Source: Candidatus Niyogibacteria bacterium
GTDB taxonomy: Bacteria; Patescibacteriota; Minisyncoccia; HO2-45-28
Reading direction: 5' to 3'
DNA: 64,000 bases
Assembly: GCA_016432485.1 (NCBI GenBank)
Contig: CP066691.1
Span: 77,466-141,465, forward strand
In this document: positions 1 through 64,000 of the stretch, piece by piece
How positions within the stretch are numbered: the first letter of the stretch is position 1
How the letters are laid out: every line of letters starts with the position of its first letter
Made by a program: the position numbers and the translations under genes
The notes under the pieces: generated by a model
Told to the model about the DNA's origin: nothing
The model's database searches: none
The model's input: only the letters and a program-made list of their open reading frames with translations

Positions 1-1164
1 CTTAATTTCGGGACGCTTGTCGGCCACGGCACTTTGAGGCGCGCTTCGGGTATGGACGTGTCGCGGGAAGCAAGTCCGAACGAACTTGAAAAAATGGCCT
101 ATTTGTTAAGCAGAGCTCTGCGGGAAGGAGCTTTAGGGATTTCAACCAGTTTGGGCCGCAGTTACGCTCTGGCCGCCGATGACAATGAAGTGGAAAGTCT
201 TTTATTTTTGATAAAAAAAGCGGGGAAGCTGGCAACGCACCATCTTGAAGATGAGGGAGGCGGCATTGTGGCGGCGGTTTCAAGAATTGTTTCTTTGAGC
301 CGCGCTTCCGGCGCAAGGAGCCACATTTCTCACTTTAAGGTTTTAGGCAAGAAATCCTGGCCGCAGCAAAAAAAAGCTTTAGAAATAATTGAGCGCGCGA
401 TAACCGGAGGAATGGAGATTACCGCGGATTTTTTTCCTTACACCGCGACCGGCTCCGATCTTTATCTTCTTTTACCGGAGTGGGCCATAATCGGGAAGCA
501 AAATGAAATACTTGGTCGTTTGTCCGATGCCGATATCAGAGAAAAAATTATAAACGCTTTAAAGCTCATGACTCTTCACTACGATAAAATAATCGCGGCT
601 TCAACTTTAAAAGACACTAATGTTGTCGGAAAAAGCCTGGAAGCCGCGGCTAAGGATGCCGGTTTAAGTCCGGAAGAAATGATTATTAATCTGCTTATAG
701 CCAATAATCTGCAGGTCAGTATTTTTAACGAAGTCATTTCGGAGGAAAATATGCTTGAACTGGCTTCCAAGGACTATACGGCTATATCTTCCGACGGTTT
801 TGGTCTTGGGGCGGGCCTCAAATCCCCGCAAAACAACCTTTCGCATCCAAGGTCGTTCGGCGCCTTCCCGCGGGCTTTGAGATGGCTTGTGAAGGAAAAG
901 GGGGTTTTGAGCTGGGAAGAGGCCATACGAAAGATGACCAGCTTGCCCGCGAAAATTTTGGGTATTGAAAAAAGAGGGCAGATTAAAGAGGACTTTTTCG
1001 CGGACATAGTACTTTTTGACCCCGAGACGATCACGGATGAAGCCGACTACAAAAATCCACATCGTTTTTCGAGGGGAGTGGAGCATCTTTTCATCAACGG
1101 ACAGGCCGTTTTATCCGGCGGAGAATTAACGGGAGAAAGACCGGGAAGAGTGATTATGAAATAA
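1..1164 (+). CDS. N-acyl-D-amino-acid deacylase (D-aminoacylase)-like amidohydrolase, C-terminal part; 5' end upstream of window
   Basis: Frame 1 is open from nt 1 to the stop at 1162-1164. The translation (…ADFFPYTATGSDLY…, …RGVEHLFINGQAVLSGGELTGERPGRVI) resembles the C-terminal half of D-aminoacylase-type amidohydrolases. Confidence 0.5.
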   Translation, partial: LNFGTLVGHGTLRRASGMDVSREASPNELEKMAYLLSRALREGALGISTSLGRSYALAADDNEVESLLFLIKKAGKLATHHLEDEGGGIVAAVSRIVSLSRASGARSHISHFKVLGKKSWPQQKKALEIIERAITGGMEITADFFPYTATGSDLYLLLPEWAIIGKQNEILGRLSDADIREKIINALKLMTLHYDKIIAASTLKDTNVVGKSLEAAAKDAGLSPEEMIINLLIANNLQVSIFNEVISEENMLELASKDYTAISSDGFGLGAGLKSPQNNLSHPRSFGAFPRALRWLVKEKGVLSWEEAIRKMTSLPAKILGIEKRGQIKEDFFADIVLFDPETITDEADYKNPHRFSRGVEHLFINGQAVLSGGELTGERPGRVIMK

Positions 1165-1194
1165 AGAAACCTTAAATCGGACAGGCATCTGTCC

Positions 1195-1320
1195 GATTTA
1201 ATAAAATCCCTTAACCCCCTTACTCCCATTTTCTCCCCTTAATCCCTTTTATCCCCTTACCCCCATTTTACTTCCCATTTTCCCCCTTTAGTCCCCCTCA
1301 CCCCTTTTACCGCAGTTGTT
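1195..1320. repeat. Degenerate ~9-10 nt periodic C/T-rich tract (plus strand almost G-free; minus strand carries >=11 runs of G3-G5 separated by A-rich spacers), G-quadruplex-capable
   Basis: Read directly: ttaaccccct tactcccatt ttctcccctt aatccctttt atccccttac ccccatttta cttcccattt tcccccttta gtccccctca cccc. The minus strand reads GGGGTAAAAGGGGTGAGGGGGACTAAAGGGGGAAAATGGG…. Confidence 0.7.
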
Positions 1321-1337
1321 AGAACAACCCGCTCAAA

Positions 1338-1375
1338 ACAACATTCTAACATTCTCAAGAATGTTGGAATGTTGT
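1338..1375. promoter_or_regulatory. 18-bp near-perfect inverted repeat (acaacattctaacattct / agaatgttggaatgttgt) with 2-nt spacer
   Basis: Seen in sequence. Lies in the intergenic region between the deacylase gene and the RM operon. Possible operator or cruciform. Confidence 0.5.
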
Positions 1376-1481
1376 AGGGCGGGGTTTTAGGTTGAAATCA
1401 GGCCAAAAATGCGGGAAAGTAAGGGGAAGATGAGTAAGTCATTCACGATTTATCCAAGGGGGACATCCGGCCTCCCAGAAA

Positions 1482-1511
1482 CCAAAATACCGCTTTCGGG
1501 CGGTATTTTGG
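1482..1511. terminator. 12-bp perfect stem hairpin (ccaaaataccgc-tttcgg-gcggtattttgg) followed by ttt; terminator or attenuator-like
   Basis: Seen in sequence. The short U-tract makes the terminator assignment tentative. Confidence 0.35.
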
Positions 1512-1548
1512 TTTATAATCCCAAATCAGCAATATTTAATAAGCATAT

Positions 1549-1584
1549 TTGACTTGCACCATATTGATGCATTATGATTATAGC
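1549..1584 (+). promoter_or_regulatory. Putative sigma70-like promoter (TTGACT 1549-1554, ~17-18 nt spacer, TtATGAT/TATAGC -10 candidates) feeding a leaderless start at 1585
   Basis: Hexamers read directly. The ORF-track start at 1549 is a TTG that coincides with the -35 box. Confidence 0.3.
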
Positions 1585-1893
1585 ATGTCATTAGAAGAAA
1601 TATCGGGATACAAGGCAATAAAGCGTCTCGCCGTGGAGCGACCAGATTGGCTTCCCATCGTTCGGGAGTGTCTCGCTTTTACGAAAGAATATAAAGCCGA
1701 TTTTGCAGGAGCTTGGATATACCAGCGCTTGCAAGAAAAAGGTGGGCCAAGATTTTCAAATCTCCGCCTACTCGTTAGTTTCGGTATCTTGAAAAAAGAG
1801 GGCACTTCCCGCGCCGGCCGCCGCGCCTATTATTCGTTTGTTGATCCAGTGGGCGTTGAAGAAGCATTAAAAGAACTTTCTCAAGAAATATGA
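1585..1893 (+). CDS. Hypothetical small protein (about 102 aa), first gene of the RM/OLD operon
   Basis: ORF MSLEEISGYKAIKRLAVERPDWLPIVRECLAF…; the first ATG after the putative promoter; its stop overlaps the next start (ATATGA at 1888-1893). No family recognised. Confidence 0.45.
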   Translation: MSLEEISGYKAIKRLAVERPDWLPIVRECLAFTKEYKADFAGAWIYQRLQEKGGPRFSNLRLLVSFGILKKEGTSRAGRRAYYSFVDPVGVEEALKELSQEI

Positions 1894-2369
1894 AAACCAT
1901 TTTTGGGATTATTTTTTTAATAACGATTGGGATGACTGGTTGGTGGTTTGGTTTTTTTGATTTTGTGCCCAAAATCGGCACCCCCTTTGGCGACTTTGTC
2001 AAAAATAAAAGCGGAGAACAAAGTGCCGTGGTAATAATCCCCACAGATCCAATTGATATAGCAGATATCATTGAGAGGATAGAAAACGGCAAGACGGATG
2101 AAGAAGTACAAGATTTGTTGGATATTTATAAAGACACTTTGGTAATGGGGGATGGCAAATATTCAAATAAATGGAGGTCTAATGAGAACGAGGGCCCCAA
2201 AATTGGGATAAAAGTTAACGGTAGAACAGTAAAATGTAATTTTAATCCAGATTGGCAAAAAAGAATTGAGCTGTCGCAATTGGGCGATACTATAAATTTT
2301 TTGGGAACATTCCGTTTTATTGAATCTTGGGGGCGATACTATGTAGAAGATTGTTCCTTAACCAAATAA
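1890..2369 (+). CDS. Hypothetical membrane-anchored protein (N-terminal TM helix, 159 aa)
   Basis: ORF MKTIFGIIFLITIGMTGWWFGFF…; translationally coupled to its neighbours. No recognisable domain. Confidence 0.45.
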   Translation: MKTIFGIIFLITIGMTGWWFGFFDFVPKIGTPFGDFVKNKSGEQSAVVIIPTDPIDIADIIERIENGKTDEEVQDLLDIYKDTLVMGDGKYSNKWRSNENEGPKIGIKVNGRTVKCNFNPDWQKRIELSQLGDTINFLGTFRFIESWGRYYVEDCSLTK

Positions 2370-2377
2370 ATATTTTC

Positions 2378-4642
2378 ATGGAACTATCAGACAACGAAAA
2401 AAGAGATATCGTGAAATATTTGGAAGCGGGAAAACCGCTTCCGGAAAAGTATCGTTTTTTGCTTTTTGATGATGATAGAGAAGTTGAGTTACTTTGGAAT
2501 GGTAAGACAAATGAGGTAACGAATGTTGTCTTACCTTTTCAAGTTATTGAGCAAATAGACGAGCCGAGGAGCGACGCAAAATTTGGCAATCAAAATTCTC
2601 TTTTTGACACCTCGGGACGACAAATAACCGGATGGACGAATAAATTGATTTGGGGAGACAATAAATTGATTCTCTCATCTCTTAAAAATGGACCGCTTCG
2701 CAAAGAAATAGAAGCGCAGGGCGGTTTGAAATTGATTTATATTGACCCGCCGTTTGATGTTGGGGCGGACTTTTCTATGGATATAAAAATTGGTGATGGT
2801 GAGGATGAAGAAAGTTTTACAAAAAAACCGTCAGTGATAGAAGAAATTGCCTATCGCGACACTTGGGGCAAAGGTGCGGATAGTTTTATTGCGATGATTT
2901 ATGAGCGATTGAAACTCATGCACGATTTGCTTGCCGCAGACGGAAGTATTTATGTGCATTGTGACTGGAGAGTGAATAGCTATATGAGGTTAGTTTTAGA
3001 TGAGATTTTTGGTAAGGATAACTTTAGAAATGAAATTGTTTGGAAAAGAACATACTCAACAAAAGCACAGAGTGTTGGTTATGGTAAAACGCATGAGCTT
3101 ATTTTGTTTTACGCAAAAAGTGAGACTACTAAATTAAAGCAACTTTACCAAAAACCAGCTGATGATTATGTAGATAAATATTTTAATAAAACAGATGAGA
3201 ATGGCAAAAAGTACCAATCTTTGAGTTTGACTCAGCAAGGACAGGGTCCCGCTAGATTTTTTGGGGACAGACTAATTGAACCACCCAATGGGATGCATTG
3301 GATTTGGGGGCAAGACCGAATAACAAAAGCTTTTCAGGAAGGTAGAATAGTTTTTACAAAAAACAATTTTCCGAGACTTAAGAAATATCTTGAAGAATGG
3401 AATGAACAAGGTCGTCCGGTTGATGGACTTTGGGTTGATGATGAAGTTGGACCATTAAACTCCTGGCACGGGGAATCGCTGGATTACCCTACACAAAAAC
3501 CGGAGTCAATGCTTGGGCGTATAATTCAATCCTCTTCAAATGAAGGCGATCTTGTTGCTGATTTCTTCTGCGGTTCGGGGACAACGCTTGCGGTTGCTGA
3601 AAAACTCGGCAGAAAATGGATTGGCTCTGACTTGGGGAAATTTGGCATACATACATCACGAAAGAGAATGATTGGCGTACAGCGAGAATTGAAAAAGGAA
3701 AGCAAAAATTTCAGGGCTTTTGAAATCTTAAATGTTGGTAGATACGAAAGAGAAAATTTCCTCGCGACAAATAACGACTTGCGAGCGGAAGAGAAATCAA
3801 AACAAGCCGATAGAAAAGAAAAAGAATTTGTAAAACTCATTCTCTCTGCGTACAAAGCGGAGCCGGTGGAATCTTTTGTAAATGTTATCGGCAAGAAAAG
3901 AGATCGACTTGTGGCGGTGGGACCCATCGATACTCCGGTTTCCTCAAAACTGGTGCAGGACATTGTAAACGAGTGTATAGAAAAAGGAATAACTAAAATT
4001 GATGTGCTTGGTTTCGATTATGAAATGGGGCTTGATTTTTCCCAGTATAAAGATCAGGGCATTGATATTGCTTTCAGAATAATTCCGAGAGAAGTTTTTG
4101 ACAGAAAAGCGGTAGAAAAGGGTCAAGTGAAGTTTTATGATGTGGCGTTTATTGAAGCGAAGCCGATTATCAAAGGGAGGGGAAGCGAAAAAGAAATTTC
4201 TATCGAACTTACCGACTTTTCCGTTTTCTACAATCAAGATGATTCCGGTGAAATAGCCGAGGCGCTTCGGCCCGGTGGTTCTAAGGTTGTAGTGGAAGAT
4301 GGACAAGTGGTGAAAATCACTAAAGACAAGAAAACTGAAGAAATTTCAAAAGAAGTTTTGACTAAAAAATGGAGCGACTGGATTGATTATTGGGCGGTGG
4401 ATTTTGATTTTGCAAGCAGAAAAGAAATCATCAAAATAATTGAGGATGGTGAAGAAAAAGAAGTTTGGACTGGCGACTATATTTTCGACAACGAATGGCA
4501 GAGTTTCCGCACGAAAAAGAACAGAAATCTTGACCTCGTCACTCCTCCCAAGGTGGCTACAAAAGGCAAGCATAAAATAGCCGTAAAGGTCGTGGATATT
4601 TTCGGAAATGACACGACAAAGGTAATAGAAGTAAATATATGA
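2378..4642 (+). CDS. mod: Type III-like restriction-modification methyltransferase (Mod; beta-class N6-adenine/N4-cytosine MTase)
   Basis: Motif IV LIYIDPPFDVGADF comes before motif I DFFCGSGTT, and FRNEIVWKR is present. This order is the beta-class arrangement used by Type III Mod. Start taken at MELSDNEKRD (ATG 2378) after the stop of the upstream ORF. Confidence 0.8.
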   Translation: MELSDNEKRDIVKYLEAGKPLPEKYRFLLFDDDREVELLWNGKTNEVTNVVLPFQVIEQIDEPRSDAKFGNQNSLFDTSGRQITGWTNKLIWGDNKLILSSLKNGPLRKEIEAQGGLKLIYIDPPFDVGADFSMDIKIGDGEDEESFTKKPSVIEEIAYRDTWGKGADSFIAMIYERLKLMHDLLAADGSIYVHCDWRVNSYMRLVLDEIFGKDNFRNEIVWKRTYSTKAQSVGYGKTHELILFYAKSETTKLKQLYQKPADDYVDKYFNKTDENGKKYQSLSLTQQGQGPARFFGDRLIEPPNGMHWIWGQDRITKAFQEGRIVFTKNNFPRLKKYLEEWNEQGRPVDGLWVDDEVGPLNSWHGESLDYPTQKPESMLGRIIQSSSNEGDLVADFFCGSGTTLAVAEKLGRKWIGSDLGKFGIHTSRKRMIGVQRELKKESKNFRAFEILNVGRYERENFLATNNDLRAEEKSKQADRKEKEFVKLILSAYKAEPVESFVNVIGKKRDRLVAVGPIDTPVSSKLVQDIVNECIEKGITKIDVLGFDYEMGLDFSQYKDQGIDIAFRIIPREVFDRKAVEKGQVKFYDVAFIEAKPIIKGRGSEKEISIELTDFSVFYNQDDSGEIAEALRPGGSKVVVEDGQVVKITKDKKTEEISKEVLTKKWSDWIDYWAVDFDFASRKEIIKIIEDGEEKEVWTGDYIFDNEWQSFRTKKNRNLDLVTPPKVATKGKHKIAVKVVDIFGNDTTKVIEVNI

Positions 4643-6288
4643 AGTTTATAAAAAAAATAGAGATTCATTCTTTTAGGTCATGTGAAAATATGCACATTGA
4701 AAATTGTGAAAATTTTAATGTTTTTTTGGGTCTCAACAATTCTGGCAAATCAAATATTCTACGTGCTTTAAATTTATTTTTTAACGGAGAAATTGAGCCG
4801 GGTTTCAAATTTCTTTTGGAAAGAGATGGTAATTTCCCTCCCAAGAAACGTAAAAAGAAAGAAGTTGAAATTAGTATTACTTTTGATACAAGAGAATTAA
4901 AAAAATTACCCCAGTTTAAAAAGGCTGTTGGAAACATTGTTGATGATTATGTAATTACAAAAGTATGGGGTTACCAAGGTTTTTCTGAGGGCCTAATTGT
5001 TGCTAAAGGAAAAGACCAGCTTGATAAGGCCCAAAACCTTCTAAAATTTATAAGATTTCGATATTTAGTTGCTCATCGAGACCCTGCAAAAATCATTATA
5101 GAATCAGAAAAGCGTATACGAAAGGAACTACTTAGAAGGTTTAATTCACGTATTAAAAAGTCGCAAATTTCTGGAGGACAAAATTCCATTACCGAGGTTT
5201 TAAAAATTCTCGAAGATGCTTCAAAGTCATTAATTGACCCAATCGCACTACCCGTTAAAAGCTTATCACCGGAAGTTAAAGACCTTATCCTTTTAACACC
5301 TAAAACATTTCAAGATCTAGTTATTTCCTTGGGATACGCCGTTCAATTAAAAAATGAAAAAATGATTTCCGAAGAATTACAGGGGTCAGGCTTCCAAAGC
5401 CATTTAATGTTTAGAGTTTTGTACTTTGCGGATACGGCGTATAGTTTAGATTTTGGTTGGAAAGGTATAACAATTTGGGCTATCGAAGAACCGGAATCTT
5501 TTCTCCATAAAAATTTAGAGATAGAATTAGGGAAATTTTTTAATGAAATTTCTGAAAAATTTCGTATACAAATTTTTTGCACGACACATAGTGATGTTTT
5601 CCCTCAATATGCAAAAATGTCTTATTTAGCAAAATTTGATGATCTAAAATACTCTCAACTACAATACGATGTATCAAAAAAAATTATTCATGAGTCCTCA
5701 AAATTGGGTATTTCTTCGTTTGTTCATACACTACATTTTCAACAGGGAGTGCCACTTGTTTTAGTAGAGGGTAAAACTGACAAGAAAGTTGTGAATAAAA
5801 CCTTAGAACTTTTAGGTGATGCTGAATTTTTCAGTATTTTTGATAATTTTGATTTGAATCTAGACTCTGGTGGTGTTTCTCAATTATTAAAATATTTACA
5901 AAACAACAAGTTAGTTATTGATAGTAGACAAAAACCCTTTTATATTATTTTAGATTGGAATGAAGAGAATAAAACAGTTAATCAATTTAAAAAGATTAGT
6001 AAAAATATTTTTCCATATAAGTTTGACGAGTCAAAATGTAATCCAAATCTTGACAATAGTTTTAGTGGTATAGAAAGATATTTAACAACAGACTTTATTA
6101 AGAATCCTGCAACAGAAAAGACATTTTCGTATCAAACTGATTCTGTAAATTCTTCTATTTTGTCAATGAAAAAGAGAGTATTGGACGATAATAAAGTTTT
6201 TTTAGCTGATTATTTTGTGAAAAATGCTAGTAAATTGGATTTAAAATTTTTAGAACCAGAAATTAAGAAAGCTTTACACTTAAGTTAA
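4639..6288 (+). CDS. OLD-family ATP-dependent endonuclease-like protein (N-terminal ABC-type ATPase, C-terminal Toprim-like domain)
   Basis: Walker A GLNNSGKSNILRAL, Walker B/D-loop ITIWAIEEPESFLH, H-loop CTTHSD, and a C-terminal PLVLVEGKTDKKVV Toprim-like EGxxD motif. Its ATG overlaps the mod stop (ATATGA). Very AT-rich. Confidence 0.6.
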   Translation: MKFIKKIEIHSFRSCENMHIENCENFNVFLGLNNSGKSNILRALNLFFNGEIEPGFKFLLERDGNFPPKKRKKKEVEISITFDTRELKKLPQFKKAVGNIVDDYVITKVWGYQGFSEGLIVAKGKDQLDKAQNLLKFIRFRYLVAHRDPAKIIIESEKRIRKELLRRFNSRIKKSQISGGQNSITEVLKILEDASKSLIDPIALPVKSLSPEVKDLILLTPKTFQDLVISLGYAVQLKNEKMISEELQGSGFQSHLMFRVLYFADTAYSLDFGWKGITIWAIEEPESFLHKNLEIELGKFFNEISEKFRIQIFCTTHSDVFPQYAKMSYLAKFDDLKYSQLQYDVSKKIIHESSKLGISSFVHTLHFQQGVPLVLVEGKTDKKVVNKTLELLGDAEFFSIFDNFDLNLDSGGVSQLLKYLQNNKLVIDSRQKPFYIILDWNEENKTVNQFKKISKNIFPYKFDESKCNPNLDNSFSGIERYLTTDFIKNPATEKTFSYQTDSVNSSILSMKKRVLDDNKVFLADYFVKNASKLDLKFLEPEIKKALHLS

Positions 6289-6295
6289 AAAGTTT

Positions 6296-8989
6296 ATGGC
6301 ACTACATAAAGACTTTCCAAAAAACCCATACGCGATACTTGACCCGAATATTCGGTGGTTTCCTGCTGACGAAGATTTGCGGGAAAAAGGAGCTATTCAA
6401 AAACTTTTACCTCCTCTTGTCGCGGGTTTGCGGGAAAAAGTAAAAGAATGGCGAGATAAAAATTACGAGGGGGCAAGTAATACTTCTAAATCACTTTTGA
6501 ACTGGTGGTTCAAGGAGGAACATATTTTATATGACCAACACGGAGTATCTTCTCATTTCAAATACTATTTCGCGCAAAGAGAAGCGCTGGAAACAGTCGT
6601 ATGGCTTTATGAGGTGGCGAAAGTAAAAGATAAATACGACCTCATTCGTTACAACTCTACCGGCGTATTAAGTCCGCAAATGTTTACTGAAGAGTGGCTT
6701 CGCTTTGTGATAAAAATGGCGACTGGTGCGGGTAAGACCAAAGTAATGAGTCTAGTTGTCGCATGGGCGTATTTTCATAAAAAGTATGAGGAAGGTTCAA
6801 ATTTGGCAAAGAACTTTCTTTTAATAACGCCGAATGTCATTGTTTTTGAAAGAATAAAGAATGATTTTGAAGGATTGAAGATATTTTTTAGCGATCCTGT
6901 TTTGCCGGATAACGGCTATCACGGACAAAACTGGCAGGATGATTTTCAGATGACTCTGCATTTACAGGATGATTTGCGCAATGTTTCTGACACTGGAAAT
7001 ATATTTTTGACTAACATCCACAGAGTTTTTGAGGGTGATGTGCGCGAAGCGAGTGCAGAAGATGAGGACACTTCTCGATACTTCTTAGGCGATAAACCAG
7101 TCACAAAAACAAGCGACTCTACTGTGGATTTGGGGATGATAGTAAGAGATATCGACGAGCTTATTGTAATCAATGATGAAGCTCACCATTTGCACGATGA
7201 TAAATCAGCTTGGGTTAAATCAATTACCGACATAGACAATCGGCTTAAACAGAAAGGCGCGGGGCTATCTTTACAGCTTGACTTTACGGCTACACCAAAA
7301 AAGAACGATGGCTCCATTTTTGTGCAAACAATTTCCGACTATCCGCTTGTTGAGGCAATTCACCAAAGAGTTGTTAAAAATCCGGTTGTGCCGGACGCGG
7401 CAAGCCGAGGAAAACTGAAAGAAAATCAAAACACACTATTTAGCGAGAGATACCGAGATTATATAAATCTTGGTATTGAAGAATGGAAAAAAACATACGA
7501 AGTATTAAAACCGATGGGTAAAAAATCCATTCTTTTTATTATGACAGACGATACAAGGAATTGTGATGAGGTGGCGGAGTATATTGAAACAAGTTTTAAA
7601 GAGTTGAAAGGGGCAGTTTTGACTATACACACAAACAAGAGCGGAGAAATTTCTGAAAGTGTGTCCGGTAAAAGTAAAGAGGAATTGGATGTGCTTCGCA
7701 AACAAGCGAATGAAATTGATAGTTGGGAAAGCCCGTTCAAAGTAATTATTTCCGTAATGATGTTGAAAGAGGGTTGGGATGTAAAAAATGTAACGACAAT
7801 CGTCGGGCTACGACCTTTCGCAGCCGATTCAAAAATTCTGCCCGAACAAACTCTCGGACGAGGACTCCGTAGGATGTTTTTTGGCAGAGATGATGTTGAG
7901 GAATATGTGAGTGTTGTCGGAACTCCCGCTTTTATGGACTTTGTTGAATCAATCAAGGGCGAGGGCGTTATTCTTGAAAAGAAAGCGATGGGAACGGGAG
8001 CCAAGCCGATAGCTCCGATGGTTATTGAGGTTGATAAGGATAATCCGAAAAAGGACATTGAGAAGCTTGATATTGAGATTCCGGTGATGTCCCCTAGAAT
8101 TCAGAGGGAGTATAAAAACCTAGCCGAGCTGGATGTTTCCAAATTTGGGAATAAAAAGGTCAAAGTAAAAACATTCTCCGAAGAAGAAAAACGAGAAATC
8201 GTGTTTAAGGATGTTGTTGATGAAAAAATCCATCACACAACGATACTTTCTGGCGACATTGAACCTGATTATCAAAGCGTTATCGGATTTTTTGCGCAGG
8301 CAATAATGCGAGAACTACGGCTTTTTGGTTGCTACGATATTTTATTCGGCAAGGTAAGAGAGTTTGTGCAAAATAATATGTTTGACAGTCCCGTGAATTT
8401 ATCAGACCTCAATACTCTGCGAAATTTATCCGAGGTGGAGTATATACGGCTTATAAAAGATTCTTTCAAGAAAGCCATTAACGATCTTACAGTCGAAGAC
8501 AAAGGAGACACAGAGATAAAGAACTACATCAAAATTAGCGAAGCACGTCCTTTTGTCGTTAATGATAAATCGTATTTAATACCCAAAAAGTCTGTTTTCA
8601 ATAAGATTGTTGGCGATAGCGATTTTGAGCTAGTATTTTCTGATTTTCTCGAAAATTGTGATGATGCGATTTCTTTCGCAAAGAATTTTCAAAATAAAGA
8701 AGCGAGCGCGCTTAGAATTGAGTATAAAAATTCGGAAGGATTTATTGCTACCTACTACCCCGATTTCTTTGTTAAGAAAGATGAAAAAACGGTTTATATT
8801 ATTGAAACGAAAGGACGAGAAGAAGATGACGACAAGCTAAAATTTGAAAGACTGCAAAAGTGGTGTGAGGATGTAAATGATCGACAAAATCGGGTCGTCT
8901 ATAAAGCACTTTATATCAAACAAGAAGAATGGAAAAAAGATAAATTCAAGAATTTTGATGAGGTTGTTAGGGTGTTTGATTTAAAATAA
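6296..8989 (+). CDS. res: Type III restriction enzyme Res subunit (SF2 DEAH helicase fused to a C-terminal PD-(D/E)XK nuclease)
   Basis: Walker A MATGAGKTKV, DEAH box VINDEAHHL, motif VI QTLGRGLRR, and a C-terminal nuclease motif YYPDFFVKKDEKTVYIIETKGRE. Confidence 0.85.
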   Translation: MALHKDFPKNPYAILDPNIRWFPADEDLREKGAIQKLLPPLVAGLREKVKEWRDKNYEGASNTSKSLLNWWFKEEHILYDQHGVSSHFKYYFAQREALETVVWLYEVAKVKDKYDLIRYNSTGVLSPQMFTEEWLRFVIKMATGAGKTKVMSLVVAWAYFHKKYEEGSNLAKNFLLITPNVIVFERIKNDFEGLKIFFSDPVLPDNGYHGQNWQDDFQMTLHLQDDLRNVSDTGNIFLTNIHRVFEGDVREASAEDEDTSRYFLGDKPVTKTSDSTVDLGMIVRDIDELIVINDEAHHLHDDKSAWVKSITDIDNRLKQKGAGLSLQLDFTATPKKNDGSIFVQTISDYPLVEAIHQRVVKNPVVPDAASRGKLKENQNTLFSERYRDYINLGIEEWKKTYEVLKPMGKKSILFIMTDDTRNCDEVAEYIETSFKELKGAVLTIHTNKSGEISESVSGKSKEELDVLRKQANEIDSWESPFKVIISVMMLKEGWDVKNVTTIVGLRPFAADSKILPEQTLGRGLRRMFFGRDDVEEYVSVVGTPAFMDFVESIKGEGVILEKKAMGTGAKPIAPMVIEVDKDNPKKDIEKLDIEIPVMSPRIQREYKNLAELDVSKFGNKKVKVKTFSEEEKREIVFKDVVDEKIHHTTILSGDIEPDYQSVIGFFAQAIMRELRLFGCYDILFGKVREFVQNNMFDSPVNLSDLNTLRNLSEVEYIRLIKDSFKKAINDLTVEDKGDTEIKNYIKISEARPFVVNDKSYLIPKKSVFNKIVGDSDFELVFSDFLENCDDAISFAKNFQNKEASALRIEYKNSEGFIATYYPDFFVKKDEKTVYIIETKGREEDDDKLKFERLQKWCEDVNDRQNRVVYKALYIKQEEWKKDKFKNFDEVVRVFDLK

Positions 8990-9031
8990 TTTATGGAACC
9001 CTGGCCAACAAAAAATTAAAAAAATAAATTT

Positions 9032-10264
9032 ATGCCAAAACAAAAGGAGATGTTGAATTTATTCAAGAAAATCAAGGCGGAATTTTTGGGGAAGAAAATC
9101 CTTTTGGTCGGCCTTGGATTGCAGGGCGGGGGAGAGGGTGTTGCGAAATTTCTTTTGAAAGCCGGATCTAAACTCACCATCACGGATTTACGTCCGAAAA
9201 AGGATTTCACCCGATTTTTAAAAAAGTTTGCCAAAAAAAGGGTAAAATTTATCTTCGGGCGTCATCGTTTTTCGGATTTTAAAGCATCCGATATCATCAT
9301 TAAAAATCCCGCCGTCTCCGAGGCCTCGCCTTTCATAAAATACGCCAGAAAAATCGGCAAGCCCGTTTTGACCGAAACCCAAATTTTTTTTGACCTCGTC
9401 CCCAGAGAAAAAATAATCGGCGTCACCGGCACCAAAGGCAAGACCACGACGGCCATGCTTCTGACACACCTGCTTAAAAGCCGTTTTAAAGTTGAACTGG
9501 TGGGAAATATTCCGGGGCGCTCGGCGCTTGAATCGCTTGCAGGTCTAAAAAAATTTCCCGACTTTTTTGTCTACGAACTTTCGAGTTTCAATCTGGAGGG
9601 GCTTCGCGTAAGCCCCAAATACGCGATTATCATCAACATTTTTCCCGACCATCTGAATCGTTATAAAAGTTTTAATGAATACAAAAAAGTTAAAAGCAAC
9701 ATTTTTAAATATCAAAAAAGGGGAGATTTTTTATGGTTTGAAAGAAAAAACAGCTTTTCTTCGGACATCGCCGGGAAAGTCGCCCTGTCTTTCGGGATAA
9801 GCGATAGAGAGGTAAAAAAACGCCTGAAATCCTTTAAGCCGGCCGAGGGACGCCTGGAGAATCTAGGAAAAATAAAAGGAGCGCTCCTGATAAACGATAC
9901 CACCTCCACTAACCCCGGCGCTACTCTTTTTGGCATAGCTCAAATTCAGAAACGCCTTAAGATTAAATCCCGGCGCGTTATTTTGATTGCCGGAGGAGAA
10001 AATAAAAAACTCAAATACGGCGAATTTTCAAAAAAAATCAAAGGGTTGAAGAAAGTTATTTTGATCCCTGGTTCCGCTTCAGACCTTATAAAAGGCAAGA
10101 ATATCTTGCGTGTTAAAACTCTTAAAGATGCGGTTAAAAAAGCGTTTGAAATCGCCAAGAAAGGAGATTCAATACTTTTTTCTCCCGCCTCCGCAAGTTT
10201 TAACGCTTTTAAAAATGAGTTTGAGCGCGGACGAGCTTTCAAAAAAATCGTAAAATCCCTATAA
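9032..10264 (+). CDS. murD: UDP-N-acetylmuramoylalanine--D-glutamate ligase
   Basis: GVTGTKGKTTTAML motif. Sits in the murD-ftsW-murG order. Confidence 0.85.
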   Translation: MPKQKEMLNLFKKIKAEFLGKKILLVGLGLQGGGEGVAKFLLKAGSKLTITDLRPKKDFTRFLKKFAKKRVKFIFGRHRFSDFKASDIIIKNPAVSEASPFIKYARKIGKPVLTETQIFFDLVPREKIIGVTGTKGKTTTAMLLTHLLKSRFKVELVGNIPGRSALESLAGLKKFPDFFVYELSSFNLEGLRVSPKYAIIINIFPDHLNRYKSFNEYKKVKSNIFKYQKRGDFLWFERKNSFSSDIAGKVALSFGISDREVKKRLKSFKPAEGRLENLGKIKGALLINDTTSTNPGATLFGIAQIQKRLKIKSRRVILIAGGENKKLKYGEFSKKIKGLKKVILIPGSASDLIKGKNILRVKTLKDAVKKAFEIAKKGDSILFSPASASFNAFKNEFERGRAFKKIVKSL

Positions 10265-10273
10265 TAAATTCAA

Positions 10274-11359
10274 ATGCCGAGAAAGCGGGATTCAATTCTT
10301 TTTGGTATAATTTTGGCTTTTGTCGCGGTTGGCGCGCTTGCTTTAATGTCGGCCTCGCTCGGGCTTTTTGAGGAAAGCTTATCTCCGTTCAAACTCATTT
10401 TACGTCAGCTCGTCTTGGGCCTCGGGCTGGGTTTTTTATTTTTTTATTTGGCCGATAAGGTTCACTACCGTTTTTGGCATAAAACCGCTTTTTGGATTTT
10501 TCTGGCCAGTTTAGCTCTGACTATTTTGGTGTTTGTGCCCGGCATAGGTTTTGAAAGCGGGGGAGCCAAGCGCTGGATAAGCTTCGGGCCTTTATTTATG
10601 CAGCCGTCAGAATTTTTAAAAATCGGCTTCGTAATATATCTGGCCGCCTGGCTTTCATCTCGCGGGCGAGAAGTCGGCTCAATGCAATTCGGAGCGGTTC
10701 CGATATTCGGAATGATACTCGCGATGTCCGCGATTTTTTTTAAACAGCCGGACTTGGGGACTCTGGGAGTGATTATCATCTCAAGTTTGCTTTTATTTTT
10801 TACCGCCGGCGGAAAATTAAAGCATCTTGGTCTGATGGGCGTTGTTATAATGGTTTTGCTGGCCGGGGCGTTTTATTTCAGGCCGTATTCTCTGGAGAGA
10901 ATACAGGTATTTTTAAACAGTGATTACGACCCGCAGGGCGCGGGTTACCAGGTGCGTCAGGCCTCCATCGCTTTTGGTTCCGGAGGAATTTTCGGCAAAG
11001 GTTTCGGCCAGGGACTGCAAAAATATAATTATCTTCCGGAGCCGACGGCGGATGCGATATTCGCGGTAATCGGAGAAGAATTCGGATTCGTCGGCGCCTC
11101 TTTTTTGGTGCTGCTTTTTATATTTTTTCTGTGGCGTTCAACCATTATTTTAAGGAGAACTCCTGATATTTTCGCTAGACTCCTTGGCTCCGGAATTGTT
11201 ATACTGATAGTTGTTCAGGCTTTTATAAATATGTCGGCTCTTACCGGTTTATTGCCGTTGACCGGCCTGACCCTTCCTTTTATGAGCCAGGGCGGATCGT
11301 CTTTGATCGCGCTGCTTGCGGCCGTCGGCGTTTTATCCAACATTTCAAAATATCGATAA
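10274..11359 (+). CDS. ftsW: FtsW/RodA/SpoVE family peptidoglycan glycosyltransferase (cell division)
   Basis: Polytopic membrane protein lying between murD and murG. Family motifs such as FGSGGIFGKGFGQG are present. Confidence 0.8.
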   Translation: MPRKRDSILFGIILAFVAVGALALMSASLGLFEESLSPFKLILRQLVLGLGLGFLFFYLADKVHYRFWHKTAFWIFLASLALTILVFVPGIGFESGGAKRWISFGPLFMQPSEFLKIGFVIYLAAWLSSRGREVGSMQFGAVPIFGMILAMSAIFFKQPDLGTLGVIIISSLLLFFTAGGKLKHLGLMGVVIMVLLAGAFYFRPYSLERIQVFLNSDYDPQGAGYQVRQASIAFGSGGIFGKGFGQGLQKYNYLPEPTADAIFAVIGEEFGFVGASFLVLLFIFFLWRSTIILRRTPDIFARLLGSGIVILIVVQAFINMSALTGLLPLTGLTLPFMSQGGSSLIALLAAVGVLSNISKYR

Positions 11360-11360
11360 T

Positions 11361-12491
11361 ATGAGAATTCTTTTGACCGGAGGGGGAACCGGAGGCCACT
11401 TTTTTCCGATAGTGGCCGTAATCCGCGCGCTTAAAAAAATGGCCGAATCCGAAAAATTTGTTGAAATGGAGCTAGTGTATCTTTCGGATAGTCCCTACGA
11501 CCTCGGCATTTTAAAAGAAGAGGGAGTGGAATTCATATCTGTTCCGGCTGGAAAAATCCGCCGTTACTTTTCCTTGTTTAATTTCACCGATTTATTTAAA
11601 ACCGCCTGGGGCATAATCCGCGCGATAATATACGTTTTTGGCAAGATGCCTGACGTTATTTTTGCTAAGGGAGGGTATGCCAGTTTTCCGGCCCTGATTG
11701 CGGCGAGGCTTTTTAAAATTCCGGTAATAATCCATGAATCGGATTCGGCGCCGGGCCGGGTTAACCGCTGGGCCGGATCTTTTGCCAAACGCATCGCTAT
11801 TTCGTTTCCGGAAAGCGCAAAATATTTTCCTTCCTCCAAAACGGCTTTAATCGGAAATCCGGTTCGGGAACGGATTTTGGGCGGGAACATTGAAGAGGCC
11901 CGGTCTATTTTTGGCTATGAAGATGTTCCGACCGTGCTGGTTCTTGGCGGTTCGCAGGGTTCTGCTAAATTAAACGATATTTTAATAGATATACTTCCCG
12001 AAATTTTAAAAGAAGCAAAAATTATCCATCAATGCGGTAAGAATAATTTTGACGATGTTTCCAAGAGGATCTCGGTGGTTTTGGGGCAGAATCAATTTAA
12101 AAACAGGTATAAACTTTTTGCCTTTTTAGATGAAAATATTTTGCGAAGCGCCGTTTTAGTGTCAAATTTAATTGTTTCGCGGGCGGGCGCCGGAGCGATA
12201 TATGAGATAGCCGCGTGGGGTAAGCCGTCTTTATTGATACCTCTTCATAATTCAGCCCAAGACCATCAGCGTCAAAATGCTTACGCTTACGCCCGAGCCG
12301 GCGGCGCTGCTCTGGTGGTTGAAGAAGAAAATCTGGCTCCGAATCTTCTTTTGGCTGAAATACGAAAATTATTAAGCGATAAGCCGCGGCTCGAAAGAAT
12401 GGCCCGGGCGGCTTCCAATTTCGCCAAAATTGACGCCGCCGAAATCCTGGCGCGCCAGATTATATTATTGGCTTTGGAACATGTAAGATAA
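11361..12491 (+). CDS. murG: UDP-GlcNAc--MurNAc-pentapeptide undecaprenol GlcNAc transferase
   Basis: MRILLTGGGTGGHFFPIVAV N-terminus. Start chosen at ATG 11361, just after the ftsW stop. Confidence 0.85.
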   Translation: MRILLTGGGTGGHFFPIVAVIRALKKMAESEKFVEMELVYLSDSPYDLGILKEEGVEFISVPAGKIRRYFSLFNFTDLFKTAWGIIRAIIYVFGKMPDVIFAKGGYASFPALIAARLFKIPVIIHESDSAPGRVNRWAGSFAKRIAISFPESAKYFPSSKTALIGNPVRERILGGNIEEARSIFGYEDVPTVLVLGGSQGSAKLNDILIDILPEILKEAKIIHQCGKNNFDDVSKRISVVLGQNQFKNRYKLFAFLDENILRSAVLVSNLIVSRAGAGAIYEIAAWGKPSLLIPLHNSAQDHQRQNAYAYARAGGAALVVEEENLAPNLLLAEIRKLLSDKPRLERMARAASNFAKIDAAEILARQIILLALEHVR

Positions 12492-12494
12492 ATT

Positions 12495-12539
12495 AACCTA
12501 ATTTCTAATTAACCTAATTCACCTAAAATATTCAATTTC
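12495..12539 (+). promoter_or_regulatory. Upstream region of gltX containing TAATTTCTAATTA and repeated AACCTAATT motifs
   Basis: taaattaacctaatttctaattaacctaattcacctaaaatattcaatttcATG. The TAATTTCTAATT 12-mer recurs at 15608 and 34143. Confidence 0.35.
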
Positions 12540-13979
12540 ATGATTCGCACTCGCATAGCGCCTTCTCCAACCGGAACTTTGCATTTGGGCACAGCTAGAT
12601 CCGCTCTTTTTAATTTTATTTTCGCGCGTCAGCGCCGCGGGAAGTTTATTTTAAGAATAGAGGACACTGATTTGGAACGATCCGATCCGGTTTTTGAAAA
12701 AGACATACAGGAAGGATTAAAGTGGCTCGGACTAAATTGGGACGAGTTTTATCGCCAGTCTGACCGATTAGACCTGTACGAAAATTATTTGAAAAAACTT
12801 TTGGAGCGCGGTTTGATTTTTTGGTGTCCTCATTCCGAAGAGGAATTGGCCGCTGAACGTCAAGAACAGGCGTTAAGAAAAGAAGTATTGCGCCACTTTT
12901 GTCCATATCGTGACGGTTCGGCCGACAGCCGGGGCGGTAAAAGCATTTTAAGGTTTAAAAATGATGTTAAGGAAACAATAGTTTTTAATGATTTAATCCG
13001 CGGGAAAATAAGTTTTGACGGCCAAATCCTGGGGGATTTTTCAGTGGCTAAAAATATGCGCAACCCTCTGTATAATTTCGCGGTGGTGGTGGATGATTAT
13101 GAAATGGCGATATCGCATGTCATACGAGGAGAAGACCATATTTCAAACACGCCCAGGCAGATTATTTTGCAGGACGCCCTGGATTTTAAACGTCCCGAAT
13201 ACGCTCATCTGCCTTTAATTTTGGGCCAAGACCGTTCAAAACTTTCCAAGCGCCATGGCGCTACGTCCGTACTGGAGTATAAAAAATCAGGATATCTGGC
13301 CGAGGCAATGATAAATTTTATGATTCTCTTGGGTTGGCATCCCGCATCTTTGTCTGCGGCAAAGGCGCGGGACAAGTCTCTGGAAAAAGAAAAGGAAGTT
13401 TTTACAACGGATGAAATTATTGAACAATTTTCATTGCAGCGCGTTCAAAAGGGCGGAGCCGTTTTTGATATTGATAAGCTTAATTGGCTGAACCATTTGT
13501 ACATAAAAAAAATGGAAATAAAAGACCTGGCTGAAATACTGAAACATTTTGCCGGAGAACTTGGCCAAAAAATTGAAGCTGATTTTGAAAAATGGTTAAA
13601 AATAACTTCTTTGATGCGGGATCGCCTGACCGTTTTAAACGAGGTAGGGGAGTCGGCCGAATATTTTTACAATGAACCGTATTATCCGAGAGAACTTCTT
13701 TTTTGGAAAGAAAATCAGCCCGCCGAAAATATTTTGCGACATTTAAAACATATCTACAAAACACTGTTAGATATCAAAAAATGGCAAAAAGAAAATCTTG
13801 AAAATAAACTTATGCCCTATGCCGATGAAGCCGGCCGGGGAGAAGTTTTATGGCCCTTGAGGGCGGCTCTTTCCGGAAAACGCGCGTCAGCCGGTCCGTT
13901 TGAGATTGCTGAAATTTTAGGCAAAAACGAATCGCTCAGGCGCGTTGAAAAAGCAATTAAAATTATTGAGCAAATATGA
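12540..13979 (+). CDS. gltX: Glutamyl-tRNA synthetase
   Basis: MIRTRIAPSPTGTLHLGTAR (HIGH motif) and KLSKRHG (KMSKS-like). Confidence 0.9.
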   Translation: MIRTRIAPSPTGTLHLGTARSALFNFIFARQRRGKFILRIEDTDLERSDPVFEKDIQEGLKWLGLNWDEFYRQSDRLDLYENYLKKLLERGLIFWCPHSEEELAAERQEQALRKEVLRHFCPYRDGSADSRGGKSILRFKNDVKETIVFNDLIRGKISFDGQILGDFSVAKNMRNPLYNFAVVVDDYEMAISHVIRGEDHISNTPRQIILQDALDFKRPEYAHLPLILGQDRSKLSKRHGATSVLEYKKSGYLAEAMINFMILLGWHPASLSAAKARDKSLEKEKEVFTTDEIIEQFSLQRVQKGGAVFDIDKLNWLNHLYIKKMEIKDLAEILKHFAGELGQKIEADFEKWLKITSLMRDRLTVLNEVGESAEYFYNEPYYPRELLFWKENQPAENILRHLKHIYKTLLDIKKWQKENLENKLMPYADEAGRGEVLWPLRAALSGKRASAGPFEIAEILGKNESLRRVEKAIKIIEQI

Positions 13980-15214
13980 ATTTACGGCTCGTTTTTTTAA
14001 TTCCGCTGGTTTTGGGGCCATTTATTGTTTTCGGGGCTGATCTTGACGAGTTGCGTTTCCAGATTTCCGAGAAAAATAAGCAGATAGCGGAGCTTGAAAA
14101 GGAAATTTCCGAATTTCAGCAGGAAATAGAAAAAACTTCCGAGGAAGCCGATTCGCTTAAAAATCAGATTAACGCTTTCACTGCCACGATTTCCAAATTA
14201 TCCAGGGAGATAAGCGTGGCCCAGAGAAAAATTGAGACGGCCGAACTTAGTCTGGAAGAACTTGGAATTCAGATTGCCGGCAAAGCTTCTTCCATAGATC
14301 AATTTAAAGATTCGCTCGCCGAAATTATCAGAAATATGGACGAATTGGAGTCCCAAAGTTTAGTGGAAATAATGCTGGCCCACGCTTCGCTGTCTAATTT
14401 TTTCAGCGACGTGGATTATATTGAAAATCTTAGCTCTGAAATGGAAATTCGCCTGGCCGAGTTGAAATCGGCTAAATCTGAGCTTGAATCCGAGAAGAAC
14501 AAAAAAGAAGAATTGCGCGCCCAGTTGCGGGACTTGCAATCCGAATTTAACGCGCGTAAGTCTATTGAAGAAAACGCGCGCCGTCAAAAAAACGACTTGC
14601 TAAAAATTACTCAAAATAAAGAAGCGGAATATCAGGAACTTTTGAAAGATCGCGAAGCTCAAAGAGAAGCCGTGCTGAATGAGATACAGGAAATAGAAGA
14701 CGAGTTGAGGAAGCTTATTGATCCGGAATCGCTTCCGGAGGCGCGCGAAGGTGTTCTTGCCTGGCCGATTAAAGGAGCCGTGCTTACTCAAAGCTACGGA
14801 GTTACTCCTTATTCAGAGATACTATATAACGGCAAACCGCATAATGGCATAGATATTCGGGCGCAGATTGGGACTCCGGTTTACGCGGCCGAAGACGGAA
14901 TAGTTATGAAAATAGGCGATACGGATGCTTTCCCCCGCTGTCTTTCATACGGGAAATGGGTTCTCATTAAACATCCGAATAATCTGGCAACCTTGTACGC
15001 GCATCTTTCTTTGATAAAGGTCAATAATAATGACATAATTAAAAGGGGAGAGCTTATGGGCTATTCCGGGGACACGGGATACGCGACAGGACCACACCTT
15101 CATTTTACGGTGTACGATGCCAATACGGTCGAATTCAGGCCTTCCAGCTTGCCTAAAAGCACCTGTAAGCTCCTGCCTTTTGGCGGCTATTTAAACCCCA
15201 TGGCTTATTTATAA
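13976..15214 (+). CDS. M23 family metallopeptidase with N-terminal coiled-coil (EnvC-like)
   Basis: Long coiled-coil N-terminus. C-terminal HNGIDI…GTPVYAAEDG…HLHF M23 motifs. Confidence 0.75.
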   Translation: MNLRLVFLIPLVLGPFIVFGADLDELRFQISEKNKQIAELEKEISEFQQEIEKTSEEADSLKNQINAFTATISKLSREISVAQRKIETAELSLEELGIQIAGKASSIDQFKDSLAEIIRNMDELESQSLVEIMLAHASLSNFFSDVDYIENLSSEMEIRLAELKSAKSELESEKNKKEELRAQLRDLQSEFNARKSIEENARRQKNDLLKITQNKEAEYQELLKDREAQREAVLNEIQEIEDELRKLIDPESLPEAREGVLAWPIKGAVLTQSYGVTPYSEILYNGKPHNGIDIRAQIGTPVYAAEDGIVMKIGDTDAFPRCLSYGKWVLIKHPNNLATLYAHLSLIKVNNNDIIKRGELMGYSGDTGYATGPHLHFTVYDANTVEFRPSSLPKSTCKLLPFGGYLNPMAYL

Positions 15215-15224
15215 TTTTTATATA

Positions 15225-15518
15225 ATGCCCGATAAAAAAAATAAAAAACAGGGTTTTATACAGTTGTTGGTCATTTTGGCGCTGGTAGTCATAATTTTAA
15301 GTTTGCTCGGGGTATCGCTGTCCGCACTTTTTCAGAACAAGGTTTTAAGAGAAAATTTCTCGTTTATCGGAAATATTTTTGACGCGATTTGGAATAGCTG
15401 GCTTGGACGCATAGTTAATGTCGTTTGGAATTTTGCCTATAATTTTTTCACGGATTTTATCTGGGGCGCTTTTATTGACGCGATGAACGCCATTAAGGCC
15501 GGCAAAAACCCTATTTAA
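15225..15518 (+). CDS. Hypothetical small membrane protein
   Basis: ORF with one TM helix. No similarity recognised. Confidence 0.3.
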   Translation: MPDKKNKKQGFIQLLVILALVVIILSLLGVSLSALFQNKVLRENFSFIGNIFDAIWNSWLGRIVNVVWNFAYNFFTDFIWGAFIDAMNAIKAGKNPI

Positions 15519-15589
15519 GTATAAATAGGTCGGAAAAGGTATCTTGGGCGACCTACTCTATATTGTCCCCCGTCAATTAGAGCTAACCA

Positions 15590-15652
15590 AATAAAATTAT
15601 TCTAATTTCTAATTGCTCTAATTATTCTAATCAATTAGAATAATTAGAAATT
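15590..15652. promoter_or_regulatory. Array of TTCTAATT/AATTAGAA 8-mers forming overlapping palindromes (includes the perfect IR ttattctaat-ca-attagaataa) immediately upstream of the nuclease gene
   Basis: taaaattattctaatttctaattgctctaattattctaatcaattagaataattagaaattATG, read directly. Confidence 0.5.
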
Positions 15653-16837
15653 ATGAGAATCTCATATTCGGCCATAGACACATATAAAACCTGCCCGCTT
15701 AAATATAAGTATTCCGAGATTGATAAGATTAAAGCTCCAAAATCTCGCGAGGCTGTTTTTGGAACGGCCCTGCATTCAGCGCTTCGGTTTATGTTTTTGC
15801 GCGATCCTCTGTACCCCGCTCTTGACGAAGTGATTAATTTTTATCGCGAAGAGTGGGCTAGAGTCCGCGAGAGAGTCAGCTGGCCGGACGCGGGGAGCGA
15901 AAAAATTTTAAACGAACACGGAATAAAAATTCTTGAAAAATTTTATAAGAAAAACCTGCCGTGGAATTTTAACGTTCTGGATCTGGAGTCAAGGTTTGAA
16001 CTGCCGATAAAAGACGAATCAACCGGCGAAACGCACACGCTTTCAGGGATTATTGACCGCATAGATAAGCCGGACGACGAAACTTACGAAATAGTGGATT
16101 ACAAAACAGGCAAACGGCTCCCCTCTCAGGAAACTCTTGACCGCAATCTTCAACTCTCCATTTATCATCTGGGACTTTTAAATCGCTGGCCGCATATTTC
16201 AGGCAAAAAAATCCGTTTAACTCTCAATTATCTTCCGCACGGCGAAAATATAAGTACTGAAAGATCTTTGGATGACCTGGAAAAAACTAAAAACAGCGTT
16301 CTTGAAACTATACGAGAAATTGAAAAACGTAAAAATAAAAATAATGATTTTGAGCCTTCCCCGTCCCCTCTTTGCGATTGGTGCGGATATAAGCCGATAT
16401 GTCCTGTCTGGAGACATTTATACGAGAAAGATAAATCCTCTGCTCCGGACGAAGAAAAGATAAAAGAGATAATCGCGGAATATTTTAAGCTGAAAGACGA
16501 ATCAAAAGATACTTCAAGCCGCGTCAAGGAATTGCAGGCGGAGCTGGCCGATTATATGCGCCAAAAAAATGTTTTGCGTCTTTTTGGCGAAGAGGGCTTT
16601 GTGTCAAAAACCATTAAAACAGTTAAAAAATATGATTTAGTAAAAGCTGAGGCTATTTTGCGCCCGATCGGAAAATGGCAGAATGTTCTTAAAGCCGATG
16701 AAAAAAAACTTGAAGAGCTTTTATCTTCCCTGCCTTTGGATACGGTCGGGAAGATAAACGAGGCCGCGACCATAAAAACATCTGAATTTTTGACGGCAAC
16801 CAGGAAAAAGATTCCAAACCCACTTTTCCCCGTTTAA
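15653..16837 (+). CDS. PD-(D/E)XK nuclease family protein (RecB/Cas4-like, with C-terminal Cys cluster)
   Basis: IIDRIDKPDDETYEIVDYKTGKR nuclease core and CDWCGYKPICP Cys motif. Confidence 0.65.
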   Translation: MRISYSAIDTYKTCPLKYKYSEIDKIKAPKSREAVFGTALHSALRFMFLRDPLYPALDEVINFYREEWARVRERVSWPDAGSEKILNEHGIKILEKFYKKNLPWNFNVLDLESRFELPIKDESTGETHTLSGIIDRIDKPDDETYEIVDYKTGKRLPSQETLDRNLQLSIYHLGLLNRWPHISGKKIRLTLNYLPHGENISTERSLDDLEKTKNSVLETIREIEKRKNKNNDFEPSPSPLCDWCGYKPICPVWRHLYEKDKSSAPDEEKIKEIIAEYFKLKDESKDTSSRVKELQAELADYMRQKNVLRLFGEEGFVSKTIKTVKKYDLVKAEAILRPIGKWQNVLKADEKKLEELLSSLPLDTVGKINEAATIKTSEFLTATRKKIPNPLFPV

Positions 16838-16911
16838 TCCACCATTTTACGTTTTTTTAACCTCTCGGCAGTTTGACCTTCTGCCATTTATTTTGCTAAA
16901 ATTTACCCATA

Positions 16912-18252
16912 ATGCCGGATATAGCCCGTATTCCTCCCCAAAATCTTGAAGCCGAGATGTCTGCGCTTGGCGCTTTGATGCTTGACGCTAATGCCGCGTT
17001 TAAAGTTATTGATTATCTGCGCCCCAAAGATTTTTATCGTCCGAATAATAAAACGATATACGAAACAATTCTCGAACTTATTGAGAAAAGAGAACCCGTT
17101 GATATGGTTTCGATCGCAAACCGCCTTCAGGAAAAAAACAATCTGGAAGCCGTCGGCGGGAAAGCCTATTTGACCGATCTTGTTAATTCAATTCCCACGG
17201 CCGCCAACATAGGCCATTACGCGGAAATCGTCCACAAAAAAGGCGTGATGCGTGAATTGTTGGAGGCTTCCCAGCATATAAACGATCTGGGATATAAAGA
17301 GGAAGAAAGCGTTGATTATCTGCTTGACGAAGCCGAGCGCAAAATTTTCTCCATTTCTCAAGCTTCTTTAAAACAGCGGTTCGTTTCTGTGGGGTCGGCT
17401 TTGGGTGAGGCTTGGGAGAGAATAGACCGCCTGCATAAAAATAAAGGAGAATTGCGCGGAGTGCCCACCGGTTTTGCCGATCTGGATAATATTCTTTCCG
17501 GGTTCCAGTCTTCTGATCTCATAGTTCTTGCCTCCAGGCCCTCGCTTGGAAAAACTTCTTTGGCTTTGGATATTGCCCGAAACGCCGCGACAAAGCATAA
17601 TGTTCCGGTAGGCATTTTTTCGCTTGAAATGTCGGCACAGGATTTGATTGACCGTTTTATCGTTGCCGATGCCGATATTGATTTATGGAAATTAAGAACC
17701 GGCCGGCTTTCCGAGGAAAGCGATGATTTCGCTAAAATCGGTTCGGCTCTTGAAAGGCTTTCCAAGGCCCCTATTTTTATTGATGACGAGGCCTCAAACA
17801 ATATTTTACAAATGCGGGCCATGGCCAGGCGTCTGCAGGCCGACAAAGGTCTCGGTTTAATAGTGGTTGATTACCTCCAGCTGATGCAGCCGAGAGTCCA
17901 AAGCGATAATATGGTTCAGCAGATAACCGAAATATCCCGTTCGCTTAAAGCTTTAGCCAAAGAATTGAACGTTCCGGTTTTGGCCTTGTCCCAGCTTTCA
18001 CGGGCCGTCGAACAGCGTCACCCGCCAGTCCCCCGTCTTTCGGATTTACGCGATTCGGGGAGTATAGAACAAGATGCGGACGTTGTTATGTTTATTTATC
18101 GCGAGGATAAATATAAGCAATCAAGCGAACGGCAAAATCAGGCCGATATTTTGATTCAAAAACATAGAAACGGTCCTTTGGGCCAAGTAACCCTTTATTT
18201 CAATCAGCATAAAACCAGTTTTTCAAGTTTTGCCAAGGGAGGGGGATATTAA
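16912..18252 (+). CDS. dnaB: Replicative DNA helicase
   Basis: N-terminal PPQNLEAEMSALGALML; Walker A SRPSLGKTSLAL; RecA-like C-terminal domain. Confidence 0.9.
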   Translation: MPDIARIPPQNLEAEMSALGALMLDANAAFKVIDYLRPKDFYRPNNKTIYETILELIEKREPVDMVSIANRLQEKNNLEAVGGKAYLTDLVNSIPTAANIGHYAEIVHKKGVMRELLEASQHINDLGYKEEESVDYLLDEAERKIFSISQASLKQRFVSVGSALGEAWERIDRLHKNKGELRGVPTGFADLDNILSGFQSSDLIVLASRPSLGKTSLALDIARNAATKHNVPVGIFSLEMSAQDLIDRFIVADADIDLWKLRTGRLSEESDDFAKIGSALERLSKAPIFIDDEASNNILQMRAMARRLQADKGLGLIVVDYLQLMQPRVQSDNMVQQITEISRSLKALAKELNVPVLALSQLSRAVEQRHPPVPRLSDLRDSGSIEQDADVVMFIYREDKYKQSSERQNQADILIQKHRNGPLGQVTLYFNQHKTSFSSFAKGGGY

Positions 18253-18256
18253 AATT

Positions 18257-18862
18257 ATGAGACCCCAAGTTGTTGAGAAATTAACCAGAATTTTTTCCAT
18301 GATGCCCGGTATAGGTCTTAGGCAGGCGTCTCGTTTTGCCTACTGGCTTGTGGATGCCGATAAATCCCTTGTAGAAGGCCTAAAATTGGCCCTAGACGAG
18401 CTGAAAAGCGTTAAAAGGTGCGATACCTGCTTTAGGGCCTATTCAGGGCAAAATTCCTGTTCCATATGCTTGGATGGCTTAAGGGACGATTCTAAGGTCG
18501 CGGTGGTTGAAAAAGACACGGATTTGGAGGCGATGGAAAAATCAGGGATTTATGACGGCCGTTACCATGTTTTGGGCGGGCTTTTATCAGTGCTTGACGC
18601 TCAAAGCCGAGATCGGCTGCGTCTGAAAGAGATTTTCAGCCGTATAAAGAAAGACGGTAGTATTCGGGAGGTTATTCTTGCTTTAAGCGTTACGCCCGAG
18701 GGCGAATTCAGTTCGCGTTACATTGAAAAAATTTTAGAGCCGCTGGCATCTTCCGGGCGCGAAATAAAAATAACGCGGCTCGGCCGCGGGCTTTCGTCCG
18801 GCGCCGAACTCGAATATTTAAATAAAGAAACGCTTAAAAACGCCTTAGAAAACAGGAAATGA
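18257..18862 (+). CDS. recR: Recombination protein RecR
   Basis: MMPGIGLRQASRFAYWL HhH, CxxC…CxxC zinc finger (CDTCFRAYSGQNSCSIC), Toprim. Confidence 0.85.
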   Translation: MRPQVVEKLTRIFSMMPGIGLRQASRFAYWLVDADKSLVEGLKLALDELKSVKRCDTCFRAYSGQNSCSICLDGLRDDSKVAVVEKDTDLEAMEKSGIYDGRYHVLGGLLSVLDAQSRDRLRLKEIFSRIKKDGSIREVILALSVTPEGEFSSRYIEKILEPLASSGREIKITRLGRGLSSGAELEYLNKETLKNALENRK

Positions 18863-19642
18863 TTTGTAAAATGTTTTGTCCCGGAAACGAAGGTCAATGT
18901 AATCCACGTTGCCGAATTTTTCTTTCGGAATATTATTTATGAATATGGCCAGATTTTCGCTTGCGCGGTCAAAATCCGTTTCAGCGTCGACTATAATTTT
19001 AAGCCCGTTTTCAGAATAAAGCCAAAATTCCGGCCCGGTCTTAATTTCAATATTTTTTATTGAAAATCCGCGGTCTTCTTCCAGGCGTCGGACGAAAGCA
19101 TTCAAATTTATAAAAATCTGCTCGTCCATTATTCTTGAACCTAATTCAAGAGCGATTTGGCGCTCATCTTTTATTTTTAACAGCAATTCTCCCAAAAAAA
19201 GAGGCGCCTCCTGGAAAATAATTCCTCCGCTGTCTATGTAAAAACATTTTTGACCGCACCAGACCGCCCAATTATCCCTCTCCCCTATTTGTATTTCCAC
19301 GGATCTCTGCCAGATTTTTCTGGATATTTCAATTTGATTTATGGCCGAGAATTGTTTTTTCAAATCCTCGGCGAGATTTTCAGCGCTGAAAAAAATAATG
19401 TTTTCTTTGGGCCACAAAGACAGAAACCCCCTGTTTAAAATTTGATTGACGTAATTTCTGACATCCTCAGCCGAAATTCGTTCGTTGCCGCGAACCTCTA
19501 TTTTTGTTATACGCAATATTTTGTTTTCGGCGTAAACGAAAATGACCAAAACCGTAATGAGCGCCGCGAGAGTAAATGCAAAACGCCTTAAAAAAAGCAG
19601 GCGTTTATGCCGCTTGAATTTGTGCGCTATTTCGTTAGGCAT
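18845..19642 (-). CDS. FtsQ/DivIB-like cell division protein (TM + POTRA)
   Basis: N-terminal TM helix followed by ITKIEVRGNERISAEDVRNYV, a POTRA-like segment. Confidence 0.55.
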   Translation of the reverse strand: MPNEIAHKFKRHKRLLFLRRFAFTLAALITVLVIFVYAENKILRITKIEVRGNERISAEDVRNYVNQILNRGFLSLWPKENIIFFSAENLAEDLKKQFSAINQIEISRKIWQRSVEIQIGERDNWAVWCGQKCFYIDSGGIIFQEAPLFLGELLLKIKDERQIALELGSRIMDEQIFINLNAFVRRLEEDRGFSIKNIEIKTGPEFWLYSENGLKIIVDAETDFDRASENLAIFINNIPKEKFGNVDYIDLRFRDKTFYKSFPVF

Positions 19643-19652
19643 GGATATAAAT

Positions 19653-20924
19653 TTATTCTTTGGGGTTTATTGAATCAAAACCGGTATATTTTTGTAAAAC
19701 TTTCGGCACTGCCACCGATCCGTCTCGGCGCTGATTATTTTCTAAAATAGAAATCAAAATTCTGGGGGTTGCGATGGCGGTGTTGTTGAGCGAATAGCAA
19801 AATTTTGTCTGATTGTTTCCTATTTTATAGCGTATGCCAAGCCGGCGCGTTTGAAAATCATGATAATAGGAAGATGAATGCGATTCGCGATAACGCCGTT
19901 CCGAAGGAATCCAGACCTCGATATCGTAAGTTTTGACATGCGCTCTGCCTATATCGCCTCCGCTAAGAGTAATAACTCGGTAAGGCAGATTTAGAGACTG
20001 GACCATTTCTTCCGCGTTTAAAGTCAATTCTTCGTGGAGTTTCACTGAATCCTGGTGGTCGGCGGCGCTCAAGATAAGCTGTTCTATTTTATAAAATTCG
20101 TGCAGCCGATATACGCCTTTTACGTCTTTGCCGTAAGAGCCGGCCTCTCTCCTGAAACACGGCGAAAAAGCAACATATTTTTTCGGTAATTCTTCTTCAG
20201 ACAGGATTTCGTCTGAATGCATGCCCATCATCGGAATTTCGGCGGTGGCCGAGAGATAAAGTTCGTCCTGCGTTTTATAAACATCTTCCCTAGATTGCGG
20301 AAAATGCCCCGACCCGTAAAAATTTTCTTCTTTTATCAGCGTTGGCGCGAGAATCGGCGTATATCCTTTGTTTCTGATTTTATCCAATACAAAAAGCCAA
20401 ATGGCCTGGGACAGCAAAACCGCTTCATTTTTTAGAAAATAACCTCTGAATCCGGAAACTTTGGTGCCTCTTTCAAGGTCAACCAAATCAAGCTTTTCCA
20501 TAAGGACGAGGTGGTTAAGGGGCTCAAAATCAAAGACTGGAATGTTTCCCCATTTTCGTTCTTCTCTGGCGTCCCTTTCATCAACGCCTTCGGGGACGGA
20601 GGGGTCGGGGATATTCGGGACGTCATACATCAGGCGGCGCCATTCTGAATCCAATTTTTTGAATTCATATTCTTTTTTAGAAAGTAAGTCCTTGAATTCC
20701 CGCAGATTTTTGATTGCCGATTCTTTTTCGCCCTCATCTTCTATGGTTGCTATGTGGTCGGAGGCTTTGTTTTGTTTGGCCCTAAGCTCCTCTGTTTCGG
20801 CCATTACCTTCCGTCTTTCCTCGTCTAAGGTCAGGAATCCGTCAATATCAAATTCAAGACGCTTTTTTCGCGCGGCCTGTTTTATTAAATCCGGGTTTTC
20901 GCGGATAAACTTGATGTCTAACAT
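19653..20924 (-). CDS. serS: Seryl-tRNA synthetase
   Basis: N-terminal coiled-coil arm (MLDIKFIRENPD…) and class II core motifs. Confidence 0.9.
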   Translation of the reverse strand: MLDIKFIRENPDLIKQAARKKRLEFDIDGFLTLDEERRKVMAETEELRAKQNKASDHIATIEDEGEKESAIKNLREFKDLLSKKEYEFKKLDSEWRRLMYDVPNIPDPSVPEGVDERDAREERKWGNIPVFDFEPLNHLVLMEKLDLVDLERGTKVSGFRGYFLKNEAVLLSQAIWLFVLDKIRNKGYTPILAPTLIKEENFYGSGHFPQSREDVYKTQDELYLSATAEIPMMGMHSDEILSEEELPKKYVAFSPCFRREAGSYGKDVKGVYRLHEFYKIEQLILSAADHQDSVKLHEELTLNAEEMVQSLNLPYRVITLSGGDIGRAHVKTYDIEVWIPSERRYRESHSSSYYHDFQTRRLGIRYKIGNNQTKFCYSLNNTAIATPRILISILENNQRRDGSVAVPKVLQKYTGFDSINPKE

Positions 20925-20933
20925 TTATTTAAA

Positions 20934-22085
20934 TTATACCAATTTTTTTAACGCAATTTCCATAGCCGCTTTGCGGGGGCTGATTTTTCTTCTTATGGAC
21001 GTTTTTAAGACCAAATCCACTCCGCCACCTACTTTTTCTTTGACCAATTTAAACATTTTTTCAGCATTGTATCCTTTATATTCGGAATATGAGGATATGA
21101 CCCCGCCGGCATTGGCAATGATATCGGGCACGATTAGAACTCCCCTTCTCCAAAGTTCTTCCTCAATGTTTTCGCGCATGGGAATATTCGCGCCCTCAAC
21201 TATTATTTTGGCTTTTATTGATTTTTTATTTGTGTCGTTGATAACATCCGTAACCGACGCCGGAATTAAAATATCAATTTTTAAAGCGAAAAAACTTTTG
21301 CGTGAAATCGGACGGCCCTTTTCGCATTCTTCAAGCGATTTTCCGCAGAACTTCACTTTTTTAATGTCATTTTCATTGAGTCCCCTATCGTTATATATCG
21401 CGCCGTGCCTGTCGGCTACCGCAATTATGCGGGCTCCCATAGCGCGTAAATGTTTGAAAGCGAAACTGCCTACGTTTCCGAACCCGTCAATCGCGACCGA
21501 AGCGTCTTTTATATTCAGGCCTCTTATTTTTGCGGCAATCCGCGCGGCTTCAGCCACTCCAAATCCCGTGCTGCCCAATTCATGCGGAAGTCCGCCGAGC
21601 TCGGCCGGCTTCCCGGTAGCCGATTTTTTGTCGCGCGCGGCTTCAACGAACCAGCGCATTTCCCTTTCGCCTGTATTTATGTCCGGCCCCGCGATATATT
21701 TTGAAATTAAAAATGGTTTAATCGCCCGAGCGAAGTTTTGAACAAATTTCTTTTTTAACGCTTTTTGCCCTTTTTTGGACAAAGTCCGACTTTGTCCACT
21801 TTGTCCGGATGGAGGCCAAACGATGCCGGCTTTGGCTCCCCCAAACGGCAAACCGGCCAATGCGTTTTTAAAAGTCATGGCGCGCGCGAGCCGAAAGACC
21901 TCTTCTTCCGAAACATCCGGCGTCATTCTTACGCCTCCCTTCCCCGGTCCGAGTTTCGTATTATCTATAACCAAAAATGCCCGCATATTTATTTTCGGGT
22001 CATAAATTTTAACTACATATTCCGGACCGATATTATCTTTCTCTGTTTTCATTTGAAATAATAAGTTTTTTAAATTCTTCGACAT
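20934..22085 (-). CDS. Glu/Leu/Phe/Val dehydrogenase family protein (Leu/Val-dehydrogenase-like); carries an in-frame 9-bp tandem repeat
   Basis: GPGKGGVRM and GGAKAGIV motifs. The SGQSGQS insert is encoded by (GGACAAAGT)n at 21777-21809. Confidence 0.75.
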   Translation of the reverse strand: MSKNLKNLLFQMKTEKDNIGPEYVVKIYDPKINMRAFLVIDNTKLGPGKGGVRMTPDVSEEEVFRLARAMTFKNALAGLPFGGAKAGIVWPPSGQSGQSRTLSKKGQKALKKKFVQNFARAIKPFLISKYIAGPDINTGEREMRWFVEAARDKKSATGKPAELGGLPHELGSTGFGVAEAARIAAKIRGLNIKDASVAIDGFGNVGSFAFKHLRAMGARIIAVADRHGAIYNDRGLNENDIKKVKFCGKSLEECEKGRPISRKSFFALKIDILIPASVTDVINDTNKKSIKAKIIVEGANIPMRENIEEELWRRGVLIVPDIIANAGGVISSYSEYKGYNAEKMFKLVKEKVGGGVDLVLKTSIRRKISPRKAAMEIALKKLV

Positions 22086-22124
22086 TTTTTATTGCTTCAA
22101 ACATGGCCATAAGCGTTTTGACTG

Positions 22125-24554
22125 TTATATTTTATGCCCGCCGAATACGGCGCGGAGCGTTGAAAGAATTTTTCCGGTAAATGACGGGCTCTTTTTTGAG
22201 CGTACACGGAAAAGATAAGACCTCTTGATAATTGGCGCGGGAACGCCGAGTTCTTTGGCGGTTTTTACCGTCCATTCTCCTTCTCCTGTTTGAGCCACCA
22301 CGCCAGACGCTTTTTTTAAGTCCTCTCCATACTTTTTGAATCCTTCCTCCAGCCACCCCGTAAGCCGCGAGGTAATAATGCTGTTTTGGTTGTACACACT
22401 CGCGACATCTTTAAGATGAAACTCAAACGGCGCCTTTTTTAATACTGAAAATCCTTCGGCCAGCGCCTGCATCATTCCGTACTCAATGCCGTTATGAATC
22501 ATTTTTGTAAAATGCCCGGCCCCAATTTTTCCCATATATCCGGAGGTCGTATCCGACATGGCGTCAAAAATCGGTTTGATTTTTTCATATATTTTTTTAT
22601 TTCCTCCCGCCATAATAGCAAATTTCCCAAGCTGAATGGAAGTCGGCCCGCCCGATACGCCAACATCAAGAAAATGAATTCCTTTTGCTCCCAATTTTAT
22701 TCCTCGGCGAACAGAGTCCTTATAGAAAGAGTTTCCTCCGTCAATTATTATATCCCCTTTCTTGAGTATCCGCGCGAGGCCTTCTTTTCCGAAAATGATT
22801 TCGTCTACGGGCTTTCCCGCGGGCCTGCCCGCCGTAGCTTTACTTTGCCCGTCCGAAGTCTTTGACGAAGGCGGGGCGGAGGCGGGAACCATAAGCCATA
22901 TAACGCGCGGAGTGGAAAGTTTCTTAACAAATTCCGGAATAGAATACGCGCCGATAATTCCATTTTTTTCAAGTTTTTTCGTAGTATCGGGAAAGTGGTC
23001 CATGCCGACAACGCGCCATCCTTTGGCTGAAAGTCGTATCGCGAGATTAGCGCCCATTTTCCCCAAACCGATAATACCGATCTCGCTCATGCGCGTTTCC
23101 GCGTTTTTATCCCTGACGCTCTGCGTATTTTGCAAGATTGCCGGCCGAGGAGTGGTCCCGGGCTTATATTTTGCGAGCGAAACGGTATTTTTATCCCACG
23201 CGCTTTCGATCGGATCGATAAATTTCCATAGCGCCGCCACCTCCCCGGGCGCTATAAAAAATGCCCGATTGCCTTCCATGGCTGCGTTGAAAATTTTTGC
23301 GTATTCTTCCACATATTGCGCCTTTTCTTTTTTTTCGTACAAAAAGAAAGAGAAGGCGCGCCTTTCAAGGGTTTGTTCAAAACCGGGTTTTTTCATCCAA
23401 AAGTAAATAATTATTTCATCATTTGGTTCAAGCCGAAAAACTATTTTATTTGGCTCGTGCGGTCCGACCTCGCAAAGATGACAAATAGCCGGATGTTTTA
23501 GCGTGAGCACTATTTCTTTACGCGCCTCGGCCATCCGTTTCCCCGCTTCCATGAATATCGGGATTCCTTTCCATCGAGGATAGCGGAGCTCGGTTTTGAG
23601 CGCAAAATATGTATCGGTGTTTGAGGCGGGACGAACTCCTTTAATATTCTCATAACCCCGATATTGCGCGCGATAGGTATTGTTTCGGACTGTTTCGGTT
23701 GTCCAGGGTGCTAAAGTTTCTAAAATTTTTGCGCGGTTTTGCCGGATAGAGTCCGCCTCTTTATTTTTAGGATATTCCATGGCAAGTACCGCAAGCATGA
23801 TTAAAAGATGATTTTGTCCGACATCGCGCAGCGCCCCGACAGCGTCGTAAAAACTCCCGCGCTCTTCCACGCCGATTGATTCATAAAGGCGAATATCAAT
23901 TCGCTCAATCATCGTATTATCCCACGCATTTTCAAAAAGGTTATTGGAAAATCTGAAATTTTCTATTCCCTGCAATATTTCTTTAAAAAGATAGTGGTCA
24001 ATTCTGTAAATCTGTTCCTCTTTGAAATATGAGGAAAGAAGCGACTGGAGCTTCCTCGCGCTTTCGGAGTCCTTTCCAAAAGGTTTTTCAATAAGCAGGC
24101 GGCTCCAGCCAAGATTTCCTCCGCAAGGAAGGTTTAATTTTACTGAGGCGAGATTCTTAAAAATTATCTCGTAAGATGACGGAGGAACGGCAAGATAAAA
24201 TAATTTATTGGCGCAAACACCCCAAGACGATTCGGCGCCCGCTATTTTTTCAAAAAGAATCCGAAAGGATTTTTTGTCCTCAAAAGTTCCGGCATGATAT
24301 GAAAATGTTTCAAAGAAACGCGAAAAATCTCTCTCTTTTATTGCCGCCCCTCCGCGCTTTATAAGGGTTTTACGGATAAATTTTTTAAATTCTTCGCGGG
24401 AAAGATTTCTTCGCGAAAATCCCATCACGGAAAAGCGGTCCGGAAAACGGCCTTGTCGGAAAAGGTGCCATAAAGAGGGAATAATTTTTTTAGCCGCAAG
24501 ATCGCCGGTCGCGCCGAATATGGTTAATATGGTCGGCGAATTTTTAATTATCAC
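22125..24554 (-). CDS. Glucose-6-phosphate dehydrogenase fused to a short-form 6-phosphogluconate dehydrogenase-like domain (zwf-gnd fusion)
   Basis: N-terminus has FGATGDLAAKK and RIDHYLFKE (G6PD). The C-terminal ~320 aa have IGLGKMGANLAIRL and the 6PGDH NAD-binding fold. One continuous ORF of 809 aa, including a ~24-aa palindromic-element insert at 22824-22886. Confidence 0.75.
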   Translation of the reverse strand: MIIKNSPTILTIFGATGDLAAKKIIPSLWHLFRQGRFPDRFSVMGFSRRNLSREEFKKFIRKTLIKRGGAAIKERDFSRFFETFSYHAGTFEDKKSFRILFEKIAGAESSWGVCANKLFYLAVPPSSYEIIFKNLASVKLNLPCGGNLGWSRLLIEKPFGKDSESARKLQSLLSSYFKEEQIYRIDHYLFKEILQGIENFRFSNNLFENAWDNTMIERIDIRLYESIGVEERGSFYDAVGALRDVGQNHLLIMLAVLAMEYPKNKEADSIRQNRAKILETLAPWTTETVRNNTYRAQYRGYENIKGVRPASNTDTYFALKTELRYPRWKGIPIFMEAGKRMAEARKEIVLTLKHPAICHLCEVGPHEPNKIVFRLEPNDEIIIYFWMKKPGFEQTLERRAFSFFLYEKKEKAQYVEEYAKIFNAAMEGNRAFFIAPGEVAALWKFIDPIESAWDKNTVSLAKYKPGTTPRPAILQNTQSVRDKNAETRMSEIGIIGLGKMGANLAIRLSAKGWRVVGMDHFPDTTKKLEKNGIIGAYSIPEFVKKLSTPRVIWLMVPASAPPSSKTSDGQSKATAGRPAGKPVDEIIFGKEGLARILKKGDIIIDGGNSFYKDSVRRGIKLGAKGIHFLDVGVSGGPTSIQLGKFAIMAGGNKKIYEKIKPIFDAMSDTTSGYMGKIGAGHFTKMIHNGIEYGMMQALAEGFSVLKKAPFEFHLKDVASVYNQNSIITSRLTGWLEEGFKKYGEDLKKASGVVAQTGEGEWTVKTAKELGVPAPIIKRSYLFRVRSKKSPSFTGKILSTLRAVFGGHKI

Positions 24555-24569
24555 GGTTTATATATTCTC

Positions 24570-25340
24570 CTAGAGATAATCCAATAAACGGTCATAATCT
24601 ATAAATTGAAAAATCTTATAACCGTAAGAAATAAGAAGGCCGATATTGCCAGAAACCAAAAGTATGCCGAGGAAAATAAGAAAGATGCCGCCGATTACGG
24701 AAACGATATTAAGATATTTAGATATATTTTGGACATAACGGGAGGCCGATCCAATGCCTGCGGCAATAAGTAAAAATGGTATCGCGAGTCCCGCCGAGAA
24801 AATAGTAAGCAATAATCCGCCCTGGAGCGCGCTGGTTGAGGTTGAGGCCAATAAGAGCACCGAGCCTAAGATCGGGCCAACGCACGGCGTCCACCCAAAC
24901 GCAAAAGCGCTGCCTAAAATGAACGAGTTGGACGCGCGCCCTCGTTTCAGCAAAGCGGGAGTCTTAATTTGAAATTCGCGCTGTAAAAAAGGCAATTTCA
25001 AAATATTGAGCATAAACAGTCCGAAGATGATAACGAAAATTCCGCCGATTCTTCCAAGCCATAATCTATAAGGAGCAAGAAACCTGGCGCCGACAAAACC
25101 GATGAGCGTTCCCATAACGATAAAAACCGCGCTAAACCCAAGCATAAAGAAAAAGCCGTTGAGAAAAATTTTCCATCGGGCCTGCTTGGCTTTAGCCGGG
25201 TCCTTGAGGTCTTCTAAAGAGGAGCCGCTGATGAAACCCAAATATCCCGGCACCAAAGGAAGGGTGCATGGGGCAAGAAATGTAAGAATGCCGGCAATAA
25301 AAGCCGGAACTATTAACGCGGCAATTGAAAGCTCAAGCAC
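24570..25340 (-). CDS. ccdA: Cytochrome c biogenesis/thiol-disulfide transporter CcdA/DsbD-family membrane protein
   Basis: TFLAPCTLPLVPGYLGFISG and a second conserved Cys (WTPCVGP). Confidence 0.75.
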   Translation of the reverse strand: MLELSIAALIVPAFIAGILTFLAPCTLPLVPGYLGFISGSSLEDLKDPAKAKQARWKIFLNGFFFMLGFSAVFIVMGTLIGFVGARFLAPYRLWLGRIGGIFVIIFGLFMLNILKLPFLQREFQIKTPALLKRGRASNSFILGSAFAFGWTPCVGPILGSVLLLASTSTSALQGGLLLTIFSAGLAIPFLLIAAGIGSASRYVQNISKYLNIVSVIGGIFLIFLGILLVSGNIGLLISYGYKIFQFIDYDRLLDYL

Positions 25341-25797
25341 GATGGTTTTTATAAAATTTTATAAGCGCTTTACGTTGAACGGGCTCTAAGTGAATCGAGG
25401 GTCTTTGTTTTTTAATAAATTTTTCTGCATTCGCCGGAGACATCCCGCGTGTTTTTATAAGATATGCCGCCATCATAGTGGGCGCTCTGCCGTGGCCGTT
25501 TTTGCAGTGCAGATATATCTTTTGCTTCATAGCGACCAAATTTTTAAGGGTCAAGACGCCGAATTCCAGTTGTTCCTGTTTGGGAGCGGTGTGGTTTTTG
25601 ACGGGAATCCACGCGTAAAAATAAGCCCCGAAAGGAGAATCAATCTTCTCTTCCTCAAGAGAAACATCGGCCATTATGCCCTTTTTCTTAAGTTCCCCGT
25701 TAAAATGCGTCTGACAGCACAAATTCGTGCCGATATAAATTCCGTCGGTGATATAGTTATATTCAAATTTAGGAGCTCCGTGTTTTTCTTTAGACAT
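25333..25797 (-). CDS. Dual-specificity/tyrosine phosphatase-like protein (HCxxGxxR)
   Basis: HCKNGHGRAPTMMAAYL catalytic loop. Confidence 0.6.
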   Translation of the reverse strand: MSKEKHGAPKFEYNYITDGIYIGTNLCCQTHFNGELKKKGIMADVSLEEEKIDSPFGAYFYAWIPVKNHTAPKQEQLEFGVLTLKNLVAMKQKIYLHCKNGHGRAPTMMAAYLIKTRGMSPANAEKFIKKQRPSIHLEPVQRKALIKFYKNHRA

Positions 25798-25821
25798 ATT
25801 TTTTACACATCTCCCGCTTTT

Positions 25822-26355
25822 TTATTTGTTAATCAGTTCTTCTATTTTACTTTTAATCTCATCCAATTTCATCGGTCCTCTCTTGTGAATAACTATGTTT
25901 TTTTCAGGGTCAACAAATATTGTTTCCGGCATTGAAAATCCGCCGATTGATTTATAAAAAGAATCAGATGGGTCGAGCAAGAAAACCAGCTGGTTGGTGG
26001 TTCCTTGCCGGTCGGTATATCCCTTTGCGACACCCAATGATTCGGCGCGGTCAATAGCGATAATCACGACTTTATCGCCAAACTCCTTTTGTGCTCTTGC
26101 GAAATCAGGAAGCTCTTCGCGGCAAAACGGACACCATGCCGCCCATGAGTTTATAACCAAAGGTTTGCCCGAAAAATCCGTGAGTCGAACGGTATTCCCG
26201 CCGTAATCCTGTAAAGCAAAATCGGGGGCTTTTTCGGATTGAGCCGTTTGAGCCGTTTGTTTTGATTCTTCGGGGGCGTTTTTCGCGCGAATTACAAGCC
26301 ATCCGACGCCCCCCAGAATCAAAAGCCCTATGATTATTGCGAATAATTTATTCAT
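25822..26355 (-). CDS. TlpA/ResA-like thiol:disulfide oxidoreductase (secreted, thioredoxin fold)
   Basis: WAAWCPFCREELP CxxC motif and an N-terminal signal/TM. Start set at MNKLFAII. Confidence 0.75.
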   Translation of the reverse strand: MNKLFAIIIGLLILGGVGWLVIRAKNAPEESKQTAQTAQSEKAPDFALQDYGGNTVRLTDFSGKPLVINSWAAWCPFCREELPDFARAQKEFGDKVVIIAIDRAESLGVAKGYTDRQGTTNQLVFLLDPSDSFYKSIGGFSMPETIFVDPEKNIVIHKRGPMKLDEIKSKIEELINK

Positions 26356-26369
26356 TTTTATTATCGCGG

Positions 26370-26531
26370 CTATTTGCAACCGCAGTCGCAATGGCCGCCT
26401 TCGTGGTGTTCGTGGCCGCAATGCTCGCATTTCTTATGCTCCACTGGATGATTGTGTTCTTTATGCTCATCACAAGGGCACTCGCAAGCCATGCATTTTT
26501 CGTGTTTTTCGTCGTGTGTATCTTCGTGCAT
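26370..26531 (-). CDS. Unannotated 53-aa Cys/His-rich putative metal-binding protein (MHEDTHDEKHEKCMACECPCDEHKEHNHPVEHKKCEHCGHEHHEGGHCDCGCK)
   Basis: Hand-translated from the minus strand; absent from the ORF track because it is under 60 aa. It has 10 Cys and 11 His in CxC/CxxC/HxxH patterns. It sits between the thioredoxin and tlpA genes on the same strand. The two plus-strand ORFs over it look spurious. Confidence 0.55.
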   Translation of the reverse strand: MHEDTHDEKHEKCMACECPCDEHKEHNHPVEHKKCEHCGHEHHEGGHCDCGCK

Positions 26532-26577
26532 ATTATTTTTTTTAATTAATTAATGATTTGTTTCGGGCAGCCCGACC

Positions 26578-26835
26578 TTATTTTGTGCCTGCCCATTCCT
26601 TTAATTCTTCATAGGGGGCCTCTCCGCAGATAAAGGCGTCAGAGTCGGTATTAATGAAAAACGGAACGCCGCCGCACCGGCCCTTATCATATTCTTTCAT
26701 CTTTTTTGCGTTTTCTTCGTTATGCCAAACTTCATATTTTTCAACTTTCAAACCGGCTTCTTTTTCCAGCCGCTCCACCAACGGCATCATCTTAATGCAG
26801 TGCGGACACTCTTTTCCGTAAAAATCTATAAGCAT
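26578..26835 (-). CDS. Thioredoxin/glutaredoxin-like protein (CPHC active site)
   Basis: FYGKECPHCIKMMP. Confidence 0.7.
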   Translation of the reverse strand: MLIDFYGKECPHCIKMMPLVERLEKEAGLKVEKYEVWHNEENAKKMKEYDKGRCGGVPFFINTDSDAFICGEAPYEELKEWAGTK

Positions 26836-26845
26836 AATTGATTTT

Positions 26846-27880
26846 TTATTTTAATAATTCTGTATCAGGGTGAGCGGCAACCCACGAAAACCAAAATGAG
26901 CCAAATGGGTTGATGCGCAGAAGCGTGCCATCAGTTTTTTTCTCGAAAATCCGCACGGCGTCAATTTCTTTTTCGTACTTCGCAATAATCGTTTTTCCCT
27001 CAAAGCTATCTTCAATTTCACCGACTTTTTTCACCGCCTCCGGCCAATATGCCTTAGCTTTTCCATTTATTACGATGCCGAGAACAAAGTCCTTATCGCT
27101 TAAGCGGTCATCTTTTTTACCAACTGGGAAATAAGTTCCCGGGGTGGTGTAGTAATCGCCGTACGGGTCCTGCCCGTAAAACCGCGTTGTTCCCGTATCT
27201 CGCGAGAGCACTTCTCCTGTCGGGTGGAGCTTCCGCCATTCGCCGAATCGAATCTGGTCTGACTGCAAAACGGCGAGATGCGTTCCGGTTTTTTCTCCGA
27301 CAATCGCTTCGCCCAAAATCTGCGACCACAATGAATCGGTTTTTCGGTCATACATTACCAAGTTTGAATTCCATAATTTACCCGAAGTGCCGAATTCCAC
27401 TCGTTCTCCCTCCACAACGGGGTCAAAAACTATTCCGGACAAGCATAGCGGGCAATAGGTTACAAGAACCCGTTTCCCATTTATGGTGTCATTTACAATC
27501 TCGTGCCAGACCAAAATTTGAAACGGATAAAAACGGCTGACATTGCCCATTTCAAGCGCAAGGCCTGGTTCGGCGTCCGATAACTGCTTCGATGCCTCAC
27601 CAACCGAAATAAATTTGGGATTATCAATGGAAGGAATCCCGTCTTTTGGCGGACCTCCGCCGAGGATAGAGTCCAGAGGAACGCTATGTTTTACGCCGTC
27701 AGTAACCATAATTTCTTTTTCTACTTCACTGCCGTTGTTTTGAATCATAATTATTTCTTTTTTAACCTCTCCACCTTGAGGCAAATTAAAGTCGTTTTTA
27801 AATATAACACGGGACAGAACAAGCGCGGCTACAACCGCAACCCCAACCACTATTATAATTGTAATTACCTTTAAATTCAT
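26846..27880 (-). CDS. DUF3179 family protein
   Basis: Conserved TYCPLC motif and an N-terminal TM. Start set at MNLKV to avoid overlap with the upstream gene. Confidence 0.55.
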   Translation of the reverse strand: MNLKVITIIIVVGVAVVAALVLSRVIFKNDFNLPQGGEVKKEIIMIQNNGSEVEKEIMVTDGVKHSVPLDSILGGGPPKDGIPSIDNPKFISVGEASKQLSDAEPGLALEMGNVSRFYPFQILVWHEIVNDTINGKRVLVTYCPLCLSGIVFDPVVEGERVEFGTSGKLWNSNLVMYDRKTDSLWSQILGEAIVGEKTGTHLAVLQSDQIRFGEWRKLHPTGEVLSRDTGTTRFYGQDPYGDYYTTPGTYFPVGKKDDRLSDKDFVLGIVINGKAKAYWPEAVKKVGEIEDSFEGKTIIAKYEKEIDAVRIFEKKTDGTLLRINPFGSFWFSWVAAHPDTELLK

Positions 27881-27884
27881 CTTT

Positions 27885-28418
27885 TTATTCAATAAGCGAG
27901 GCAACGTCTGATTCCCGAATGTCTCCGGGGATGGTGCGGACCAGATTACCGTTTATGTCTATCAAGAAATGCGTGTTGGTGTACTGAATGCCGAAAACAT
28001 TTGAGGCCCGGCTGAAAGGGTCAAGCGCTATCGGAAAATTTATTCCGCGAGATTCTATAAAATCCGCGACGGTTGACTCATTTTCGTGCAGATTAACTCC
28101 TATCACTTCCACTTTGTCTTTATATTTTTCATAAAAACGATTTAGATTCGGCATGTCTCTTCGGCAATTCGGGCACCACGAAGCCCAAAAATCAACCACC
28201 ACCGGCTTCTTGCCCCTAAACTCCGATAGCGTTATGGTTCCTCCGCCCAGCTTTTGCAGCTTAAAATCCGGCGCGGAGCTTTCTTGCAAAGCTGTTCCGG
28301 ACGCCCCCGAATGCACCGAGGCGCTTTGTGAGGCGGTATTGCCGCCATATGACCTCCCAAACGCTATCAGGCCGATTGCGGCAATAATCGCGCCTATAAT
28401 TAATATTTTGTTTCTCAT
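27885..28418 (-). CDS. TlpA-like thiol:disulfide oxidoreductase (redoxin)
   Basis: FWASWCPNCRRDMP. Confidence 0.75.
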   Translation of the reverse strand: MRNKILIIGAIIAAIGLIAFGRSYGGNTASQSASVHSGASGTALQESSAPDFKLQKLGGGTITLSEFRGKKPVVVDFWASWCPNCRRDMPNLNRFYEKYKDKVEVIGVNLHENESTVADFIESRGINFPIALDPFSRASNVFGIQYTNTHFLIDINGNLVRTIPGDIRESDVASLIE

Positions 28419-28433
28419 TTAGATTTAATAATT

Positions 28434-28745
28434 TTATTTAATAATTTGCATCAGCTGTTTGACCATGGAATTATCCTTTTTTAATTTATAACAAACCATT
28501 TGTCCCATTCTTGTTTTTTCGACCAGTTCAAGCATTTCCAGAACTCTCAACTGCTGGGATGCCGCGGATACCGTAATATCAAAAATGTTCGCCACATCGG
28601 TTACGCAAATATCGTGGTTCTCCGAAAGCAATTTGAAAATCCGAAATCTGCCAGGATCTCCCAGCGCGCCAAGAATGAGGGGCATCCGGTCCATATCGCT
28701 TGACAATTCTTTTTTTATCCTGTTTACCTGTTCTTTTGTAAGCAT
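28434..28745 (-). CDS. ArsR/SmtB-family transcriptional regulator (two-Cys type)
   Basis: wHTH VTDVANIFDITVSAASQQLRVLEMLELV. Cys in ICVTD and in C-terminal VCYK. Confidence 0.8.
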   Translation of the reverse strand: MLTKEQVNRIKKELSSDMDRMPLILGALGDPGRFRIFKLLSENHDICVTDVANIFDITVSAASQQLRVLEMLELVEKTRMGQMVCYKLKKDNSMVKQLMQIIK

Positions 28746-28803
28746 GTTAATTAAGTAATTGCATAATTACTTAATCCTACTCCCAAGAAACTTTTGTGTC
28801 AAC
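28746..28803 (-). promoter_or_regulatory. Promoter of the arsR-redoxin operon (minus strand: -35 TTGACA, 17-nt spacer, -10 TAGGAT) followed by an 11-bp inverted-repeat operator attaagtaatt-N4-aattacttaat that overlaps the start codon
   Basis: Read on the reverse complement of 28746-28803. Confidence 0.55.
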
Positions 28804-28835
28804 CCTGCCTGCCGGCAGACAGGTGTGGATAAGCC

Positions 28836-28861
28836 CCGCCACTTAAAAAGAGCGCCCGAAA
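28836..28861 (-). terminator. Rho-independent terminator after the aroE-like gene (stem agagcgc/gcgctct + T-tract on the minus strand)
   Basis: aaagagcgcccgaaaggagcgctct…, read in minus orientation, is followed by ttttaagt. Confidence 0.5.
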
Positions 28862-28877
28862 GGAGCGCTCTATAAAT

Positions 28878-29933
28878 TTAAGAACCCGCGGCTTGCTTCA
28901 TAACTTCGGCCACTTGTTCCTTGGTGATATTTTTTGCTTCCAAAACTTTTTGATTCACGAGCCAGAAGGCCTCTATTGCCTGATTCAAGACCATCGGTTT
29001 GCCGTCAAGCGTGGAAAACCCGGCCAATTTTGCCTCGCGAATGGTTGCGGTATCTTGATTGCGCAGCATTACATCCGAAATAATTGTTTCTCTATGCATA
29101 CTCTCCATAATTTGTTTTGCTTCTTTGAGATTATCGGCAATATGTTCGGGAGTTGCCGGCAACTCAATCGTTCCAAGAGCCGAATATTGGTCAAGGGGTG
29201 ATGTAGGATCATCGATTACGGAAATGACGAGGTCCGCATCGCGCACTTCATCCTGAATTAGTTCTCGTCCTCCAAACCGCGCGATATTTTTGCGGAAGTA
29301 AGTATTGACGCGCTCAGCTAAGTCCTCCGCTTTAGCCGCGGTTCTATTCAAAATCATAAGGTTGGCCCCTTCTTTAGCAAGAGCAAATGAGATTGCATTG
29401 GCAGTACCGCCGCCTCCTAAAATCACAACCTTTTTACCGCCTATTTGTTCTCCTCGCTCGCCTAATTTTTCTTTCACGCTTTGCGCATAACCAAGACCGT
29501 CTGTATTATAGCCCCTCAATATTCCGTTTTCTTCTTTAACCACAACATTTATGGCTTGCATCTCGCGCGCCAAAGGATCGACTTCGTCAATAATTTTCCA
29601 CGCGCGATCCTTAAATCCCACTCCCACGTCGCCACCAAGATACTTTCGGTCTTTTTTGAAAGAATTGAATATTACTTCAGAATTTTCCGGATCGCCGGCT
29701 AAACGAATGTTTCTGGTGTCAAAGCCGAAATGTTCATAGACGGCATTCCAAAGAAATGGCGTTCTTGCCTGGTAATCTTTATTGGCAATGCCAAGCGCAA
29801 ATTCCGGAAAATCAAGCATTTTGGGATTTTCTTTTGCATTTTCCCCGATTTTTACAATGCCCGATTCAATTAAAGTGTGCACTTGTTCCATATGTTGTTT
29901 TTCCTCCGGGTGTTCCATAGAAAATTTTATCAT
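28878..29933 (-). CDS. Shikimate/quinate dehydrogenase family protein (AroE-like)
   Basis: GYNTDGLG motif and GGGGTANAI Rossmann. Confidence 0.6.
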   Translation of the reverse strand: MIKFSMEHPEEKQHMEQVHTLIESGIVKIGENAKENPKMLDFPEFALGIANKDYQARTPFLWNAVYEHFGFDTRNIRLAGDPENSEVIFNSFKKDRKYLGGDVGVGFKDRAWKIIDEVDPLAREMQAINVVVKEENGILRGYNTDGLGYAQSVKEKLGERGEQIGGKKVVILGGGGTANAISFALAKEGANLMILNRTAAKAEDLAERVNTYFRKNIARFGGRELIQDEVRDADLVISVIDDPTSPLDQYSALGTIELPATPEHIADNLKEAKQIMESMHRETIISDVMLRNQDTATIREAKLAGFSTLDGKPMVLNQAIEAFWLVNQKVLEAKNITKEQVAEVMKQAAGS

Positions 29934-30328
29934 AGATACTCAAAATAAATAAGGCTTACCACATCATCGTCTTGAAATGGTTTTTGATAGATCCATTCCA
30001 GTTGTTTTTTGGCGCTATTTTTGTCTTGACAATCCGGCAGACAGAATTGCAAATCGCGCGTTGTCAATTTTTCTATCTTTTTAACAATAATCTTTTGAAT
30101 TCTGACTTTTTGCTGAAAGTCATCAAATATCGGCTGAATTCCCTTGTCTTCTTGTCCGGGCCGAATGATAATTCGCACTGTCGCTATCTCGCCTTCTTGC
30201 GCGCCTTTGGGTTCCGGATAAATCCTAGTCCCCGGGCGCAGCGCCACTCGAAGCGTCCTATTTTTAATGCGCTCTTTATATTGAGCGCGAAACCATAATT
30301 CATAAGGTTTTTTTCTTGCTCCCCTCAT
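29930..30328 (-). CDS. Hypothetical protein (possibly ASCH/PUA-like)
   Basis: ORF overlapping the aroE-like start by 4 nt. No firm family assignment. Confidence 0.35.
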   Translation of the reverse strand: MRGARKKPYELWFRAQYKERIKNRTLRVALRPGTRIYPEPKGAQEGEIATVRIIIRPGQEDKGIQPIFDDFQQKVRIQKIIVKKIEKLTTRDLQFCLPDCQDKNSAKKQLEWIYQKPFQDDDVVSLIYFEYL

Positions 30329-30389
30329 TTATAAAATAATATCACCATTTGAACATACATACAAATAGTGATATTTTAAAACGCGAAAA

Positions 30390-31184
30390 TCAATCCCATG
30401 CCTCTTTTTTAATCAGTTTAACGCCGGCCCCGCTCAACGCTTCTTGTGTGTCGTTCAGCATGGCTTTAAGTCCGCAGACATAAGCCGTGTATTGCTGAAT
30501 ACCGCCAACGATATCGGGAAAGTCGTTGCGAACTATAATGTCGTCTTTGTCGCGAATCACAAATCTGCCCCGGCCCCAATTCCAATCATCGTTTGCGTAT
30601 CTGGTTAGCGTCGGATAATATTTTATGTTGGGTAATCTTTTGGTAATATCCAACAATTCTTCGTGAAAGATAAGATGTTCTGTAGACCGGAAACTTCCCA
30701 ACAGCCAAACATCGGCATCCAAATTTTTGTCTTTGATGTATCTTACCATCCCGATAAACGGCGCGATACCGGTTCCTCCGCCTATAAACAAGAGTTTGCC
30801 TCCATCAATTTCCGCATCGTATAAAGTTATTTTTCCGTGCCTTACCCAATCTTTACTCGAGATCTCTATTAAATCCCTGCCGGAATCAATCTGCTGCAAT
30901 AGTTTGGAAACATGCGGTTCACGATCTTTCTCCACAATGGTTATTTCATAGAACGGCTGGGTGGGAGAGCTTGATAGAGAATAAGCGCGTATTTCCGTTT
31001 TATCGGACAAACTTTTAACCGTGCTGTCGGACTCTTCTTGAGATGCCGGCACGCGTATGTAAAGAAAGTCGCCCGGCCGATAGTCGGCTAACGCCTCGTT
31101 CTCCGGAACAAAACGAACGGCGCGCAGTTTCGGATTAAATTCAATTACTTCGGTGATTGTTGCCGGTACGACCTTAAGACCCAT
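30390..31184 (-). CDS. Ferredoxin-NADP+ reductase-like FAD/NAD(P)-binding oxidoreductase
   Basis: RAYS FAD-binding motif (EIRAYSLSS) and LLFIGGGTGIAPF NAD(P) motif. Confidence 0.7.
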   Translation of the reverse strand: MGLKVVPATITEVIEFNPKLRAVRFVPENEALADYRPGDFLYIRVPASQEESDSTVKSLSDKTEIRAYSLSSSPTQPFYEITIVEKDREPHVSKLLQQIDSGRDLIEISSKDWVRHGKITLYDAEIDGGKLLFIGGGTGIAPFIGMVRYIKDKNLDADVWLLGSFRSTEHLIFHEELLDITKRLPNIKYYPTLTRYANDDWNWGRGRFVIRDKDDIIVRNDFPDIVGGIQQYTAYVCGLKAMLNDTQEALSGAGVKLIKKEAWD

Positions 31185-31283
31185 GCTCGCCCCCCTTTTT
31201 GAAATGTCAAAAAACCACTTGAATACCTATTCAAATGATAATCCGAAAGCGAGAATTTGTCAAGCGTCTTAAAAATTTTAAAT

Positions 31284-31916
31284 TTATTTTGAAGCTCGCT
31301 CTCCAAGCGTGCCTCCGGGATGAAATTTGGCAAAATGTTCCTGCTTAAATCCTTTCATCTCCTGAAGTGCGCTTGATATCGCGTCCCCCAAGGCCGACTC
31401 AACTAGCGAGCTCGTGGTCGGAGCCAGATTAAAAGTGGTGCAGATTTTGCAGGCCTCTTCCCTGACATGGGTTAAAAGAATTATGTCCGCGAACTTCCCA
31501 AGCGCTGATTTTTCACCTGAGGTGATTGCTATAATCTTATTGCCGAATTTTTTTACAATATTCGCAAAATTAATAACCTCCGGCGTCCCGCCGCTATTAG
31601 AAATAATTATAATGACATCATCTTTCCCGAGCATGCCGAAATCGCCGTGGAGCGCCTCCACCGGATGGACGAAAAGACTGAAAGTGCCGGTGCTGGAAAG
31701 AGTGGCCGCGATTTTTCGCGCCACAATTCCGGATTTGCCTATGCCGGCAAGGACTATCTTTCCCTTCGCGCGATATAACAGCTCAACCGCTTTTACAAAA
31801 GACGAACCGAGTTTTTTCCCAACAACTTGAATCGCGCCCGACTCGTTCTTGAGGACTTCTTTCCCGATTTGTAAGACATTGATTTTGGGCTTTAATTTTA
31901 CAATTTTAGTCGGCAT
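31284..31916 (-). CDS. SIS-domain phosphosugar isomerase (KpsF/GutQ-like)
   Basis: KIVLAGIGKSGIVARKIAATL and VIIIISNSGGTPE. Confidence 0.7.
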   Translation of the reverse strand: MPTKIVKLKPKINVLQIGKEVLKNESGAIQVVGKKLGSSFVKAVELLYRAKGKIVLAGIGKSGIVARKIAATLSSTGTFSLFVHPVEALHGDFGMLGKDDVIIIISNSGGTPEVINFANIVKKFGNKIIAITSGEKSALGKFADIILLTHVREEACKICTTFNLAPTTSSLVESALGDAISSALQEMKGFKQEHFAKFHPGGTLGERASK

Positions 31917-31928
31917 ATTATTTTTTTA

Positions 31929-32441
31929 TCAAACCAGTCCCTTATTTTGCTTTAATTTATAAGTTGATATCAATATGAGAAACGCACCGATTGCGGCTAA
32001 CATAAAAGTCAGCGCAAACGGCCAATACATTAAACTTATCAGAACAAGATAAAGAGCGTAAGAAACATGGTCAATCGGCCGACGAGGAAAAATAATTTTT
32101 TTCTCAATAATCATTCTTTTCATAAGCATTACTGCGCCCCAGATTACACCCGGCAAATACAGTAAAGCAAAAATAATATATTCCGATTTTAAAAACATCA
32201 CGAAATAAACTCCGATAAAAAACGCGAGGTCGGCCACGGTATCCAACATTTTTCCCTTAACGCTTTCTACGCGCCAATGCCGAGCCAAATATCCGTCTAA
32301 ACGGTCGCCGACTGCCTGAAATATAATAAAACCCAGAAACAAACCGCTTGCTCCTATCCAAAAATAGGCCGCGGCCGGTACGGCCAATATCAACCTCGCT
32401 AAACTAATGGTGTTGGGAATATATTTTTTAACTTTGTTCAC
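31929..32441 (-). CDS. CDP-alcohol phosphatidyltransferase family protein
   Basis: GDRLDGYLAR…G…DTVAD motif. Confidence 0.7.
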   Translation of the reverse strand: MNKVKKYIPNTISLARLILAVPAAAYFWIGASGLFLGFIIFQAVGDRLDGYLARHWRVESVKGKMLDTVADLAFFIGVYFVMFLKSEYIIFALLYLPGVIWGAVMLMKRMIIEKKIIFPRRPIDHVSYALYLVLISLMYWPFALTFMLAAIGAFLILISTYKLKQNKGLV

Positions 32442-33874
32442 CGGATGTAATACAAAATCTTTAACAATTTTTTAACAAACGGCGTAAGACGGCCGGCCAT
32501 ATGTTCACTGGCGGCTTTTCGATTGATTCGAGAAGCGACAGGATAGGGATATATTTTATCAAACAGGGCGTTAATTTTCAGTCCGGCGCTGTTGGCCAAG
32601 ATTAATTCCTGGACCATTTCTCCGGCATTTTTAGCTGCCATAGTGCCGCCGAGAATTTTTTTGTCAGAAGATAAAAACAGCTTAAGCATTCCGTCCGTGG
32701 ACTCGTCCACAATCGCGCGGTCGTCGTTTTTAAAAGATTTTCTTATCGTAGAATACTTTATCCGTTTTTTGTCTAAATCTTTCTCGCTTAGCCCGAATGT
32801 TGCTATCTCCGGGTCGGTATAAGTAACCCAGGACATTTTGTCGGTTTCCAATCTTTTCTTAAATGGCGAGAAAAAGTTCTTTAAAACAAGTTTTGCGTGC
32901 AATTCCGCCGCGTGGGTAAATTGGTGTTGTCCGGCAACATCGCCCACCAAGTAAATATTTTTATTTGTGGTTTTAAGATAAGAATCAACTTTTATTTTTC
33001 CGTTATCCATTTCAACGCCGGCTTTTTCAAGATTCAGCCCCTCTGTATTTAAAGATCTGCCCATAGCGACAAGCAGAGCGTCAAATTCCAAACTGATTTC
33101 TTTGCCGGTTCCGTCTTTAATAACAATTTTATTCCTATCCACAATCTTTTCCGGCCGGCTGTTCATATAAAACCTCATACCGTCCTCAGAGAGCTGTTTA
33201 AAAATAAAATCGGAAACTTCAGGATCTTCTTTATTTAAAATTGAATCGCCCCGAACCACGACCGAAACGTCTGAACCAAGATATTTAAAGGCCTGGCCGA
33301 GTTCCATTCCAATAGGACCGCTGCCAATAACCACCATTTTTTTAGGAAAGAAATTAATGTCAAAGATTGTTTCATTGGTAAATATGTTTGACGCGTCTTT
33401 GACCCCGGGAATATCCAGCTGTTTTGGGCGCGATCCGGTGGCTATTATAATTTTTCTGGCCTCATATTCTTCTCCGCCAAGAACAACGGCATTAGAAGAA
33501 ATAAATTTAGCCAAACCCAACTTAACGGTAATCCCTTTTTTACTAAGGGCTCGAAAATTTTCATCTTCTCTGATAATGCCCTGCTTTTCTTTTATGTACG
33601 CCGTGACCTTGCCGATATCAACTGCGCCGTTTGTTTTAAGCCCGAATCTCTCAACACCCTTTCCGTTTTTTATAATTCTTGCAACATGAATAAGCGCTTT
33701 TGACGGGACACAACCAAAATTCAAGCAATCGCCGCCGATGTTTCTGTCGCTTTTATCAATTAGAAGCGTCTTGAAACCGGCTTTATTCATAAATGAAGCA
33801 ACATTAAGACCGCCTGAACCAGCGCCAATAACAATAATATCAAAGGTTTTGTTTATAAATTCCCGCACGGGCAA
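32438..33874 (-). CDS. Class I pyridine nucleotide-disulfide oxidoreductase (dihydrolipoyl dehydrogenase/MerA-like)
   Basis: IVIGAGSGG FAD motif and redox-active GGDCLNFGCVPSK. No C-terminal Cys pair. Confidence 0.75.
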   Translation of the reverse strand: MPVREFINKTFDIIVIGAGSGGLNVASFMNKAGFKTLLIDKSDRNIGGDCLNFGCVPSKALIHVARIIKNGKGVERFGLKTNGAVDIGKVTAYIKEKQGIIREDENFRALSKKGITVKLGLAKFISSNAVVLGGEEYEARKIIIATGSRPKQLDIPGVKDASNIFTNETIFDINFFPKKMVVIGSGPIGMELGQAFKYLGSDVSVVVRGDSILNKEDPEVSDFIFKQLSEDGMRFYMNSRPEKIVDRNKIVIKDGTGKEISLEFDALLVAMGRSLNTEGLNLEKAGVEMDNGKIKVDSYLKTTNKNIYLVGDVAGQHQFTHAAELHAKLVLKNFFSPFKKRLETDKMSWVTYTDPEIATFGLSEKDLDKKRIKYSTIRKSFKNDDRAIVDESTDGMLKLFLSSDKKILGGTMAAKNAGEMVQELILANSAGLKINALFDKIYPYPVASRINRKAASEHMAGRLTPFVKKLLKILYYIR

Positions 33875-33877
33875 ATT

Positions 33878-34120
33878 TTATTTTACTCCCAACAAAACAT
33901 CAACTTTTTCTTTGTCAAACCCGACAATTATTTTACCGTCTATTTCCACCGTTGGCGTGGAGAGAAGCCCGCCGTTTTTGGCAATCATTTCTTCTCTTGC
34001 TTTCGCGTCTTCGCCCACATCCTTATTTTCATACCCAAATCCTTTTTCCTGAAGATACGCCTTCAGCATTTTGCAGGAAGGACAGGTGGAAGTTGAGTAA
34101 ATAGTTATTTTGTGTTCCAT
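33878..34120 (-). CDS. Glutaredoxin-like protein (NrdH/Grx, CPSC)
   Basis: ITIYSTSTCPSCKMLK. Paralog of the gene at 37864-38100. Confidence 0.75.
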   Translation of the reverse strand: MEHKITIYSTSTCPSCKMLKAYLQEKGFGYENKDVGEDAKAREEMIAKNGGLLSTPTVEIDGKIIVGFDKEKVDVLLGVK

Positions 34121-34182
34121 AAAATTATATTGATAAGTTTTTAATTTCTAATTGTCGTTAGTTATTTCAGCTCTTCCGGCAT
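34121..34182 (-). promoter_or_regulatory. Upstream region of the glutaredoxin gene containing TAATTTCTAATTG (same 13-mer as at 15608)
   Basis: …gtttttaatttctaattgtcgttagtt…. Confidence 0.3.
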
Positions 34183-34863
34183 TTAGCTCATAGTCGCCTC
34201 TGTGCCGCCCCTGGTACCCACTCTGGCAAAATGCTTCTCCTGAAAAGCTAAGAGTTCGTCCTTGTGGTTTTTTATCAGCATGGCGTAATTCATTAAATTT
34301 CTGGCCGTAACGGCAATCATGGCTTTGGTGGCTTTGTTTTGACGGCGTTTATCCGCGTCTCCATTCATCCCGCCGCCGACTTCGCCCACCCAATACACCG
34401 CGGCTTCGGGCGGTATTACAAATCCAAGCCACTGCAAAAAATTAGACAGATTACCGACGATATGTTGCACACCATCCTCATGTCCCGTTATGACGATACC
34501 GGCCACTTTATGGTAGAGGTCTGATTTGTTGGTCATAACATACGACTCGTCAAAATGAGTCATTCGTTCTATAACGCGCTGAATCAAACTGGATTGCCCG
34601 CCCCACCAAATGGGCGTGGCAAAAATCACGATGTCCGCTTCGCGGATCGCATTAGCCAGACGGGGCCAATCGTCGCCGTCGGACATTTTTTCTAACAAGC
34701 CGACGGGTAAATTCAGATTGGCAAGACGGATTTTCTCTGTGGATATGTCATATTCGTTAAAATGCCTGAACAGGTCGTCAATCAGTTCGTCGGTATTGGA
34801 GGGTTCGTCGCCGGTTTTCAGCGTTCCCAAAAGCGCTAACGCCTTTATATTAAATTTTTTCAT
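34183..34863 (-). CDS. Flavodoxin-like NAD(P)H-dependent FMN reductase family protein
   Basis: IVIFATPIWWGGQSSL motif. Confidence 0.6.
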   Translation of the reverse strand: MKKFNIKALALLGTLKTGDEPSNTDELIDDLFRHFNEYDISTEKIRLANLNLPVGLLEKMSDGDDWPRLANAIREADIVIFATPIWWGGQSSLIQRVIERMTHFDESYVMTNKSDLYHKVAGIVITGHEDGVQHIVGNLSNFLQWLGFVIPPEAAVYWVGEVGGGMNGDADKRRQNKATKAMIAVTARNLMNYAMLIKNHKDELLAFQEKHFARVGTRGGTEATMS

Positions 34864-35289
34864 CTAGATTAATTTTTTAACCTCTTCTTCTAATTGGCCT
34901 TCGACTCCAGGACCAAGAATATTAAAAACAATGTCGCCGTTTTTATCAATTAAGTAATACGCCGGCCAATTTTCCACTTTGTACGCTTTCCAATTTTGCC
35001 TTGCGTTATCGGTAAGCACCGGAAAATCCACTTTCAAAACTTTCATTTGTTTCTTGAGGGCTTCGATGTCCCGCTCAAAAGTTGTTTCCGGAGAATGAAC
35101 ACCAAGCACTATCAACCCCCTGTCTTTGTATTTCTTTTCAATCTCCATAATGCCAGGCAAATCCTGCTGGCACCAAGAGCACATAAAAGTCCAGAATTTA
35201 ATTAAAACCACTTTGCCTTTCAGGTCGGCGAGTTTAAGCGGCTCTGAATTGAGCCATTTTTCGCCATCGGTTATAAATTCCGGCGCCCT
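34864..35289 (-). CDS. Thioredoxin-fold redoxin (AhpC/TSA/TlpA-like, CSWC)
   Basis: KFWTFMCSWCQQDLP. Start set at MRAPEF, 7 nt downstream of the merA-like stop. The longer ORF-track start would overlap merA by ~100 nt. Confidence 0.65.
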   Translation of the reverse strand, partial: RAPEFITDGEKWLNSEPLKLADLKGKVVLIKFWTFMCSWCQQDLPGIMEIEKKYKDRGLIVLGVHSPETTFERDIEALKKQMKVLKVDFPVLTDNARQNWKAYKVENWPAYYLIDKNGDIVFNILGPGVEGQLEEEVKKLI

Positions 35290-35296
35290 CATATAT

Positions 35297-36823
35297 TTAT
35301 TCCGTACAGCAGGAAAGTTTGTTGACATCCTTTCGGAATGACTGCGCGACCCATTTGATTGATTCGGCCATAGTGGGAAAGATAAATGTATTTTCAATTA
35401 TATCATCTAATTTCATACGATGCTTGATAATGAAACTGGCAACGGAAATGATTTCATCGGCTCTGGCGCCCGCCATATGGATACCGACGACTTCCTCGGT
35501 TTTTGAATCAATTACCATTTTAATTAAGCCGTCCGCCGCTTCTAGAATATGCGCCTTTGGCACAAGTTCCAAACTCAAGGTGCGGCAGCTGCATACTAGC
35601 CCCGTTTGCTTGACGATTTGAGCGTCAGTCAGGCCGACGCTCGCCAGCGGCGGGTCGGTGAAGATGGCGTGGGGTGCCGCCCGGAAATCAACTTTGATGC
35701 CCTTATTTTCCAAAAGATTAGACGCGGCAACAAAACCCTCTCTGCCCGCGACGGTTTCCAGTTTAAGATTAACCTCTTCGCCCGACTGATCCACCACATC
35801 GCCGGCGGCAAATATGTGAGGTAGGTCTGTTTGTAGAAATTCATTGGTTGCGACTCCGCCTCTTTCGCCGACACGAACACCGATATGCTCAAGATTTAAT
35901 GATTGGGTATTGGCTCTTACTCCTGATGCAACCAGTATTTTTTCTGCCTCAATAATAATTTCTTTCTTGCCCGCCGTAGCTTTACTGCGTCCTTCCGTAG
36001 CCTTTGGCGAAGGAGGAGCGGAGGCGGGGTCGCCAACCTCGACAGTTGCTTTAATAAGATTGCCGTTATGCTCAACACCCTTGGTTTTAGCGGAAGTATA
36101 AATGGTTGTGCCCTCTTTTTCTAGTTTCTTTTTCAGAAAATCTGAAAGCTCCGGCTCTTCGCGGTCGGCTATTTTGTCCGCATACTGCAAAACCGTAACC
36201 TTCGTTCCGAAACGATTGTAAATTTGGGAAAATTCAAGACCCAACGGCCCCCCGCCCAAAATAATCATTGATTTCGGCAACTCCTTCAAACTCAAGGCCT
36301 CGATATTGGTGAGATACGCGACTTTATCCAGCCCATCAATCGGAGGAATAAAAGTGGAAGAACCGGTTGAAATCAAAAATTTTTCTCCCGTAATTTTCTC
36401 CCCGCCCGCCGTAGCTTTAGCGGAGGCGGGGCCATTTATTTCAACCGTGTGCTCGTCAATAAATTTCGCGTCTCCTTCTTTAAGAGTTACATAAACCAGA
36501 AATTTAAGAGTTCCGGCATACGCCTTTCCCTGAAGTTTGCGGATTAGCGCGTCTTTGGATTCAACGACTTTTTTAAAATCCAAATCCGGCACACTGCCGG
36601 CTACGCCGTCATACTTGCTGTAACGCGCGTTCCAATAGGATTCGGCCACAGTAAGCAATCTTTTTGACGGCATACATCCGACATTAATGCAGGTTCCGCC
36701 CAAAGGAACTTTTCCGCCCGATATCATTAAAGTTTTAATCTTCAAAGAATCCGCCTTGATGGCAGCCGCGAAACCCGCGGCTCCGCCCCCGATGATGATA
36801 AACTGATAGTCGTAATTTTTCAT
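35297..36823 (-). CDS. Mercuric reductase-like pyridine nucleotide-disulfide oxidoreductase (no NmerA domain) carrying two in-frame palindromic-element insertions
   Basis: GGTCINVGCMPSK active site and a C-terminal vicinal Cys pair …KLSCCTE, which is a MerA hallmark. Inserts PASAKATAGG (36402-36432) and ASAPPSPKATEGRSKATAGKK (35969-36029). Confidence 0.65.
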   Translation of the reverse strand: MKNYDYQFIIIGGGAAGFAAAIKADSLKIKTLMISGGKVPLGGTCINVGCMPSKRLLTVAESYWNARYSKYDGVAGSVPDLDFKKVVESKDALIRKLQGKAYAGTLKFLVYVTLKEGDAKFIDEHTVEINGPASAKATAGGEKITGEKFLISTGSSTFIPPIDGLDKVAYLTNIEALSLKELPKSMIILGGGPLGLEFSQIYNRFGTKVTVLQYADKIADREEPELSDFLKKKLEKEGTTIYTSAKTKGVEHNGNLIKATVEVGDPASAPPSPKATEGRSKATAGKKEIIIEAEKILVASGVRANTQSLNLEHIGVRVGERGGVATNEFLQTDLPHIFAAGDVVDQSGEEVNLKLETVAGREGFVAASNLLENKGIKVDFRAAPHAIFTDPPLASVGLTDAQIVKQTGLVCSCRTLSLELVPKAHILEAADGLIKMVIDSKTEEVVGIHMAGARADEIISVASFIIKHRMKLDDIIENTFIFPTMAESIKWVAQSFRKDVNKLSCCTE

Positions 36824-37182
36824 ACTTTTAATCGCCCCTTAAGAATTTGCACCAAGGGAGTTTTCCTTAATTTATAATACACATTGCGGAAATCTCGACG
36901 GCGCTCCACAATGTCCGCTTTTTGTAATTTTTTAAGGGTGTGTGAGACGGCAGAAATGGAAATGCCGACCACCTCGGCAATGTCTCCGACGGACAGTTCC
37001 TTGTGCCGGCACAAAAGATAACAAATTTTCAGACGCGTCGGGTCGCCGACCATATTAAATTCCCGCGCGCAGGCAATAATGGCGTTTTTATCGTTAAGTT
37101 CCTTTTTGAGATTATTTTTATTCCTACTTGAGCTCACGTTCAAATGATAACAAAATAAATATAAAAGTACAACAAGCATCAA
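36820..37182 (-). CDS. ArsR/SmtB-family metalloregulator (CxC in alpha-helix: KICYLLC); start uncertain, may be at MVGDP (37053)
   Basis: wHTH SVGDIAEVVGISISAVSHTLKKL. Overlaps the merA-like start by 4 nt. The N-terminal 43 codons of the ORF contain promoter-like AT-rich sequence. Confidence 0.6.
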   Translation of the reverse strand: MMLVVLLYLFCYHLNVSSSRNKNNLKKELNDKNAIIACAREFNMVGDPTRLKICYLLCRHKELSVGDIAEVVGISISAVSHTLKKLQKADIVERRRDFRNVYYKLRKTPLVQILKGRLKV

Positions 37183-37249
37183 AACTTAGACCCCAATACA
37201 AAAGCCGGGCAAGCTCGGCTTTTTATAAAAATATTCTTAACCTATAGGT

Positions 37250-37837
37250 CTAATTTTGGTGGTATTTGCTTGGTAAATTTTTCCGTCCCCACAGCATTGT
37301 CTCGGCCATCCAGATAAGTTCTTCCAAAAATTCATCAGCGCGTTGATTATACGCGTCGTCTTTCAATTTACCGTCGCTATCAAAAGTATTTTGAACTTGC
37401 GGAAAATTCAGATTGGAGAAAGTGACCGCCAGCCCCAGTTCTCTTACCACCGGAACAAGCGACTCAACGGCCCTGGTTCCTCCCCAGGGACCCGCTGAAA
37501 CACCCACAAGTCCGACTGCCTTATGCACATATTCCCGAAGCACGACATCCAAGAGCGATTTAAGCGTCCCGGGATAAGCGTGATTATATTCCGGAACAAC
37601 AACAACAAGCCCGTCGGCCTTTATTATCGCGTCGCGATATTCGGAGAATTTTCCCTTATCTTTAAGTGCTTGTCCGTAATCATTTGTCGGAAAGTTAAAG
37701 TCGCGGACATCAAAAAGTTTTGTCTCAATCTTTTCATGCCCGTTCATCCTGTCATATAAAAACTTGGCGACATTTTCGCTTTGCCTGCCTTCCCGGTTTG
37801 TTCCAAGAATTACCGGTATAAATAATTTTTCCGTCAT
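37250..37837 (-). CDS. NAD(P)H-dependent FMN reductase / flavodoxin-like protein
   Basis: GLVVVVPEYNHAYPGTLKSLLD. Confidence 0.6.
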   Translation of the reverse strand: MTEKLFIPVILGTNREGRQSENVAKFLYDRMNGHEKIETKLFDVRDFNFPTNDYGQALKDKGKFSEYRDAIIKADGLVVVVPEYNHAYPGTLKSLLDVVLREYVHKAVGLVGVSAGPWGGTRAVESLVPVVRELGLAVTFSNLNFPQVQNTFDSDGKLKDDAYNQRADEFLEELIWMAETMLWGRKNLPSKYHQN

Positions 37838-37863
37838 ATATTTGAGTTTTATTATTTATTAAA

Positions 37864-38100
37864 TTATTTAATTCCCAAAAGGCCGGAGAGCCGTTCTTTG
37901 TCAAAGCCGACCGTGAGTTCGCCGTCGATATCCGTCACAGGCACGCCCATTTGTCCCGACTTTTTAATCATTTCCTCGCGCGCCGCGGCGTCCGAAGCAA
38001 CGTCTTTTTCGGAATATTCAATATTATTTTCCTTGAAGAACGCCTTAGTCATCTTGCAGTAGACGCACGAAGGGGTGGTATAAATTGTTACATTTTTCAT
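37864..38100 (-). CDS. Glutaredoxin-like protein (CVYC)
   Basis: VTIYTTPSCVYCKMTK. Confidence 0.75.
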   Translation of the reverse strand: MKNVTIYTTPSCVYCKMTKAFFKENNIEYSEKDVASDAAAREEMIKKSGQMGVPVTDIDGELTVGFDKERLSGLLGIK

Positions 38101-38122
38101 AATTTTTATTTATTTTTTTAAT

Positions 38123-38404
38123 TTAACTTATAATTTTTAGAATCGATTTTACGACTGAATCGTTTCTTTTGACTTTATAGCATATTTTTTGGCCCATTCT
38201 TTCCCTTTTAACGAGCCCCGCCATTTCCAGAATCCTGAATTGCTGGGAGACCGCTGGAACCGATATTTTAAGGGCGGAGGCGATTTCCGAAACGCAAAAA
38301 TCCTTCTTTTTGGCAATCAGCTCAAGTATGCGAAACCTGCTCGGATCGCCCAATACATTGAAAATAAGCCGGGTTTTTTCTTTTTTTGCCTTATATTTAG
38401 CCAT
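38123..38404 (-). CDS. ArsR-family regulator (paralog of 28434-28745, two-Cys type)
   Basis: GDPSRFRILELI…FCVSEIASALKISVPAVSQQFRILEMAGLV…KICYK. Confidence 0.8.
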   Translation of the reverse strand: MAKYKAKKEKTRLIFNVLGDPSRFRILELIAKKKDFCVSEIASALKISVPAVSQQFRILEMAGLVKRERMGQKICYKVKRNDSVVKSILKIIS

Positions 38405-38470
38405 AGAATATTAAACATTTAAGCAACTACTTAAAGTATACTCCGAGATAAAAGCGGTGTCAACCCCGTT
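38405..38470 (-). promoter_or_regulatory. Promoter of the second arsR operon (minus strand: -35 TTGACA, 17 nt, -10 TATACT) with a ttaag…cttaa operator-like sequence
   Basis: Reverse complement reads cggggTTGACAccgcttttatctcggagTATACTttaagtagttgcttaaatg…ATG. It shares the GGGTTGACAC block with the arsR1 promoter. Confidence 0.5.
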
Positions 38471-38517
38471 TTAGAAAGACCTGTGTATAACTTCCCCTCT
38501 TTTATCTCTGCCCCGTC

Positions 38518-39048
38518 CTATATCCCGCCGCTTGCTCCCGGTATTTTCTCCGGGCCTCTGTTGCTGTAGCGTTTAATAAAATCTTCAATGCGTTGGACGG
38601 GCAGAATGTTATTTTCGATATTAAAAGTATCCAATCGGCCCCAGGCGGCAAGAGCTATGTCGGCATCGTTAGTTTCCCGCGGTTCTATGATGACTTTAGC
38701 GGCTCCGAACTCCTTTAATTGGTTTTTTATTTCGTCCGTAACGCGCGGATGGTAGGCAATCCAAACATCGCCATGCTCAAGATTATGGATAATATGCTGA
38801 TCGGCTATTGATTCGGCGCGAAATCCGGAGCGCGCGGTTTGTCCGTAGTGAGGCCCCGATGTGGGCGGATTTGAAGTATATTCCGGAAGCGGGCCGCCTA
38901 CGGCTATGTGGCTTATATTTTCCATAATAGGAATTTGTCGGCTAAAATCCTCGCCTTCGGGAGTGGCATTTTGTACCAAAAGATATAAACCGAAACTTAT
39001 GGCGGCAATAACAGCAATGATTATAATGTAAAATTTTAATTTGCGCAT
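38518..39048 (-). CDS. DUF3105-like secreted/membrane-anchored protein
   Basis: N-terminal TM. PPTSGPHYG and HNLEHGDVWIAY motifs. Confidence 0.45.
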   Translation of the reverse strand: MRKLKFYIIIIAVIAAISFGLYLLVQNATPEGEDFSRQIPIMENISHIAVGGPLPEYTSNPPTSGPHYGQTARSGFRAESIADQHIIHNLEHGDVWIAYHPRVTDEIKNQLKEFGAAKVIIEPRETNDADIALAAWGRLDTFNIENNILPVQRIEDFIKRYSNRGPEKIPGASGGI

Positions 39049-39096
39049 AAATTATATCGCATTTATTTAACAATAGTTTTTCGACTTAATTATATT

Positions 39097-39525
39097 TTAT
39101 TGGTTTTTTGAATATTCCGCAAGAAGTTTTGAGCTTGAGCGTATTTTTCCGCTTCGGCCGACGTTAAAAACCATTTTCACTCCAAGCTTTTTGCATATTT
39201 TAGCTTCGGGTATTGACGCTTCGTTTTTTCGGTCTCCGCCATTGGCAAATATATCCGGCTTGAATTTTTCTATCGCCTCCCCCACATCATTTCTGTCGCT
39301 TTGAAGCACATAAACATCATCAACATATCTTATGCTTTTTATCAGTTCGGCCCGGTCGTTTTGATTCATAAAAAATTTTCCTTTTTTGCGGACAAGCCAG
39401 TCATCGCAGTTTAAAACCACAAGAAGTTTTCCGCCAAGTTCTTTGGCTTCTTTGAACATCTCAAGATGGCCAACATGTATTGGGTCAAATCCGCCGGAAA
39501 CCATGACCACGCGCCCTTCTCGCAT
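39097..39525 (-). CDS. Cytidylyltransferase-like nucleotidyltransferase (HxGH; RfaE-domain-II/TagD-like)
   Basis: VVMVSGGFDPIHVGHLEMF. The ORF-track N-terminal extension (to 39627) runs into a tRNA gene and is rejected. Confidence 0.65.
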   Translation of the reverse strand: MREGRVVMVSGGFDPIHVGHLEMFKEAKELGGKLLVVLNCDDWLVRKKGKFFMNQNDRAELIKSIRYVDDVYVLQSDRNDVGEAIEKFKPDIFANGGDRKNEASIPEAKICKKLGVKMVFNVGRSGKIRSSSKLLAEYSKNQ

Positions 39526-39570
39526 ATATAAATCGTAATTAATCTCCTTTTTTCCGTCAAACTTGTTTTT

Positions 39571-39641
39571 TGGACCGTGGGAGAATCGAACTCCCGTCTC
39601 CCGGATGCAAACCGGGTGCATTGCCACTGTGCTAACGGCCC
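39571..39641 (-). tRNA. tRNA-Ala (anticodon TGC)
   Basis: Minus strand: GGGCCGT-TA-GCAC…TGCA-CCCGG-TTTGCAT-CCGGG-AGAC-GGGAG-TTCGATT-CTCCC-ACGGTCC-A. It has the G3:U70 Ala identity pair and the UGC anticodon. No encoded CCA. Confidence 0.8.
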
Positions 39642-39725
39642 CCTTTCACAGTTTAAAATTTATAATATAATAAAAACGGTGTTTTCTCAAGCCCTTTAAT
39701 CTATTTCAGCCAATGGAGGCGGCCG

Positions 39726-40436
39726 ATGACGGACAAAAATCCGCCGCCCCTCCGGCGGCGTATATTCTTATATCCGGGTAAAAATTCCAGAAAGGTCTGT
39801 TTCTTTACTCTTACGGCGCTTTGGGTTTTCTTTTTTTGGATGTGGGGGCCTCTGGGGCCGTTTAATCTCGGGGCGGCGGATAATGTTCTTTTTTCATCCA
39901 AGTGGTGGTTTGACACATTGGGACACGCTATTGCCGGAATTATGCTCATTTTTTCCTTCCTGTATATTTACCGAACTCCCCAGCGCGTTCTTGAACTTGA
40001 ACGGGATGAACAAAAACATGAAATTCTGATACTCTCCGCCAAAATCACGGTTTTCGCGATAGCCGTATTATGGGAAGTTTTTGAGATGGCTGTTGACTGG
40101 TATATAAATGACTATACCTTTGCCGAGTTCAAGCACAATATGCAAAAAGGGGGCGCGGACACCACCCTTGATATTGTCGCGACAGGATTTTGCGGCTGGC
40201 TGACGGCCGGGTGCTACGGGCTATATAAAAAAAGATTCAGGATCAGGCATCTGAATGAACATTTTGAAATAGACAAAAAAATAGAATTAATTCAGGCCTT
40301 AACCGGCGAAGTTTTGGATGATTTACGGGTCTTACGCAAAGAAGACCGCAAAGAACGAATGGTAAAATTAAAAAGGAATGCGAGAAAACTAATGAAATTT
40401 TTTAAAAAGAAAAGCCGCTCAATGGGCCGCCCCTAA
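39726..40436 (+). CDS. Hypothetical integral membrane protein
   Basis: ORF with several hydrophobic helices. Start uncertain. Confidence 0.4.
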   Translation: MTDKNPPPLRRRIFLYPGKNSRKVCFFTLTALWVFFFWMWGPLGPFNLGAADNVLFSSKWWFDTLGHAIAGIMLIFSFLYIYRTPQRVLELERDEQKHEILILSAKITVFAIAVLWEVFEMAVDWYINDYTFAEFKHNMQKGGADTTLDIVATGFCGWLTAGCYGLYKKRFRIRHLNEHFEIDKKIELIQALTGEVLDDLRVLRKEDRKERMVKLKRNARKLMKFFKKKSRSMGRP

Positions 40437-41437
40437 AGGACGGCTTTTTTCATGGCAAGTTCCAATAAATGGTCAATCAGTTGATGAAATTCAAGACCGG
40501 CGGCTTCCAGCGCTTTCGGGCAAAGACATTCGCCGGCAAGTCCGGGAAGCGTGTTTAATTCCAAAAAATATATCTTGTTTCCGGAAACTATGAAGTCCGA
40601 GCGCGAATAATGCCGGCAGCCGAGGGCATTATGCGCGATAACGGCAAGAGTTTTTAATTTGCGCGCTGTTTCATCATTAAACCTTCCTGGGCATATTTCC
40701 TGCGTAGAGCCGTCATATTTACATTCATAGTCAAAAAATTCTTTTCCTGTCGGTGGAATAATTTCCACAATCGGAAAAGCGTAGTGAGGTTGCTGCCGAA
40801 AATTATCTACAACCGCGCAAGTTGCCTCGCGTCCCTTGATGAAAGGTTCAACCAGTGCCGTTTTATCGCGTCTAAGCGCGTCAGAGATGCCGGTAATCAG
40901 GTCATAGACGGTGCGGCATACGCTTACGCCTATTGACGACCCACAGCCTGCTGGTTTTACAATTAGCGGTAGGCCGAATTGGCGGATAGCTTCTGCGGAT
41001 TTGCTTTTTATGTCATCTGAAGTTTTTACCGCGATATAAGGCATAACGGGCATAGCGGAAAGCCGGAGCACTTCTCTTGCAAGGTGTTTCTGCATGGCAA
41101 GGGATGAGGCCAGCGAGTCCGAGCCGGTGTAAGGAACGTTGTGCGCTTCAAAGATTTTCTGCGCGGTTCCGTCTTCGCCGTATTCGCCGTGCAGAGCGTT
41201 AAATATAACATCAATGGATTTAAAAATTTTATGCGGCTCGCCTTGTTTTCCGTATAAATGCCAGACGCCGGTTTTATCAATGAAAATATCAACTGGTTCG
41301 TACTTGTCCTGAGCTTGCTTGCCGTGAGCTTGTCGAATCAGTCGAAGGGTTTTAAGCACAGTCTCCCCTGTTTTCAGGGAAACCTCGTATTCCGATGAAG
41401 GCCCTCCGCGCAAAACTCCGACTTTGATTTTAGCCAT
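40433..41437 (-). CDS. ddl: D-alanine--D-alanine ligase
   Basis: MAKIKVGVLRGGPSSEYEVSLKTG N-terminus and ATP-grasp core. Start at MAKIK rather than the extended ORF. Confidence 0.85.
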   Translation of the reverse strand: MAKIKVGVLRGGPSSEYEVSLKTGETVLKTLRLIRQAHGKQAQDKYEPVDIFIDKTGVWHLYGKQGEPHKIFKSIDVIFNALHGEYGEDGTAQKIFEAHNVPYTGSDSLASSLAMQKHLAREVLRLSAMPVMPYIAVKTSDDIKSKSAEAIRQFGLPLIVKPAGCGSSIGVSVCRTVYDLITGISDALRRDKTALVEPFIKGREATCAVVDNFRQQPHYAFPIVEIIPPTGKEFFDYECKYDGSTQEICPGRFNDETARKLKTLAVIAHNALGCRHYSRSDFIVSGNKIYFLELNTLPGLAGECLCPKALEAAGLEFHQLIDHLLELAMKKAVL

Positions 41438-41485
41438 TAACTTTATTATACTGTAATAAGATTGAAGGCAAAATAGGAGACGCCG

Positions 41486-42313
41486 ATGCTCACAAGGCTT
41501 GATTTTTATGGTGGGCTTGAACAGCTCCGCGGTTTTAACAGTTTTCCGGCGCCGCATTTTTTTACAACATTGCAAGCCGGCAATATGTCTTCGGAATGGG
41601 GAGACGAGGAAGAGGTTTATGACAATTTTAAAAATTTTCTTCGTCAGGTGATGCCCCGTAGACCTAAGCCGGTTTTAATGCTCCCCGAGCATTCGCATAA
41701 AATTACTATTTTATCACCTCATCAGTCTTCCGCTTGGAATATCAAATGCGACGGCTTACTCACAGCGTCTCCACATATCGCGCTGGTGATGAAACCGGCG
41801 GATTGTCTTCCGGTCTTGATGACAACAGCCGACCGAAAATTTGTCGGTTTGATTCATGCCGGCTGGCGCGGGACAAATGAAGAAATTGCCAGCAAAGCCG
41901 TAGAATTAGCCGTTAGCGCTTACAAAGTTAAACCCGAAGAAATTTTTATCGGAATCGGACCCGGGATTCATGAGTGTTGTTATGATGATGAAGAATTGGC
42001 TCGTAAACTTTTATCGGATGAACGTTGGCGGCCGTTTATCAGCGGGGGTCCGCTCGGAGCGCGCATTGATTTGCTTGATTTTAACGTAAGACAGCTTTTG
42101 GGCGCCGGAGTTAAGCGTGAACATATAAAAGTCGCCGAAAATTGTACCTGCCATTCGCGGGAAAAAAATGAATATTTGTTTTTTTCTCATCACCGCGTGA
42201 AAAGGCAAAGCGAAGAAAAAGCGCGTTTGGAAAAAGAGGGTCGGTTTGAAGAAGCTGAAAAAATCATTCCGGAACCCGAAGGTCGACATGCCGCAGTCGT
42301 TTCAATGATTTAA
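41486..42313 (+). CDS. pgeF: YfiH/PgeF-family laccase-domain protein (peptidoglycan editing factor)
   Basis: HIALVMKPADCLPVL…GLIHAGWRGT…GIGPGIHECCYD. The start may lie downstream. Confidence 0.7.
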   Translation: MLTRLDFYGGLEQLRGFNSFPAPHFFTTLQAGNMSSEWGDEEEVYDNFKNFLRQVMPRRPKPVLMLPEHSHKITILSPHQSSAWNIKCDGLLTASPHIALVMKPADCLPVLMTTADRKFVGLIHAGWRGTNEEIASKAVELAVSAYKVKPEEIFIGIGPGIHECCYDDEELARKLLSDERWRPFISGGPLGARIDLLDFNVRQLLGAGVKREHIKVAENCTCHSREKNEYLFFSHHRVKRQSEEKARLEKEGRFEEAEKIIPEPEGRHAAVVSMI

Positions 42314-42352
42314 GGATTTAGATTTAAGAGCATAATCTAATATCAGCGGTCG

Positions 42353-42380
42353 CTTGTATTAGATTATCATAAAAAATCCC
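42353..42380. terminator. Bidirectional rho-independent terminator (tcccgac-gcgtt-gtcggga flanked by A/T tracts) between convergent genes
   Basis: aaaaaatcccgacgcgttgtcgggactttactttttag. Confidence 0.55.
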
Positions 42381-42397
42381 GACGCGTTGTCGGGACT

Positions 42398-43120
42398 TTA
42401 CTTTTTAGCCGCGATTTTGTCTTTGATGGCATTGAACACCGCCTCAATTGTTTTATCAAACATTTGGGGCTTTGAAAGTTCAGTTGAGTCAATCAAGATA
42501 ACCGGTTTTCCGGCGCCTTTCATTTCCTCATAACTTTGGCTGAAAATTTCAACTAGTTCACCCGTGGTTTTTAAATCAGTATAGCTCCCCTCTTTTGATT
42601 CAATGATTGTCGGCGCGTCAAGTTTCGCCCGCCTCTTTGCTTCTTCTGGCGAGCAGATTACATACAGGCATAGATCAATAAAGTCAAGTATTAGCGTATT
42701 GGTGAAGAATTTTTGAAATTCAGCCATTTCTTTTTTGCTTAGGTTGCCCCTGCGTTGCCAGAAAATCATCCATCCATGAGCGTCATAAAGCGCGCGGTCA
42801 AGCAAAACGACATCGTGGTCCCGGCCGGTTGCCGCGCTTGAAACATTAATAAGCCCATAAGCGCCGGTAGTCAGGTTATAAAGCGGCGTTTTTCGCGATA
42901 AAGCCCTGAAAACCTCGGCGCCTTCTTGAGGTCTATACACTTTGAAGGCGCTATGTCTGAAAATGGAATCCACGCCGTTAATCAGCGTAGTTTTGCCCGA
43001 GTTAGGCGAACCTGTAAGCTCTATAATGAGCGGTCTTGGGATTTCCTCGCGCAAGTTTCTTTTCAGAAATTCGCGCATTTCCTGTAAAAGTTTTTCAAAT
43101 TCTTTAGTTTGATTGGCCAC
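42398..43120 (-). CDS. P-loop nucleotide/nucleoside kinase-like protein
   Basis: Walker A ELTGSPNSGKTTL and VLLDRAL. Confidence 0.4.
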   Translation of the reverse strand: MANQTKEFEKLLQEMREFLKRNLREEIPRPLIIELTGSPNSGKTTLINGVDSIFRHSAFKVYRPQEGAEVFRALSRKTPLYNLTTGAYGLINVSSAATGRDHDVVLLDRALYDAHGWMIFWQRRGNLSKKEMAEFQKFFTNTLILDFIDLCLYVICSPEEAKRRAKLDAPTIIESKEGSYTDLKTTGELVEIFSQSYEEMKGAGKPVILIDSTELSKPQMFDKTIEAVFNAIKDKIAAKK

Positions 43121-43165
43121 TTCAAACTCCTTGTAAAAAAATTTTTATCTGACTAAAATGCTAAC

Positions 43166-43744
43166 ATGTTAAAAATGACCAAAATAGGTCTTGATTTAGA
43201 TGGCGTCATAATTGATCATACGTCAAGCCGGATTAAAAAGGCCCGCGAGCTTGGCTATGACGTCAAGCCTCGCGAAACTTCGACGCATATCATAAAAAAA
43301 CTTTTATCGCCGGAACATTATAAAGAACTTCAGATGTACGTTTATGGTCCGGCTTCACTTTTGGCGCCCACAATGGAGAGGGCGGCTGAACAGATTAAAA
43401 AGCTTGCGTCTAAAAACGAACTTTTCATAATTTCCCGCCGCAATATTTATGATGAAGGGGATAAGTTAGGCTTAAAATGGCTTGAATCTAACGGTTTATT
43501 TGATTTTATACCAAAAGATAAAATTATTTTCGTGCCTCACGACGAAAAGGGGGCAAAAAATGTTGCTGCCAAAAAACTGGGTATTGAAATTTATCTAGAC
43601 GACCAATTAAAAATTCTTGAAGAAATTCCGGATGTCAAAACCCGCGTTCTTTTTGACCAGCACAATATCTCTTCTCCTCCGCCTCCCTACGCCAAAGTGG
43701 TAAACTGGCTGGAGTTTGCCGATTTTGTATCCAAATTCTCCTAA
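43166..43744 (+). CDS. HAD-superfamily hydrolase (5'(3')-deoxyribonucleotidase-like)
   Basis: N-terminal IGLDLDGVIIDH (DxDxV/T motif). Confidence 0.55.
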   Translation: MLKMTKIGLDLDGVIIDHTSSRIKKARELGYDVKPRETSTHIIKKLLSPEHYKELQMYVYGPASLLAPTMERAAEQIKKLASKNELFIISRRNIYDEGDKLGLKWLESNGLFDFIPKDKIIFVPHDEKGAKNVAAKKLGIEIYLDDQLKILEEIPDVKTRVLFDQHNISSPPPPYAKVVNWLEFADFVSKFS

Positions 43745-43880
43745 AAAACTAAACACCGAGTGTCTAGTAAAAATTGATAAAAAATAAAACCCCGCTTTAT
43801 AAAATACTCTTATCCTTGACGTCAACCCCATAAGCAAAGCAGAATTTAACTAAAGAACCTTGTTTTATGGGGGCTTCGAA

Positions 43881-44492
43881 ATGCTGCGAATAGCTATTTT
43901 GGGAGCGACCGGCGTCGGTAAGGACACCCTTTGCCGTCTGCTTGCCAACGATCTGGCGCGATATTCTCTCGCTCGGAAAAAGCTGGTTAAAATCCGAGAA
44001 ATTCAGGAGTACTCGGTTTTGTGGACGGATAAAACCGGCGGAACAAAAGAATTTTTTGAACAATTTTGGATTTATCAGATGCAAAGGGAATGGGACCATG
44101 ATTTTGACTCGCGCTCAAACGATGACTTTTGCGCGGTTATTTTACGAGCACCCGCTCCACTGGCATACTTTTTTGCTCTCGCTTTCGCCGATATTAAAGA
44201 CGAAAAGCATCGCGAGGCCCTTGCCGACCTCTACAAAGAGGCGTTGGGCGAACTTTTGAAATACGATCTGATATTTTTCCTTCCCATTGAATTTAATGTG
44301 CCAGAGGGAGACCGTTTGCGTAAAAAAGATTTCCGTTTTAATGTTAACGCGTCAATCAGGTCATTTCTTCCCCTGCATAAAATACCTTTTATTGAAATAC
44401 GCGGCACGGAAACTGAAAGAGCCAAAAAAGTTGCAAGAGCAGTTAAAGATATGTTTAAAGCCAAAGTCGCCCAAGAGACGCAAAAATCTTAA
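43881..44492 (+). CDS. P-loop NTPase, hypothetical
   Basis: MLRIAILGATGVGKDTL Walker A. Confidence 0.4.
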   Translation: MLRIAILGATGVGKDTLCRLLANDLARYSLARKKLVKIREIQEYSVLWTDKTGGTKEFFEQFWIYQMQREWDHDFDSRSNDDFCAVILRAPAPLAYFFALAFADIKDEKHREALADLYKEALGELLKYDLIFFLPIEFNVPEGDRLRKKDFRFNVNASIRSFLPLHKIPFIEIRGTETERAKKVARAVKDMFKAKVAQETQKS

Positions 44493-44494
44493 AA

Positions 44495-44520
44495 GTCCCG
44501 CTGTTGTCGGGACTTTTGTT
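44495..44520 (+). terminator. Rho-independent terminator (agtcccg-ctgttg-tcgggact + tttgtttt)
   Basis: Seen in sequence. The stem is related to the one at 42353. Confidence 0.5.
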
Positions 44521-44551
44521 TTGAGTGAAAAAATGTATAATAAATAATTAA

Positions 44552-44664
44552 GGGCGTATAGCTCAGTGGGTCAAAAGCGTTTAAATAGCTTTTGACGGGC
44601 GATTACAATAATTTAAATATAAATTTAGGTCGCCCAGGGAGAGCGCAGTCCTGACCCCAGTACC
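44552..44664 (+). other. tRNA-like 5' fragment (GGGCGTATAGCTCAGTGGGT…GGAGAGCGCAGTCCTGACCCCAGTACC) interrupted by two AT-rich hairpins; not a complete tRNA
   Basis: tRNA-like acceptor/D-arm sequence, but no complete cloverleaf can be folded. Its 3' end, CCCCAGTACC, is complementary to GGTACGGGG at 44781-44789. Confidence 0.35.
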
Positions 44665-44673
44665 AAAAAATTT

Positions 44674-44747
44674 GCGGCTATAGCTCAGTTGGTTAGAGCG
44701 CGTCACTGATAATGACGAGGTCCTTGGTTCGAGTCCAAGTAGCCGCA
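44674..44747 (+). tRNA. tRNA-Ile (anticodon GAT)
   Basis: GCGGCTA-TA-GCTC-AGTTGGTTA-GAGC-G-CGTCA-CTGATAA-TGACG-AGGTC-CTTGG-TTCGAGT-CCAAG-TAGCCGC-A. A perfect cloverleaf. Confidence 0.9.
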
Positions 44748-44780
44748 CTAAATGTAGAGCAAATTTTTGGTACGGGGCAA

Positions 44781-44820
44781 GTAATGACGAGGCCGGAGGT
44801 TCGATCCCTCCCATGCCCAC
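44781..44820 (+). other. tRNA 3'-half-like fragment with T-arm, acceptor 3' strand and encoded CCA (…TGACGAGGCC-GGAGG-TTCGATC-CCTCC-CATGCCC-A-CCA)
   Basis: The T-arm carries compensatory changes relative to tRNA-Ile. No matching 5' half lies adjacent. Acceptor pairing with 44552-44558 is partial. Confidence 0.35.
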
Positions 44821-44828
44821 CAGAATAG

Positions 44829-44911
44829 AACTCAAAGGGTTTTGAGAGACCGAATTGTGGGCGGCGCAAAGCGCCGCCCACCAAATGGCTCTCAAAAAGC
44901 CGTTGAGTTTT
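44829..44911 (+). other. Cluster of three nested hairpins, including the 11-bp GC stem gtgggcggcgc-aaa-gcgccgcccac, directly after the tRNA region
   Basis: ctcaaagggttttgagag / gtgggcggcgcaaagcgccgcccac / ctctcaaaaagccgttgag, read directly. Confidence 0.5.
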
Positions 44912-44949
44912 ATCATGGTGTATTTATACGACCAAGCTCGAACCTATTT

Positions 44950-45420
44950 TAGCAGAAATTTCTGACACTGACGAACGCCCCGCCGCCCGCCTCCGCTAAC
45001 GCTCCGGCGGCAACCTCGCAGAAAAATATCCTCCGCAATTCTTTTTTTGCGCGCGCCCGATTTTTTCCTAAACAAGGAAGAGGATATTTTCTGCTCGGTT
45101 CCGCCCTCCAAGTATTTGGGCGGAGCGGCGGGGCTTCCATTCGCTTGGACGGCGCGGAATTCCCCCCTTGAACCCCCCTTCCGCCGCGCCCGAGCCGAAG
45201 CGAAGCCCCGTCGCCTGCTCTTTTAAGAGCAGAAGCCAGCAAAAAAGTTTTCTTCACCTTTTAGAAGAAAAAATTTATGGCGCGCGAAAATCAAAAATTG
45301 AGAAGAAAACTTTTTTGCTGGCTGGCGAGCGTCAGCGAGCGGCGGCGGGGCGAAGCGTCAGGCGTTCCGTTCAAAATAGGTTCGGATTATTTTCAGAGTA
45401 CTCCACAAGACTCCAAAATT
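44950..45420. repeat. GC-rich block containing several degenerate copies of the CCGCC…GGCGG palindromic element family
   Basis: For example, ccccgccgcccgcctccgctaacgctccggcgg (44988-45010) is approximately the reverse complement of the 36402 copy. ggagcggcggggc is repeated at 45122 and 45333. The ORFs predicted here (44949..45257, 45168..45437) look spurious. Confidence 0.5.
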
Positions 45421-45493
45421 ATCGACTTTACATTTAGAACTTTGCCGACTAGACTGGTTAATAGTTCTGAATATAGGGTCGTGGAGGGTTATT

Positions 45494-45805
45494 ATGCCTA
45501 AAGCCGATGTGGTTCTTGAAATCGATTTTGACGTTAACAGTCCGGAAAAAAGTGTAATAAGAACTAACGCCAAAAAAGAAAAACTTGGAGAGACACTTGA
45601 AGCGTGGCTGTCTTGCCAGTTTGGACTGGGTGAAGATGAGAGCGAGTTAGACAAAAAGGATATATATAAAATAAAAATCCAATTGGATTTAAGCGACGAC
45701 TCTTTCTATACCAACAGCGATACGGGGAATAAGGGACTTACTTGCGGAATTATTATATGCGTACTCGATAACTTGAGCCGGATTGAAGTTGTTGATCTTT
45801 CATAA
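45494..45805 (+). CDS. Hypothetical protein
   Basis: ORF only. Confidence 0.3.
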   Translation: MPKADVVLEIDFDVNSPEKSVIRTNAKKEKLGETLEAWLSCQFGLGEDESELDKKDIYKIKIQLDLSDDSFYTNSDTGNKGLTCGIIICVLDNLSRIEVVDLS

Positions 45806-45903
45806 ATCTGAAAGATAAAAAGTTAAGGCCGACGCATGTCGGTCTTTTTCTTTTAAATTTGTTGTCCTATGATATTTATGGGTGTTCTTACGGGAGGTCG
45901 GCC

Positions 45904-46701
45904 ATGGATTTACAAAAAATTATATTGACTCGATTGGATGAATATTTATTCGTGAATTTGGCAAATCCTCCGGTAAACGCGTTAAGTCGCGAGGTAATTG
46001 AAGAACTTCACGCAATGCTTGATTACGCTCAGAAAGAAGATTCAATACGGCAAATATTCATTGGCCACGGCGGAAAATTTTTCAGCGCCGGAGCCGACCT
46101 TGAGGAGTTACGCGAAGTGATTATGTCTGCGGATTGTTATATTAAAGCGGGAATGTTTTCCCGCCGCGGACAGATGCTTACTATGCGTATTGCCCGTTTT
46201 CCCAAAAAAATTATCGCGACCGTTAATGGGTATTGTCTTGGAGGAGGGCTTGAACTTGCGCTGGCATGCCATGAACAAATTTTTTTAAGTCAAGCTAAAA
46301 TTGGCTTGCCCGAAGCAACTCTTGGAATTATCCCCGGCTGGGGCGGTACGGCGTTAGCGCCCTTGAGGATTAAAGGCGCGCATAAATCGTTTCTTTCACG
46401 CGCTCAGATCGCGGCTCCCAGCGCGCTTTCTGACGGCGATATAAAAACAGAAACAAAAACTCCATCGCCTCTCGCGTTGAAATGGACAGAACTTCTGATG
46501 ACATTTGCCGCGCGTAGACATAAAGCGCTTGAATGCGACCTTGAATATCATTTCGCGATGGAAGCCGCGATATTCGCTTTTCTTTGCTCGGAAAGCGACG
46601 CGCGCGAAGGCCTAAGCGCGTTTTTTGAAAAAAGAAAGACTAATTTCAGCGCGGCTTCTCCGTCAACCGCGTTTGACCATATGGTCAAAATTTTTCGATA
46701 G
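45904..46701 (+). CDS. Enoyl-CoA hydratase/isomerase (crotonase) family protein
   Basis: FSAGADLEEL and GYCLGGGLELALACHEQIF…GIIPGWGGT. Confidence 0.75.
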   Translation: MDLQKIILTRLDEYLFVNLANPPVNALSREVIEELHAMLDYAQKEDSIRQIFIGHGGKFFSAGADLEELREVIMSADCYIKAGMFSRRGQMLTMRIARFPKKIIATVNGYCLGGGLELALACHEQIFLSQAKIGLPEATLGIIPGWGGTALAPLRIKGAHKSFLSRAQIAAPSALSDGDIKTETKTPSPLALKWTELLMTFAARRHKALECDLEYHFAMEAAIFAFLCSESDAREGLSAFFEKRKTNFSAASPSTAFDHMVKIFR

Positions 46702-46738
46702 TCTTGTGGATTGGATATGACAGAAAAAAGAAACGCGC

Positions 46739-47299
46739 CTAAGGCGCGTTTTTGAACTCTCTCCAGCGATCTGCCGTAAGTTCGTATCGTACAAAATCCA
46801 ACCATTGGCCCTTCCAAAAATACTCGTTTTTAAGAACGCCTACTTCACAATAGCCGAATTTTTCCGTGACATGGCGCATTCTTGCGTTATCAACACGGAA
46901 GTTCATATAAACCTTGTTCAATTTCAGATATTCAAAAACCCACTTATGCAGAATTTCCAACATTTCCTGAGCGTATCCTTTTCCGGTAAAATCTTTGTTT
47001 ATAATCATAATTCCCACACGGGCATTTCTGTTTATATCATCAATATCATGAATTCCAACCGTCCCGATTAAAACGTCTTTTTCGAGCGTTTCAGCGACAA
47101 ACACGAATTCTCGATACGGTCTTTTTGTCACGGCTTCTATCCACGCAGCTTCCCGCTCCAATGACGGCGCGCCGTCGGAAAAGAATACTAAATTGGATGC
47201 TATTCCAGGATTGTCCCCGAGAAGGGTTATAATAGGTAAAGCGTCTTTTATTTGAATCTGTCTTAACCTGATTCTTTTACCAGGAAGAAATTTGGCCAT
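46739..47299 (-). CDS. GNAT-family N-acetyltransferase (RimJ/RimL-like)
   Basis: GNAT core (…IGIMIINKDFTGKGYAQEML…). Confidence 0.7.
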   Translation of the reverse strand: MAKFLPGKRIRLRQIQIKDALPIITLLGDNPGIASNLVFFSDGAPSLEREAAWIEAVTKRPYREFVFVAETLEKDVLIGTVGIHDIDDINRNARVGIMIINKDFTGKGYAQEMLEILHKWVFEYLKLNKVYMNFRVDNARMRHVTEKFGYCEVGVLKNEYFWKGQWLDFVRYELTADRWREFKNAP

Positions 47300-47374
47300 G
47301 TCGTTTTCTCTCCCGTGAATTTTACAAAACCATTATTTATATAGCATATCTATATTTAGACGTCAAATTCAAAA

Positions 47375-47407
47375 ATCCCCCGCCAACTGCGGGGGATTTT
47401 TGATTAA
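47375..47407 (-). terminator. Rho-independent terminator of the SWIB gene (aaaaatcccccgc-caact-gcgggggattttt)
   Basis: Perfect 8-bp GC stem flanked by A/T tracts on both sides. Confidence 0.65.
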
Positions 47408-47460
47408 GAAAATTTTCCTACTTGGCACGCCGAAGCGAATTTTAATTCGCGAAGGCAGGC

Positions 47461-47760
47461 CTAACTCATATGTTTTGAGACGAGTTTGGTCATCTCAAAC
47501 ATGTTGACTTCTCCTTTGCCGTCAAATAGCGGCCGGAGTTTGTCGTCGGCTTTGATGTTTCTTTTATTCTGGGGATTTTGCAGGTCGTGCTTTTTTATGT
47601 ACTCCCAGATTTTCTTAACGACCTCTCCTCTTGACATTGGGCCTTTACCGACAACGGCCTCGAGTTCCGAGGAAAGATTTAACGGCTTTAGTAAAGCCGG
47701 ATTTGCTTTTCTTACCATAGACTTTTGGATTAGATTAGTTATTAACATAATTCGACGCAC
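47461..47760 (-). CDS. SWIB/MDM2-domain protein
   Basis: …GKGPMSRGEVVKKIWEYIKKHDLQNPQNKRNIKADDKLRPLF…. Confidence 0.65.
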   Translation of the reverse strand: MRRIMLITNLIQKSMVRKANPALLKPLNLSSELEAVVGKGPMSRGEVVKKIWEYIKKHDLQNPQNKRNIKADDKLRPLFDGKGEVNMFEMTKLVSKHMS

Positions 47761-47804
47761 TTACATTATAGCATATTGAGCTTTATTTTGTCCCGTTCCC
47801 TTGT

Positions 47805-47832
47805 CCGCCATAGCTTTAGCGACGGCGGAGCC
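47805..47832. repeat. Copy of the palindromic element (gtccgccatagctttagcgacggcggag) in the 16S 3' trailer
   Basis: Same CCGCC-[AG]TAGCTTTAGCG-GGCGG architecture as the in-gene copies. Confidence 0.5.
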
Positions 47833-48140
47833 CCGATTTAAGGCTCTATGGGCGATACCTTATCCGCCAATGAGGCGGAAACGACCTTGCTAACAGCTAA
47901 AAGCTATAAGCTAAAAGCTGTGTTAGCTAAGTAAATAATCCACGACCAGCTTCCGCTAGCCGTGCCTTGTTACGACTTAGTCCCTGTCACCGAGCTCACC
48001 TTAGCCGAGCACCACTTTTACAACTATTGTTCTTACAAAAGAACGAGTTATGCAGTGCTACTTGGCGCTTATATTACAAGCGCTTTTCGCAAAAGTGGTG
48101 CTCGGTTTCGGGTGTTCCCGGCTTCCTTGACTTGACGGGC

Positions 48141-49122
48141 GGTATTATGGTCTAATATCTTTTCAAATATTTAGCCATGCACCACTGGGCAAGCAGTTTT
48201 CCTGCACCCTAGCGGTTTTCGTAGGTTCGGGCTTTTTTGCCTCGAGCCCTGATTTCTTCGCGTATTTTGATAATTTTCTTAAATCCTTTGTCCGTTAAAT
48301 GCTCTTTCTGTTTTACTTTCAAAACAATTGTTTTGAATCTTTTGTAGACCTCCGCCTTTTTTGCCTGTAAAGGACATTTATCAAGAAACGGAAAAAGAAA
48401 TTCTGTTAAATCCTTGTTGTTTGTAATTTTATATTTTACATGCGGATACCATCCATACCTTTCGTATGAAAGATCATAAATTCGTCCGCACCCAATTGTG
48501 ATTAAGATTCGTTCCAATATTTCTCTGTCATCGGCCCGAACTTCTATTTCAAACTCCGGCCTTATTTCAAGGCCGCGTTTAAGAGTTTTGTGTCTGCCAA
48601 TGCTTACTGAAAACGATCCCTCACCGTCAATAAAACCCGCAACATAGTTAGGATCAAGTTTTTTCCTACGAATTCGTTCCTTCCCAAACGGCGCTTTTAA
48701 TAAGCAGTTTTTGTGGTCGTCATTTTCAGACGACTTTCGTTTGGTACTACGAACTTTGCTGACTTCTTGCGTTGTTTTTGGACGATTGCTCGTTTTCATA
48801 CCTCGAGGTTATTATACCACGAGGACAACGCAAGATCTCCCACGGTAACCCATATATCTGTGTGTATCTATCTCGATGCCACTACACGCGTTATGCATTT
48901 TTTGCGGCGGGATTCTTCCTGTACTCGAGGAATCTCCCGCATAACGCGCCACAAACTGGCATTCAAGCTAAATACTGCTAATTTCACCCTTCGCCACGGC
49001 TCCTCGCGGAGACGGGCTGTGATTTTGCTTCGTTTCTACCGCAAAGAAACGGCTGGACTTCCGAGCGCATAAAACGTTATGTGCTTCGGTCACCAGCTAG
49101 ATACACGGATCGCATGGCGACC
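48141..49122 (-). mobile_element. ~1 kb intron in 16S (E. coli position ~1390-1400) encoding a LAGLIDADG homing endonuclease; probable group I intron
   Basis: The conserved GTACAC|ACCGCCCGTC block is split by ~980 nt containing a sense-strand ORF. Confidence 0.75.
48209..48799 (-). CDS. LAGLIDADG homing endonuclease (intron-encoded)
   Basis: YVAGFIDGEGSF motif. Same strand as the rRNA. Confidence 0.8.
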   Translation of the reverse strand: MKTSNRPKTTQEVSKVRSTKRKSSENDDHKNCLLKAPFGKERIRRKKLDPNYVAGFIDGEGSFSVSIGRHKTLKRGLEIRPEFEIEVRADDREILERILITIGCGRIYDLSYERYGWYPHVKYKITNNKDLTEFLFPFLDKCPLQAKKAEVYKRFKTIVLKVKQKEHLTDKGFKKIIKIREEIRARGKKARTYENR

Positions 49123-49630
49123 CGAGTACAAGACTCGAGAACGTATTCACCGCGGCGTTCTGATCCGCGATTACTAGCGATTCCGGCTTCACGAGGTCAG
49201 GTTGCAGACCTCGATCCGAATTGGGGCCGGCTTTGATGGGATTAGCTCCGCCTTACGGCTTGGCGACCCTTTGAACCGGCCATTGTAGCACGTGTGTAGC
49301 CCAGGGCATCAGAGGGCCATGCTGACTTGGCGTCATCCCCACCTTCCTCCCCGCCCTCTAAGCTCTACTTTAAATCCTCTTTACAAACTTATTGTGTTGA
49401 AGATTTACAACGACCGACGCGGTCATTGTTAAAGCATAGAGGGCGGGGCAGTTTCGCCTGACATATATAACAGGCAATGGGGGTTGCGCTCGTTACCCCA
49501 CTGAAGGGAACAACTCAAGCCACGAGCTGACGACAGCCATGCAGCGCCTGTCCAGCCGTCCTTGTGAGAAAACCTGCCTTTCGGCAAATTGTCGTCTGGA
49601 TTTCAAGCCCTGGTGAGGTTCTTCGCTTAC

Positions 49631-49665
<35 letters not shown>

Positions 49666-49676
49666 AGTCCCCGTCT

Positions 49677-49718
<42 letters not shown>

Positions 49719-49813
49719 GAGGCTTAACGCGTTAGCTTCGACACTCAAAGGGTCGATACTTCGAATATCTAGCCTCCATCGTTTAGGGCGCGGAGTACAA
49801 GGGTATCTACATC

Positions 49814-50200
49814 ATTGTTACTTAAACCGAACTTATTAATCATCGGTTAAGGAGCGAACATTTCTGCCGCTCTCTCCGTGTTACCACGAAGATCGGACTA
49901 TATCATCCCGCCAACATCTATAAAGTTGTGGCGGGCTCGGCGTATAGTCTCTACGGGGTTACTGGAAACTTATACTTGTATTTAGGCAATATATATTTTT
50001 TAACTGCAAACCACAATTTTTTAATTATCGTATATTTGCCATAAACACACGTATAAGTTTCCAGAACTTCCCTCGGTATTTTCCGTTTTTTAAAAACGGA
50101 TTTCTACCGATATAGCCGAGTTTGCATTCCATTGTCGCCAATGGAAGGGACTAGCAGCCAACTTTAATTATATCAATAAAGTTGGATACCCATGCCAATC
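49814..50200 (-). mobile_element. ~390-nt ORF-less intervening sequence in 16S (E. coli position ~790-800); probable intron
   Basis: GGGTATCTAATCC…CGCTTTCG is interrupted. No ORF longer than 60 aa on the rRNA strand. Confidence 0.55.
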
Positions 50201-51042
50201 CTTTTCCATACCCGCGCTTTCGTGTTTCAGAGTCAGGAACGCGCCAGTAGACTGCCTTCGCCTTTGGTGTTCCCCTGGATATCAATGGATTTCACTCCTA
50301 CACCCAGAGTTCCGTCTACCTCTCGCGTCCTCCGAGTTCAATGGTATCCCCTGCATTTTCGCCGTTGGGCGGCGATATTTAACAAAAGACTCATTAAACC
50401 TCCTACACACCCTTTACGCCCAGTAAATCCGGATAACGCTTGGGCTCCTCGTATTACCGCGGCTGCTGGCACGAGGTTAGCAAGCCCTTATTCATGGGAT
50501 ACTGTCACTTGCGTTCATCTCCCATAAAAGCAGTTTACGTCCCGAAGGATTTCTTCCTGCACGCGGCGTCGCTCGATCAGGCTTTCGCCCATTGTCGAAT
50601 ATTCTCGACTGCTGCCACCCGTAGGTGTATGGCCCGTGTCGCAGTGCCATTGGTGGGGGGCGAGCTCTCACTCCCCCTAGCCGTCATAGCCTTGGTAGGC
50701 TTTTACCCTGCCAACAAGCTGATAGCCCGCAGACCTTTCCCAGAGCGTCTTACGACTTTACCCTCACGGGAACTATCGGGAATTAGCCCCGCTTTCGCGG
50801 GGTTATGCCCGTCTCTGGGGTAAGTATCTACGTATTACTACCCCGTCTGCCACTCGCCAACGCTTCGCGTTGGAAGCACGAAATCCTAAATCCGAAATAC
50901 GAAACAAACTCAAAATTACAATACTCAAATTCCAAATGTTTTTAGTTTAGAATTTCGAGTTTGGATATTGTTTCGGATTTCGATATTCGAATTTCGAATT
51001 TCCAGTGCGAAGCACTGGCTCGTACGACTTGCATGCCTTATC

Positions 51043-51145
<103 letters not shown>

Positions 51146-51249
51146 TGAACGGGACAAAATAAAACTCACATGTTTTCCATACGAAATAAAAAACTTTAGT
51201 TTTTATAAATTTCGTATGGGATGCGTATAATGTGTATTAAATTTTCAAG

Positions 51250-51310
51250 GTTCTTGGGGGTTTCTATGAAAAGAAACCCGCGGCTGCCTTCTTTTTCCAA
51301 AGACAGCCGC
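51250..51310. terminator. Bidirectional terminator hairpin (ccgcggctg…cagccgcgg, T-tracts on both strands) between the gtrA-like gene and the rRNA promoter region
   Basis: aaacccgcggctgccttctttttccaaagacagccgcggacttcttttt. Confidence 0.5.
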
Positions 51311-51428
51311 GGACTTCTTTTTAACTTTTCAATTTATTTCGTTTATCTACTTACGGGCCACATATTTCAATCTATTAACTAATAGTAATTTTCTATTAAG
51401 TCGATAATGATTCCATTATATCCATCCT

Positions 51429-52061
51429 TTAAACGCTGTCAAGTCCTCTATTCACAGGGTTGTTTGGGACTTTAAACACTATAAATTTGTATCCCAAAAA
51501 GTTCCAAATTAGACTGGCTCCAACGCCCGCGGCGGCCCCGACATTAGCCCATAGAGTTGGCGTCAGTCCCAATTGCGCGGGAATAAAATTTACCACCAAA
51601 GAAGCAATGCCAACATTTACGATAATACCAATAACGCTGACCAAAAGAAACTGGGCGTATTCTTTTCCGGCGGCCCTTTCTCCGCCTTCGGCAAAGAAAA
51701 CCCAAAAGCGGTTCCAGACATAGCTATTTATATTGGCAACGATAAAACTCACGGTTTTAAAGAGCGAGAAATAAAGGCCGGACGGGATGCCCGTTATAAA
51801 AATTAAAAAGTTCAAAACGCCGAAATCAATGGCGGTATTTAGAAATCCGACTTCCGCAAATTTCGTCAACTGCCAAAGCCATAAAAAACGCCGTCTTAAA
51901 AAATGAACCAGCCATACTCCTAAAACAAAAATAGCCGGCCAAATAACAATGAATAAAAATTCCCCGTAGGGAATTTTTATTCCCAGATTGCGTACGGTGG
52001 GAATAAGAAGTGCTCCCGTAATCAATCCTGCGATAATCGCGAAAAAATAATCTTTTTTCAT
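51429..52061 (-). CDS. GtrA-family membrane protein
   Basis: Four TM helices and a GtrA-like pattern. Start set at MKKDYFF. Confidence 0.55.
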   Translation of the reverse strand: MKKDYFFAIIAGLITGALLIPTVRNLGIKIPYGEFLFIVIWPAIFVLGVWLVHFLRRRFLWLWQLTKFAEVGFLNTAIDFGVLNFLIFITGIPSGLYFSLFKTVSFIVANINSYVWNRFWVFFAEGGERAAGKEYAQFLLVSVIGIIVNVGIASLVVNFIPAQLGLTPTLWANVGAAAGVGASLIWNFLGYKFIVFKVPNNPVNRGLDSV

Positions 52062-52062
52062 T

Positions 52063-54480
52063 TTAAAATTGAGGATAGCGTTTTTTAATTTCGGCTTCAA
52101 TTTCGGCAATGGGACGGCCGTATTTATTGGCGGATAATTTTTTGAGTAATACAGCGCTTGTTTCATTGCCCGTCTCCCTGGGCATAATTTTTATGTTAAA
52201 GGGTTTAATGGTCTGTCCGCGCACCAAAAGTTTGAGATAGCAGTTGAAGTTTTCAATGTTCATTAAATCTCTGGCTCCAAAAACCGGTTCAAATTGCTTC
52301 TCCATAAATTCCGCGTCATCCGCTCCGATTCTGAAAGAAGCGATTGAGCCGACGTTCCCGAAAACGGAAAGCCGTATGGGCTCGGTCAGCTGTCCTATAA
52401 ATTGGTGCGCCATCGTGAGGTCTAGGCGGTATTTTCTGGCTTCTGAAAGAATGGTGGCTATTGAAGGGGTTGTCACGTTTTGAAACTCGTCAAGATAGAG
52501 ATAAAAATCCCGTCTTTTCTCCTCCGGTATATTAACGCGGGAAAAGGCAGCCATCATAATTTTTCCGACTATTATCAATCCCAATAGCGACGAATTTGTC
52601 TCTCCTATTCTTCCTTTTGATAAATTAACGATTAAAATTTTTCCGCTGTCCATAATTTCTCGGAATTTCAGCGACGACTTTTCCTGCAAAAGAACGGGCC
52701 TCATAAATTCATTGCTTAAAAAGGCGTCAAACTTGGAGGTGATATAAGGCGTCATATTTGCAAGCGCCGCTTCTCCTCCGGCTTTTTCGGCTACATCGCG
52801 CCAGAAAGCGTTGATCACCGGATTTCTGGAACGGGAGAGTTTTAATCTGCGAAATTCCGGATCGGACATAACCCGTTCTATTTCAAAAAGCGTATTGCCG
52901 GAAGGCGGGTCTTCCATTACTAAGAGCGTTGAATTTCTAAAATAAGTTTCAAACATCGGGCCCAGCGCCTCCGGAACGTCCGCGTAAAGTTTGCGGAATA
53001 TCTCCAAAAGCTCGTTGACTATGAAAGTTTTTTGTTCGGGATAGGCCGGGTCATATTCCAAAAAATTAAGGCCCATAGGTCTGGATGTGTTTGCGGGGTC
53101 AAAATATACGACATCTCCTAAGCGATTTTCCGGAATATAACCAAGCGCTGTTTCGGCCATATCGCCATGCGGGTCAATAACGCATAAGCCCTCTCCGGAT
53201 TCAATATCTTGTTTTATCATATTTTGCAGGAAAGTCGTTTTGCCGGTGCCGGTCTGTCCTATTATATATAGGTGTCTGCGCCTGTCGTCTTTAGACAGTC
53301 TGATTGGCGCGCTTTCGCCTCGGTAAATATTTTCTCCCAAAAGAATTCCTTCCGTAGGCAGTCCGGGCGGCGCGGGCGCGTCTTTAGCTTTGAGAAATTT
53401 CAGTTTCGGAGCAGTCGTAATAACGGACGGAAAATGATATACGCTTGTCAGTTCTCGGCTGTTTAGCGCCATAGTTTTCGCCGCGTCCGGCGTCCTAAAA
53501 GAGAAACGATATATAAAATTATTTAAATCCCTTGGTTTAATTTTTTTGAAAACAAAACTGTTTCCCCTTGTCTCGGCAAATTGAATAAAGGCGCTGGCCA
53601 ATTCCTGAAGAATTCTTTCGGCTTCCTCCGGTTCTGAAGCCGAAGTTACAAGGCGTATGTTGACGCTAAATACCGGGAAAGCGGCTTTTTCTTCAAGAAG
53701 TTTGGCGGTTTCTTCGTCAACTACGGCCGGGCCGTCTTTTTTGGGCCCTTCTCCCCTGCCCGTTAATAAAAATTTGATGGTCTCTTTCGTTTTGTTTAAT
53801 CCTTCGCCGGTTTGGATTTTTTTACCTTCGCGAACGGACTTAATGGCGCCCTTCAGCTTTTTGATAAAATTTTTGGGTCCGCGGCTGACTATTATTTGAA
53901 GCGCGGCTCCCTCGCCTTCTTTTTTAAGTTTGGCAAAAGCGTTGGCAATAACTTCAAGAGGGTCGGCGTCAAGCCGCTGATAGGTTCGTATGGATAAAAG
54001 CGGAGAAACGGCTAAAGAAAAATAACCTCCGGCGCTCGCGCCCTCGGCATTAAAAATATTATAATCCTCTTTTTTTTCCTCAATTTTGGCGTAGGGGTAT
54101 AAACCCTGCAGATGTTTTTCAAAAAGCCGCGCCTTTTTCCTTGGAACCGCCGCATAAAAAACGGCTTCTTCTCCGGCTGAAGGCAGGGCCAGCTCCAGAG
54201 CAAAACCGGAACGGCCGAACCATCGGTCTTCAAAAATAGCGGCCAGTCCCGCGTAAAATTGCTCCATAGTTGAAATCAGGTCCTTGAAAGAAAGATTTTC
54301 TTTTGGGGGTTGGCCGCCAAAAGGCAGAGTCACTTCATAGAGAGCGAATTCAAGAGAAGATAAAATCTCGCGCCGCTTTTTAATCCTTCTTATAAAAAAA
54401 AATAAAGCGCCGCCCAGGATTAAAAACAAAGCCGCGCCGATATATATAAAGAAAAGCTGTTGGAAAGTGAGAAGAATCAT
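52063..54480 (-). CDS. VirB4/TraC-like (DUF87-type) membrane-anchored P-loop ATPase of a type IV secretion/pilus-like system
   Basis: N-terminal TM; Walker A IIGQTGTGKTTFL; DPHGD; Walker B FYLYLDEFQNV. Confidence 0.45.
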   Translation of the reverse strand: MILLTFQQLFFIYIGAALFLILGGALFFFIRRIKKRREILSSLEFALYEVTLPFGGQPPKENLSFKDLISTMEQFYAGLAAIFEDRWFGRSGFALELALPSAGEEAVFYAAVPRKKARLFEKHLQGLYPYAKIEEKKEDYNIFNAEGASAGGYFSLAVSPLLSIRTYQRLDADPLEVIANAFAKLKKEGEGAALQIIVSRGPKNFIKKLKGAIKSVREGKKIQTGEGLNKTKETIKFLLTGRGEGPKKDGPAVVDEETAKLLEEKAAFPVFSVNIRLVTSASEPEEAERILQELASAFIQFAETRGNSFVFKKIKPRDLNNFIYRFSFRTPDAAKTMALNSRELTSVYHFPSVITTAPKLKFLKAKDAPAPPGLPTEGILLGENIYRGESAPIRLSKDDRRRHLYIIGQTGTGKTTFLQNMIKQDIESGEGLCVIDPHGDMAETALGYIPENRLGDVVYFDPANTSRPMGLNFLEYDPAYPEQKTFIVNELLEIFRKLYADVPEALGPMFETYFRNSTLLVMEDPPSGNTLFEIERVMSDPEFRRLKLSRSRNPVINAFWRDVAEKAGGEAALANMTPYITSKFDAFLSNEFMRPVLLQEKSSLKFREIMDSGKILIVNLSKGRIGETNSSLLGLIIVGKIMMAAFSRVNIPEEKRRDFYLYLDEFQNVTTPSIATILSEARKYRLDLTMAHQFIGQLTEPIRLSVFGNVGSIASFRIGADDAEFMEKQFEPVFGARDLMNIENFNCYLKLLVRGQTIKPFNIKIMPRETGNETSAVLLKKLSANKYGRPIAEIEAEIKKRYPQF

Positions 54481-54878
54481 TTTTTTCTTGCGGCGAGTTC
54501 AAGCGCCAGCCGGTCGTGAAAATCATCCAGAAGATGCGGATTTTTCAGATGTCTGGCCACTTCAACCGCGTAAATTATTCCGTTTTTTTGGGCAATATTT
54601 AAAAGTTCGCCGATTTGTTTGGCGTGCGGTTCGTTTTGAAGAATTTGAGCCGCTTTTTTGGTTTCATCGCTTGAGGCGTCTGCGGAAGTGGTCGGAGTTT
54701 GAGCGGTGTATTCTTTAATCACTTCTTTGGCCGTTTCTTCTTCTTTAAACTCCGTGCCGGATTCGGTCAGTTCTTTTTTCTTTTCGGCCAGTGCCCCTTC
54801 TAATTTTCTTATTTCTTCTTGAATTATATTCGGAGATTCTATTTCAGTCATTGATTTTATAATATTCCATATTGCCAA
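54477..54878 (-). CDS. Hypothetical coiled-coil protein
   Basis: ORF overlapping the ATPase gene by 4 nt. Confidence 0.4.
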   Translation of the reverse strand: MAIWNIIKSMTEIESPNIIQEEIRKLEGALAEKKKELTESGTEFKEEETAKEVIKEYTAQTPTTSADASSDETKKAAQILQNEPHAKQIGELLNIAQKNGIIYAVEVARHLKNPHLLDDFHDRLALELAARKK

Positions 54879-54898
54879 TTATAACAAAATAACAAGAT

Positions 54899-56536
54899 TT
54901 GGGATATGATATAAATATGCACAATTCCAGGAAAGCCGTTTTTATAGCCGTGGTTATTTTTTTAATCGCCGTTTTTTTCAGATTTTGGATGTTGGGAAGT
55001 TCTCCCCCGGGGCTTTATCCGGACGAAGCAATGAACGGCAATAATGCTTTGTACGCCGGGAAAATCGGCAACTTCTCGGCTTTTTATTCTGAAAATAATG
55101 GCCGTGAGGGGCTTTTTATGAATATAATTGCGGCTTCTCTTTGGTTTTTCGGCAATGAACCCTGGGCAATTCGGCTGGTTTCGGCGATTTTCGGGGCGCT
55201 GACGGTTTTGGGTGTTTTTTATCTGGGACGCGAACTTTTCCGCTCCGTTTCTTACGGTAAAAAATTAGTCGGAATTTCGGCGGGCGAAATAATAGCTCTT
55301 TCGGCGTCCTTTTTTATGGCCGTAAGCTTTTGGCACATTAATTTTTCACGCATCGGCTTTCGGGCGATAATGGCGCCGTTCTTTTTGGTCTGGGGACTAT
55401 ATTTTTTGTGGCTTGTTTTTAGAGATAACCTTTCGGAAAAAAACAAATACCTGACGGTGCTGGCCGGCGGATTTATTTTTGGGCTCGGCGCCAATTCTTA
55501 CATTGCTTATCGCGTCGCTCCCCTTCTTCTTATAGCGCCGTTTTTAAAAATGGCGAAACTGCGTTTTGGTTATAAAAAAATCGCCGTGTTTTTGGCCGCG
55601 GCTCTAATCGCTTTTTTGCCGCTGGGTCTGTATTATTTGCAAAATCCGGGTGATTTTTTGGGCAGAACAAGCCAGATTTCAATTTTTTCAGAAATTTCTC
55701 CGGTCAAATCTTTAGCGCTGAATTCATTGAAAACTTTAGGCGCCCTGTGGTTTTCGGGCGACCAAAATCCCCGCCATAATTTGCCGGAAGCCGCGCTTCT
55801 TTGGTGGCCGGTCGGAATATTATTCGCCGTCGGACTTATTTTCAGTATCGGAAAATATCGCAGAGAATATTCGGCAGGGTTTTTTTGGCTTTGGATAGCG
55901 GTTTCCTTGGCGCCGGCGGCTTTTTCTTCGGAGGGCGTTCCGCACGCTTTACGTTCAATTATGATGCTGCCGGCGATAATGTATTTTGCCGCTATTGGTT
56001 TTTGGGAAATTTTGTCCCGGATTGCCGGCTGGCTCGATTCGCGTCTTGAATATTTTCCGAAACTTATATTTTTAATCGCGGCCTTTTTTGCCTCTAACAT
56101 TATCATAACTTACTCCGATTATTTTACGCGCTGGACGAACTTACGAGAAACCTATTTCGCCTTTAACGCCAATTATGTTGAAATCGGCCGATGGCTCAAC
56201 CGTCAGCCCGAGGACATAAAAAAATATGTGGTGGTTAACGCCGCGGGCGTTCCGGTCTCCGCGCCCGACGATTACGGCTCAAAATCTGTCCCAATGCCGT
56301 CCCAAACCGTTATGTTTTTAACCGATACCTGGCCTCAAAGCGAAAGAACGAAAAAGAACTTTTATTATATTTCGCCCCAGGATTTAGATTTGATTGATTG
56401 CAAGGTTCGCTGTCTGATAATCCCTCTTGAAAACGACCCGAAGTTAAATTCCAGGATAAGATTGATCGCGGACGCACCAAGATTAAGCGTGCGGCCCGGC
56501 TTCATTTTGTTTTACAAAGGGATGGATATAAAATAA
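54899..56536 (+). CDS. Family 39/83 glycosyltransferase (ArnT/PMT-like, lipid-carrier dependent)
   Basis: Polytopic membrane protein with the PMT_2-like N-terminal pattern (…YPDEAMNGNNAL…). Confidence 0.6.
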   Translation: MGYDINMHNSRKAVFIAVVIFLIAVFFRFWMLGSSPPGLYPDEAMNGNNALYAGKIGNFSAFYSENNGREGLFMNIIAASLWFFGNEPWAIRLVSAIFGALTVLGVFYLGRELFRSVSYGKKLVGISAGEIIALSASFFMAVSFWHINFSRIGFRAIMAPFFLVWGLYFLWLVFRDNLSEKNKYLTVLAGGFIFGLGANSYIAYRVAPLLLIAPFLKMAKLRFGYKKIAVFLAAALIAFLPLGLYYLQNPGDFLGRTSQISIFSEISPVKSLALNSLKTLGALWFSGDQNPRHNLPEAALLWWPVGILFAVGLIFSIGKYRREYSAGFFWLWIAVSLAPAAFSSEGVPHALRSIMMLPAIMYFAAIGFWEILSRIAGWLDSRLEYFPKLIFLIAAFFASNIIITYSDYFTRWTNLRETYFAFNANYVEIGRWLNRQPEDIKKYVVVNAAGVPVSAPDDYGSKSVPMPSQTVMFLTDTWPQSERTKKNFYYISPQDLDLIDCKVRCLIIPLENDPKLNSRIRLIADAPRLSVRPGFILFYKGMDIK

Positions 56537-56546
56537 AGAAAATAAG

Positions 56547-58406
56547 ATGACTAATCGCCGCGTTTCAAATATTATCGCTTTTCTGATGCTCGTGGTTATG
56601 TTCGTTTTGATGTTTTTTTCTTCTCTGAATGATTCTGCGGTTATGGACGAGCTGGCCCATATTCCGGCGGGCTATTCTTATCTTACTCAAAAAGATTACC
56701 GGCTTAATCCGGAACATCCGCCCTTGATAAAAGATTTGGCCGCCTTTCCGCTGTTATTTTTGAATCTTAATTTTCCAACCGATGTCCGGGCTTGGACCGA
56801 AGACATAAACGGCCAATGGGATATGGGGCGCATTTTTCTTTACGAATCGGGAAATAATCCGGACCGGATTCTTTTTTGGTCAAGACTGCCGATGATGCTT
56901 TTGGCGCTGCTCTTTGGCTGGCTGATTTTCAGCTGGTCGCGGCGCATTTATGGTGATAAAGTCGGACTGCTTACTCTTCTTTTTTTCAGCTTTTCGCCGA
57001 CATTCATAGCTCATTCCAGATACGTGACCACCGACCTGGCCGCGTCTTTCGGTTTTTTTATAGCCATAGTTTCTTTCGTGCGTTATCTTGAATTGCCGGA
57101 CATAAAGCGCTTAATTATTGTCGGCGCATCCTTGGGAATAGCGCTTCTTTTAAAGTTTTCTCTGGTTATTTTAATTCCCCTATTCGTTATTATAGGTGTG
57201 CTGTGGGTTTTTCTTTCCAGGCTTGATATTTTGCGTTTCGCCGAAAACAATTACAAGCGCCTGAAACTTCTTTTGGCCGGATGGCTCGGCTTATTTTTAA
57301 GGCTCGCCGTTATTTTTGCCATCGCGGGTTTGATAATCATTTTAGTTTATCAATTCCATGTTTGGAATTATCCGCAAGAGCGCCAGATCAATGATTCGGC
57401 TTTCATTTTAAGTTCCTTCGGCTTCAGGTCTGCGGTTGATCTGACTTTGTTCATGGCGGAAAAACCGATTTTAAAGGCTCTGGCTGAATATTTCCTGGGG
57501 CTTTTGATGGTTATTCAGCGCGCGGCTGGCGGAAACACCACTTATTTTTTGGGAGAGGTCGCGTCAAGCGGCTGGTGGTATTATTTCCCGATCGCCTACA
57601 TATTGAAGGAACCGCTGGCGTTTTTGTTTCTTGCGGCCATTTCTGTTTTTGTTGCCATAAAATCACTTCGCCAAAGTTGTGAGAAATCGTTTGGTATCGC
57701 TCTTGAGTGGATGCGCGATAATTTTTTTCTGACAGCAAGCTTTATATTCATTGCCGTTTATTGGCTGCAATCAATGCAAAGCACCTTAAATATAGGCGTG
57801 CGCCATGTTTTGCCGACGTTCCCGTTTATTTATCTTCTGGTGTCCCGCGAATTAATGCGCTGGACCAGGTCCTATTCTTTTAATGAACCGAGGAGTTTCG
57901 GCGAATGGATTTTTTCCGTTTATGAACGCTATGTGAAATCACTGCCGCGGTATTTTTTGATAAGCTTTCTTTTATTTTGGATGATTTTAAGCGCGTTTAA
58001 CTCTTTCCCGAATTATCTTTCTTACTATAACGGACTGGCTGGCGGAACAAAGCAGGGCTATAAGTACATAACGGATTCAAATTATGATTGGGGACAGGAT
58101 TTAAAGCGCCTGGGCGATTTCATAGAAAAAAATAAAATAGAAAAAATAGCCGTGGATTATTTCGGCGGAGGGTCTCTTGAATACTCTCTCAAAGAAAAAT
58201 TCGTGCCTTGGCAATCGGCTCTGGGAAAACCGAATATTAAAACCGGAGACCCCGAATGGTTTGCCGTATCAGCCACGATTCGACAGGGCGCCTTCGGTCA
58301 GCCGGTCAAAGGTTTTGTAAAAAAACCGGAAGATTCTTATGTCTGGCTTCAGGGCGTTGAACCGGTGGCCCGCGCGGGACAATCTATTTTTATCTATAAA
58401 TTTTAG
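56547..58406 (+). CDS. Family 39/83 glycosyltransferase (second paralog)
   Basis: MDELAHIPAGYSY…PPLIKDLAAFPL, polytopic. Confidence 0.6.
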   Translation: MTNRRVSNIIAFLMLVVMFVLMFFSSLNDSAVMDELAHIPAGYSYLTQKDYRLNPEHPPLIKDLAAFPLLFLNLNFPTDVRAWTEDINGQWDMGRIFLYESGNNPDRILFWSRLPMMLLALLFGWLIFSWSRRIYGDKVGLLTLLFFSFSPTFIAHSRYVTTDLAASFGFFIAIVSFVRYLELPDIKRLIIVGASLGIALLLKFSLVILIPLFVIIGVLWVFLSRLDILRFAENNYKRLKLLLAGWLGLFLRLAVIFAIAGLIIILVYQFHVWNYPQERQINDSAFILSSFGFRSAVDLTLFMAEKPILKALAEYFLGLLMVIQRAAGGNTTYFLGEVASSGWWYYFPIAYILKEPLAFLFLAAISVFVAIKSLRQSCEKSFGIALEWMRDNFFLTASFIFIAVYWLQSMQSTLNIGVRHVLPTFPFIYLLVSRELMRWTRSYSFNEPRSFGEWIFSVYERYVKSLPRYFLISFLLFWMILSAFNSFPNYLSYYNGLAGGTKQGYKYITDSNYDWGQDLKRLGDFIEKNKIEKIAVDYFGGGSLEYSLKEKFVPWQSALGKPNIKTGDPEWFAVSATIRQGAFGQPVKGFVKKPEDSYVWLQGVEPVARAGQSIFIYKF

Positions 58407-58424
58407 CCCCCGAAAGACGGTTTT

Positions 58425-58748
58425 TTACTTGCCAAAATTTATATCCTTAATTAAGAGTTCGCTGAAATGCTGGCGGTGGCCTCTTTTGGTGCGCGCCCGG
58501 GTTTTTGATTTGTAACGAAAAACTATCACCTTTTTGGCTCTTTTTACGCCCAAAAACTCGGCTTTGACTTCGGCTCCCGCCACCTTAGGACGGCCCACTT
58601 CTATTTTTGAACCGTCGCCGTATAAGAGCACATCGCCAAATTTAATTTCGTTCCCTTTTTCGGGGGCCTCAATTTTTTCCGTTTTTATTTTTTTGCCCGG
58701 CTCCACAAAATATTGTTTTCCGGCGATTCTGACTATCGCGAATTTCAT
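58425..58748 (-). CDS. rplU: 50S ribosomal protein L21
   Basis: MKFAIVRIAGKQYFVEPG…. Confidence 0.85.
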   Translation of the reverse strand: MKFAIVRIAGKQYFVEPGKKIKTEKIEAPEKGNEIKFGDVLLYGDGSKIEVGRPKVAGAEVKAEFLGVKRAKKVIVFRYKSKTRARTKRGHRQHFSELLIKDINFGK

Positions 58749-58759
58749 ATTATAAAATT

Positions 58760-59797
58760 TTATTCCTCGGCGTCCGGTTTGTCAATGGCTATGGGTTCAA
58801 AATCCGAGGACTCCCCGGTTATTTTCAAAAGGTCCTTATCAATTTTTTTGAATTCCGCCGACGATTTATCGTACATATTAACCGCCGTCAAAAGATGGCC
58901 GCCGAGTTTTTGGTGAAAGGTTTGATAGCTTATCAGATGCTTGGTGAGATTTCTGACCCTTTCGCCGATCATTTTCGCGGCTTCCTCGATTTTTAAAGCC
59001 CTTAATCCCTGAAGCACTGTTTGAAGGTAAGCGAGAAAGGTAGTGGGAGAGACGATTATCACTTTTTTCTGTCCGGCGGCGTATTCCACGAGATTCACGG
59101 TGTTCGCTTTTATAGAGCCGACTTTATTTATTAAAAGATCGTAGTAGACGGCTTCAGACGGTATGAACATAAAAGCGAATTCCAGCGTGCCTTCTTCCGG
59201 ACGGATATATTTTGAGGTTTCCTCCACTCTTATTTTAAGGTCGTTGTAAAAAGAATTTTCATAGCGCTGTCTTTCATCCGCGGTGGAGGCCTCCAGAATG
59301 CGATTATAGTTTTCTAAACTGAATTTGGAATCAATCGGTATCAAGCCCTGTTTGGTCTTGATTATGGCATCCACCCTGCTTCCGTCCCGAAATTCGTATT
59401 GCAATTCAAAAGTGCCCGGAGGCATGACATTTTTCAAAACGGTCTCAAGATAGTATTCTCCCAGAACTCCGCGCTGTTTGGGGTTTTTCAGAATATCCTG
59501 CAAGTTTCTCAGTTGATCGGTAACGCTCATCACTTGTTTTTGCCCCTCGCTCACCTTGGTCAGTTCTTTGGTTATGTCCTGAATGAGTTTCGCGCTTTGA
59601 TTTAATTGATCTCGCATGGCTTTGGTTGAATCGCCCATCTCGCCTCTTAACGCTCGCGTAAGTTCGTTTATCTGATTTTGCAATACCAAAACCGCGCCGT
59701 CGTTCTTGCCCGCGCGCTTAAAAATAAAAACCGCAATCGCTCCGAGCACTGCCCCCGCAAGAATCGCGATAACGCCAATTAAGACCGTCTGGCTCAT
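58760..59797 (-). CDS. rmuC: DNA recombination protein RmuC
   Basis: N-terminal TM plus coiled-coil. VDAIIKTKQGLIPIDSKFSLENY RmuC core. Confidence 0.75.
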   Translation of the reverse strand: MSQTVLIGVIAILAGAVLGAIAVFIFKRAGKNDGAVLVLQNQINELTRALRGEMGDSTKAMRDQLNQSAKLIQDITKELTKVSEGQKQVMSVTDQLRNLQDILKNPKQRGVLGEYYLETVLKNVMPPGTFELQYEFRDGSRVDAIIKTKQGLIPIDSKFSLENYNRILEASTADERQRYENSFYNDLKIRVEETSKYIRPEEGTLEFAFMFIPSEAVYYDLLINKVGSIKANTVNLVEYAAGQKKVIIVSPTTFLAYLQTVLQGLRALKIEEAAKMIGERVRNLTKHLISYQTFHQKLGGHLLTAVNMYDKSSAEFKKIDKDLLKITGESSDFEPIAIDKPDAEE

Positions 59798-59802
59798 TTG
59801 AT

Positions 59803-60771
59803 TTATTTTAAACCGTTTTTAAACCAAAATTCCAGAAATATGAATATCGCGTATACCGCTATCAAAAATACGCCTTCGCGCCCGGAAATAAAAGTTCGGC
59901 TGTAGACGAAAATATTGAAAAGCAAAAAGGCGACAATAAAGGCGCTGGCCACGAAAAAGAACTGGCTAAGCCCGCTTATGGTTATCGGGCGTATTACGCT
60001 CACCACGCCTATGATGAAAGCCGAATTAAAAGCTATTGACCCCAGCGAATTGCCGACGGCCATTGAACCGTGTTTGGCGAGCGCGGCGCGTATGCCGAAA
60101 GCCATTTCCGGAAGAGTGGTGCCTAGAGCTACGAATACGGCTCCGAATGAAAAAATCGTAAAAGTTGCCATCGCGGCTATTTTGGTCCCCGTCCAGACTA
60201 AAGCGGCCGAACTTGCGAGGAGTACCGTAACAGCGGCAAAGAAAATTATAATATCGCGCGCGGTTCCGGTAACCGCGGCAATTCCTTTAGGCCGGTGATT
60301 GACTGTTTTGGTAAAATATTCTTTTTCGCCCAGGACATGCCAGATATATATGAAAAAAGAGATGAGCAATATCGCGCCGTCGGCCCTTGAAATTACGCCG
60401 TCCGCGCCAAGCAATAGAGGAAATAGCGAGATGATAAAAATAAGCCAGAAGTTGACCCGCGAAATCTTGCTTTCAAGTTCCACCCCCTTATGTATCAGAG
60501 ACGCTATGCCTATTACCAAGGTTATATTCAAAAGGTTTGCTCCGAAAATGTTTCCGAGCGACAAACTCGGCGCGTTGCTGACCGCCGAACTTATTCCGAC
60601 GAAAAGCTCGGATATGGAAGTGGCAAAACTCATCAAAATGAACGCGACCATATACTCCGAAAAACGCAGAAGTCTGGCAATGCCGGTCAGAGATTTAACC
60701 AAGGCCGAACTTGACTTTACCAAAAACAGAAATGATGCGAGGAATATGATTATCAGCCAGATTGGGTTCAT
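59803..60771 (-). CDS. Ca2+/Na+ antiporter (CaCA family)
   Basis: Two alpha-repeat motifs (GNIFGANLLNITLVIG / GNSLGSIAFNSAFIIG). Confidence 0.75.
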   Translation of the reverse strand: MNPIWLIIIFLASFLFLVKSSSALVKSLTGIARLLRFSEYMVAFILMSFATSISELFVGISSAVSNAPSLSLGNIFGANLLNITLVIGIASLIHKGVELESKISRVNFWLIFIISLFPLLLGADGVISRADGAILLISFFIYIWHVLGEKEYFTKTVNHRPKGIAAVTGTARDIIIFFAAVTVLLASSAALVWTGTKIAAMATFTIFSFGAVFVALGTTLPEMAFGIRAALAKHGSMAVGNSLGSIAFNSAFIIGVVSVIRPITISGLSQFFFVASAFIVAFLLFNIFVYSRTFISGREGVFLIAVYAIFIFLEFWFKNGLK

Positions 60772-63437
60772 AATTCCATATTATATTTATGACGGCGGCG
60801 AATAAAGAGGTATTTGGCCGTTTCTATGAGAGTCAGGTTGAAAAGACCGATTAAAACAAGCACCCCCAGGTCAAAAGGCGTTAATTTCACAACCTGAAGC
60901 AGACCGGCAATCGGTCCGAAATATAAAGCCCCGACAAGCAAAATAAGACTTATGGCGAAAGCAAAAAGCAAATAAGGATTGCTGAAAATATTTATATGCC
61001 AGAGGGATTTGCGCAGGCTTTTAAAAGAAAAAGCGAAAAAAAGAGCGTCAAGCGAAATGCCGACAAACATAATGGTTCTCAATTCTTCCAAAGGCAGTCC
61101 GTAATTATAAAGGAGTAAAAATAAAATTAAGAGAAATAAAGAAGTGATAATTCCGACCCCCAGTATTATATAAAGCATTTCTTTGTTTAAAATTCGGCGG
61201 GAGGAATTCGTCCGCGGATTTCTTTTTAAAACGTCGTTTTCTTTGGGTTCAAACGCGAAGGCAAAATTCATAAAGCCCTCTTGCACTATATTGGCCCAGA
61301 GAATTTGCGCGGGCAGTATCGGTAGAGGCAGACCGAAAACCAAAGCTCCGGAAATAAGAACTATCTCGCTGAAATTTGCGGCCAATAAATACGTGATTAT
61401 CTTGCGCAAATTATCCAGAATTACCCTCCCCTCTTCTATCGCGTGGAAAATAAGACCAAAGTTGTCGTCAGTCAAAACTATTCCCGAGGATTCTTTGGCT
61501 ACATCCGTTCCCGACCCCAGCGCTATGCCTATATCGGCTCTATGCAGCGCCGGAGCGTCGTTTACGCCGTCGCCGGTCATAGCCACCACTTCGTCAAGCG
61601 ACTGCCACGCGCCGACAATCGCTGATTTTTGATGCGGAAGAACACGGGCAAAAATAGCGACATCCGGCACGATTTCTCTAAGTTCTTTTTCAGACATATT
61701 TTCTATTTGTCTGCCTTCAACAATTTTTACTTTGGACCAATCGTCAACCAGCCCGGCCGATTCAGCTATGGATTTCGCGGTGGAAGCATGATCTCCGGTC
61801 AGCAAAACTATTTTTATACCGGCCTCTTTCGCGCCTTTTATGGTTTTTTGGACATCCGGCCTTAAGGGGTCGCTGAAACTGATGAGTCCGAGAAACACTG
61901 TTTTTTCAAACATATGGTCTTTTTGCCTCGCGATTTCCGACCAGTGATCCCGACGATAAGCTGCCGCCAGCACTCTTTCTCCTCGCCCCGCGGATTCAAG
62001 ATATATGGATGTTAATTTTTCTTTAAGTTCTTTGGTAAACGGTCCGGGCGCGCCGCCGGTAAATATTTCCGCGGACATTTCTATCAGTGTTTCCGGCGCG
62101 CCGGCGATATAAATTGCGGTTTCGTTTCCTGATTTATGCAAGGAGGCGCTGTATTTTCTTTCGGCTTCAAACGGAATAAAATCAATCCTCGGCTCGCTTT
62201 CCAAAAGTTCGCCCGGGTTTAATCCCGCCTGTATTCCGGCCTCAAGCAATGCTTTGTCTGTTGATCTCCCCTGAACGCGCCACTGATTTCGCGGGTCATC
62301 GGGATTTTCAATGAACGCCGCCGAAGCCATTATTGCTCCCTTCAGCGTTTCAAAAACGCCCCCGGAAAGATCCATATCAGTCTTGGTCGCTATTTTATCG
62401 CAAGTAGCTATTTCCACCGCCTCCATTTTCGCCTGGGTCAGAGTTCCGGTTTTATCGGTCAAAATAATACTTGTCGAACCAAGAGTTTCGGCGGCGGCAA
62501 GTTTTCGCGTAAGTCCTCCTCTACGCATAATTCTGTACATTCCCACGGCAAGCACCACGGTTACCGCGACCGGCAGTCCCTCGGGAATAATTGAAACCGC
62601 GACGGCCACGGATATAAAAAACATTTCTCCGAAATTATGCCCGCGAATAATTCCCAAAATAAAAATGGCTAAAATAACGAGGGCCGCAAACGCGCCTATC
62701 AACATTGCTATTTTTTTAATGCCTTTTTGAAAGGGCGTGGGCGATTCTTTAACCTCTTTTACCAATTTCGCTATTTTCCCGAGTTCTGTTTTTTCGCCTG
62801 TTGAAACTATGACTGCCTTGCCCCAGCCTTCGCTGACCGAAGTTCCCATCCAAATCATTGAGTTTCTTTCGGTCAAAACGGTTTTTTCATCCACGCCCTC
62901 CGGATTTTTGGCAACTGCCGCCCATTCTCCCGTCAGAATTGCCTCATTGGCTTCCAGGGCTTTTGATTCAATAATTCTTGAATCTGCCGGAATGCGGTCG
63001 CCGGATTGGACCAGTATGATATCCCCAGGCACGAGCATTGCGGTATCAATTTTTTGTTTGCGTCCGCTTCTGATAACCGTAGCGCTGGTTTTCGTCGCCA
63101 GTCTTAACTGGTCAAAAGCCAGCGAGGCGCGCCCTTCCTGAATGGCGCCGACAACGGTATTAATGGCAACCGCGATAAAAATAACGGCGGCATCGGCCTT
63201 GTTTTCAAGTAATAACGAAATAAAACCCGCGATAATAAGTATAAAAACCAGCGGGCTTTTAATTTGAGCCGATATTATTTTATAGAGTCGGAATGACGGG
63301 CGTTTTTCAAAATCATTGGGGCCGAATTTTTCAAGACGCGCCTTTGCTTCGGCCGTCTGTAAACCGTGTTCTGTGTCGGTTTCCAAAGCCGCCGCGGTTT
63401 CTTTTGGGCTGATCGCATGCCAAATTTTTTCCTGCAT
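60768..63437 (-). CDS. P-type cation-transporting ATPase (Ca2+/Mg2+ type IIA/IIB-like)
   Basis: DKTGTLT, TGDHASTAKSIA, MTGDGVNDAPAL. Confidence 0.85.
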   Translation of the reverse strand: MQEKIWHAISPKETAAALETDTEHGLQTAEAKARLEKFGPNDFEKRPSFRLYKIISAQIKSPLVFILIIAGFISLLLENKADAAVIFIAVAINTVVGAIQEGRASLAFDQLRLATKTSATVIRSGRKQKIDTAMLVPGDIILVQSGDRIPADSRIIESKALEANEAILTGEWAAVAKNPEGVDEKTVLTERNSMIWMGTSVSEGWGKAVIVSTGEKTELGKIAKLVKEVKESPTPFQKGIKKIAMLIGAFAALVILAIFILGIIRGHNFGEMFFISVAVAVSIIPEGLPVAVTVVLAVGMYRIMRRGGLTRKLAAAETLGSTSIILTDKTGTLTQAKMEAVEIATCDKIATKTDMDLSGGVFETLKGAIMASAAFIENPDDPRNQWRVQGRSTDKALLEAGIQAGLNPGELLESEPRIDFIPFEAERKYSASLHKSGNETAIYIAGAPETLIEMSAEIFTGGAPGPFTKELKEKLTSIYLESAGRGERVLAAAYRRDHWSEIARQKDHMFEKTVFLGLISFSDPLRPDVQKTIKGAKEAGIKIVLLTGDHASTAKSIAESAGLVDDWSKVKIVEGRQIENMSEKELREIVPDVAIFARVLPHQKSAIVGAWQSLDEVVAMTGDGVNDAPALHRADIGIALGSGTDVAKESSGIVLTDDNFGLIFHAIEEGRVILDNLRKIITYLLAANFSEIVLISGALVFGLPLPILPAQILWANIVQEGFMNFAFAFEPKENDVLKRNPRTNSSRRILNKEMLYIILGVGIITSLFLLILFLLLYNYGLPLEELRTIMFVGISLDALFFAFSFKSLRKSLWHINIFSNPYLLFAFAISLILLVGALYFGPIAGLLQVVKLTPFDLGVLVLIGLFNLTLIETAKYLFIRRRHKYNMEL

Positions 63438-63482
63438 TGTCTTATTTTAACAATTTTAACTCAATTCGATAATCGCATTTAA

Positions 63483-64000
63483 TCAGTTTCTTATTTTCCC
63501 AGCCAGTTTCCGGGCAAATTGCCAAAGGTCTCCCGCGCCCATGGTTATTATCAGCCGTTTGCCTTTGCCGCCGGCAAGCGTTTTTTCAGATGGCAGGCCT
63601 TTAAAGCAATTTTTATTATTTTTTTTAACGGCCCCGTAGAGCATTTCATCCATACCCTCTCCCCCTTCTATGTTTTCTCTTGCCGAAGAATAAGTGGGAA
63701 CTAGAAATATCTCGTCGGCGTCCTTAAAAGCGGCGGCGAATTCGGAGAGAAGAGCTTTGGTGCGGCTGAAAGTGTGCGGCTGAAAAATAGCCGTAATTTT
63801 ATGGCGCGGCCAGCGCGCTCTCACTGCTTTTAATGTCGCTGAGATCTCGGCCGGATGATGGGCGTAGTCATCCATTATCACCATATTGCCGCTTTGAGCG
63901 TAAATTTCCATTCGTCGGCGAACTCCCCGAAATTCAAGCAGCCCCTTTTTAATATTTTCATCGCTTATGTTCAATTCTTGAGTCGCCGCCAAAACCAATG
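63483..64000 (-). CDS. murC: UDP-N-acetylmuramate--L-alanine ligase, C-terminal domain; N-terminus beyond window end
   Basis: DDYAHHPAEI motif and the Mur ligase C-terminal domain. The ORF is open to the window edge. Confidence 0.7.
   Translation of the reverse strand, partial: LVLAATQELNISDENIKKGLLEFRGVRRRMEIYAQSGNMVIMDDYAHHPAEISATLKAVRARWPRHKITAIFQPHTFSRTKALLSEFAAAFKDADEIFLVPTYSSARENIEGGEGMDEMLYGAVKKNNKNCFKGLPSEKTLAGGKGKRLIITMGAGDLWQFARKLAGKIRN

Follow-up and report, generated by a model that had tools for sequence, protein, structure and literature searches.

A nested hairpin repeat inserted in-frame in the zwf-gnd gene of a Candidatus Niyogibacteria bacterium and its likeness to REP elements

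Results

The insert in the zwf-gnd fusion gene

The zwf-gnd gene occupies positions 22125..24554 on the minus strand of the window, the 64-kb stretch of DNA analysed here, which belongs to a metagenome-assembled genome (MAG) of Candidatus Niyogibacteria, an ultra-small CPR bacterium. Its 809-aa open reading frame combines G6PD_N/G6PD_C with NAD_binding_2/6PGD domains, that is, a glucose-6-phosphate dehydrogenase fused to a short-chain 6-phosphogluconate dehydrogenase (6PGDH), and the tetrameric 6PGDH structures 10gw, 6vpb and 4e21 were the top Foldseek matches of the C-terminal domain. The GC-rich sequence that the original prediction described as a palindromic mini-element is present within this frame at 22824..22886 (plus strand, minus-strand peptide PASAPPSSKTSDGQSKATAGR) and is termed copy A below. 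The analysis confirmed that this 63-nt segment is a real in-frame inserted copy of a small hairpin-forming repeat, in support of the interpretation first given.

The boundaries of the insert were set by alignment to orthologues, as was also possible for the two inserts in a merA-like gene described below. In the closest orthologues (P0002 and P0003, 75% identity) the protein reads LMVP-AGKP-VDE and the site is empty. At codon level the junction is ATG GTT CCG GCA GGA AAG in P0003 versus ATG GTT (63 nt) CCC GCG GGA AAG in the query, and positions 22824-22886 are exactly the 63 nt missing from the closest orthologue. The insert is thus in-frame in the gnd domain and does interrupt a conserved 6PGDH segment, as had been proposed, but it adds 21 aa instead of about 24 and sits at LMV|PAGKPVDE and not at MVPA|VDEII.

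An ancestral peptide shared with orthologues had been named as the outcome that would speak against an insertion; the nearest and most of the 120 retrieved zwf-gnd orthologues lack the segment. A single 30-nt unit was observed at exactly the same gnd site in a few more distant orthologues (P0004 and P0008-10), with unit variants that differ among them, and about 10 extra residues occur at this position in P0004, P0008-10, P0098 and P0102. Either the gnd site is a hot spot, then, or an old insertion there was precisely lost many times. An identical zwf-gnd gene was found in four independent Logan assemblies from different runs. Empty junction sequences were computed (GGCTTATGGTT|CCCGCGGGAAAG), and the exact 30-mer across the restored empty gnd junction had no match in JGI metagenomes, from which the species may be absent. 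If the insert is translated, it would give rise to insert-spanning peptides such as TSDGQSK and ATAGRPAGKPVDEIIFGK.

Anatomy and conservation of the repeat unit

Read on the plus strand of the window, the 30-nt unit begins with an unpaired 5' tag, C-Y-T-G. Its hairpin has an outer stem of 6 bp, (Y)CCGCC/GGCGG(R), and an inner one of 2 bp, GC/GC, which are separated by a 3x3 internal loop of purines (RNA on one side and GNA on the other, in IUPAC letters); TTYA forms the terminal loop. Composites carry another member of the family, 33 nt long, between TTTA and GC of the first unit. The block added to a gene is exactly 30 (+33) nt. The outer unit of copy A is CCTG-CCCGCC-GTA-GC-TTTA^GC-GGA-GGCGGG, with the second unit inserted at ^. 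Based on the codon alignment, the nested unit was placed at 22843..22875 (plus strand, CTTTG-CCCGTC-CGAA-GTC-TTT-GAC-GAA-GGCGGG); its hairpin is present in the minimum free energy fold of copy A and its sequence is similar to the single unit at the same gnd site in P0004. What had been read as one GC-rich palindrome is accordingly GC-rich and palindromic, but organised as a hierarchical imperfect hairpin in which an outer 6-bp stem (CCCGCC/GGCGGG) carries a second hairpin in its loop.

Base substitutions point to conservation of the hairpin across copies. The only stem pair left unfixed by the search pattern covaries in 85 distinct copies (CG 34, UA 33, AU 3, GC 3, UG 2), and the observed covariation score was reached by 0 of 500 shuffles. 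Nested-unit stems likewise remain complementary despite different letters (CCCGTC/GGCGGG, TCCTTC/GGAGGA and ACCACC/GGTGGT). A scan with an unconstrained internal loop yielded 122 metagenome copies, and this loop remained RNA/GNA among the matches listed, with GTA (52), GAA (30) and ATA (22) on the 5' side and GAA (63), GGA (16) and GAC (12) on the 3' side; an ATA/GAC combination was seen in 9 of the 122. The free tag positions were CT in 63 and CC in 40 of these 122 listed copies, and position -5 was C in 0.80 of copies. The tetranucleotide GTAG also occurs in the unit, within the hairpin rather than as a tag. Folding energy of single units was modestly better than that of shuffles (z about -2.2), while that of composites was not (z -0.35 to -1.8), and thermodynamic stability of the whole 96-nt region was not significant. 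A tRNA-derived origin, considered on account of a resemblance of the core to a tRNA acceptor/D-arm, was dropped: the alignment score to the tRNA-Ile of the window was reached by 140 of 300 shuffles and that to tRNA-Ala was only marginally above shuffles (9 of 300).

Other copies in the window

The merA-like gene at 35297..36823 (minus strand) encodes a 508-aa pyridine nucleotide-disulphide oxidoreductase with a Pyr_redox_2 domain and a C-terminal CC motif; orthologues without inserts measure 477-478 aa. Both copies predicted in this gene were found. Composite copy B (35966..36028, plus strand, 63 nt, nested unit at 35985-36017, peptide PASAPPSPKATEGRSKATAGK) is 85% identical to copy A over 61 nt even though the host genes are unrelated, and its site is empty in orthologue P0122 (AAT GGC|AAA GAA). 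Single unit C (36401..36430, plus strand, CCCG-CCCGCC-GTA-GC-TTTA-GC-GGA-GGCGGG, peptide PASAKATAGG) scored 50 bits with the covariance model (E = 1e-8). Its site is empty in orthologue P0124 (AAC GGA|GAG) and carries the same 30 nt in P0123. A merA-like site is also occupied in P0168, a 44%-identical homologue.

Single unit D lies between genes at 47800..47829 (plus strand, CTTG-TCCGCC-ATA-GC-TTTA-GC-GAC-GGCGGA) and is an ATA/GAC internal-loop variant with a score of 22.6 bits (E = 0.009) and a folding z of -2.2. It is the copy that had been placed near the 3' end of the 16S gene, from which it is about 1.2 kb distant. A short, degenerate hairpin that shares tag and stem with it follows at 47856..47886 (plus strand, CCTTA-TCCGCC-aatga-GGCGGA; 14.4 bits, E = 0.57, a weak match). 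The copy assigned to the neighbourhood of the tRNA cluster corresponds to copy E (44979..45018, minus strand, CCGCC-GGA-GC-GTTA-GC-GGA-GGCGG), which is located as predicted, about 230 nt past tRNA-Ile in non-coding DNA rich in GC, but is degenerate and weak (14.2 bits, E = 0.63). Another possible degenerate hairpin with a TCCGCC/GGCGGA stem was detected at 45093..45131 (minus strand; 13.3 bits, E = 0.98, weak).

The window thus holds three strong and four weaker copies, roughly half of them inside genes; the intergenic ones comprise one clear and three degenerate copies. All three genic copies are read in one common frame (P-A-S-A-K-A-T-A-G) and all three are of the GTA/GGA plus TTTA variant, which made up only 11 of the 122 listed matches of the unbiased sample. 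The pattern CCCGCC N8-38 GGCGGG matched the window 4 times against 0.10 expected, and a two-anchor pattern matched it 3 times against 0 in 100 shuffles. One CCCGCC...GGCGGG hairpin, at 49907-49935, was rejected as a family member; it lies inside a 16S group I intron and was taken as part of that intron. In neither the window nor 18 loci did any Rfam family reach the gathering threshold, and at E <= 10 nothing relevant was returned around the copies.

Occurrence in other genomes and genes

Two collection scans with the core pattern gave at least 120 matches each, where an analytical estimate allows at most about 1-5 by chance. A near-identical 30-nt core was present in at least ten bacterial phyla among the matches listed, including Patescibacteria, Acidobacteriota, Verrucomicrobiota, Bacteroidota and Proteobacteria. 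Almost all of the matched genomes are MAGs; Bradyrhizobium jicamae PAC68 is a cultured isolate. Absence of further copies, the other outcome that had been held to count against the prediction, was therefore not what was seen: unrelated genes and intergenic DNA carry the repeat, and so do many other genomes. No core match was obtained in plasmids, phages or E. coli genomes. A 14-mer scan of viral contigs was set aside, since the pattern was too short and gave single chance-level matches only.

In-frame copies elsewhere often sit within essential genes; they were found in rpoB, class I and class II aminoacyl-tRNA synthetases, ATP synthase alpha/beta, a P-type ATPase and NuoL, and one in-frame copy lies in the hinge of L7/L12, a natural flexible linker. 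Genic copies occupy all four open frames and both strands. In low-GC contigs one of these four frames was preferred and accounted for 20 of 23 and 21 of 39 genic copies. Inverted doublets were observed in Acidobacteriota loci, e.g. L130 and L137. A literature search on the sequence, its peptides and palindromic, MITE or REP repeats of CPR bacteria returned no description of the element.

The inserts in the predicted protein structures

The original prediction expected the inserts in surface loops. In AlphaFold models all three fall in turns between secondary-structure elements that are predicted to be disordered. The insertion point in the 6PGDH domain is the loop after strand 4 of the Rossmann fold, and in this domain pLDDT fell below 50 only at the insert, between the strand at 65-68 and the helix at 95-102. 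In the merA-like protein pLDDT was below 50 only at residues 267-284 (copy B) and 134-139 (unit C), which are two beta-hairpin turns. If translated, the 63 nt would yield a 21-residue stretch of small and polar residues, predicted to be disordered. We infer that the insert is a passenger and not a functional part of the enzyme.

Search for a mobilisation mechanism

Comparison of filled and empty sites revealed no target-site duplication at any of the three sites. MITEs are characterised by IS-derived terminal inverted repeats together with a target-site duplication; exact 30- or 63-nt blocks without duplication were found here instead. A tblastn search with 11 RAYT/TIRYT proteins gave zero matches in the 64-kb window of the 837-kb genome, and over 1.6 Mb of loci it returned one distant Y1-like match, about 2.5 kb from a copy in locus L148. 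When 3,714 ORFs from 120 loci were clustered all-against-all, no gene family was shared by more than 5 loci. Flank profiles showed weak preferences only (C at -9 and G at -7), from which no conserved target tetranucleotide could be defined. A mechanism that uses the lagging-strand template would predict an orientation bias relative to GC skew. None reached significance in a sign test of 149 loci (p = 0.41) or for intergenic low-GC copies (p = 0.42), and the only significant subset was accounted for by gene orientation.

Discussion

Relation to known repeats

Rickettsia palindromic elements (RPE-1 to RPE-10), reportedly described by Ogata et al. in 2000, are the closest parallel in behaviour. 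The likeness proposed in the original prediction holds in that the present element is palindromic, is inserted in-frame in coding genes of a reduced genome where it adds a surface-loop peptide, and also occurs between genes and next to RNA genes. By host, size and tag the element nevertheless stands apart from the RPE families as described: RPEs are a repeat family of Rickettsia (Rickettsiales) whereas the host here is a CPR bacterium, RPE-1 measures about 100-150 nt against 30 nt for the present unit, and the unit is CYTG-tagged with a core found in many phyla. In anatomy it has more in common with REP elements than with RPE-1. Two of the Rickettsia families, RPE-4 and RPE-6, have themselves been reclassified as CGTC-tagged REPs (PMC3733652).

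In the REP super-families described so far, one end carries an unpaired tetranucleotide, GTAG or CGTC (PMC3733652). At 30 nt the unit falls within the REP size of a short, 20-40-nt repeated imperfect palindrome, and it shares with REPs an unpaired conserved tetranucleotide at one end and the lack of target duplication; the tetranucleotide is CYTG instead of GTAG or CGTC. Inverted doublets, here in Acidobacteriota loci, and nested palindromes in loops are further likenesses, the latter being known from Bradyrhizobium GTAG-14 (PMC3733652). Like the present unit, REPs are occasionally found in-frame in genes, those of tRNA synthetases for instance, and intragenic REPs are known from Opitutus terrae, Thauera and others (PMC3733652, PMC3116915). 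The tblastn search found no RAYT in the 64-kb window and one distant Y1-like match in 1.6 Mb of loci. The element differs from REPs in that about half of the window copies are genic whereas REPs are mostly extragenic, and in that its core is common to many phyla whereas REPs are usually lineage-specific. It also does not have the form of a REPIN within the window, where no inverted doublet occurs and the composites are nested in the same orientation.

Elements of the IS200/IS605 type insert 3' of a fixed tetra- or pentanucleotide and prefer the lagging-strand template. Palindrome-associated elements derived from them resemble the present one in being hairpin-dependent and free of both MITE-type terminal inverted repeats and target-site duplication, but the present element has a single hairpin instead of two subterminal ones. 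No conserved target tetranucleotide could be defined from its flanks, and no significant lagging-strand orientation bias was seen in the 149 loci. Yeast mitochondrial GC clusters and 'byp' elements are organellar, and byp is skipped by the ribosome. By description they too are short GC-rich palindromic mobile inserts of a comparatively AT-rich genome that also occur within coding sequence; the insert described here differs from byp in being open, in-frame and presumably translated.

Origin of the inserts

Taken together, the 63 nt are probably best explained as a composite copy of a short non-autonomous REP-like hairpin repeat. The unit would spread as DNA by way of a single-strand hairpin, with the enzyme supplied in trans. 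Selection would then retain only copies that are 10 or 11 codons long and whose strand and frame (P-A-x-A-x-A-x-A-G-K/R) make them harmless loops at turns between secondary-structure elements. Single-strand transposases of the HUH/Y1 class (RAYT or IS200-type) are the likeliest candidate for the mobilising enzyme, although at clearly less than an even chance; for the HUH superfamily see PMC6006769. Several observations weigh against this reading: the searches above linked no transposase to the copies, the tag differs from those of described REPs, a significant GC-skew bias is lacking, and the composite folds no better than shuffles. Occupation of the same gnd and merA-like sites in other homologues further calls for site preference or for ancient insertion followed by many precise losses.

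It is unlikely, though worth weighing, that host replication or repair pasted the copies instead, with another copy as the source for short-patch gene conversion or template switching. Stalling at the hairpin, together with microhomology to GC-rich targets such as CCCGCGGG, would be the driving force. Exact 30/33-nt blocks without target-site duplication would fit such a process, as would the failure of both neighbouring-ORF clustering and the RAYT/TIRYT search to find an element-linked transposase. At the gnd site the target, CCC GCG GG, is a palindrome in its own right and agrees with the unit at its 5' end (CCCGC), the same sites were used repeatedly in different lineages, and the single subtype in all genic window copies is what concerted evolution would give. 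The merA-like targets (GGC|GAG and GGC|AAA), however, have no microhomology to the unit ends, and the unpaired tag and internal loop conserved across phyla resemble a protein recognition site. That the segment is an ancestral, lineage-specific 6PGDH loop or an assembly or sequencing artefact is hardly credible. The roughly 10 extra residues at the same position in some orthologues and the predominance of MAGs would agree with it, yet the nearest relatives are empty at the gnd site, copies in an unrelated gene and between genes share 85-100% identity with it at the DNA level, the identical gene recurs in the four Logan assemblies, a core match exists in a cultured isolate (L243), and copies are embedded in-frame in lineage-specific genes.

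A selected functional module would attribute cross-phylum conservation and recurrent positions to function and not to selfish spread; the hairpin would serve either as a DNA or RNA structure to which a conserved host factor binds, or as a flexible linker of use to proteins. The near-invariant core in at least ten phyla (among the matches listed), the conservation of tag and internal-loop purines even where the search did not force it, the copy in the L7/L12 hinge and the position of intergenic copies beside RNA genes are in line with this account. We consider it quite improbable in view of closest orthologues that lack the insert at all three sites, the use of four open frames and both strands in genes, the predicted disorder of inserts at arbitrary turns of unrelated proteins, and the lack of an Rfam family or a consistent genomic neighbourhood in the searches above.

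Implications

Under the preferred reading of a REP-like repeat, the unit could perhaps represent a third REP-like super-family, a proposal to which we give slightly less than an even chance. Such a super-family would be defined by a CYTG tag, a tandem purine (RNA/GNA) loop and a core near-unchanged in at least ten phyla, and it would colonise protein-coding genes of CPR genomes with few or no transposases, the genes colonised including rpoB, tRNA synthetases, ATP synthase and L7/L12. In-frame insertion of REPs is in itself already on record (PMC3733652). If such a super-family exists, then either many bacteria share a mobilising enzyme or host factor that has so far escaped recognition, or a 30-nt parasite has repeatedly crossed between phyla. 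The REP-like reading, if true, provides a second and much broader example of the RPE phenomenon, in which selfish hairpins become protein parts in reduced genomes. For REPs, which are normally lineage-specific, it is unusual that distant phyla share a near-identical core, and this raises the testable question of which enzyme or factor recognises the tag and purine-loop hairpin.

If that reading holds, numerous low-complexity inserts of 10-20 residues in CPR proteins (type PAxAKATAGK), so far unexplained, would be repeat-derived, and such inserts would affect alignments, phylogenies and structure prediction for CPR lineages. The short unit, in the form of covariance model R1, offers a simple marker for spotting them.

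An in-frame composite in zwf-gnd

The sequence at window positions 22824-22886 (CCTGCCCGCCGTAGCTTTACTTTGCCCGTCCGAAGTCTTTGACGAAGGCGGGGCGGAGGCGGG; copy A) lies within an 809-aa minus-strand open reading frame (22125..24554), which was identified as a zwf-gnd fusion since G6PD_N/G6PD_C domains are joined to NAD_binding_2/6PGD domains. Coding-strand translation across copy A gave ...VIWLMV-PASAPPSSKTSDGQSKATAGR-PAGKPVDEIIFG..., and the identical protein was present in four independent Logan assemblies, each 100% identical to the window. Foldseek neighbours of the gnd domain were the short tetrameric 6PGDHs 10gw, 6vpb and 4e21. Fusion of zwf to a 6PGDH domain of this type is conserved in many Patescibacteria lineages (window 22125-24554 and 120 orthologues; 55-75% identity, 776-876 aa).

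The 120 fused orthologues were aligned for site comparison. LMVP-AGKP-VDE was uninterrupted in the closest two (P0002 and P0003, 75% identity) and in most others, in agreement with the original prediction of an in-frame insertion rather than an ancestral segment. P0003 reads ATG GTT CCG GCA GGA AAG at the junction and the query ATG GTT [63 nt] CCC GCG GGA AAG. As this codon alignment differs by just 63 nt, the predicted interval 22824-22886 is exactly the extra block, although its length is 21 codons and not the ~24 aa proposed. In a few remoter orthologues, the codon alignment shows an addition of precisely 30 nt at this very point: CCCGCCTCCGTCAAGACCTCGGCGGGCAAG in P0004 and CCCGCCTTCGCTAAAGCTACGGCGGGCAGG in P0008. 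Copy A is itself a 30-nt unit, CCCGCCTCCGC^TAAAGCTACGGCGGGCAGG, with a second, 33-nt unit at ^ (CCCGCCTTCGTCAAAGACTTCGGACGGGCAAAG) that resembles the P0004 unit.

Further copies in the window

Two related copies had been predicted in a merA-like gene and both were recovered there, in a 508-aa mercuric-reductase-like pyridine nucleotide-disulphide oxidoreductase whose 477-478-aa orthologues are without either block. Copy B (35966-36028) is a 63-nt composite, 85% identical to copy A across 61 nt, and unit C (36401-36430) is a single 30-nt unit. The site of copy B is empty in the orthologue P0122 (AAT GGC|AAA GAA); that of unit C is empty in P0124 (AAC GGA|GAG) and holds the identical 30 nt in P0123. 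Comparison of filled and empty orthologues revealed no target-site duplication at any of the three genic sites of the window. Insertion is by blocks of 30 or 33 nt and the target is not duplicated. All three copies share one orientation and frame (P-A-S-A-...-K-A-T-A-G).

A covariance model trained on 93 copies picked up weaker members: an intergenic unit at 47800-47829 (22.6 bits, E = 0.009) and weak degenerate hairpins at 47856-47886, 44979-45018 (minus) and 45093-45131 (minus). The motif exceeded shuffles of the window (4 matches versus 0.10 expected; 3 versus 0 in a second test). The GC-rich non-coding stretch downstream of tRNA-Ile (44950-45400; 30-nt windows reach 83% GC) contains spurious ORFs along with several degenerate CCGCC/GGCGG hairpins, and may be a place where decayed units have accumulated.

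Structure of the hairpin unit

On the window plus strand the 30-nt unit reads C-Y-T-G / Y-CCGCC / GTA / GC / TTYA / GC / GGA / GGCGG-R. The hairpin is conserved, carries an unpaired tag, and units nest in the loop of another unit. The sole stem pair left free by the search pattern occurred in all four Watson-Crick forms in the 93-sequence alignment (CG 34, UA 33, AU 3, GC 3, UG 2, unpaired 10), and its covariation score was reached by 0 of 500 shuffles. The structural case rests on this covariation and not on folding energy, which was unremarkable against shuffles (composites, z -0.35 to -1.8; single units, z about -2.2).

A second scan with the internal loop unconstrained (TGYCCGCCNNNGCTTYAGCNNNGGCGGR) yielded 122 copies among the matches listed. 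GTA (52), GAA (30) and ATA (22) prevailed on the 5' side, and GAA (63), GGA (16) and GAC (12) on the 3' side. The internal loop is of purine type (R-N-A facing G-N-A), and pairing is often possible at its middle position. Of these listed copies, 63/122 had CT and 40/122 had CC at the two tag positions left free. Nested units have the common core CGTAGCCTT(T)GGCGAAG and stems that vary yet remain complementary (CCCGTC/GGCGGG, TCCTTC/GGAGGA, ACCACC/GGTGGT); the composite architecture of the window recurs in three Bacteroidota loci (L180, L188 and L197).

Distribution across bacteria

When one genome per species was scanned with CCGCCGTAGCTT...GCGGAGGCGG, at least 120 matches were returned, where we estimate at most about 1-5 by chance; the exact 24-nt spacing was kept in 92 of the matches listed, and the invariance of the core across phyla is in part imposed by the exact-pattern search. 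By the labels in MAG record titles, the matches listed include Patescibacteria (Saccharibacteria, Parcubacteria, Doudna-, Sungii-, Nealson-, Zambryski-, Davies-, Wildermuth-, Kuenen- and Nomurabacteria), Acidobacteriota, Verrucomicrobiota, Planctomycetota, Bacteroidota, Alpha- and Gammaproteobacteria, Geobacter, Clostridia, Lentisphaeria, Actinobacteriota and Armatimonadota, with one cultured isolate, Bradyrhizobium jicamae PAC68. Acidobacteriota genomes each hold many copies, often with a diverged inverted copy ahead of the unit, a pairing like that of REPIN doublets (inverted pairs of short palindromic repeats, REPs). No match was found in PLSDB plasmids, INPHARED phages or 5,426 E. coli genomes.

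Placement and frame use within genes

The AlphaFold2 model of the gnd domain (49 aligned sequences; mean pLDDT 90.1) was of low confidence only at residues 75-81 and 83-91, in the coil that links strand 65-68 (VIWLMV) to helix 95-102. The merA-like model (mean pLDDT 87.0) was so only at 134-139 and 267-284, its two inserts, each at a beta-hairpin turn. All three genic inserts of the window are thus placed by the models in disordered turns, in line with the surface loops anticipated.

Among the matches listed, in-frame copies in low-GC genomes were found in rpoB, class I and class II tRNA synthetases, ATP synthase alpha/beta, NuoL and a glucose/sorbosone dehydrogenase, at the L7/L12 hinge (two genomes) and directly after the metal-binding domain of P-type ATPases (two genomes). 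P0168, 44% identical to the merA-like protein of the window, has an in-frame unit at the matching turn. The unit is open in 4 of 6 strand/frame combinations; among the matches listed in low-GC contigs, the frame P-A-x-A-x-A-x-A-G/D-K/R was used by 20/23 genic copies of the genome set and 21/39 of the metagenome set, and the remaining three open frames are used too.

Different short insert families fill turns of orthologues from other Parcubacteria, both merA-like (P0122/L248, P0125, P0127, P0128, P0133-P0140) and zwf-gnd (P0007, P0014, P0017, P0021, P0043, P0045, P0112). THSTSSGQAG / PSTDSASSLQAGSGQAV inserts occupy the turn of unit C, and PEGVAPRPYGAG-type, PSTSLGIN-type (after VDEILFG) and LARRSLGEAG inserts also occur in orthologues of the two proteins. 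Mini-inserts that keep the frame seem to be widespread in Parcubacteria lineages and to derive from several repeat families.

Proposed mode of spread and relation to known repeats

The best explanation would be a non-autonomous element copied via a single-strand hairpin by a trans-acting factor, with selection retaining those copies whose length, strand and frame yield a harmless loop, assuming that the insert is translated. The GTA/GGA + TTTA subtype is considered genome-specific since it is found in 3/3 genic window copies versus 11/122 among the matches listed in the unconstrained scan. As the traits of the element match those of REPs and IS200/IS605-type elements, an HUH/Y1 enzyme is our first guess for the factor, albeit a tentative one that we hold somewhat less probable than not. 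The re-use of insertion sites across lineages counts against this reading. Copying by repair or template switch with no dedicated enzyme is the main rival. No HUH/Y1-type gene was detected in the 64-kb window, the part of the source genome that was analysed, or next to copies elsewhere by tblastn of 1.6 Mb of element-bearing loci, save for one match. This TIRYT-like match (L148:5636-6133, minus; E = 2.7e-9), at a contig end in a Chitinophagales MAG (JBBQSW010000044.1), is separated from a unit by about 2.5 kb. Unit orientation showed no significant replication-strand bias, and no fixed target was definable from the flanks of 215 copies (L125-L370). In these flanks the positions preceding the tag, on the element strand, are weakly biased towards C at -9 (0.64 in low-GC contigs) and towards G at -7, or ...AAG CCN G.. 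(K-P-x) as coding strand; the bias may reflect target choice or a longer version of the unit. That the hairpin is kept for a functional role is less likely, since it is absent from the closest orthologues.

In-frame palindromic repeats are known in Rickettsia (RPEs), to which the original prediction had likened copy A. REPs tagged GTAG or CGTC lie within genes of Opitutus terrae, Thauera, Rickettsia conorii and others, tRNA synthetase genes included, and REP loops of Bradyrhizobium hold nested palindromes (PMC3733652). The window element works like RPEs and intragenic REPs, but differs from REPs in its tag (CYTG rather than GTAG or CGTC), in being without a known RAYT transposase and in being shared across phyla. 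No description of this element, or of REP-like inserts in CPR, was found in the papers searched.

Other features of the window

Cumulative GC skew climbs over the first 20 kb or so and declines until about 40 kb (window 1-20000 versus 20000-40000), with a concurrent switch of gene strand; this could reflect a replication terminus or origin, or simply gene orientation. The 16S rRNA gene (49012-51088, minus) spans 2,077 nt versus a 1,533-position model owing to a group I intron at 49874-50189 (minus; RF00028, 54.5 bits). About 200 nt past the 16S 3' end lies a LAGLIDADG endonuclease ORF (48209-48799, minus; PF00961, E = 2.6e-21).

Follow-up and report, generated by a model that had tools for sequence, protein, structure and literature searches.

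A conserved gene fusing glucose-6-phosphate dehydrogenase and short-form 6-phosphogluconate dehydrogenase in Patescibacteria

Introduction

[quoted passage not shown] This raises the question of whether the gene is genuine, whether both halves are likely to be enzymes, and what their union would offer the cell. Patescibacteria (CPR) are known for a minimal metabolism, and their NADPH supply and oxidant defence are poorly understood. We consider it probable that the gene encodes a genuine bifunctional oxPPP enzyme serving thiol-redox supply, and that it goes back to a single fusion. Architecture, conserved motifs, distribution, synteny and the lack of a lactonase gene (pgl) near the gene were observed directly and are presented before the proposed role.

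The fused gene

22125..24554, minus strand: whole fused gene, 809 codons plus stop, with a GTG start and the stop codon at 22125-22127

The preliminary description of a single 809-aa open reading frame, with G6PD at the N-terminus and a short-form 6PGDH at the C-terminus, was borne out by the ORF listing, Pfam and the NCBIfam cut-offs. The motifs on which it relied, FGATGDLA (residues 13-20), RIDHYLFKE (184-192) and IGLGKMGANL (495-504), lie in one frame of the minus strand, with zero stops between them in the ORF translation. Residues 1-470 form the G6PD half and residues 490-809 the short-form 6PGDH half, joined by a linker of about 20 residues. Pfam matches comprise G6PD_N (12-195, 8e-55), G6PD_C (200-468, 3e-72), NAD_binding_2 (3e-42, matched in two pieces on either side of an insertion) and 6PGD (680-788, 4e-17); such E-values, together with an ORF of 809 codons in DNA of 43% GC, are far beyond chance. 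The GTG start lies 15 nt past the stop of the upstream CcdA/DsbD-like gene and is preceded, 12 nt upstream, by AGGAG. No regulatory RNA was found near the gene in Rfam at gathering thresholds, and promoter-like and terminator-like sites near it were no commoner than in shuffles.

Three sequencing runs (SRR12113426, SRR12113418 and SRR12113432) each yielded, in independent assemblies, exactly this 809-aa product, which is also present in NCBI on a Candidatus Niyogibacteria contig of 836,981 bp, with no stop or frameshift. Read mapping aside, these three assemblies and the NCBI contig effectively exclude the frameshift or mis-assembly against which the preliminary description had advised a check, and the fused gene is confirmed as real and conserved.

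The G6PD half

23145..24554, minus strand: G6PD half, residues 1-470 (TIGR00871, Pfam, residue alignment)
23970-24521, minus strand: G6PD_N, residues 12-195 (PF00479)
23151-23957, minus strand: G6PD_C, residues 200-468 (PF02781)
23457..23495, minus strand: family-specific H354-x3-C358-x2-C361-x4-H366 motif (HPAICHLCEVGPH) in the G6PD beta+alpha domain

Against the equivalog profile TIGR00871 (zwf) the 809-aa protein scored 447.7 bits (cut-off 400.6), residues 7-468 covering profile positions 2-467 of 486. The expected motifs are present, namely GATGDLA (14-20), R48, EKPFG (156-160), RIDHYLFKE (184-192), the catalytic H249 within DVGQNH, and K339/R345/K346. When aligned to human G6PD, all of R72, K171, D200, H201, K205, H263, K360 and R365 are kept; K157, D186, H187, K191 and H249, which correspond to human K171, D200, H201, K205 and H263, are 97-100% conserved across 120 fused homologues. 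In the same set EKPFG was found in 119 and QNH in 117 sequences. The modelled half superposes on the Leuconostoc mesenteroides-type fold (L. mesenteroides G6PD, 1dpg/1e77) with a TM score of 0.87. On its sequence, this half is a complete glucose-6-phosphate dehydrogenase with putative activity.

Compared to canonical bacterial Zwf (TIGR00871; L. mesenteroides 1dpg, cyanobacterial-type 9emm), the fold (TM 0.87), the motifs and the catalytic His/Asp dyad are the same, whereas three features set the fused protein apart. The canonical RIDHYLGKE reads RIDHYLFKE, a Gly to Phe change present in 110 of the 120 homologues; four extra invariant Cys and two His are present, the latter within H-x3-C-x2-C-x4-H; and the C-terminal extension is a second enzyme. 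C358 and C361 occur in all 120 fused sequences, H366 in 119 and H354 in 113, while the motif is missing from non-CPR zwf. Together with C114 and C144, H354/C358/C361/H366 represent a candidate metal or redox-switch site.

The 6PGDH half and its cofactor

22128..23087, minus strand: short-form 6PGDH half, residues 490-809, 320 aa (NCBIfam, PDB alignments)
22992..23000, minus strand: D519-H520-F521, occupying the site of the NADP-determining N-R-T where Rossmann strand beta2 ends
22824..22886, minus strand: low-complexity insertion (about 21 residues, within PASAPPSSKTSDGQSKATAGR) in the loop that follows beta4 in the Rossmann fold of the 6PGDH half

The C-terminal half scored 307.3 bits against TIGR00872 (gnd_rel, cut-off 297.2) and 319.7 bits against NF007161 (cut-off 271). 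Its best PDB matches are all 6PGDHs (E 1e-59 to 1e-53), and it aligns end to end with the short 6PGDHs 6vpb, 10gw/6xeq, 8ihe and 4e21; the Pfam 6PGD match covers only positions 1-115 of the 290 in that profile. The half thus has the form of about 300 aa that ends in R-x-x-F-G-G-H and lacks the helical-domain duplication seen in the 470-aa form. Its motifs are GLGKMG (496-501), GGNS (606-609), GVSGGP (632-637, with SGG at 634-636), K684-MIHNGIE691-YG, GEGEWT (757-762), R783 and the tail R801...FGGH807. KMxHNGIEYGMMQ is exact in 115 of the 120 homologues and otherwise shows single substitutions only, and the R...FGGH tail was found in each listed variant among them. Across 75 sequences K684, N688 and E691 do not vary, and H687 is present in at least 90%; the general base Lys and general acid Glu of K-M-x-H-N-G-I-E-Y-G correspond to K183 and E190 of the sheep enzyme. 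The fused subfamily departs from the canonical GGExGAxxG(P/A)S, reading GGP-xSIQLGKFAIM in its place. The sequence identifies this half as a complete short-form 6-phosphogluconate dehydrogenase, again with putative activity.

Stand-alone short 6PGDHs (TIGR00872; 6vpb, 10gw/6xeq, 4e21, 8ihe) share with it the full-length alignment, all catalytic motifs and the FGGH tail, but the fused half is covalently tied to G6PD, lacks the 20-30-residue inserts of these structures and has its own loop insertion of about 21 residues. The latter is specific to the window protein, in which the beta4 loop counts 28 residues compared to 6-7 in 113 of the 120 homologues; it holds a 12-nt tandem near-duplication encoding AGRP/AGKP and is predicted to be disordered (pLDDT <50, residues 563-577).

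At the end of beta2, N-(R/K)-(S/T) was found in 103 of the 120 homologues and Asp in 16. The NAD+-dependent Gnd2 (8ihe) reads vvyDHdPD at this position, which the D-H of the window protein matches, while most fused homologues carry the NADP-type N-R/K-S/T instead. Because Asp519 replaces the NADP-determining Asn, a preference for NAD+ is predicted and the 6PGDH half of the window protein probably yields NADH, whereas about 86% of the homologues are predicted to yield NADPH at this half.

Linker and predicted structure

23088..23144, minus strand: inter-domain linker, residues 471-489 (PAILQNTQSVRDKNAETRM), 19 residues (alignment, AF2 model)

The linker is variable in sequence and conserved in length, the distance from P465 to G496 being 30-31 residues in 89 of the 120 homologues, which suggests a functional tether. 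The AF2 model of the 809-aa protein has a mean pLDDT of 86.1, with values below 50 only in the linker (477-488) and the insertion (563-577); at a pTM of 0.61, the orientation between the domains is without confident prediction. None of the PDB matches is a solved structure spanning both halves, and that to H6PD (8em2) is confined to the G6PD half.

Distribution and origin

The survey of related genomes that the preliminary description had called for returned at least 120 full-length fused homologues (55-77% identity; 120 aligned with MAFFT, faster settings) from many Patescibacteria lineages, including Niyogi-, Roizman-, Wolfe-, Uhr-, Harrison-, Magasanik-, Lipton-, Levy- and Nomurabacteria and Paceibacterota. 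They form about 13 clusters at 50% identity, of which the named ones are Minisyncoccia/Patescibacteria. Fused genes also occur in MAGs labelled 'Gammaproteobacteria' and 'Actinomycetes', which may reflect horizontal transfer or mis-binning. Within the organism's own lineage the fusion is not unusual, being the common form in many Patescibacteria; in non-CPR phyla the genes are separate and arranged with gnd before zwf or as zwf-pgl-gnd. A test based on stop-free stretches gave false positives in four high-GC loci (L036, L038, L046 and L052); frame-aware tblastn of each half identified these as separate genes, gnd then zwf, in different frames.

In a rough neighbour-joining tree of G6PD (distance-based, without bootstrap) the fused genes form one clade, adjoining genes from Saccharibacteria and Moraniibacteriota in which zwf and gnd are neighbours but unfused; in the tree of the 6PGDH half the fused sequences are not strictly monophyletic. 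The fusion probably arose once, within Patescibacteria, from such an adjacent pair.

Gene neighbourhood and the lack of a nearby lactonase gene

24570..37837, minus strand: upstream, co-directional array of thiol/flavin redox genes (gene calls, domain scans)
20934..22085, minus strand: Glu/Leu/Phe/Val-type (glutamate) dehydrogenase gene, downstream and co-directional, 39 nt past the fusion stop

The upstream array includes CcdA/DsbD_TM, a DSPc phosphatase, two redoxins (TlpA/ResA-like), an 85-aa Trx-like ORF, DUF3179 and ArsR, followed by shikimate-DH-like, FNR-like, SIS (KpsF-like) and CDP-OH transferase genes, and by a disulfide oxidoreductase (478 aa), a glutaredoxin, two FMN reductases and MerA (508 aa). 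These are probable consumers of the NAD(P)H of the fused enzyme. The same redox gene set adjoins the fused gene in two further loci, one nearly syntenic with the window (L087) and one in which the disulfide oxidoreductase gene ends 5 nt before the fusion (L084), and six of the seven annotated fused loci have genes for thiol redox or oxidative repair no more than 10 kb from the fused gene. The glutamate dehydrogenase gene, encoding another NAD(P)-linked enzyme, is possibly co-transcribed with it.

The preliminary description had noted that the 6-phosphogluconolactonase step is not encoded in the fusion, and indeed neither Pfam nor NCBIfam detected a lactonase (Glucosamine_iso) in the polypeptide, whose linker counts 19 residues. 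Nor was any Pfam lactonase family found in the 40 scanned ORFs of the window, which covers 64 kb of a contig of about 837 kb, so that a lactonase may lie elsewhere in the genome; a few further ORFs, small or without assignment, are at 39726-40436, 42398-43120 and 54899-56536. A tblastn search with a CPR pgl-like ORF gave no match in the window or in loci L004-L007 and L010, and the Pfam lists of fused loci L084-L089 held no lactonase. With the same query, pgl was found adjoining the unfused genes in two CPR loci (L008, L013) and in most non-CPR loci. Taken together, pgl is absent beside all 11 fused loci examined (the window and ten others) and usual beside unfused ones.

Discussion

Some CPR genomes (L008, L013, L014) carry zwf and gnd as neighbouring but separate genes in this order, their tblastn matches lying about 55 nt apart, so a single indel, a lost stop codon or an assembly frameshift could mimic a fusion. 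The chance that this happened here is practically nil, as the artefact is ruled out by the identical ORF in three read sets and the NCBI contig, and by an in-frame junction of conserved linker length common to at least 120 homologues at 55-77% identity. That the C-terminal half is instead another beta-hydroxyacid dehydrogenase, such as 3-hydroxyisobutyrate dehydrogenase (HIBADH) or tartronate-semialdehyde reductase (TSR), or that it merely binds NAD(P) in a regulatory role without catalysis, is very improbable; the preliminary description had allowed for a non-catalytic NAD-binding module, for example a HIBADH-like domain. Its NAD_binding_2 Rossmann domain is common to the whole superfamily and weakly matches the sister models, the subfamily departs from the canonical motif after SGG, and the window protein has an insertion in its cofactor loop; nevertheless, it passes the 6PGDH-specific cut-offs, while the HIBADH model reaches 71 bits (cut-off 291.6) and the TSR model 86 (cut-off 397), or 44-86 against 292-451 with threonate dehydrogenase included, the PDB matches are to 6PGDHs, and there is conservation of K-M-x-H-N-G-I-E-Y-G, GGNS, SGG, the residue equivalent to R783 and the R/H tail at the C-terminus. 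On family scores, PDB matches and motifs, the HIBADH-like and non-catalytic readings were rejected.

It is also very unlikely that the protein is a polyprotein-like precursor, giving two separate enzymes in the cell through cleavage of the linker or re-initiation at Met489: the linker is predicted to be disordered and Met489 directly precedes the 6PGDH domain, but this Met is not conserved among homologues, the conserved length of the linker suggests a functional tether, and neither a protease site nor an internal ribosome-binding site was identified. Retention of the fusion in deep CPR lineages also speaks for selection on the fused state itself. Just as doubtful is a true metabolon, in which the fused enzyme would itself perform or speed lactone hydrolysis and channel the intermediate. 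It would explain the missing pgl at 11 fused loci compared to its presence at most unfused ones, and might involve the family-specific RIDHYLFKE near the G6P site and the Cys/His motif. Against it stand the lack of any hydrolase-like domain or motif, a linker of only about 20 disordered residues, the unconfident inter-domain orientation (pTM 0.61), and the spontaneous hydrolysis of the delta-lactone, which sustains flux in lactonase-deficient organisms (Stover 2011, PMC3148214). The earlier proposal that the fusion channels steps 1 and 3 does not hold in a direct sense: the G6PD product is 6-phosphoglucono-delta-lactone, which is not a 6PGDH substrate, so direct channelling is chemically impossible without lactone hydrolysis. 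Somewhat less improbable, though still speculative, is a redox-gated NAD(P)H generator, in which the Cys/His site with C114/C144 would act as a thiol/disulfide or zinc switch turned on under oxidative stress, wired to the adjoining glutaredoxin, thioredoxin, DsbD and disulfide-reductase genes and making a dedicated lactonase dispensable. If true, this would be a self-contained, lactonase-free oxPPP module unique to ultra-small bacteria.

For the favoured bifunctional enzyme, we infer both activities, the cofactor preference, the oligomeric logic and the physiological role. The N-terminal half, with its conserved NADP-binding Arg, would convert glucose-6-phosphate into 6-phosphoglucono-delta-lactone and NADPH. 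Since no lactonase is encoded nearby, the lactone is proposed to be hydrolysed off-enzyme, spontaneously or through an unrecognised hydrolase, after which the C-terminal half would oxidatively decarboxylate 6-phosphogluconate to ribulose-5-phosphate, yielding a second NAD(P)H. Each half would fold on its own, the two being joined by a flexible tether of about 20 residues, and the order G6PD then 6PGDH would keep the C-terminal Arg/His tail of the 6PGDH half free to complete the active site of a neighbouring subunit. The predicted assembly is a higher-order oligomer that combines G6PD dimer/tetramer interfaces with tail-swapped 6PGDH dimers. Obligatory 1:1 co-expression, co-localisation and gene economy in a reduced genome, not true substrate channelling, may be the benefit; fixed 1:1 expression and gene economy in NAD(P)H supply to thiol-redox defence are the likely gains. 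The enzyme would feed the thiol-disulfide, flavin and mercuric reductase systems encoded next to it with reducing equivalents, and would provide ribulose-5-phosphate for pentoses.

G6PD is also joined to another oxPPP enzyme in the G6PD::6PGL fusions (Plasmodium GluPho, Giardia, Trichomonas, metazoan H6PD), which have been interpreted as securing NADPH supply for oxidative-stress defence. There, however, the partner is the lactonase (step 2), making real coupling of consecutive steps possible, whereas the Patescibacteria partner is 6PGDH (step 3) and no 6PGL domain is present. Natural oxPPP fusions were said in 2024 to involve enzymes 1 and 2 only (PMC10909971), and a full-text literature search found no description of a bacterial or CPR G6PD-6PGDH fusion. 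The closest precedent is the diatom Phaeodactylum tricornutum G6PDH/6PGDH (54663 / XP_002183714; Kroth 2008, PMC2173943; Stover 2011, PMC3148214), with the same two enzymes in one frame, a short spacer (39 nt) and, as here, no lactonase domain, so that step 2 of the pathway is skipped. The diatom protein was named G6PD/6PGD without its domain order being spelled out; it is eukaryotic and reportedly confined to a single species, nr containing no further such fusion in 2011, and a later JGI annotation cast doubt on whether it is legitimate. In contrast, the bacterial family is large, deeply conserved and carries a short-form 6PGDH of about 320 aa. With two well-known enzymes and a eukaryotic precedent, the conceptual novelty is modest.

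Automated annotation labels the fused proteins as 'glucose-6-phosphate dehydrogenase' only or '6-phosphogluconate dehydrogenase' only, so that gnd or zwf can be taken for absent, in error, when pathways are reconstructed. Cofactor regeneration is a possible use for a natural compact G6PD-6PGDH. For the biology of the group, the finding means that in many Patescibacteria one fused gene would cover both NAD(P)H-yielding steps of the pathway, usually near thiol-redox genes and with no lactonase neighbour.

The fused gene and its protein family

22125..24554 (-): fused gene, 809 aa, GTG start, stop codon at 22125-22127 in the ORF listing

The three motifs quoted in the preliminary description all lie in the frame of this single ORF, and its identification as glucose-6-phosphate dehydrogenase (G6PD) joined to a short-form 6-phosphogluconate dehydrogenase (6PGDH) proved right. 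Pfam matches place four domains in one frame: G6PD_N (12-195), G6PD_C (200-468), NAD_binding_2 in two stretches and 6PGD (680-788, the first ~115 domain positions). The GTG lies 15 nt past the stop of an upstream CcdA/DsbD-like gene, with AGGAG 12 nt 5′ of the start codon.

Among the NCBI proteins, the exact 809-aa sequence belongs to a Candidatus Niyogibacteria MAG whose longest contig measures 836,981 bp, and the Logan assemblies of SRR12113426, SRR12113418 and SRR12113432 each yield it independently. Among 5.8 billion proteins searched by word index, at least 120 full-length fused homologues were retrieved (776-876 aa, 55-77% identity). Each has these four Pfam domains, and their sources are Roizman-, Wolfe-, Uhr-, Harrison-, Magasanik-, Lipton-, Levy- and Nomurabacteria, Paceibacterota and other Patescibacteria. 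An assembly artefact is effectively ruled out by the independent assemblies and these homologues. In 89 of the 120, a stretch of 30-31 residues separates P465, the last conserved G6PD residue, from G496, with which the glycines of the 6PGDH fingerprint begin. When 1.84 billion representatives at 50% identity were scanned exhaustively with HMMER, ~13 full-length fused clusters were listed, with identity down to 36-40%; the named ones are Minisyncoccia or "Patescibacteria group", and the source databases label them either G6PD or 6PGDH.

Predicted catalytic competence and structure

The G6PD half scored 447.7 bits against TIGR00871 (zwf; cut-off 400.6), and the 6PGDH half 307.3 against TIGR00872 (gnd_rel; 297.2) and 319.7 against NF007161 (271). 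Other hydroxyacid dehydrogenases were rejected for the C-terminal half, the HIBADH, tartronate-semialdehyde reductase and threonate dehydrogenase models falling far under their cut-offs. In an alignment to full-length human G6PD, GxxGDLA and EKPFG with K171 (K157 in the fusion) are kept, as are R72, a ligand of the 2′-phosphate (R48), D200, H201 and K205 (D186, H187, K191), the catalytic H263 (H249), and K360 and R365 (K339, R345). The 6PGDH half aligns end to end with the solved short-form enzymes 6vpb, 10gw/6xeq, 4e21 and 8ihe, the last an NAD+-dependent Gnd2, and carries GLGKMG, GGNS, GVSGG, K684-M-I-H-N-G-I-E691-Y-G, GEGxWT, R783 and the C-terminal R801...F-G-G-H807, motifs conserved at 97-100% over 120 homologues. 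In sheep 6PGDH, the counterparts of K684 and E691 are K183, the general base, and E190, the general acid, and those of R801 and H807 are the tail residues R446 and H452, contributed across the dimer. Judged by these scores and residues, both halves look catalytic; the fusion is real and conserved, and its product is almost certainly bifunctional.

An AlphaFold2 model built on a 75-sequence alignment reached a mean pLDDT of 86.1, with values below 50 only in the linker (477-488) and an insertion (563-577). Its pTM of 0.61 indicates two well-folded modules of undefined mutual orientation. Superposed on L. mesenteroides G6PD, the modelled G6PD half gives a TM score of 0.87, and comparison with the PDB gave no chain spanning both halves.

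Several features are peculiar to the family or to the window protein. RIDHYLFKE replaces the canonical RIDHYLGKE in 110 of 120 members, and the G6PD half has the invariant residues C114, C144 and H354-x3-C358-x2-C361-x4-H366 (window 23457-23495 (-)), which non-CPR Zwf lacks; they may form a metal (zinc) or redox-switch site. At the end of the 6PGDH Rossmann β2, the NADP-type N-(R/K)-(S/T) is the rule (103 of 120 homologues), and the window protein is among the 16 with Asp (D519-H-F), as in NAD+-dependent 8ihe; with this residue the window enzyme may give one NADPH and one NADH per G6P. It also has the longest insertion of the family, 28 residues versus 6-7 in the loop after β4 of the 6PGDH half, predicted to be disordered and holding a 12-nt tandem near-duplication encoding AGRP|AGKP. 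Among the homologues, P0112 has both Rossmann domains interrupted by low-complexity inserts of ~30-40 residues, and P0059 has a Cys-rich N-terminal extension of ~50 residues. Surface loops of the family appear insertion-tolerant.

Origin and distribution

Both halves were placed by frame-aware tblastn in a sample of GTDB species-representative genomes, and the loci were sorted into four classes. In-frame zwf-then-gnd fusions were found at L004, in a Patescibacteria MAG, at L010, on a Paceibacteria fragment, and on three MAG contigs whose labels are Gammaproteobacteria (L005, L007) and Actinomycetes (L006, 67% GC). All four Pfam domains were confirmed in L005-L007. The genes on these three contigs are complete, with 43-49% identity, and the Gammaproteobacteria-labelled contigs have 46% and 54.5% GC. 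Adjacent yet separate zwf-then-gnd genes occur in Moraniibacteriota, Saccharibacteria and Gottesmanbacteria, and short gnd followed by zwf in Anaerolineae, Chlorobi, Nitrosomonas, Sulfuriferula, Thermomicrobia, Methylomirabilota and others; none of these short gnd-then-zwf pairs was fused among the sampled genomes. Long-form gnd is found as zwf-pgl-gnd in Vibrio and relatives, and as gnd-zwf in Bacteroidota, where a pgl-like gene usually follows zwf.

In a neighbour-joining tree of the G6PD half (no bootstrap), all fused sequences, including L005-L007, form one clade, neighboured by the unfused adjacent genes of Saccharibacteria and Moraniibacteriota; in the 6PGDH-half tree (no bootstrap), CPR-type sequences group together and the fused ones are not strictly monophyletic. 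The simplest reading is that neighbouring zwf and gnd genes fused once, within Patescibacteria, and that the fused gene then spread. On this reading, L005-L007 would owe their non-CPR labels either to horizontal transfer out of Patescibacteria or to mis-binning or mis-labelling. The G6PD-first order leaves the C-terminal tail of 6PGDH free, which may explain the lack of fused gnd-then-zwf operons in the sample.

At locus L011 (298-2718), a stand-alone 288-aa short gnd, 60% identical to the C-terminal half of the fusion and of the same "SIxxG(K/R)FAIMAGG" subtype, overlaps the 5′ end of a pgl-like ORF, and a ROK-type kinase comes next. This gnd-pgl-glk cluster represents either the state before fusion or the outcome of a fission.

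The lactonase step

The product of G6PD is the δ-lactone, whereas 6PGDH acts on the hydrolysed acid. The fused activities are therefore not consecutive, and of the proposed channelling within one polypeptide the union of both enzymes stands, but direct channelling is impossible without lactone hydrolysis. Pfam scans revealed no lactonase family in the 40 window ORFs covered. A tblastn query with the pgl-like ORF beside the stand-alone gnd of L011 matched pgl beside unfused CPR genes (L008, L013) and at most non-CPR loci, and gave no match in the window, L004-L007 or L010; the Pfam lists of six further fused loci (L084-L089) held no lactonase. Thus, at the loci examined, the fusion accompanies the absence of a linked pgl.

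Redox neighbourhood

35297-36823 (-): MerA (mercury(II) reductase), 508-aa flavoprotein, TIGR02053 472.7 (cut-off 454.45)
32438-33874: disulfide oxidoreductase, 478 aa, no curated equivalog fits
31284-31916 (-): SIS-only protein, 210 aa, KpsF/GutQ-like, 185.9 bits, just under the cut-off of 203.7

A long array of co-directional (-) strand genes has the fusion in its distal part and comprises, in order, FMN reductase, MerA, FMN reductase, glutaredoxin (Grx), the disulfide oxidoreductase, CDP-OH transferase, the SIS protein, an FNR-like reductase, a shikimate-DH-like protein, ArsR, a redoxin, DUF3179, a Trx-like ORF, a TlpA/ResA-like redoxin, a DSPc phosphatase and CcdA/DsbD, then the fusion, a glutamate-type dehydrogenase and SerRS. 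MerA sits in this thiol-redox island without an obvious mer operon. The SIS protein is similar to KpsF/GutQ arabinose-5-phosphate isomerases in their isomerase domain but has no CBS pair, and its presumed substrate, ribulose-5-phosphate, is the product of the fused enzyme.

Redox genes recur at other fused loci. L084 (Levybacteria) has three Trx, DsbD-DUF3179 and two Grx, and a disulfide oxidoreductase stopping 5 nt 5′ of the fused gene; L087 reads ArsR, Grx, redoxin, DUF3179, redoxin, fusion, DSPc; in L085 a disulfide oxidoreductase lies 1.6 kb 3′ of the fusion, L088 has MsrA and MsrB, and L089 has Grx and a split transketolase. The Pfam list of L086 included none of the recurring redox genes. 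DUF3179 lies beside redoxins and CcdA/DsbD near the fused gene in the window (26846-27904 (-)), L084 (4822-6483, fused to a DsbD_TM domain) and L087 (5150-6232), which suggests that it is part of an extracytoplasmic thiol-redox pathway. The fused enzyme would mainly serve as an NAD(P)H source for thiol-based redox and detoxification systems, yielding ribulose-5-phosphate for pentoses as a by-product.

Other features of the window

2327-8989 (+): N6/N4 DNA methylase (771 aa), AAA_15/AAA_21 ATPase (549 aa), ResIII helicase-like protein (897 aa)
48209-48799 (-): LAGLIDADG_1 homing-endonuclease ORF
49012-51088 (-): 16S rRNA gene, 2077 nt versus a 1533-position model, ~540 nt extra
49874-50189 (-): group I intron in the 16S rRNA gene, Rfam RF00028, 54.5 bits
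52063-54480 (-): 805-aa protein with HerA/TrwB/T4SS-coupling-protein-like ATPase domains, near the rRNA gene

Introns in 16S rRNA genes are a known CPR hallmark. The LAGLIDADG_1 ORF lies outside the 16S gene, ~210 nt past its 3′ end, and no 23S rRNA was detected within the 64-kb window. The methylase cluster is probably a restriction-modification or defence module, and the 805-aa protein may be a mobile-element remnant or a DNA-uptake component.

Relation to known fusions

G6PD::6PGL fusions (6PGL, 6-phosphogluconolactonase) are well studied in Plasmodium, Giardia, Trichomonas and metazoan H6PD. For G6PD joined to 6PGD, the one case noted is that of the diatom Phaeodactylum tricornutum (Kroth 2008, PMC2173943); in 2011 it was described as without counterpart in nr, and its annotation was disputed (Stover 2011, PMC3148214). 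A 2024 paper limits natural fusions to enzymes 1 and 2 of the pathway (PMC10909971), and a 2026 Patescibacteria paper treats G6PD and 6PGL as an NADPH source, leaving the fusion unmentioned. Full-text literature searches found no description of a bacterial G6PD-6PGDH fusion. The fused sequences are already public and auto-annotated; the fusion is present yet under-annotated in databases. Its novelty is modest: it is a bacterial, short-form addition to the known class of oxidative pentose phosphate fusion enzymes. Its features that merit experiment are the loss of a linked pgl, its synteny with redox islands and its Cys/His motif.

Follow-up and report, generated by a model that had tools for sequence, protein, structure and literature searches.

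In a window of 64,000 nucleotides from the chromosome of Candidatus Niyogibacteria (Parcubacteria, CPR), the stretch analyzed here contains genes for three ArsR-family regulators, two glutaredoxin-like proteins, two FMN_red-domain proteins, two class-I flavoprotein disulfide reductases, three TlpA/ResA-like redoxins, a DUF3179 protein, a small thioredoxin, a 53-residue Cys/His-rich open reading frame, a DSP phosphatase and CcdA. All genes named in a preliminary description were found, on the minus strand and in the order given there; a block of ~3.6 kb (28878–32441) and a DUF3105 gene at the 5' end had been left out of it.

Promoters and terminators divide the stretch into four co-directional transcription units. 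Unit 1 is ArsR2-Grx1-FMNred1, unit 2 is ArsR3-MerA-TrxC-FMNred2-Grx2-PNDR, unit 3 is the ~3.6 kb block, in which a redox role is not evident, and unit 4 is ArsR1-TlpA-DUF3179-Trx-Cys/His peptide-TlpA-phosphatase-CcdA; all four lie on the minus strand. The GC content (0.41–0.45) is the same as in the rest of the window, which marks the stretch as a neighbourhood by function, not an island by composition.

The mercuric reductase unit

Unit 2 comprises the following features:
37144–37172, minus: candidate ArsR3/merA promoter TTGTAC-17-TATCAT, read from the sequence
37128–37143, minus: candidate operator of ArsR3, TTGAA-N6-CTCAA, in a leaderless-type layout that overlaps the GTG start
36820–37137, minus: ArsR3, 105-residue three-Cys ArsR-family regulator (C23, C39, C43)
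35297–36823, minus: MerA, core mercuric reductase without NmerA (by TIGR02053, solved relatives and signature residues)
36391–36430, minus: short in-frame insert in merA, peptide PASAKATAGG
35968–36028, minus: GC-rich in-frame insert in merA, peptide PASAPPSPKATEGRSKATAGK
34864–35292, minus: TrxC, cytoplasmic TlpA/ResA-like redoxin (CSWC) without signal anchor (AhpC-TSA 61.3 bits, Redoxin 55.5 bits)
34183–34863, minus: FMNred2, second FMN_red-domain flavoprotein (PF03358, 66.9 bits)
33878–34120, minus: Grx2, glutaredoxin-like protein (CPSC; PF00462, 54.2 bits)
32438–33874, minus: PNDR, class-I flavoprotein disulfide reductase (GGDCLNFGC) without the C-terminal Cys pair

Judged from its sequence, the merA-like gene encodes a genuine core MerA. 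It passes the TIGR02053 cutoff (472.7 bits against 454.45) and falls below that of the lipoamide_DH model (331.8 against 408.8), and its closest solved relatives are the MerAs 4YWO, 5X1Y and 1ZK7, so that between MerA and lipoamide dehydrogenase it sides with the former. Alignment to the solved relatives, judged by published criteria, shows all four signatures (C45/C50, Y102, F482, C505/C506), with the archaeal Phe variant. The C-terminal Cys pair, in the terminal SCCTE, and the lack of an N-terminal metal-binding domain were both seen, as had been described. The NCBI label is only “FAD-dependent oxidoreductase”. Orthologs with 62–86% identity are parcubacterial, and the sequences that follow, at 47% or below, are mostly archaeal; this CPR lineage of MerA is already catalogued and was described earlier as archaea-derived. 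No homologs of MerT, MerC or MerP were found in the window. The GC-rich insert is 85% identical to a copy in the 6PGD portion of the nearby G6PD-6PGD fusion and was not found in MerA orthologs or solved MerA structures. The two in-frame inserts count against the overall explanation given below.

ArsR3, which the preliminary description did not single out, is translationally coupled to merA through an ATGA overlap. Its start was reassigned by ortholog alignment and agrees with the 105-residue NCBI protein P0241; in the program-made list of open reading frames the promoter falls within the ArsR3 N-terminus. C23, C39 and C43 are invariant in 119–120 of 120 family members. The block TTATCATTTGAA upstream of ArsR3 is also kept upstream of six orthologs and is inverted in a seventh. 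A perfect TTGAA-N6-TTCAA stands at the start codon in the related loci L008, L009 and L022, while the other orthologs have it with one or two mismatches and without exception at that same place.

Sulfolobus and Streptomyces have mer operons controlled by ArsR-type repressors (PMC3466566). ArsR3 lies upstream of MerA in eight of the nine loci with a readable upstream side, one of which represents a second MerA lineage, where MerA is only 40% identical and ArsR3 still 67%. The ArsR3 family, however, has 417 matches at E ≤ 1e-10 against only ~21–25 MerA orthologs above 55% identity, and many ArsR3-type regulators may therefore govern something other than MerA.

TrxC starts 4 nt past the merA stop. 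Its orthologs (77–86% identity) lie directly 3' of MerA in L009, L020 and L021, whereas in L022 one gene stands between the two; TrxC occurs with MerA in 4 of 10 related loci. An FMN reductase likewise accompanies MerA in four of the ten; FMNred2 adjoins it in L008, L009 and L012, and a 45% identical homolog of FMNred1 lies downstream of it in L022. Grx2 scores 84.9 bits against TIGR02196, just below the cutoff of 88.55, and 7 of 10 loci have an ortholog of it (73–94% identity) downstream of MerA. PNDR is an accessory specific to the present genome, missing from all ten related MerA loci. It scores 427 bits against NF004991 (cutoff 620) and 320 bits against the MerA model (cutoff 454), and no close solved relative was found.

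The two-cysteine ArsR units

Unit 1 and the gene flanking it comprise:
38518–39048, minus: DUF3105 membrane-anchored protein, upstream of the ArsR2 promoter (PF11303, 79.5 bits)
38435–38463, minus: ArsR2-unit promoter of sigma-70 type, TTGACA-17-TATACT (11 of 12 positions match the consensus)
38411–38434, minus: candidate ArsR2 operator TTAAGTAGTT-GCTT-AAATGTTTAA, a degenerate 10-4-10 palindrome immediately past the -10 box
38123–38404, minus: ArsR2, 93-residue two-Cys ArsR-family regulator (C37, C75; HTH_5 51.7 bits, NF033788 77.8 bits)
37864–38100, minus: Grx1, YruB-family glutaredoxin-like protein (CVYC; TIGR02196 92.6 bits, cutoff 88.55)
37250–37837, minus: FMNred1, NADPH-dependent FMN reductase family (PF03358, 100.5 bits)
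37200–37223, minus: terminator-like hairpin and T run ending the unit (11-nt inverted repeat, 91% complementary, then TTTTGTATT)

Units 3 and 4, with the gene that follows CcdA, comprise:
28878–32441, minus: genes for a CDP-alcohol phosphatidyltransferase, SIS, an FNR-like reductase, orf132 and a shikimate-DH-like protein
28849–28871, minus: intrinsic terminator between this block and the ArsR1 unit (9-pair stem, then TTTTT)
28774–28802, minus: ArsR1-operon promoter TTGACA-17-TAGGAT (10 of 12 consensus matches)
28750–28775, minus: ArsR1 operator ATTAAGTAATT-ATGC-AATTACTTAAT, a perfect 11-4-11 palindrome abutting the -10 box
28434–28745, minus: ArsR1, 103-residue two-Cys ArsR-family regulator (C47, C85)
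27885–28418, minus: TlpA-a, membrane-anchored extracytoplasmic thiol-disulfide oxidoreductase (WCPNC; Redoxin 92.5 bits)
26846–27904, minus: DUF3179 membrane-anchored protein with a YCPLC motif (PF11376, 295 bits)
26578–26835, minus: small cytoplasmic thioredoxin-like protein (CPHC; weak Thioredoxin-family matches)
26370–26531, minus: CH53, 53-residue peptide with 10 Cys and 13 His (motif KCMACxCPCDEHKEH)
25822–26355, minus: TlpA-b, second membrane-anchored TlpA/ResA-like oxidoreductase (WCPFC)
25333–25797, minus: DSP-fold protein (HCKNGHGR, CX5R motif; DSPc 53.8 bits)
24570–25340, minus: CcdA/DsbD-type transmembrane thiol-disulfide electron transporter (DsbD_TM 60.6 bits, cutoff 27.1)
22125–24554, minus: G6PD-6PGD fusion, beyond the region described before

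ArsR1 and ArsR2 are 48% identical and, as had been noted, both have a Cys at the alpha3 position and a second within an (I/V)CYK motif. In ArsR1, C47 is preceded by H44-D45; all 122 family sequences keep C47 and C85, and 101 of them have H44. The AlphaFold model of ArsR1 (pLDDT 88.4) places C47 in a beta bridge (46–47) and C85 in beta2 (83–88), and the secondary structure together with the general winged-helix topology suggests that the two Cys are near each other. Since both are invariant throughout the 122 members, the proposed thiol-based sensing is plausible. In ArsR2, C37 aligns to SmtB C61 and C75 is part of the wing strand; the SmtB C61 position, with which the alpha3-N-terminal Cys of both regulators aligns, is presumably that of C32 in the ELCVCDL motif of ArsR. 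The likeness to BigR/HlyU redox switches seen in the preliminary description does not hold: those sensors have their Cys pair in alpha2 and alpha5 (PMC10054925), whereas ArsR1 and ArsR2 have theirs at the start of alpha3 and in wing strand beta2, and the BigR model gives 22–38 bits against a cutoff of 155. No characterized relative of this Parcubacteria-wide subfamily was found.

The palindromic operators expected upstream of these genes are present, the one at ArsR1 being perfect. The form TTAAGnAnTT-N4-AAnTnCTTAA occurs at the same place past the -10 box in L009 and L024–L027, and the ArsR2 operator shares the outer TTAAG...TTTAA and the position of this conserved ArsR1-family operator, its arms being complementary at 7 of 10 positions by manual reading. 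The hairpin at 37200–37223 was not on the list of the terminator scan.

Downstream of ArsR2, Grx1 is the canonical partner of the two-Cys ArsR, its orthologs (68–78% identity) lying directly 3' of that regulator in 8 of 8 related loci; the order ArsR-Grx-FMN_red is repeated in L029. The DUF3105 protein has an N-terminal hydrophobic anchor visible in the sequence, and the family occurs within or next to the two-Cys-ArsR regulon in L030 and L021.

The view of unit 4 as an ArsR1-headed operon for extracytoplasmic disulfide reduction is supported. TlpA-a has an N-terminal anchor and scores 113.8 bits against the ResA subfamily, below the cutoff of 170; TlpA-b has orthologs of 53–68% identity in seven related loci. 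DUF3179 is found in six of nine related ArsR1-type loci; some forms in this family are selenoproteins carrying UxxC/T, implying that the site is redox-active (PMC9312934). CcdA has both membrane Cys in its translation (APCTLP, TPCVGP), and the small thioredoxin, in which a signal sequence is absent, is a candidate electron donor to it. The DSP gene overlaps the CcdA start by 8 nt, a pairing also found in L024, L025 and L026. CH53, which matched no Pfam or NCBIfam family, is a real conserved gene overlooked by gene callers: a homolog occupies the equal operon position in L021 (tblastn 4.5e-7), and further matches occur in L026 and L028. The G6PD-6PGD fusion starts 15 nt past CcdA, and no terminator was found in the gap; it may be the terminal gene of the ArsR1 unit and a source of NADPH. 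The fusion is near MerA in L022 and L029 too.

In unit 3, the FNR-like reductase gene has its own promoter (31235–31263). The block is syntenic with MerA in relatives, though a redox or metal role is not evident.

Conservation and proposed roles of the neighbourhood

In relatives, the two-Cys-ArsR regulon begins with ArsR-Grx in 8 of 8 loci, and the further genes vary among DUF3179, TlpA, CcdA, TrxR and MerC/MerT-like proteins. CcdA and TlpA are widespread; low-Mr TrxR-like reductases occur in L026, L029 and L030, and DsbA in L030. In Sungiibacteria CP066690, ArsR-Grx-DUF3179-CH58-TlpA-CcdA-TlpA runs straight into MerC-like-MerA-TrxC-Grx2.

The thiol-redox and metal-stress reading of the stretch is upheld. 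Its division into tandem paralogous modules, with ArsR2 to the Trx-fold gene in one and FMNred2, Grx2 and PNDR in the other, is not: the hairpin with T run at 37200–37223 and a separate promoter split the first module, and in relatives FMNred2 and Grx2 go with MerA and not with PNDR. Grx1 shares 51% identity with Grx2, but the supposedly clear paralogy of the reductases fails, as FMNred1 and FMNred2 give no blastp match at 1e-3 and the identity between MerA and PNDR is only 26%; a duplicated island was rejected on these grounds and on the differing gene groupings.

We consider it fairly probable, taking units, regulators, mercury and redox roles jointly, that the stretch is a conserved thiol-redox and mercury-defence neighbourhood. 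ArsR3 would repress from the TTGAA-N6-TTCAA operator overlapping its own leaderless-type start and leave it upon binding of Hg(II) by C23/C39/C43, and the NmerA-less core MerA would reduce Hg(II) to Hg(0) with NAD(P)H. The cytoplasmic CxxC proteins TrxC and Grx2 may pass Hg(II) to the C-terminal Cys pair of MerA or, alternatively, repair Hg-blocked and oxidized thiols. The ArsR1/ArsR2 subfamily would bind the 10-4-10 palindrome abutting the -10 box of units 1 and 4, and derepression would follow modification of the dithiol between the alpha3 N-terminus and wing beta2, either as a disulfide or by a bound thiophilic metal. Electrons would then pass from NADPH, through a flavoprotein reductase, Grx/Trx, CcdA and membrane-anchored TlpA, to extracytoplasmic CxxC clients such as DUF3179, in a unit possibly extending into G6PD/6PGD. 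A single Parcubacteria-wide thiol-disulfide regulon is present here as a copy split between units 1 and 4, and an archaeal-type mercury-reductase operon adjoins it.

Gene order and transcription units

Every gene from 39048 to 22125 lies on the minus strand, and their identities are given by Pfam and NCBIfam searches.

Gene order of the neighbourhood, read along the minus strand
5' part, minus strand: DUF3105, ArsR2, Grx1 (CVYC), FMNred1, ArsR3, MerA, TrxC (CSWC), FMNred2, Grx2 (CPSC), PNDR
Middle, 28878-32441, minus strand: CDP-alcohol phosphatidyltransferase, SIS, FNR-like reductase, orf132, shikimate-dehydrogenase-like protein
3' part, minus strand: ArsR1, TlpA-a, DUF3179, small Trx (CPHC), CH53 (a 53-residue Cys/His-rich ORF)
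End, minus strand: TlpA-b, DSP-fold phosphatase, CcdA, G6PD-6PGD fusion

TrxC is a cytoplasmic TlpA/ResA-like redoxin, and PNDR is a class-I pyridine-nucleotide disulfide reductase for which NCBIfam models gave no specific family and a solved-structure search no close match. CH53, orf132 and DUF3179 match no NCBIfam family, and the first two also lack a Pfam family. The genes listed in the preliminary description are correct, while the ~3.6 kb at 28878-32441, which have no evident redox role, had been omitted from it.

Predicted promoters and terminators
38463-38435, minus strand: strong sigma-70-type promoter 5' of ArsR2 (11/12 consensus matches)
37223-37200, minus strand: hairpin followed by a T run, 3' of FMNred1
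37172-37144, minus strand: candidate ArsR3/merA promoter, TTGTAC-17-TATCAT
31263-31235, minus strand: strong sigma-70-type promoter 5' of the FNR-like gene
28871-28849, minus strand: intrinsic terminator ahead of the ArsR1 promoter
28802-28774, minus strand: strong sigma-70-type promoter 5' of ArsR1

ArsR3 starts with a GTG at 37137, 6 nt past the TATCAT -10 box; the mechanical ORF list had this start wrong, and it was reassigned from an alignment of orthologs and the 105-residue NCBI protein. The genes around merA are tightly packed, with an ATGA overlap between ArsR3 and merA, 4 nt between merA and the start of TrxC, and 3 nt between Grx2 and the start of PNDR. The promoters, terminators and gene overlaps thus divide the neighbourhood into four units: ArsR2-Grx1-FMNred1, ArsR3-MerA-TrxC-FMNred2-Grx2-PNDR, the intervening block, and the group from ArsR1 to CcdA. 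The first of the two redox modules described earlier straddles two of these units.

The GC content of the neighbourhood (0.41-0.45) equals that of the remainder of the window, and neither translations nor Pfam and NCBIfam searches showed an integrase or a transposase among its genes. The downstream order MerA...SIS...SDH...ArsR1-TlpA is common to the window and three loci of related Parcubacteria (L009, L020 and L021). A horizontally acquired genomic island is ruled out by this ordinary composition and by the synteny kept in relatives. Of the genes here, the MerA lineage alone has been described as an ancient acquisition from archaea (PMC8261052).

Elsewhere in the window, the 16S rRNA gene (49012-51088, minus strand) is 2077 nt long owing to a group I intron at 49874-50189 (Rfam RF00028, 54.5 bits); introns of this kind are frequently described from the rRNA genes of CPR bacteria. 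A tRNA-Ala(TGC) gene at 39571-39641 (minus strand) covers ~19 codons at the beginning of the mechanical ORF 39097-39627, which is cytidylyltransferase-like, and the true start of the latter is thus further downstream.

The two-cysteine ArsR regulators and their regulon

All three regulators pass the cutoff of 55 of the ArsR/SmtB superfamily model NF033788, with 66.2, 77.8 and 79.3 bits. A search with ArsR1 returned 279 homologs, and all named ones are from Parcubacteria lineages. C47 and C85 of ArsR1 are invariant in 122/122 aligned sequences, ArsR2 included, and H44 is found in 101; the motif H44-D45-x-C47 is kept in most family members, while the His residues are missing from ArsR2. No closely related solved structure was found, the best PDB match to ArsR2 being SmtB (E = 1.9e-9). 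The ArsR2 counterpart of C47 aligns with SmtB C61, which we take to be the position of ArsR C32 by way of the ELCVCDL motif, and C85 aligns as the residue ahead of the conserved wing Tyr. The AlphaFold model (pLDDT 88.4) has the topology a1-a2-a3-a4-b1-b2-a5 with an extra N-terminal helix, and places C47 in a beta bridge of two residues immediately preceding alpha3 and C85 in strand beta2. Since in winged-helix folds this bridge is normally paired with the second wing strand, C47 and C85 would be spatial neighbours in ArsR1.

These positions differ from those of the known classes. As(III)-sensing ArsR proteins carry a C-(V/A)-C motif in alpha3, and in BigR, HlyU and SqrR a Cys pair in alpha2 and alpha5 forms an intraprotomer polysulfide bridge (PMC10054925). 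The CVC position reads CVT in ArsR1, CVS in ArsR2 and SVG in ArsR3, and none is a canonical As(III) sensor. The BigR/HlyU-type layout ascribed to ArsR1 and ArsR2 in the preliminary description does not hold, as their cysteines lie at the N-terminus of alpha3 and in beta2, and the three regulators score 22.1, 32.6 and 38.1 bits on the BigR equivalog NF040642 against a cutoff of 155. The palindromic operators described with it are present 5' of both genes. The predicted ArsR1 operator is the perfect palindrome ATTAAGTAATT-ATGC-AATTACTTAAT, which abuts the -10 box, and the 10-4-10 pattern TTAAGnAnTT-N4-AAnTnCTTAA, ~29 nt from the start codon, is shared by L009 and L024-L027, and a degenerate copy lies at the equivalent site of ArsR2.

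In related Parcubacteria, two-Cys ArsR genes head the following operons.

Gene order of two-Cys ArsR operons in related Parcubacteria loci
L021 (Sungiibacteria, CP066690): ArsR-Grx-DUF3179-CH58-TlpA-CcdA-TlpA-MerC-like-MerA-TrxC-Grx2
L024: ArsR-Grx-DoxX-...-TlpA-MerT-like-Zn-ribbon-DSP-CcdA
L025: ArsR-Grx-TlpA-DUF3179-DoxX-TlpA-DSP-CcdA
L026: ArsR-Grx-DUF3179-DoxX-TrxR-GDH-...-MerC-TlpA-...-DSP-CcdA
L028: ArsR-Grx-TlpA-DUF3179-DoxX-TlpA-CcdA-FMN_red
L029: ArsR-Grx-FMN_red-TrxR-...-CcdA, with ArsR3-MerA-MerC 2.5 kb upstream
L030: ArsR-Grx-DUF3105-DsbA-DUF3179-DoxX-...-TrxR-rhodanese-...-TlpA-MerT-like

The Grx that follows the two-Cys ArsR is the ortholog of Grx1 in every context examined (68-78% identity). 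From these layouts the ancestral operon is split in this genome, ArsR2 keeping Grx1 and gaining an FMN reductase and ArsR1 keeping the extracytoplasmic part. Searches of the window by tblastn with the relatives' proteins found no MerT, MerC, TrxR, DoxX, DsbA or rhodanese. A zinc-ribbon-like protein of 58-59 residues with the pattern (Q/E)CEECG...C..WC.EH.SCN and a weak DUF7128 match is found in the relatives' operons (L024, 7691-7870; L026, 13047-13226; L027, 7688-7864) and is absent from the window.

The products of the regulon are mostly of thiol-disulfide type. CcdA scores 60.6 bits on PF02683 (DsbD_TM; cutoff 27.1) and has the Cys motifs LAPCTLP and WTPCVGP, which give two membrane helices a single Cys each. 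Grx1 passes TIGR02196, the YruB-family model (92.6 bits, cutoff 88.55), and Grx2 falls slightly below it (84.9). The DUF3179 family has selenocysteine forms with UxxC/T motifs (PMC9312934), and the CPLC motif of DUF3179 is for this reason probably redox-active. The DSP-fold CX5R "phosphatase" (25333-25797) is encoded immediately 5' of CcdA (24570-25340) in the window, with an 8-nt overlap, and in L024, L025 and L026. CcdA is also weakly matched by the NCBIfam model of TsoB, a rhodanese/DsbD fusion selenoprotein. The pairing hints at a role of the DSP-fold protein as a redox or sulfur partner of CcdA in the cytoplasm, in place of phosphatase activity.

CH53 (26370-26531, minus strand) contains 10 Cys and 13 His and the motif KCMACxCPCDEHKEH, and is not called as a gene in public assemblies. 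CH53 is nevertheless a real gene: a 58-residue homolog with the same motif occupies the same operon position in L021 (4378-4554), and tblastn matches are found in L026 and L028. CH53 is probably a metal-binding peptide. The 809-residue G6PD-6PGD fusion (22125-24554, minus strand) lies 15 nt past CcdA with no terminator found between them. In L022 (14555 to the end) and L029 (1-2337) it is again found a few kb at most from MerA or from an ArsR-Grx operon, and it may be the NADPH source of the cluster.

The regulon content (TrxR-like proteins, Grx and Trx, CcdA, membrane-anchored TlpA, DsbA, DUF3179 and DUF3105) suggests an electron path that would run from NADPH through a flavoprotein to Grx/Trx, CcdA and TlpA, and on to extracytoplasmic CxxC proteins. 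The sequences of ArsR1 and ArsR2 are compatible with the sensing of either oxidation or thiophilic metals. Redox sensing is favoured by the general thiol-disulfide housekeeping character of most of the regulon (TrxR, DsbA, Grx, TlpA and CcdA), and it is somewhat probable that the overall architecture is as laid out here, with ArsR1 and ArsR2 sensing a modification of their dithiol.

Alternatively, the whole neighbourhood could be an extended system for mercury and other thiophilic metals, in which ArsR1 and ArsR2 would be two-coordinate sensors of Hg(II), Cu(I) or Cd(II), and the extracytoplasmic DUF3179-TlpA-CcdA set with CH53 would capture the metal, bring it into the cell instead of MerP/MerT and feed MerA. 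This agrees with the metal-binding type of CH53 and its L021 homolog, with the H-D-x-C motif kept in most of the family, with the continuity of the L021 operon with MerA and with the MerC/MerT-like membrane proteins encoded within the two-Cys ArsR operon in 4/10 contexts. However, three of these four transporter-like matches are under the Pfam cutoffs: the L026 MerC passes (29.1 bits against 27.6), the L021 MerC-like protein has 20.5 bits, and the MerT-like proteins of L024 and L030, whose first membrane helix contains ASLCCLTP, have 21-22. The window itself has no such transporter, the generic regulon and the lack of the His residues in ArsR2 are at odds with a metal sensor, and MerA already has a dedicated three-Cys regulator, ArsR3; the extended system is on balance unlikely. 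Equally doubtful is the related proposal that the two-Cys ArsR regulon (Grx, DUF3179, TlpA, CcdA, the DSP-fold protein, the Cys/His-rich peptide and in some genomes MerC/MerT-like proteins) is an undescribed CPR route for the extracellular capture and import of thiophilic metals such as Hg(II). Reduced membrane-anchored CxxC proteins would there replace MerP/MerT, free TrxC and Grx2 would stand in trans for the NmerA domain of archaeal-type MerA, and the regulator would sense metal at a new site of alpha3-Cys and wing-Cys.

The preliminary description had instead proposed two tandem ArsR-Grx-FMN reductase-PNDR modules under possibly persulfide-sensing repressors of BigR/HlyU type. Both cysteines of the two-Cys ArsR are indeed invariant, all-against-all blastp gives 51% identity for Grx1/Grx2 and 48% for ArsR1/ArsR2 (36% for ArsR2/ArsR3), and sulfur-trafficking genes (rhodanese, DsrE, DoxX) lie within or near related operons. 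A tandem segmental duplication is nevertheless rejected, as within the proposed modules only the Grx pair is alike: FMNred1 and FMNred2 give no blastp match at 1e-3, and the identity between MerA and PNDR is 26%. PNDR occurs in 0/10 related MerA loci, whereas FMNred2 and Grx2 accompany MerA in relatives. Domain searches and tblastn found no sulfide:quinone oxidoreductase, persulfide dioxygenase or rhodanese in the window. Together with the differing Cys positions and BigR scores of the regulators, these results make the two-module model improbable.

MerA, its regulator and its partners

MerA (508 residues) scores 472.7 bits on the equivalog TIGR02053 (cutoff 454.45) and is below the cutoff of every other reductase model, the next best being lipoamide dehydrogenase (331.8 against 408.8). 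The comparison with lipoamide dehydrogenases, set beforehand, thus places the enzyme with MerA. Its best solved relatives are the MerAs of Metallosphaera (4YWO), Lysinibacillus (5X1Y) and Tn501 (1ZK7). The criteria for MerA are a redox Cys pair, vicinal C-terminal Cys, Tyr264 and Tyr/Phe605 in RC607 numbering, position 605 being Tyr in bacterial and Phe in archaeal enzymes (Boyd & Barkay 2012; Christakis 2021, PMC8261052). Here the redox pair is C45/C50 in GGTCINVGC (RC607 C207/C212), and the vicinal pair is C505/C506 in KLSCCTE (C628/C629), aligned to SCC of 4YWO and 5X1Y. Y102 is at the Y264 position, 57 residues past C45 and ungapped against 5X1Y, and F482 is at the Y605 position, where the alignment shows the "PYLT" Tyr for 5X1Y and a Phe for 4YWO. 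NmerA, the HMA domain with GMTCxxC, is absent, as MerA begins 5 residues ahead of the FAD-binding motif; the alignment to NF010311, which describes full-length MerA with NmerA, starts only at profile position ~97 (312.6 bits, cutoff 600). The lack of the N-terminal metal-binding domain and the C-terminal CC had both been seen correctly before, and by these sequence features the reductase is a core MerA of the archaeal Phe variant without NmerA.

MerA itself is not new here, as the CPR lineage is already catalogued: Christakis et al. (2021, PMC8261052) listed MerA from many CPR lineages and inferred transfer from a thermophilic archaeon. The ortholog tiers are consistent with this, since Parcubacteria account for those at 62-86% identity and archaea for most of the next tier (<=47%). 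Scans of metagenomes and genomes for MerA relatives gave only few close loci.

An ArsR3 ortholog lies directly 5' of MerA in 8 of the 9 related loci with a readable upstream side, including L029, where MerA is 40% and ArsR3 67% identical. ArsR3 has one Cys in alpha1 (C23) and two in alpha2 (C39/C43), spaced as C-x15-C-x3-C. They are kept in 119-120 of 120 family members, and in the alignment none of the three occupies the classical CVC position. A TTGAA-N6-TTCAA palindrome, the candidate operator, spans the ArsR3 start codon across orthologs, with 1-2 mismatches in some. ArsR-type mer repressors are established in Sulfolobus and Streptomyces (PMC3466566), and ArsR3 is predicted to be the Hg(II) sensor of the MerA operon. 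The ArsR3 family (proteins P0241-P0360) is strongly conserved, at 67-83% identity, and its 417 database matches far exceed the ~21-25 orthologs of the MerA clade; the family may regulate other targets in most CPR genomes.

TrxC and Grx2 are co-conserved with MerA at 75-94% identity. This tight association, the lack of a low-Mr TrxR and of an Hg transporter in the window, and the C-terminal vicinal Cys architecture that high-Mr TrxR share with MerA would suit an enzyme acting mainly as a high-Mr disulfide reductase, reducing TrxC and Grx2 through its C-terminal Cys-Cys like SCCS-type thioredoxin reductases, but the equivalog scores, the retention of the Hg-ligand positions Y102 and F482 that define MerA, the MerC-like genes flanking MerA homologs in L021 and L029 and a partner regulator of metal-sensor type make this very improbable.

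The core MerA carries in-frame GC-rich inserts of 40-60 nt, also found in an unrelated gene.

In-frame inserts
35968-36028: insert in merA
36391-36430: insert in merA
22826-22886: insert in the 6PGD half of the G6PD-6PGD fusion

Within the window a profile search returned these three copies and no others, and the two long ones, in merA and the 6PGD half, are 85% identical over 61 nt. The 21 MerA orthologs compared (62-100% identity) show at least 8 insertion sites, filled in some orthologs and empty in others, and the short inserted peptides are rich in Pro, Ala, Ser and Gly with the recurring motifs PEGxxPRPYGAG, STSSGQAG and PASAKATAG. This suggests a mobile family of short repeats, in frame and tolerated in surface loops. 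The inserts can be likened to the Rickettsia palindromic elements, which surface loops tolerate as well; a hairpin-forming palindromic element is rejected, since the DNA folds no better than shuffled sequence (z = -1.2, +0.6 and -1.7). The window protein is named "FAD-dependent oxidoreductase" at NCBI and insert-free orthologs "mercury(II) reductase"; the inserts split the MerA HMM match in two, which may explain the missing specific name.

Relation to known systems

The MerA unit is most similar to the archaeal and early-branching mer operons (merR-merA of Sulfolobus/Saccharolobus solfataricus and the CPR MerA lineage, PMC8261052), with which it has several features in common: the MerA is a core enzyme that lacks NmerA, has Phe where RC607 has Y605 and ends in a vicinal Cys pair, the regulator is of the ArsR family and not MerR, and MerT/MerP are missing. 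Unlike in those operons, the regulator gene runs in the direction of merA and is translationally coupled to it, its leaderless-type start lies within the candidate operator, MerA has in-frame GC-rich inserts and there is no TRASH-domain gene. The genes of cytoplasmic TrxC, Grx2 and FMN reductase are additional to the mer functions tabulated in PMC3466566.

ArsR1 and ArsR2 resemble BigR, HlyU, SqrR and RexT of Nostoc, an ArsR/SmtB-family H2O2 sensor that controls thioredoxin (PMC10054925), in having the ArsR fold, no canonical metal site, a Cys pair and thiol-redox targets. They differ in the placement of that pair, at the alpha3 N-terminus and wing beta2, as opposed to two proximal Cys in alpha3 of RexT and to alpha2 and alpha5 in the others, and they reach no equivalog model.

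The ArsR1 unit is comparable to the CcdA-TlpA/ResA/Etrx reducing pathways, which serve cytochrome c maturation, Sco/Cu-site assembly and surface methionine-sulfoxide repair, as it has a Trx-type cytoplasmic donor, a two-Cys CcdA and membrane-anchored TlpA/ResA-like reductases. However, genes for cytochrome c maturation, Sco or Msr are missing from its operon, its likely clients are DUF3179 (CPLC) and DUF3105, it includes the DSP-fold CX5R protein and the Cys/His-rich peptide, and it is controlled by an ArsR-family repressor. Glutathione-free anaerobes use YruB-family Grx-like proteins with an NAD(P)H reductase, such as Cp9/Cp34 of Clostridium pasteurianum or the Grx-like protein with TrxR of Thermotoga. 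Grx1 and the low-Mr TrxR-like genes in the L026, L029 and L030 operons are similar to these, whereas the reductases of the window are an FMN reductase and the class-I PNDR, not a TrxR, and no peroxiredoxin is present in the operon.

MerA in CPR and ArsR-regulated mer operons are already known. In the literature searched there appears to be no description of the ArsR subfamilies with two or three Cys and their operators, of the conserved regulon ArsR-Grx-DUF3179-TlpA-DSP-CcdA, or of TrxC, Grx2 and FMN reductase as recurring partners of a MerA that lacks NmerA. A search for CPR ArsR-glutaredoxin found no paper on the two-Cys ArsR regulon, and one for TsoR/TsoB, as NCBIfam calls an ArsR model that matches weakly here, nothing relevant.

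CPR bacteria have tiny genomes, the organisms concerned here cannot be grown in culture, and their stress physiology is little known. The comparison defines a thiol-disulfide regulon that extends across Parcubacteria and has a clear layout of promoter and operator, and two ArsR subfamilies with Cys positions unlike those of the classes compared (CVC-type ArsR, BigR/HlyU/SqrR and RexT). TrxC, Grx2 and the FMN reductase are candidate accessory proteins for MerA enzymes lacking NmerA, and candidate roles are now offered for DUF3179, DUF3105 and the DSP-fold protein paired with CcdA.
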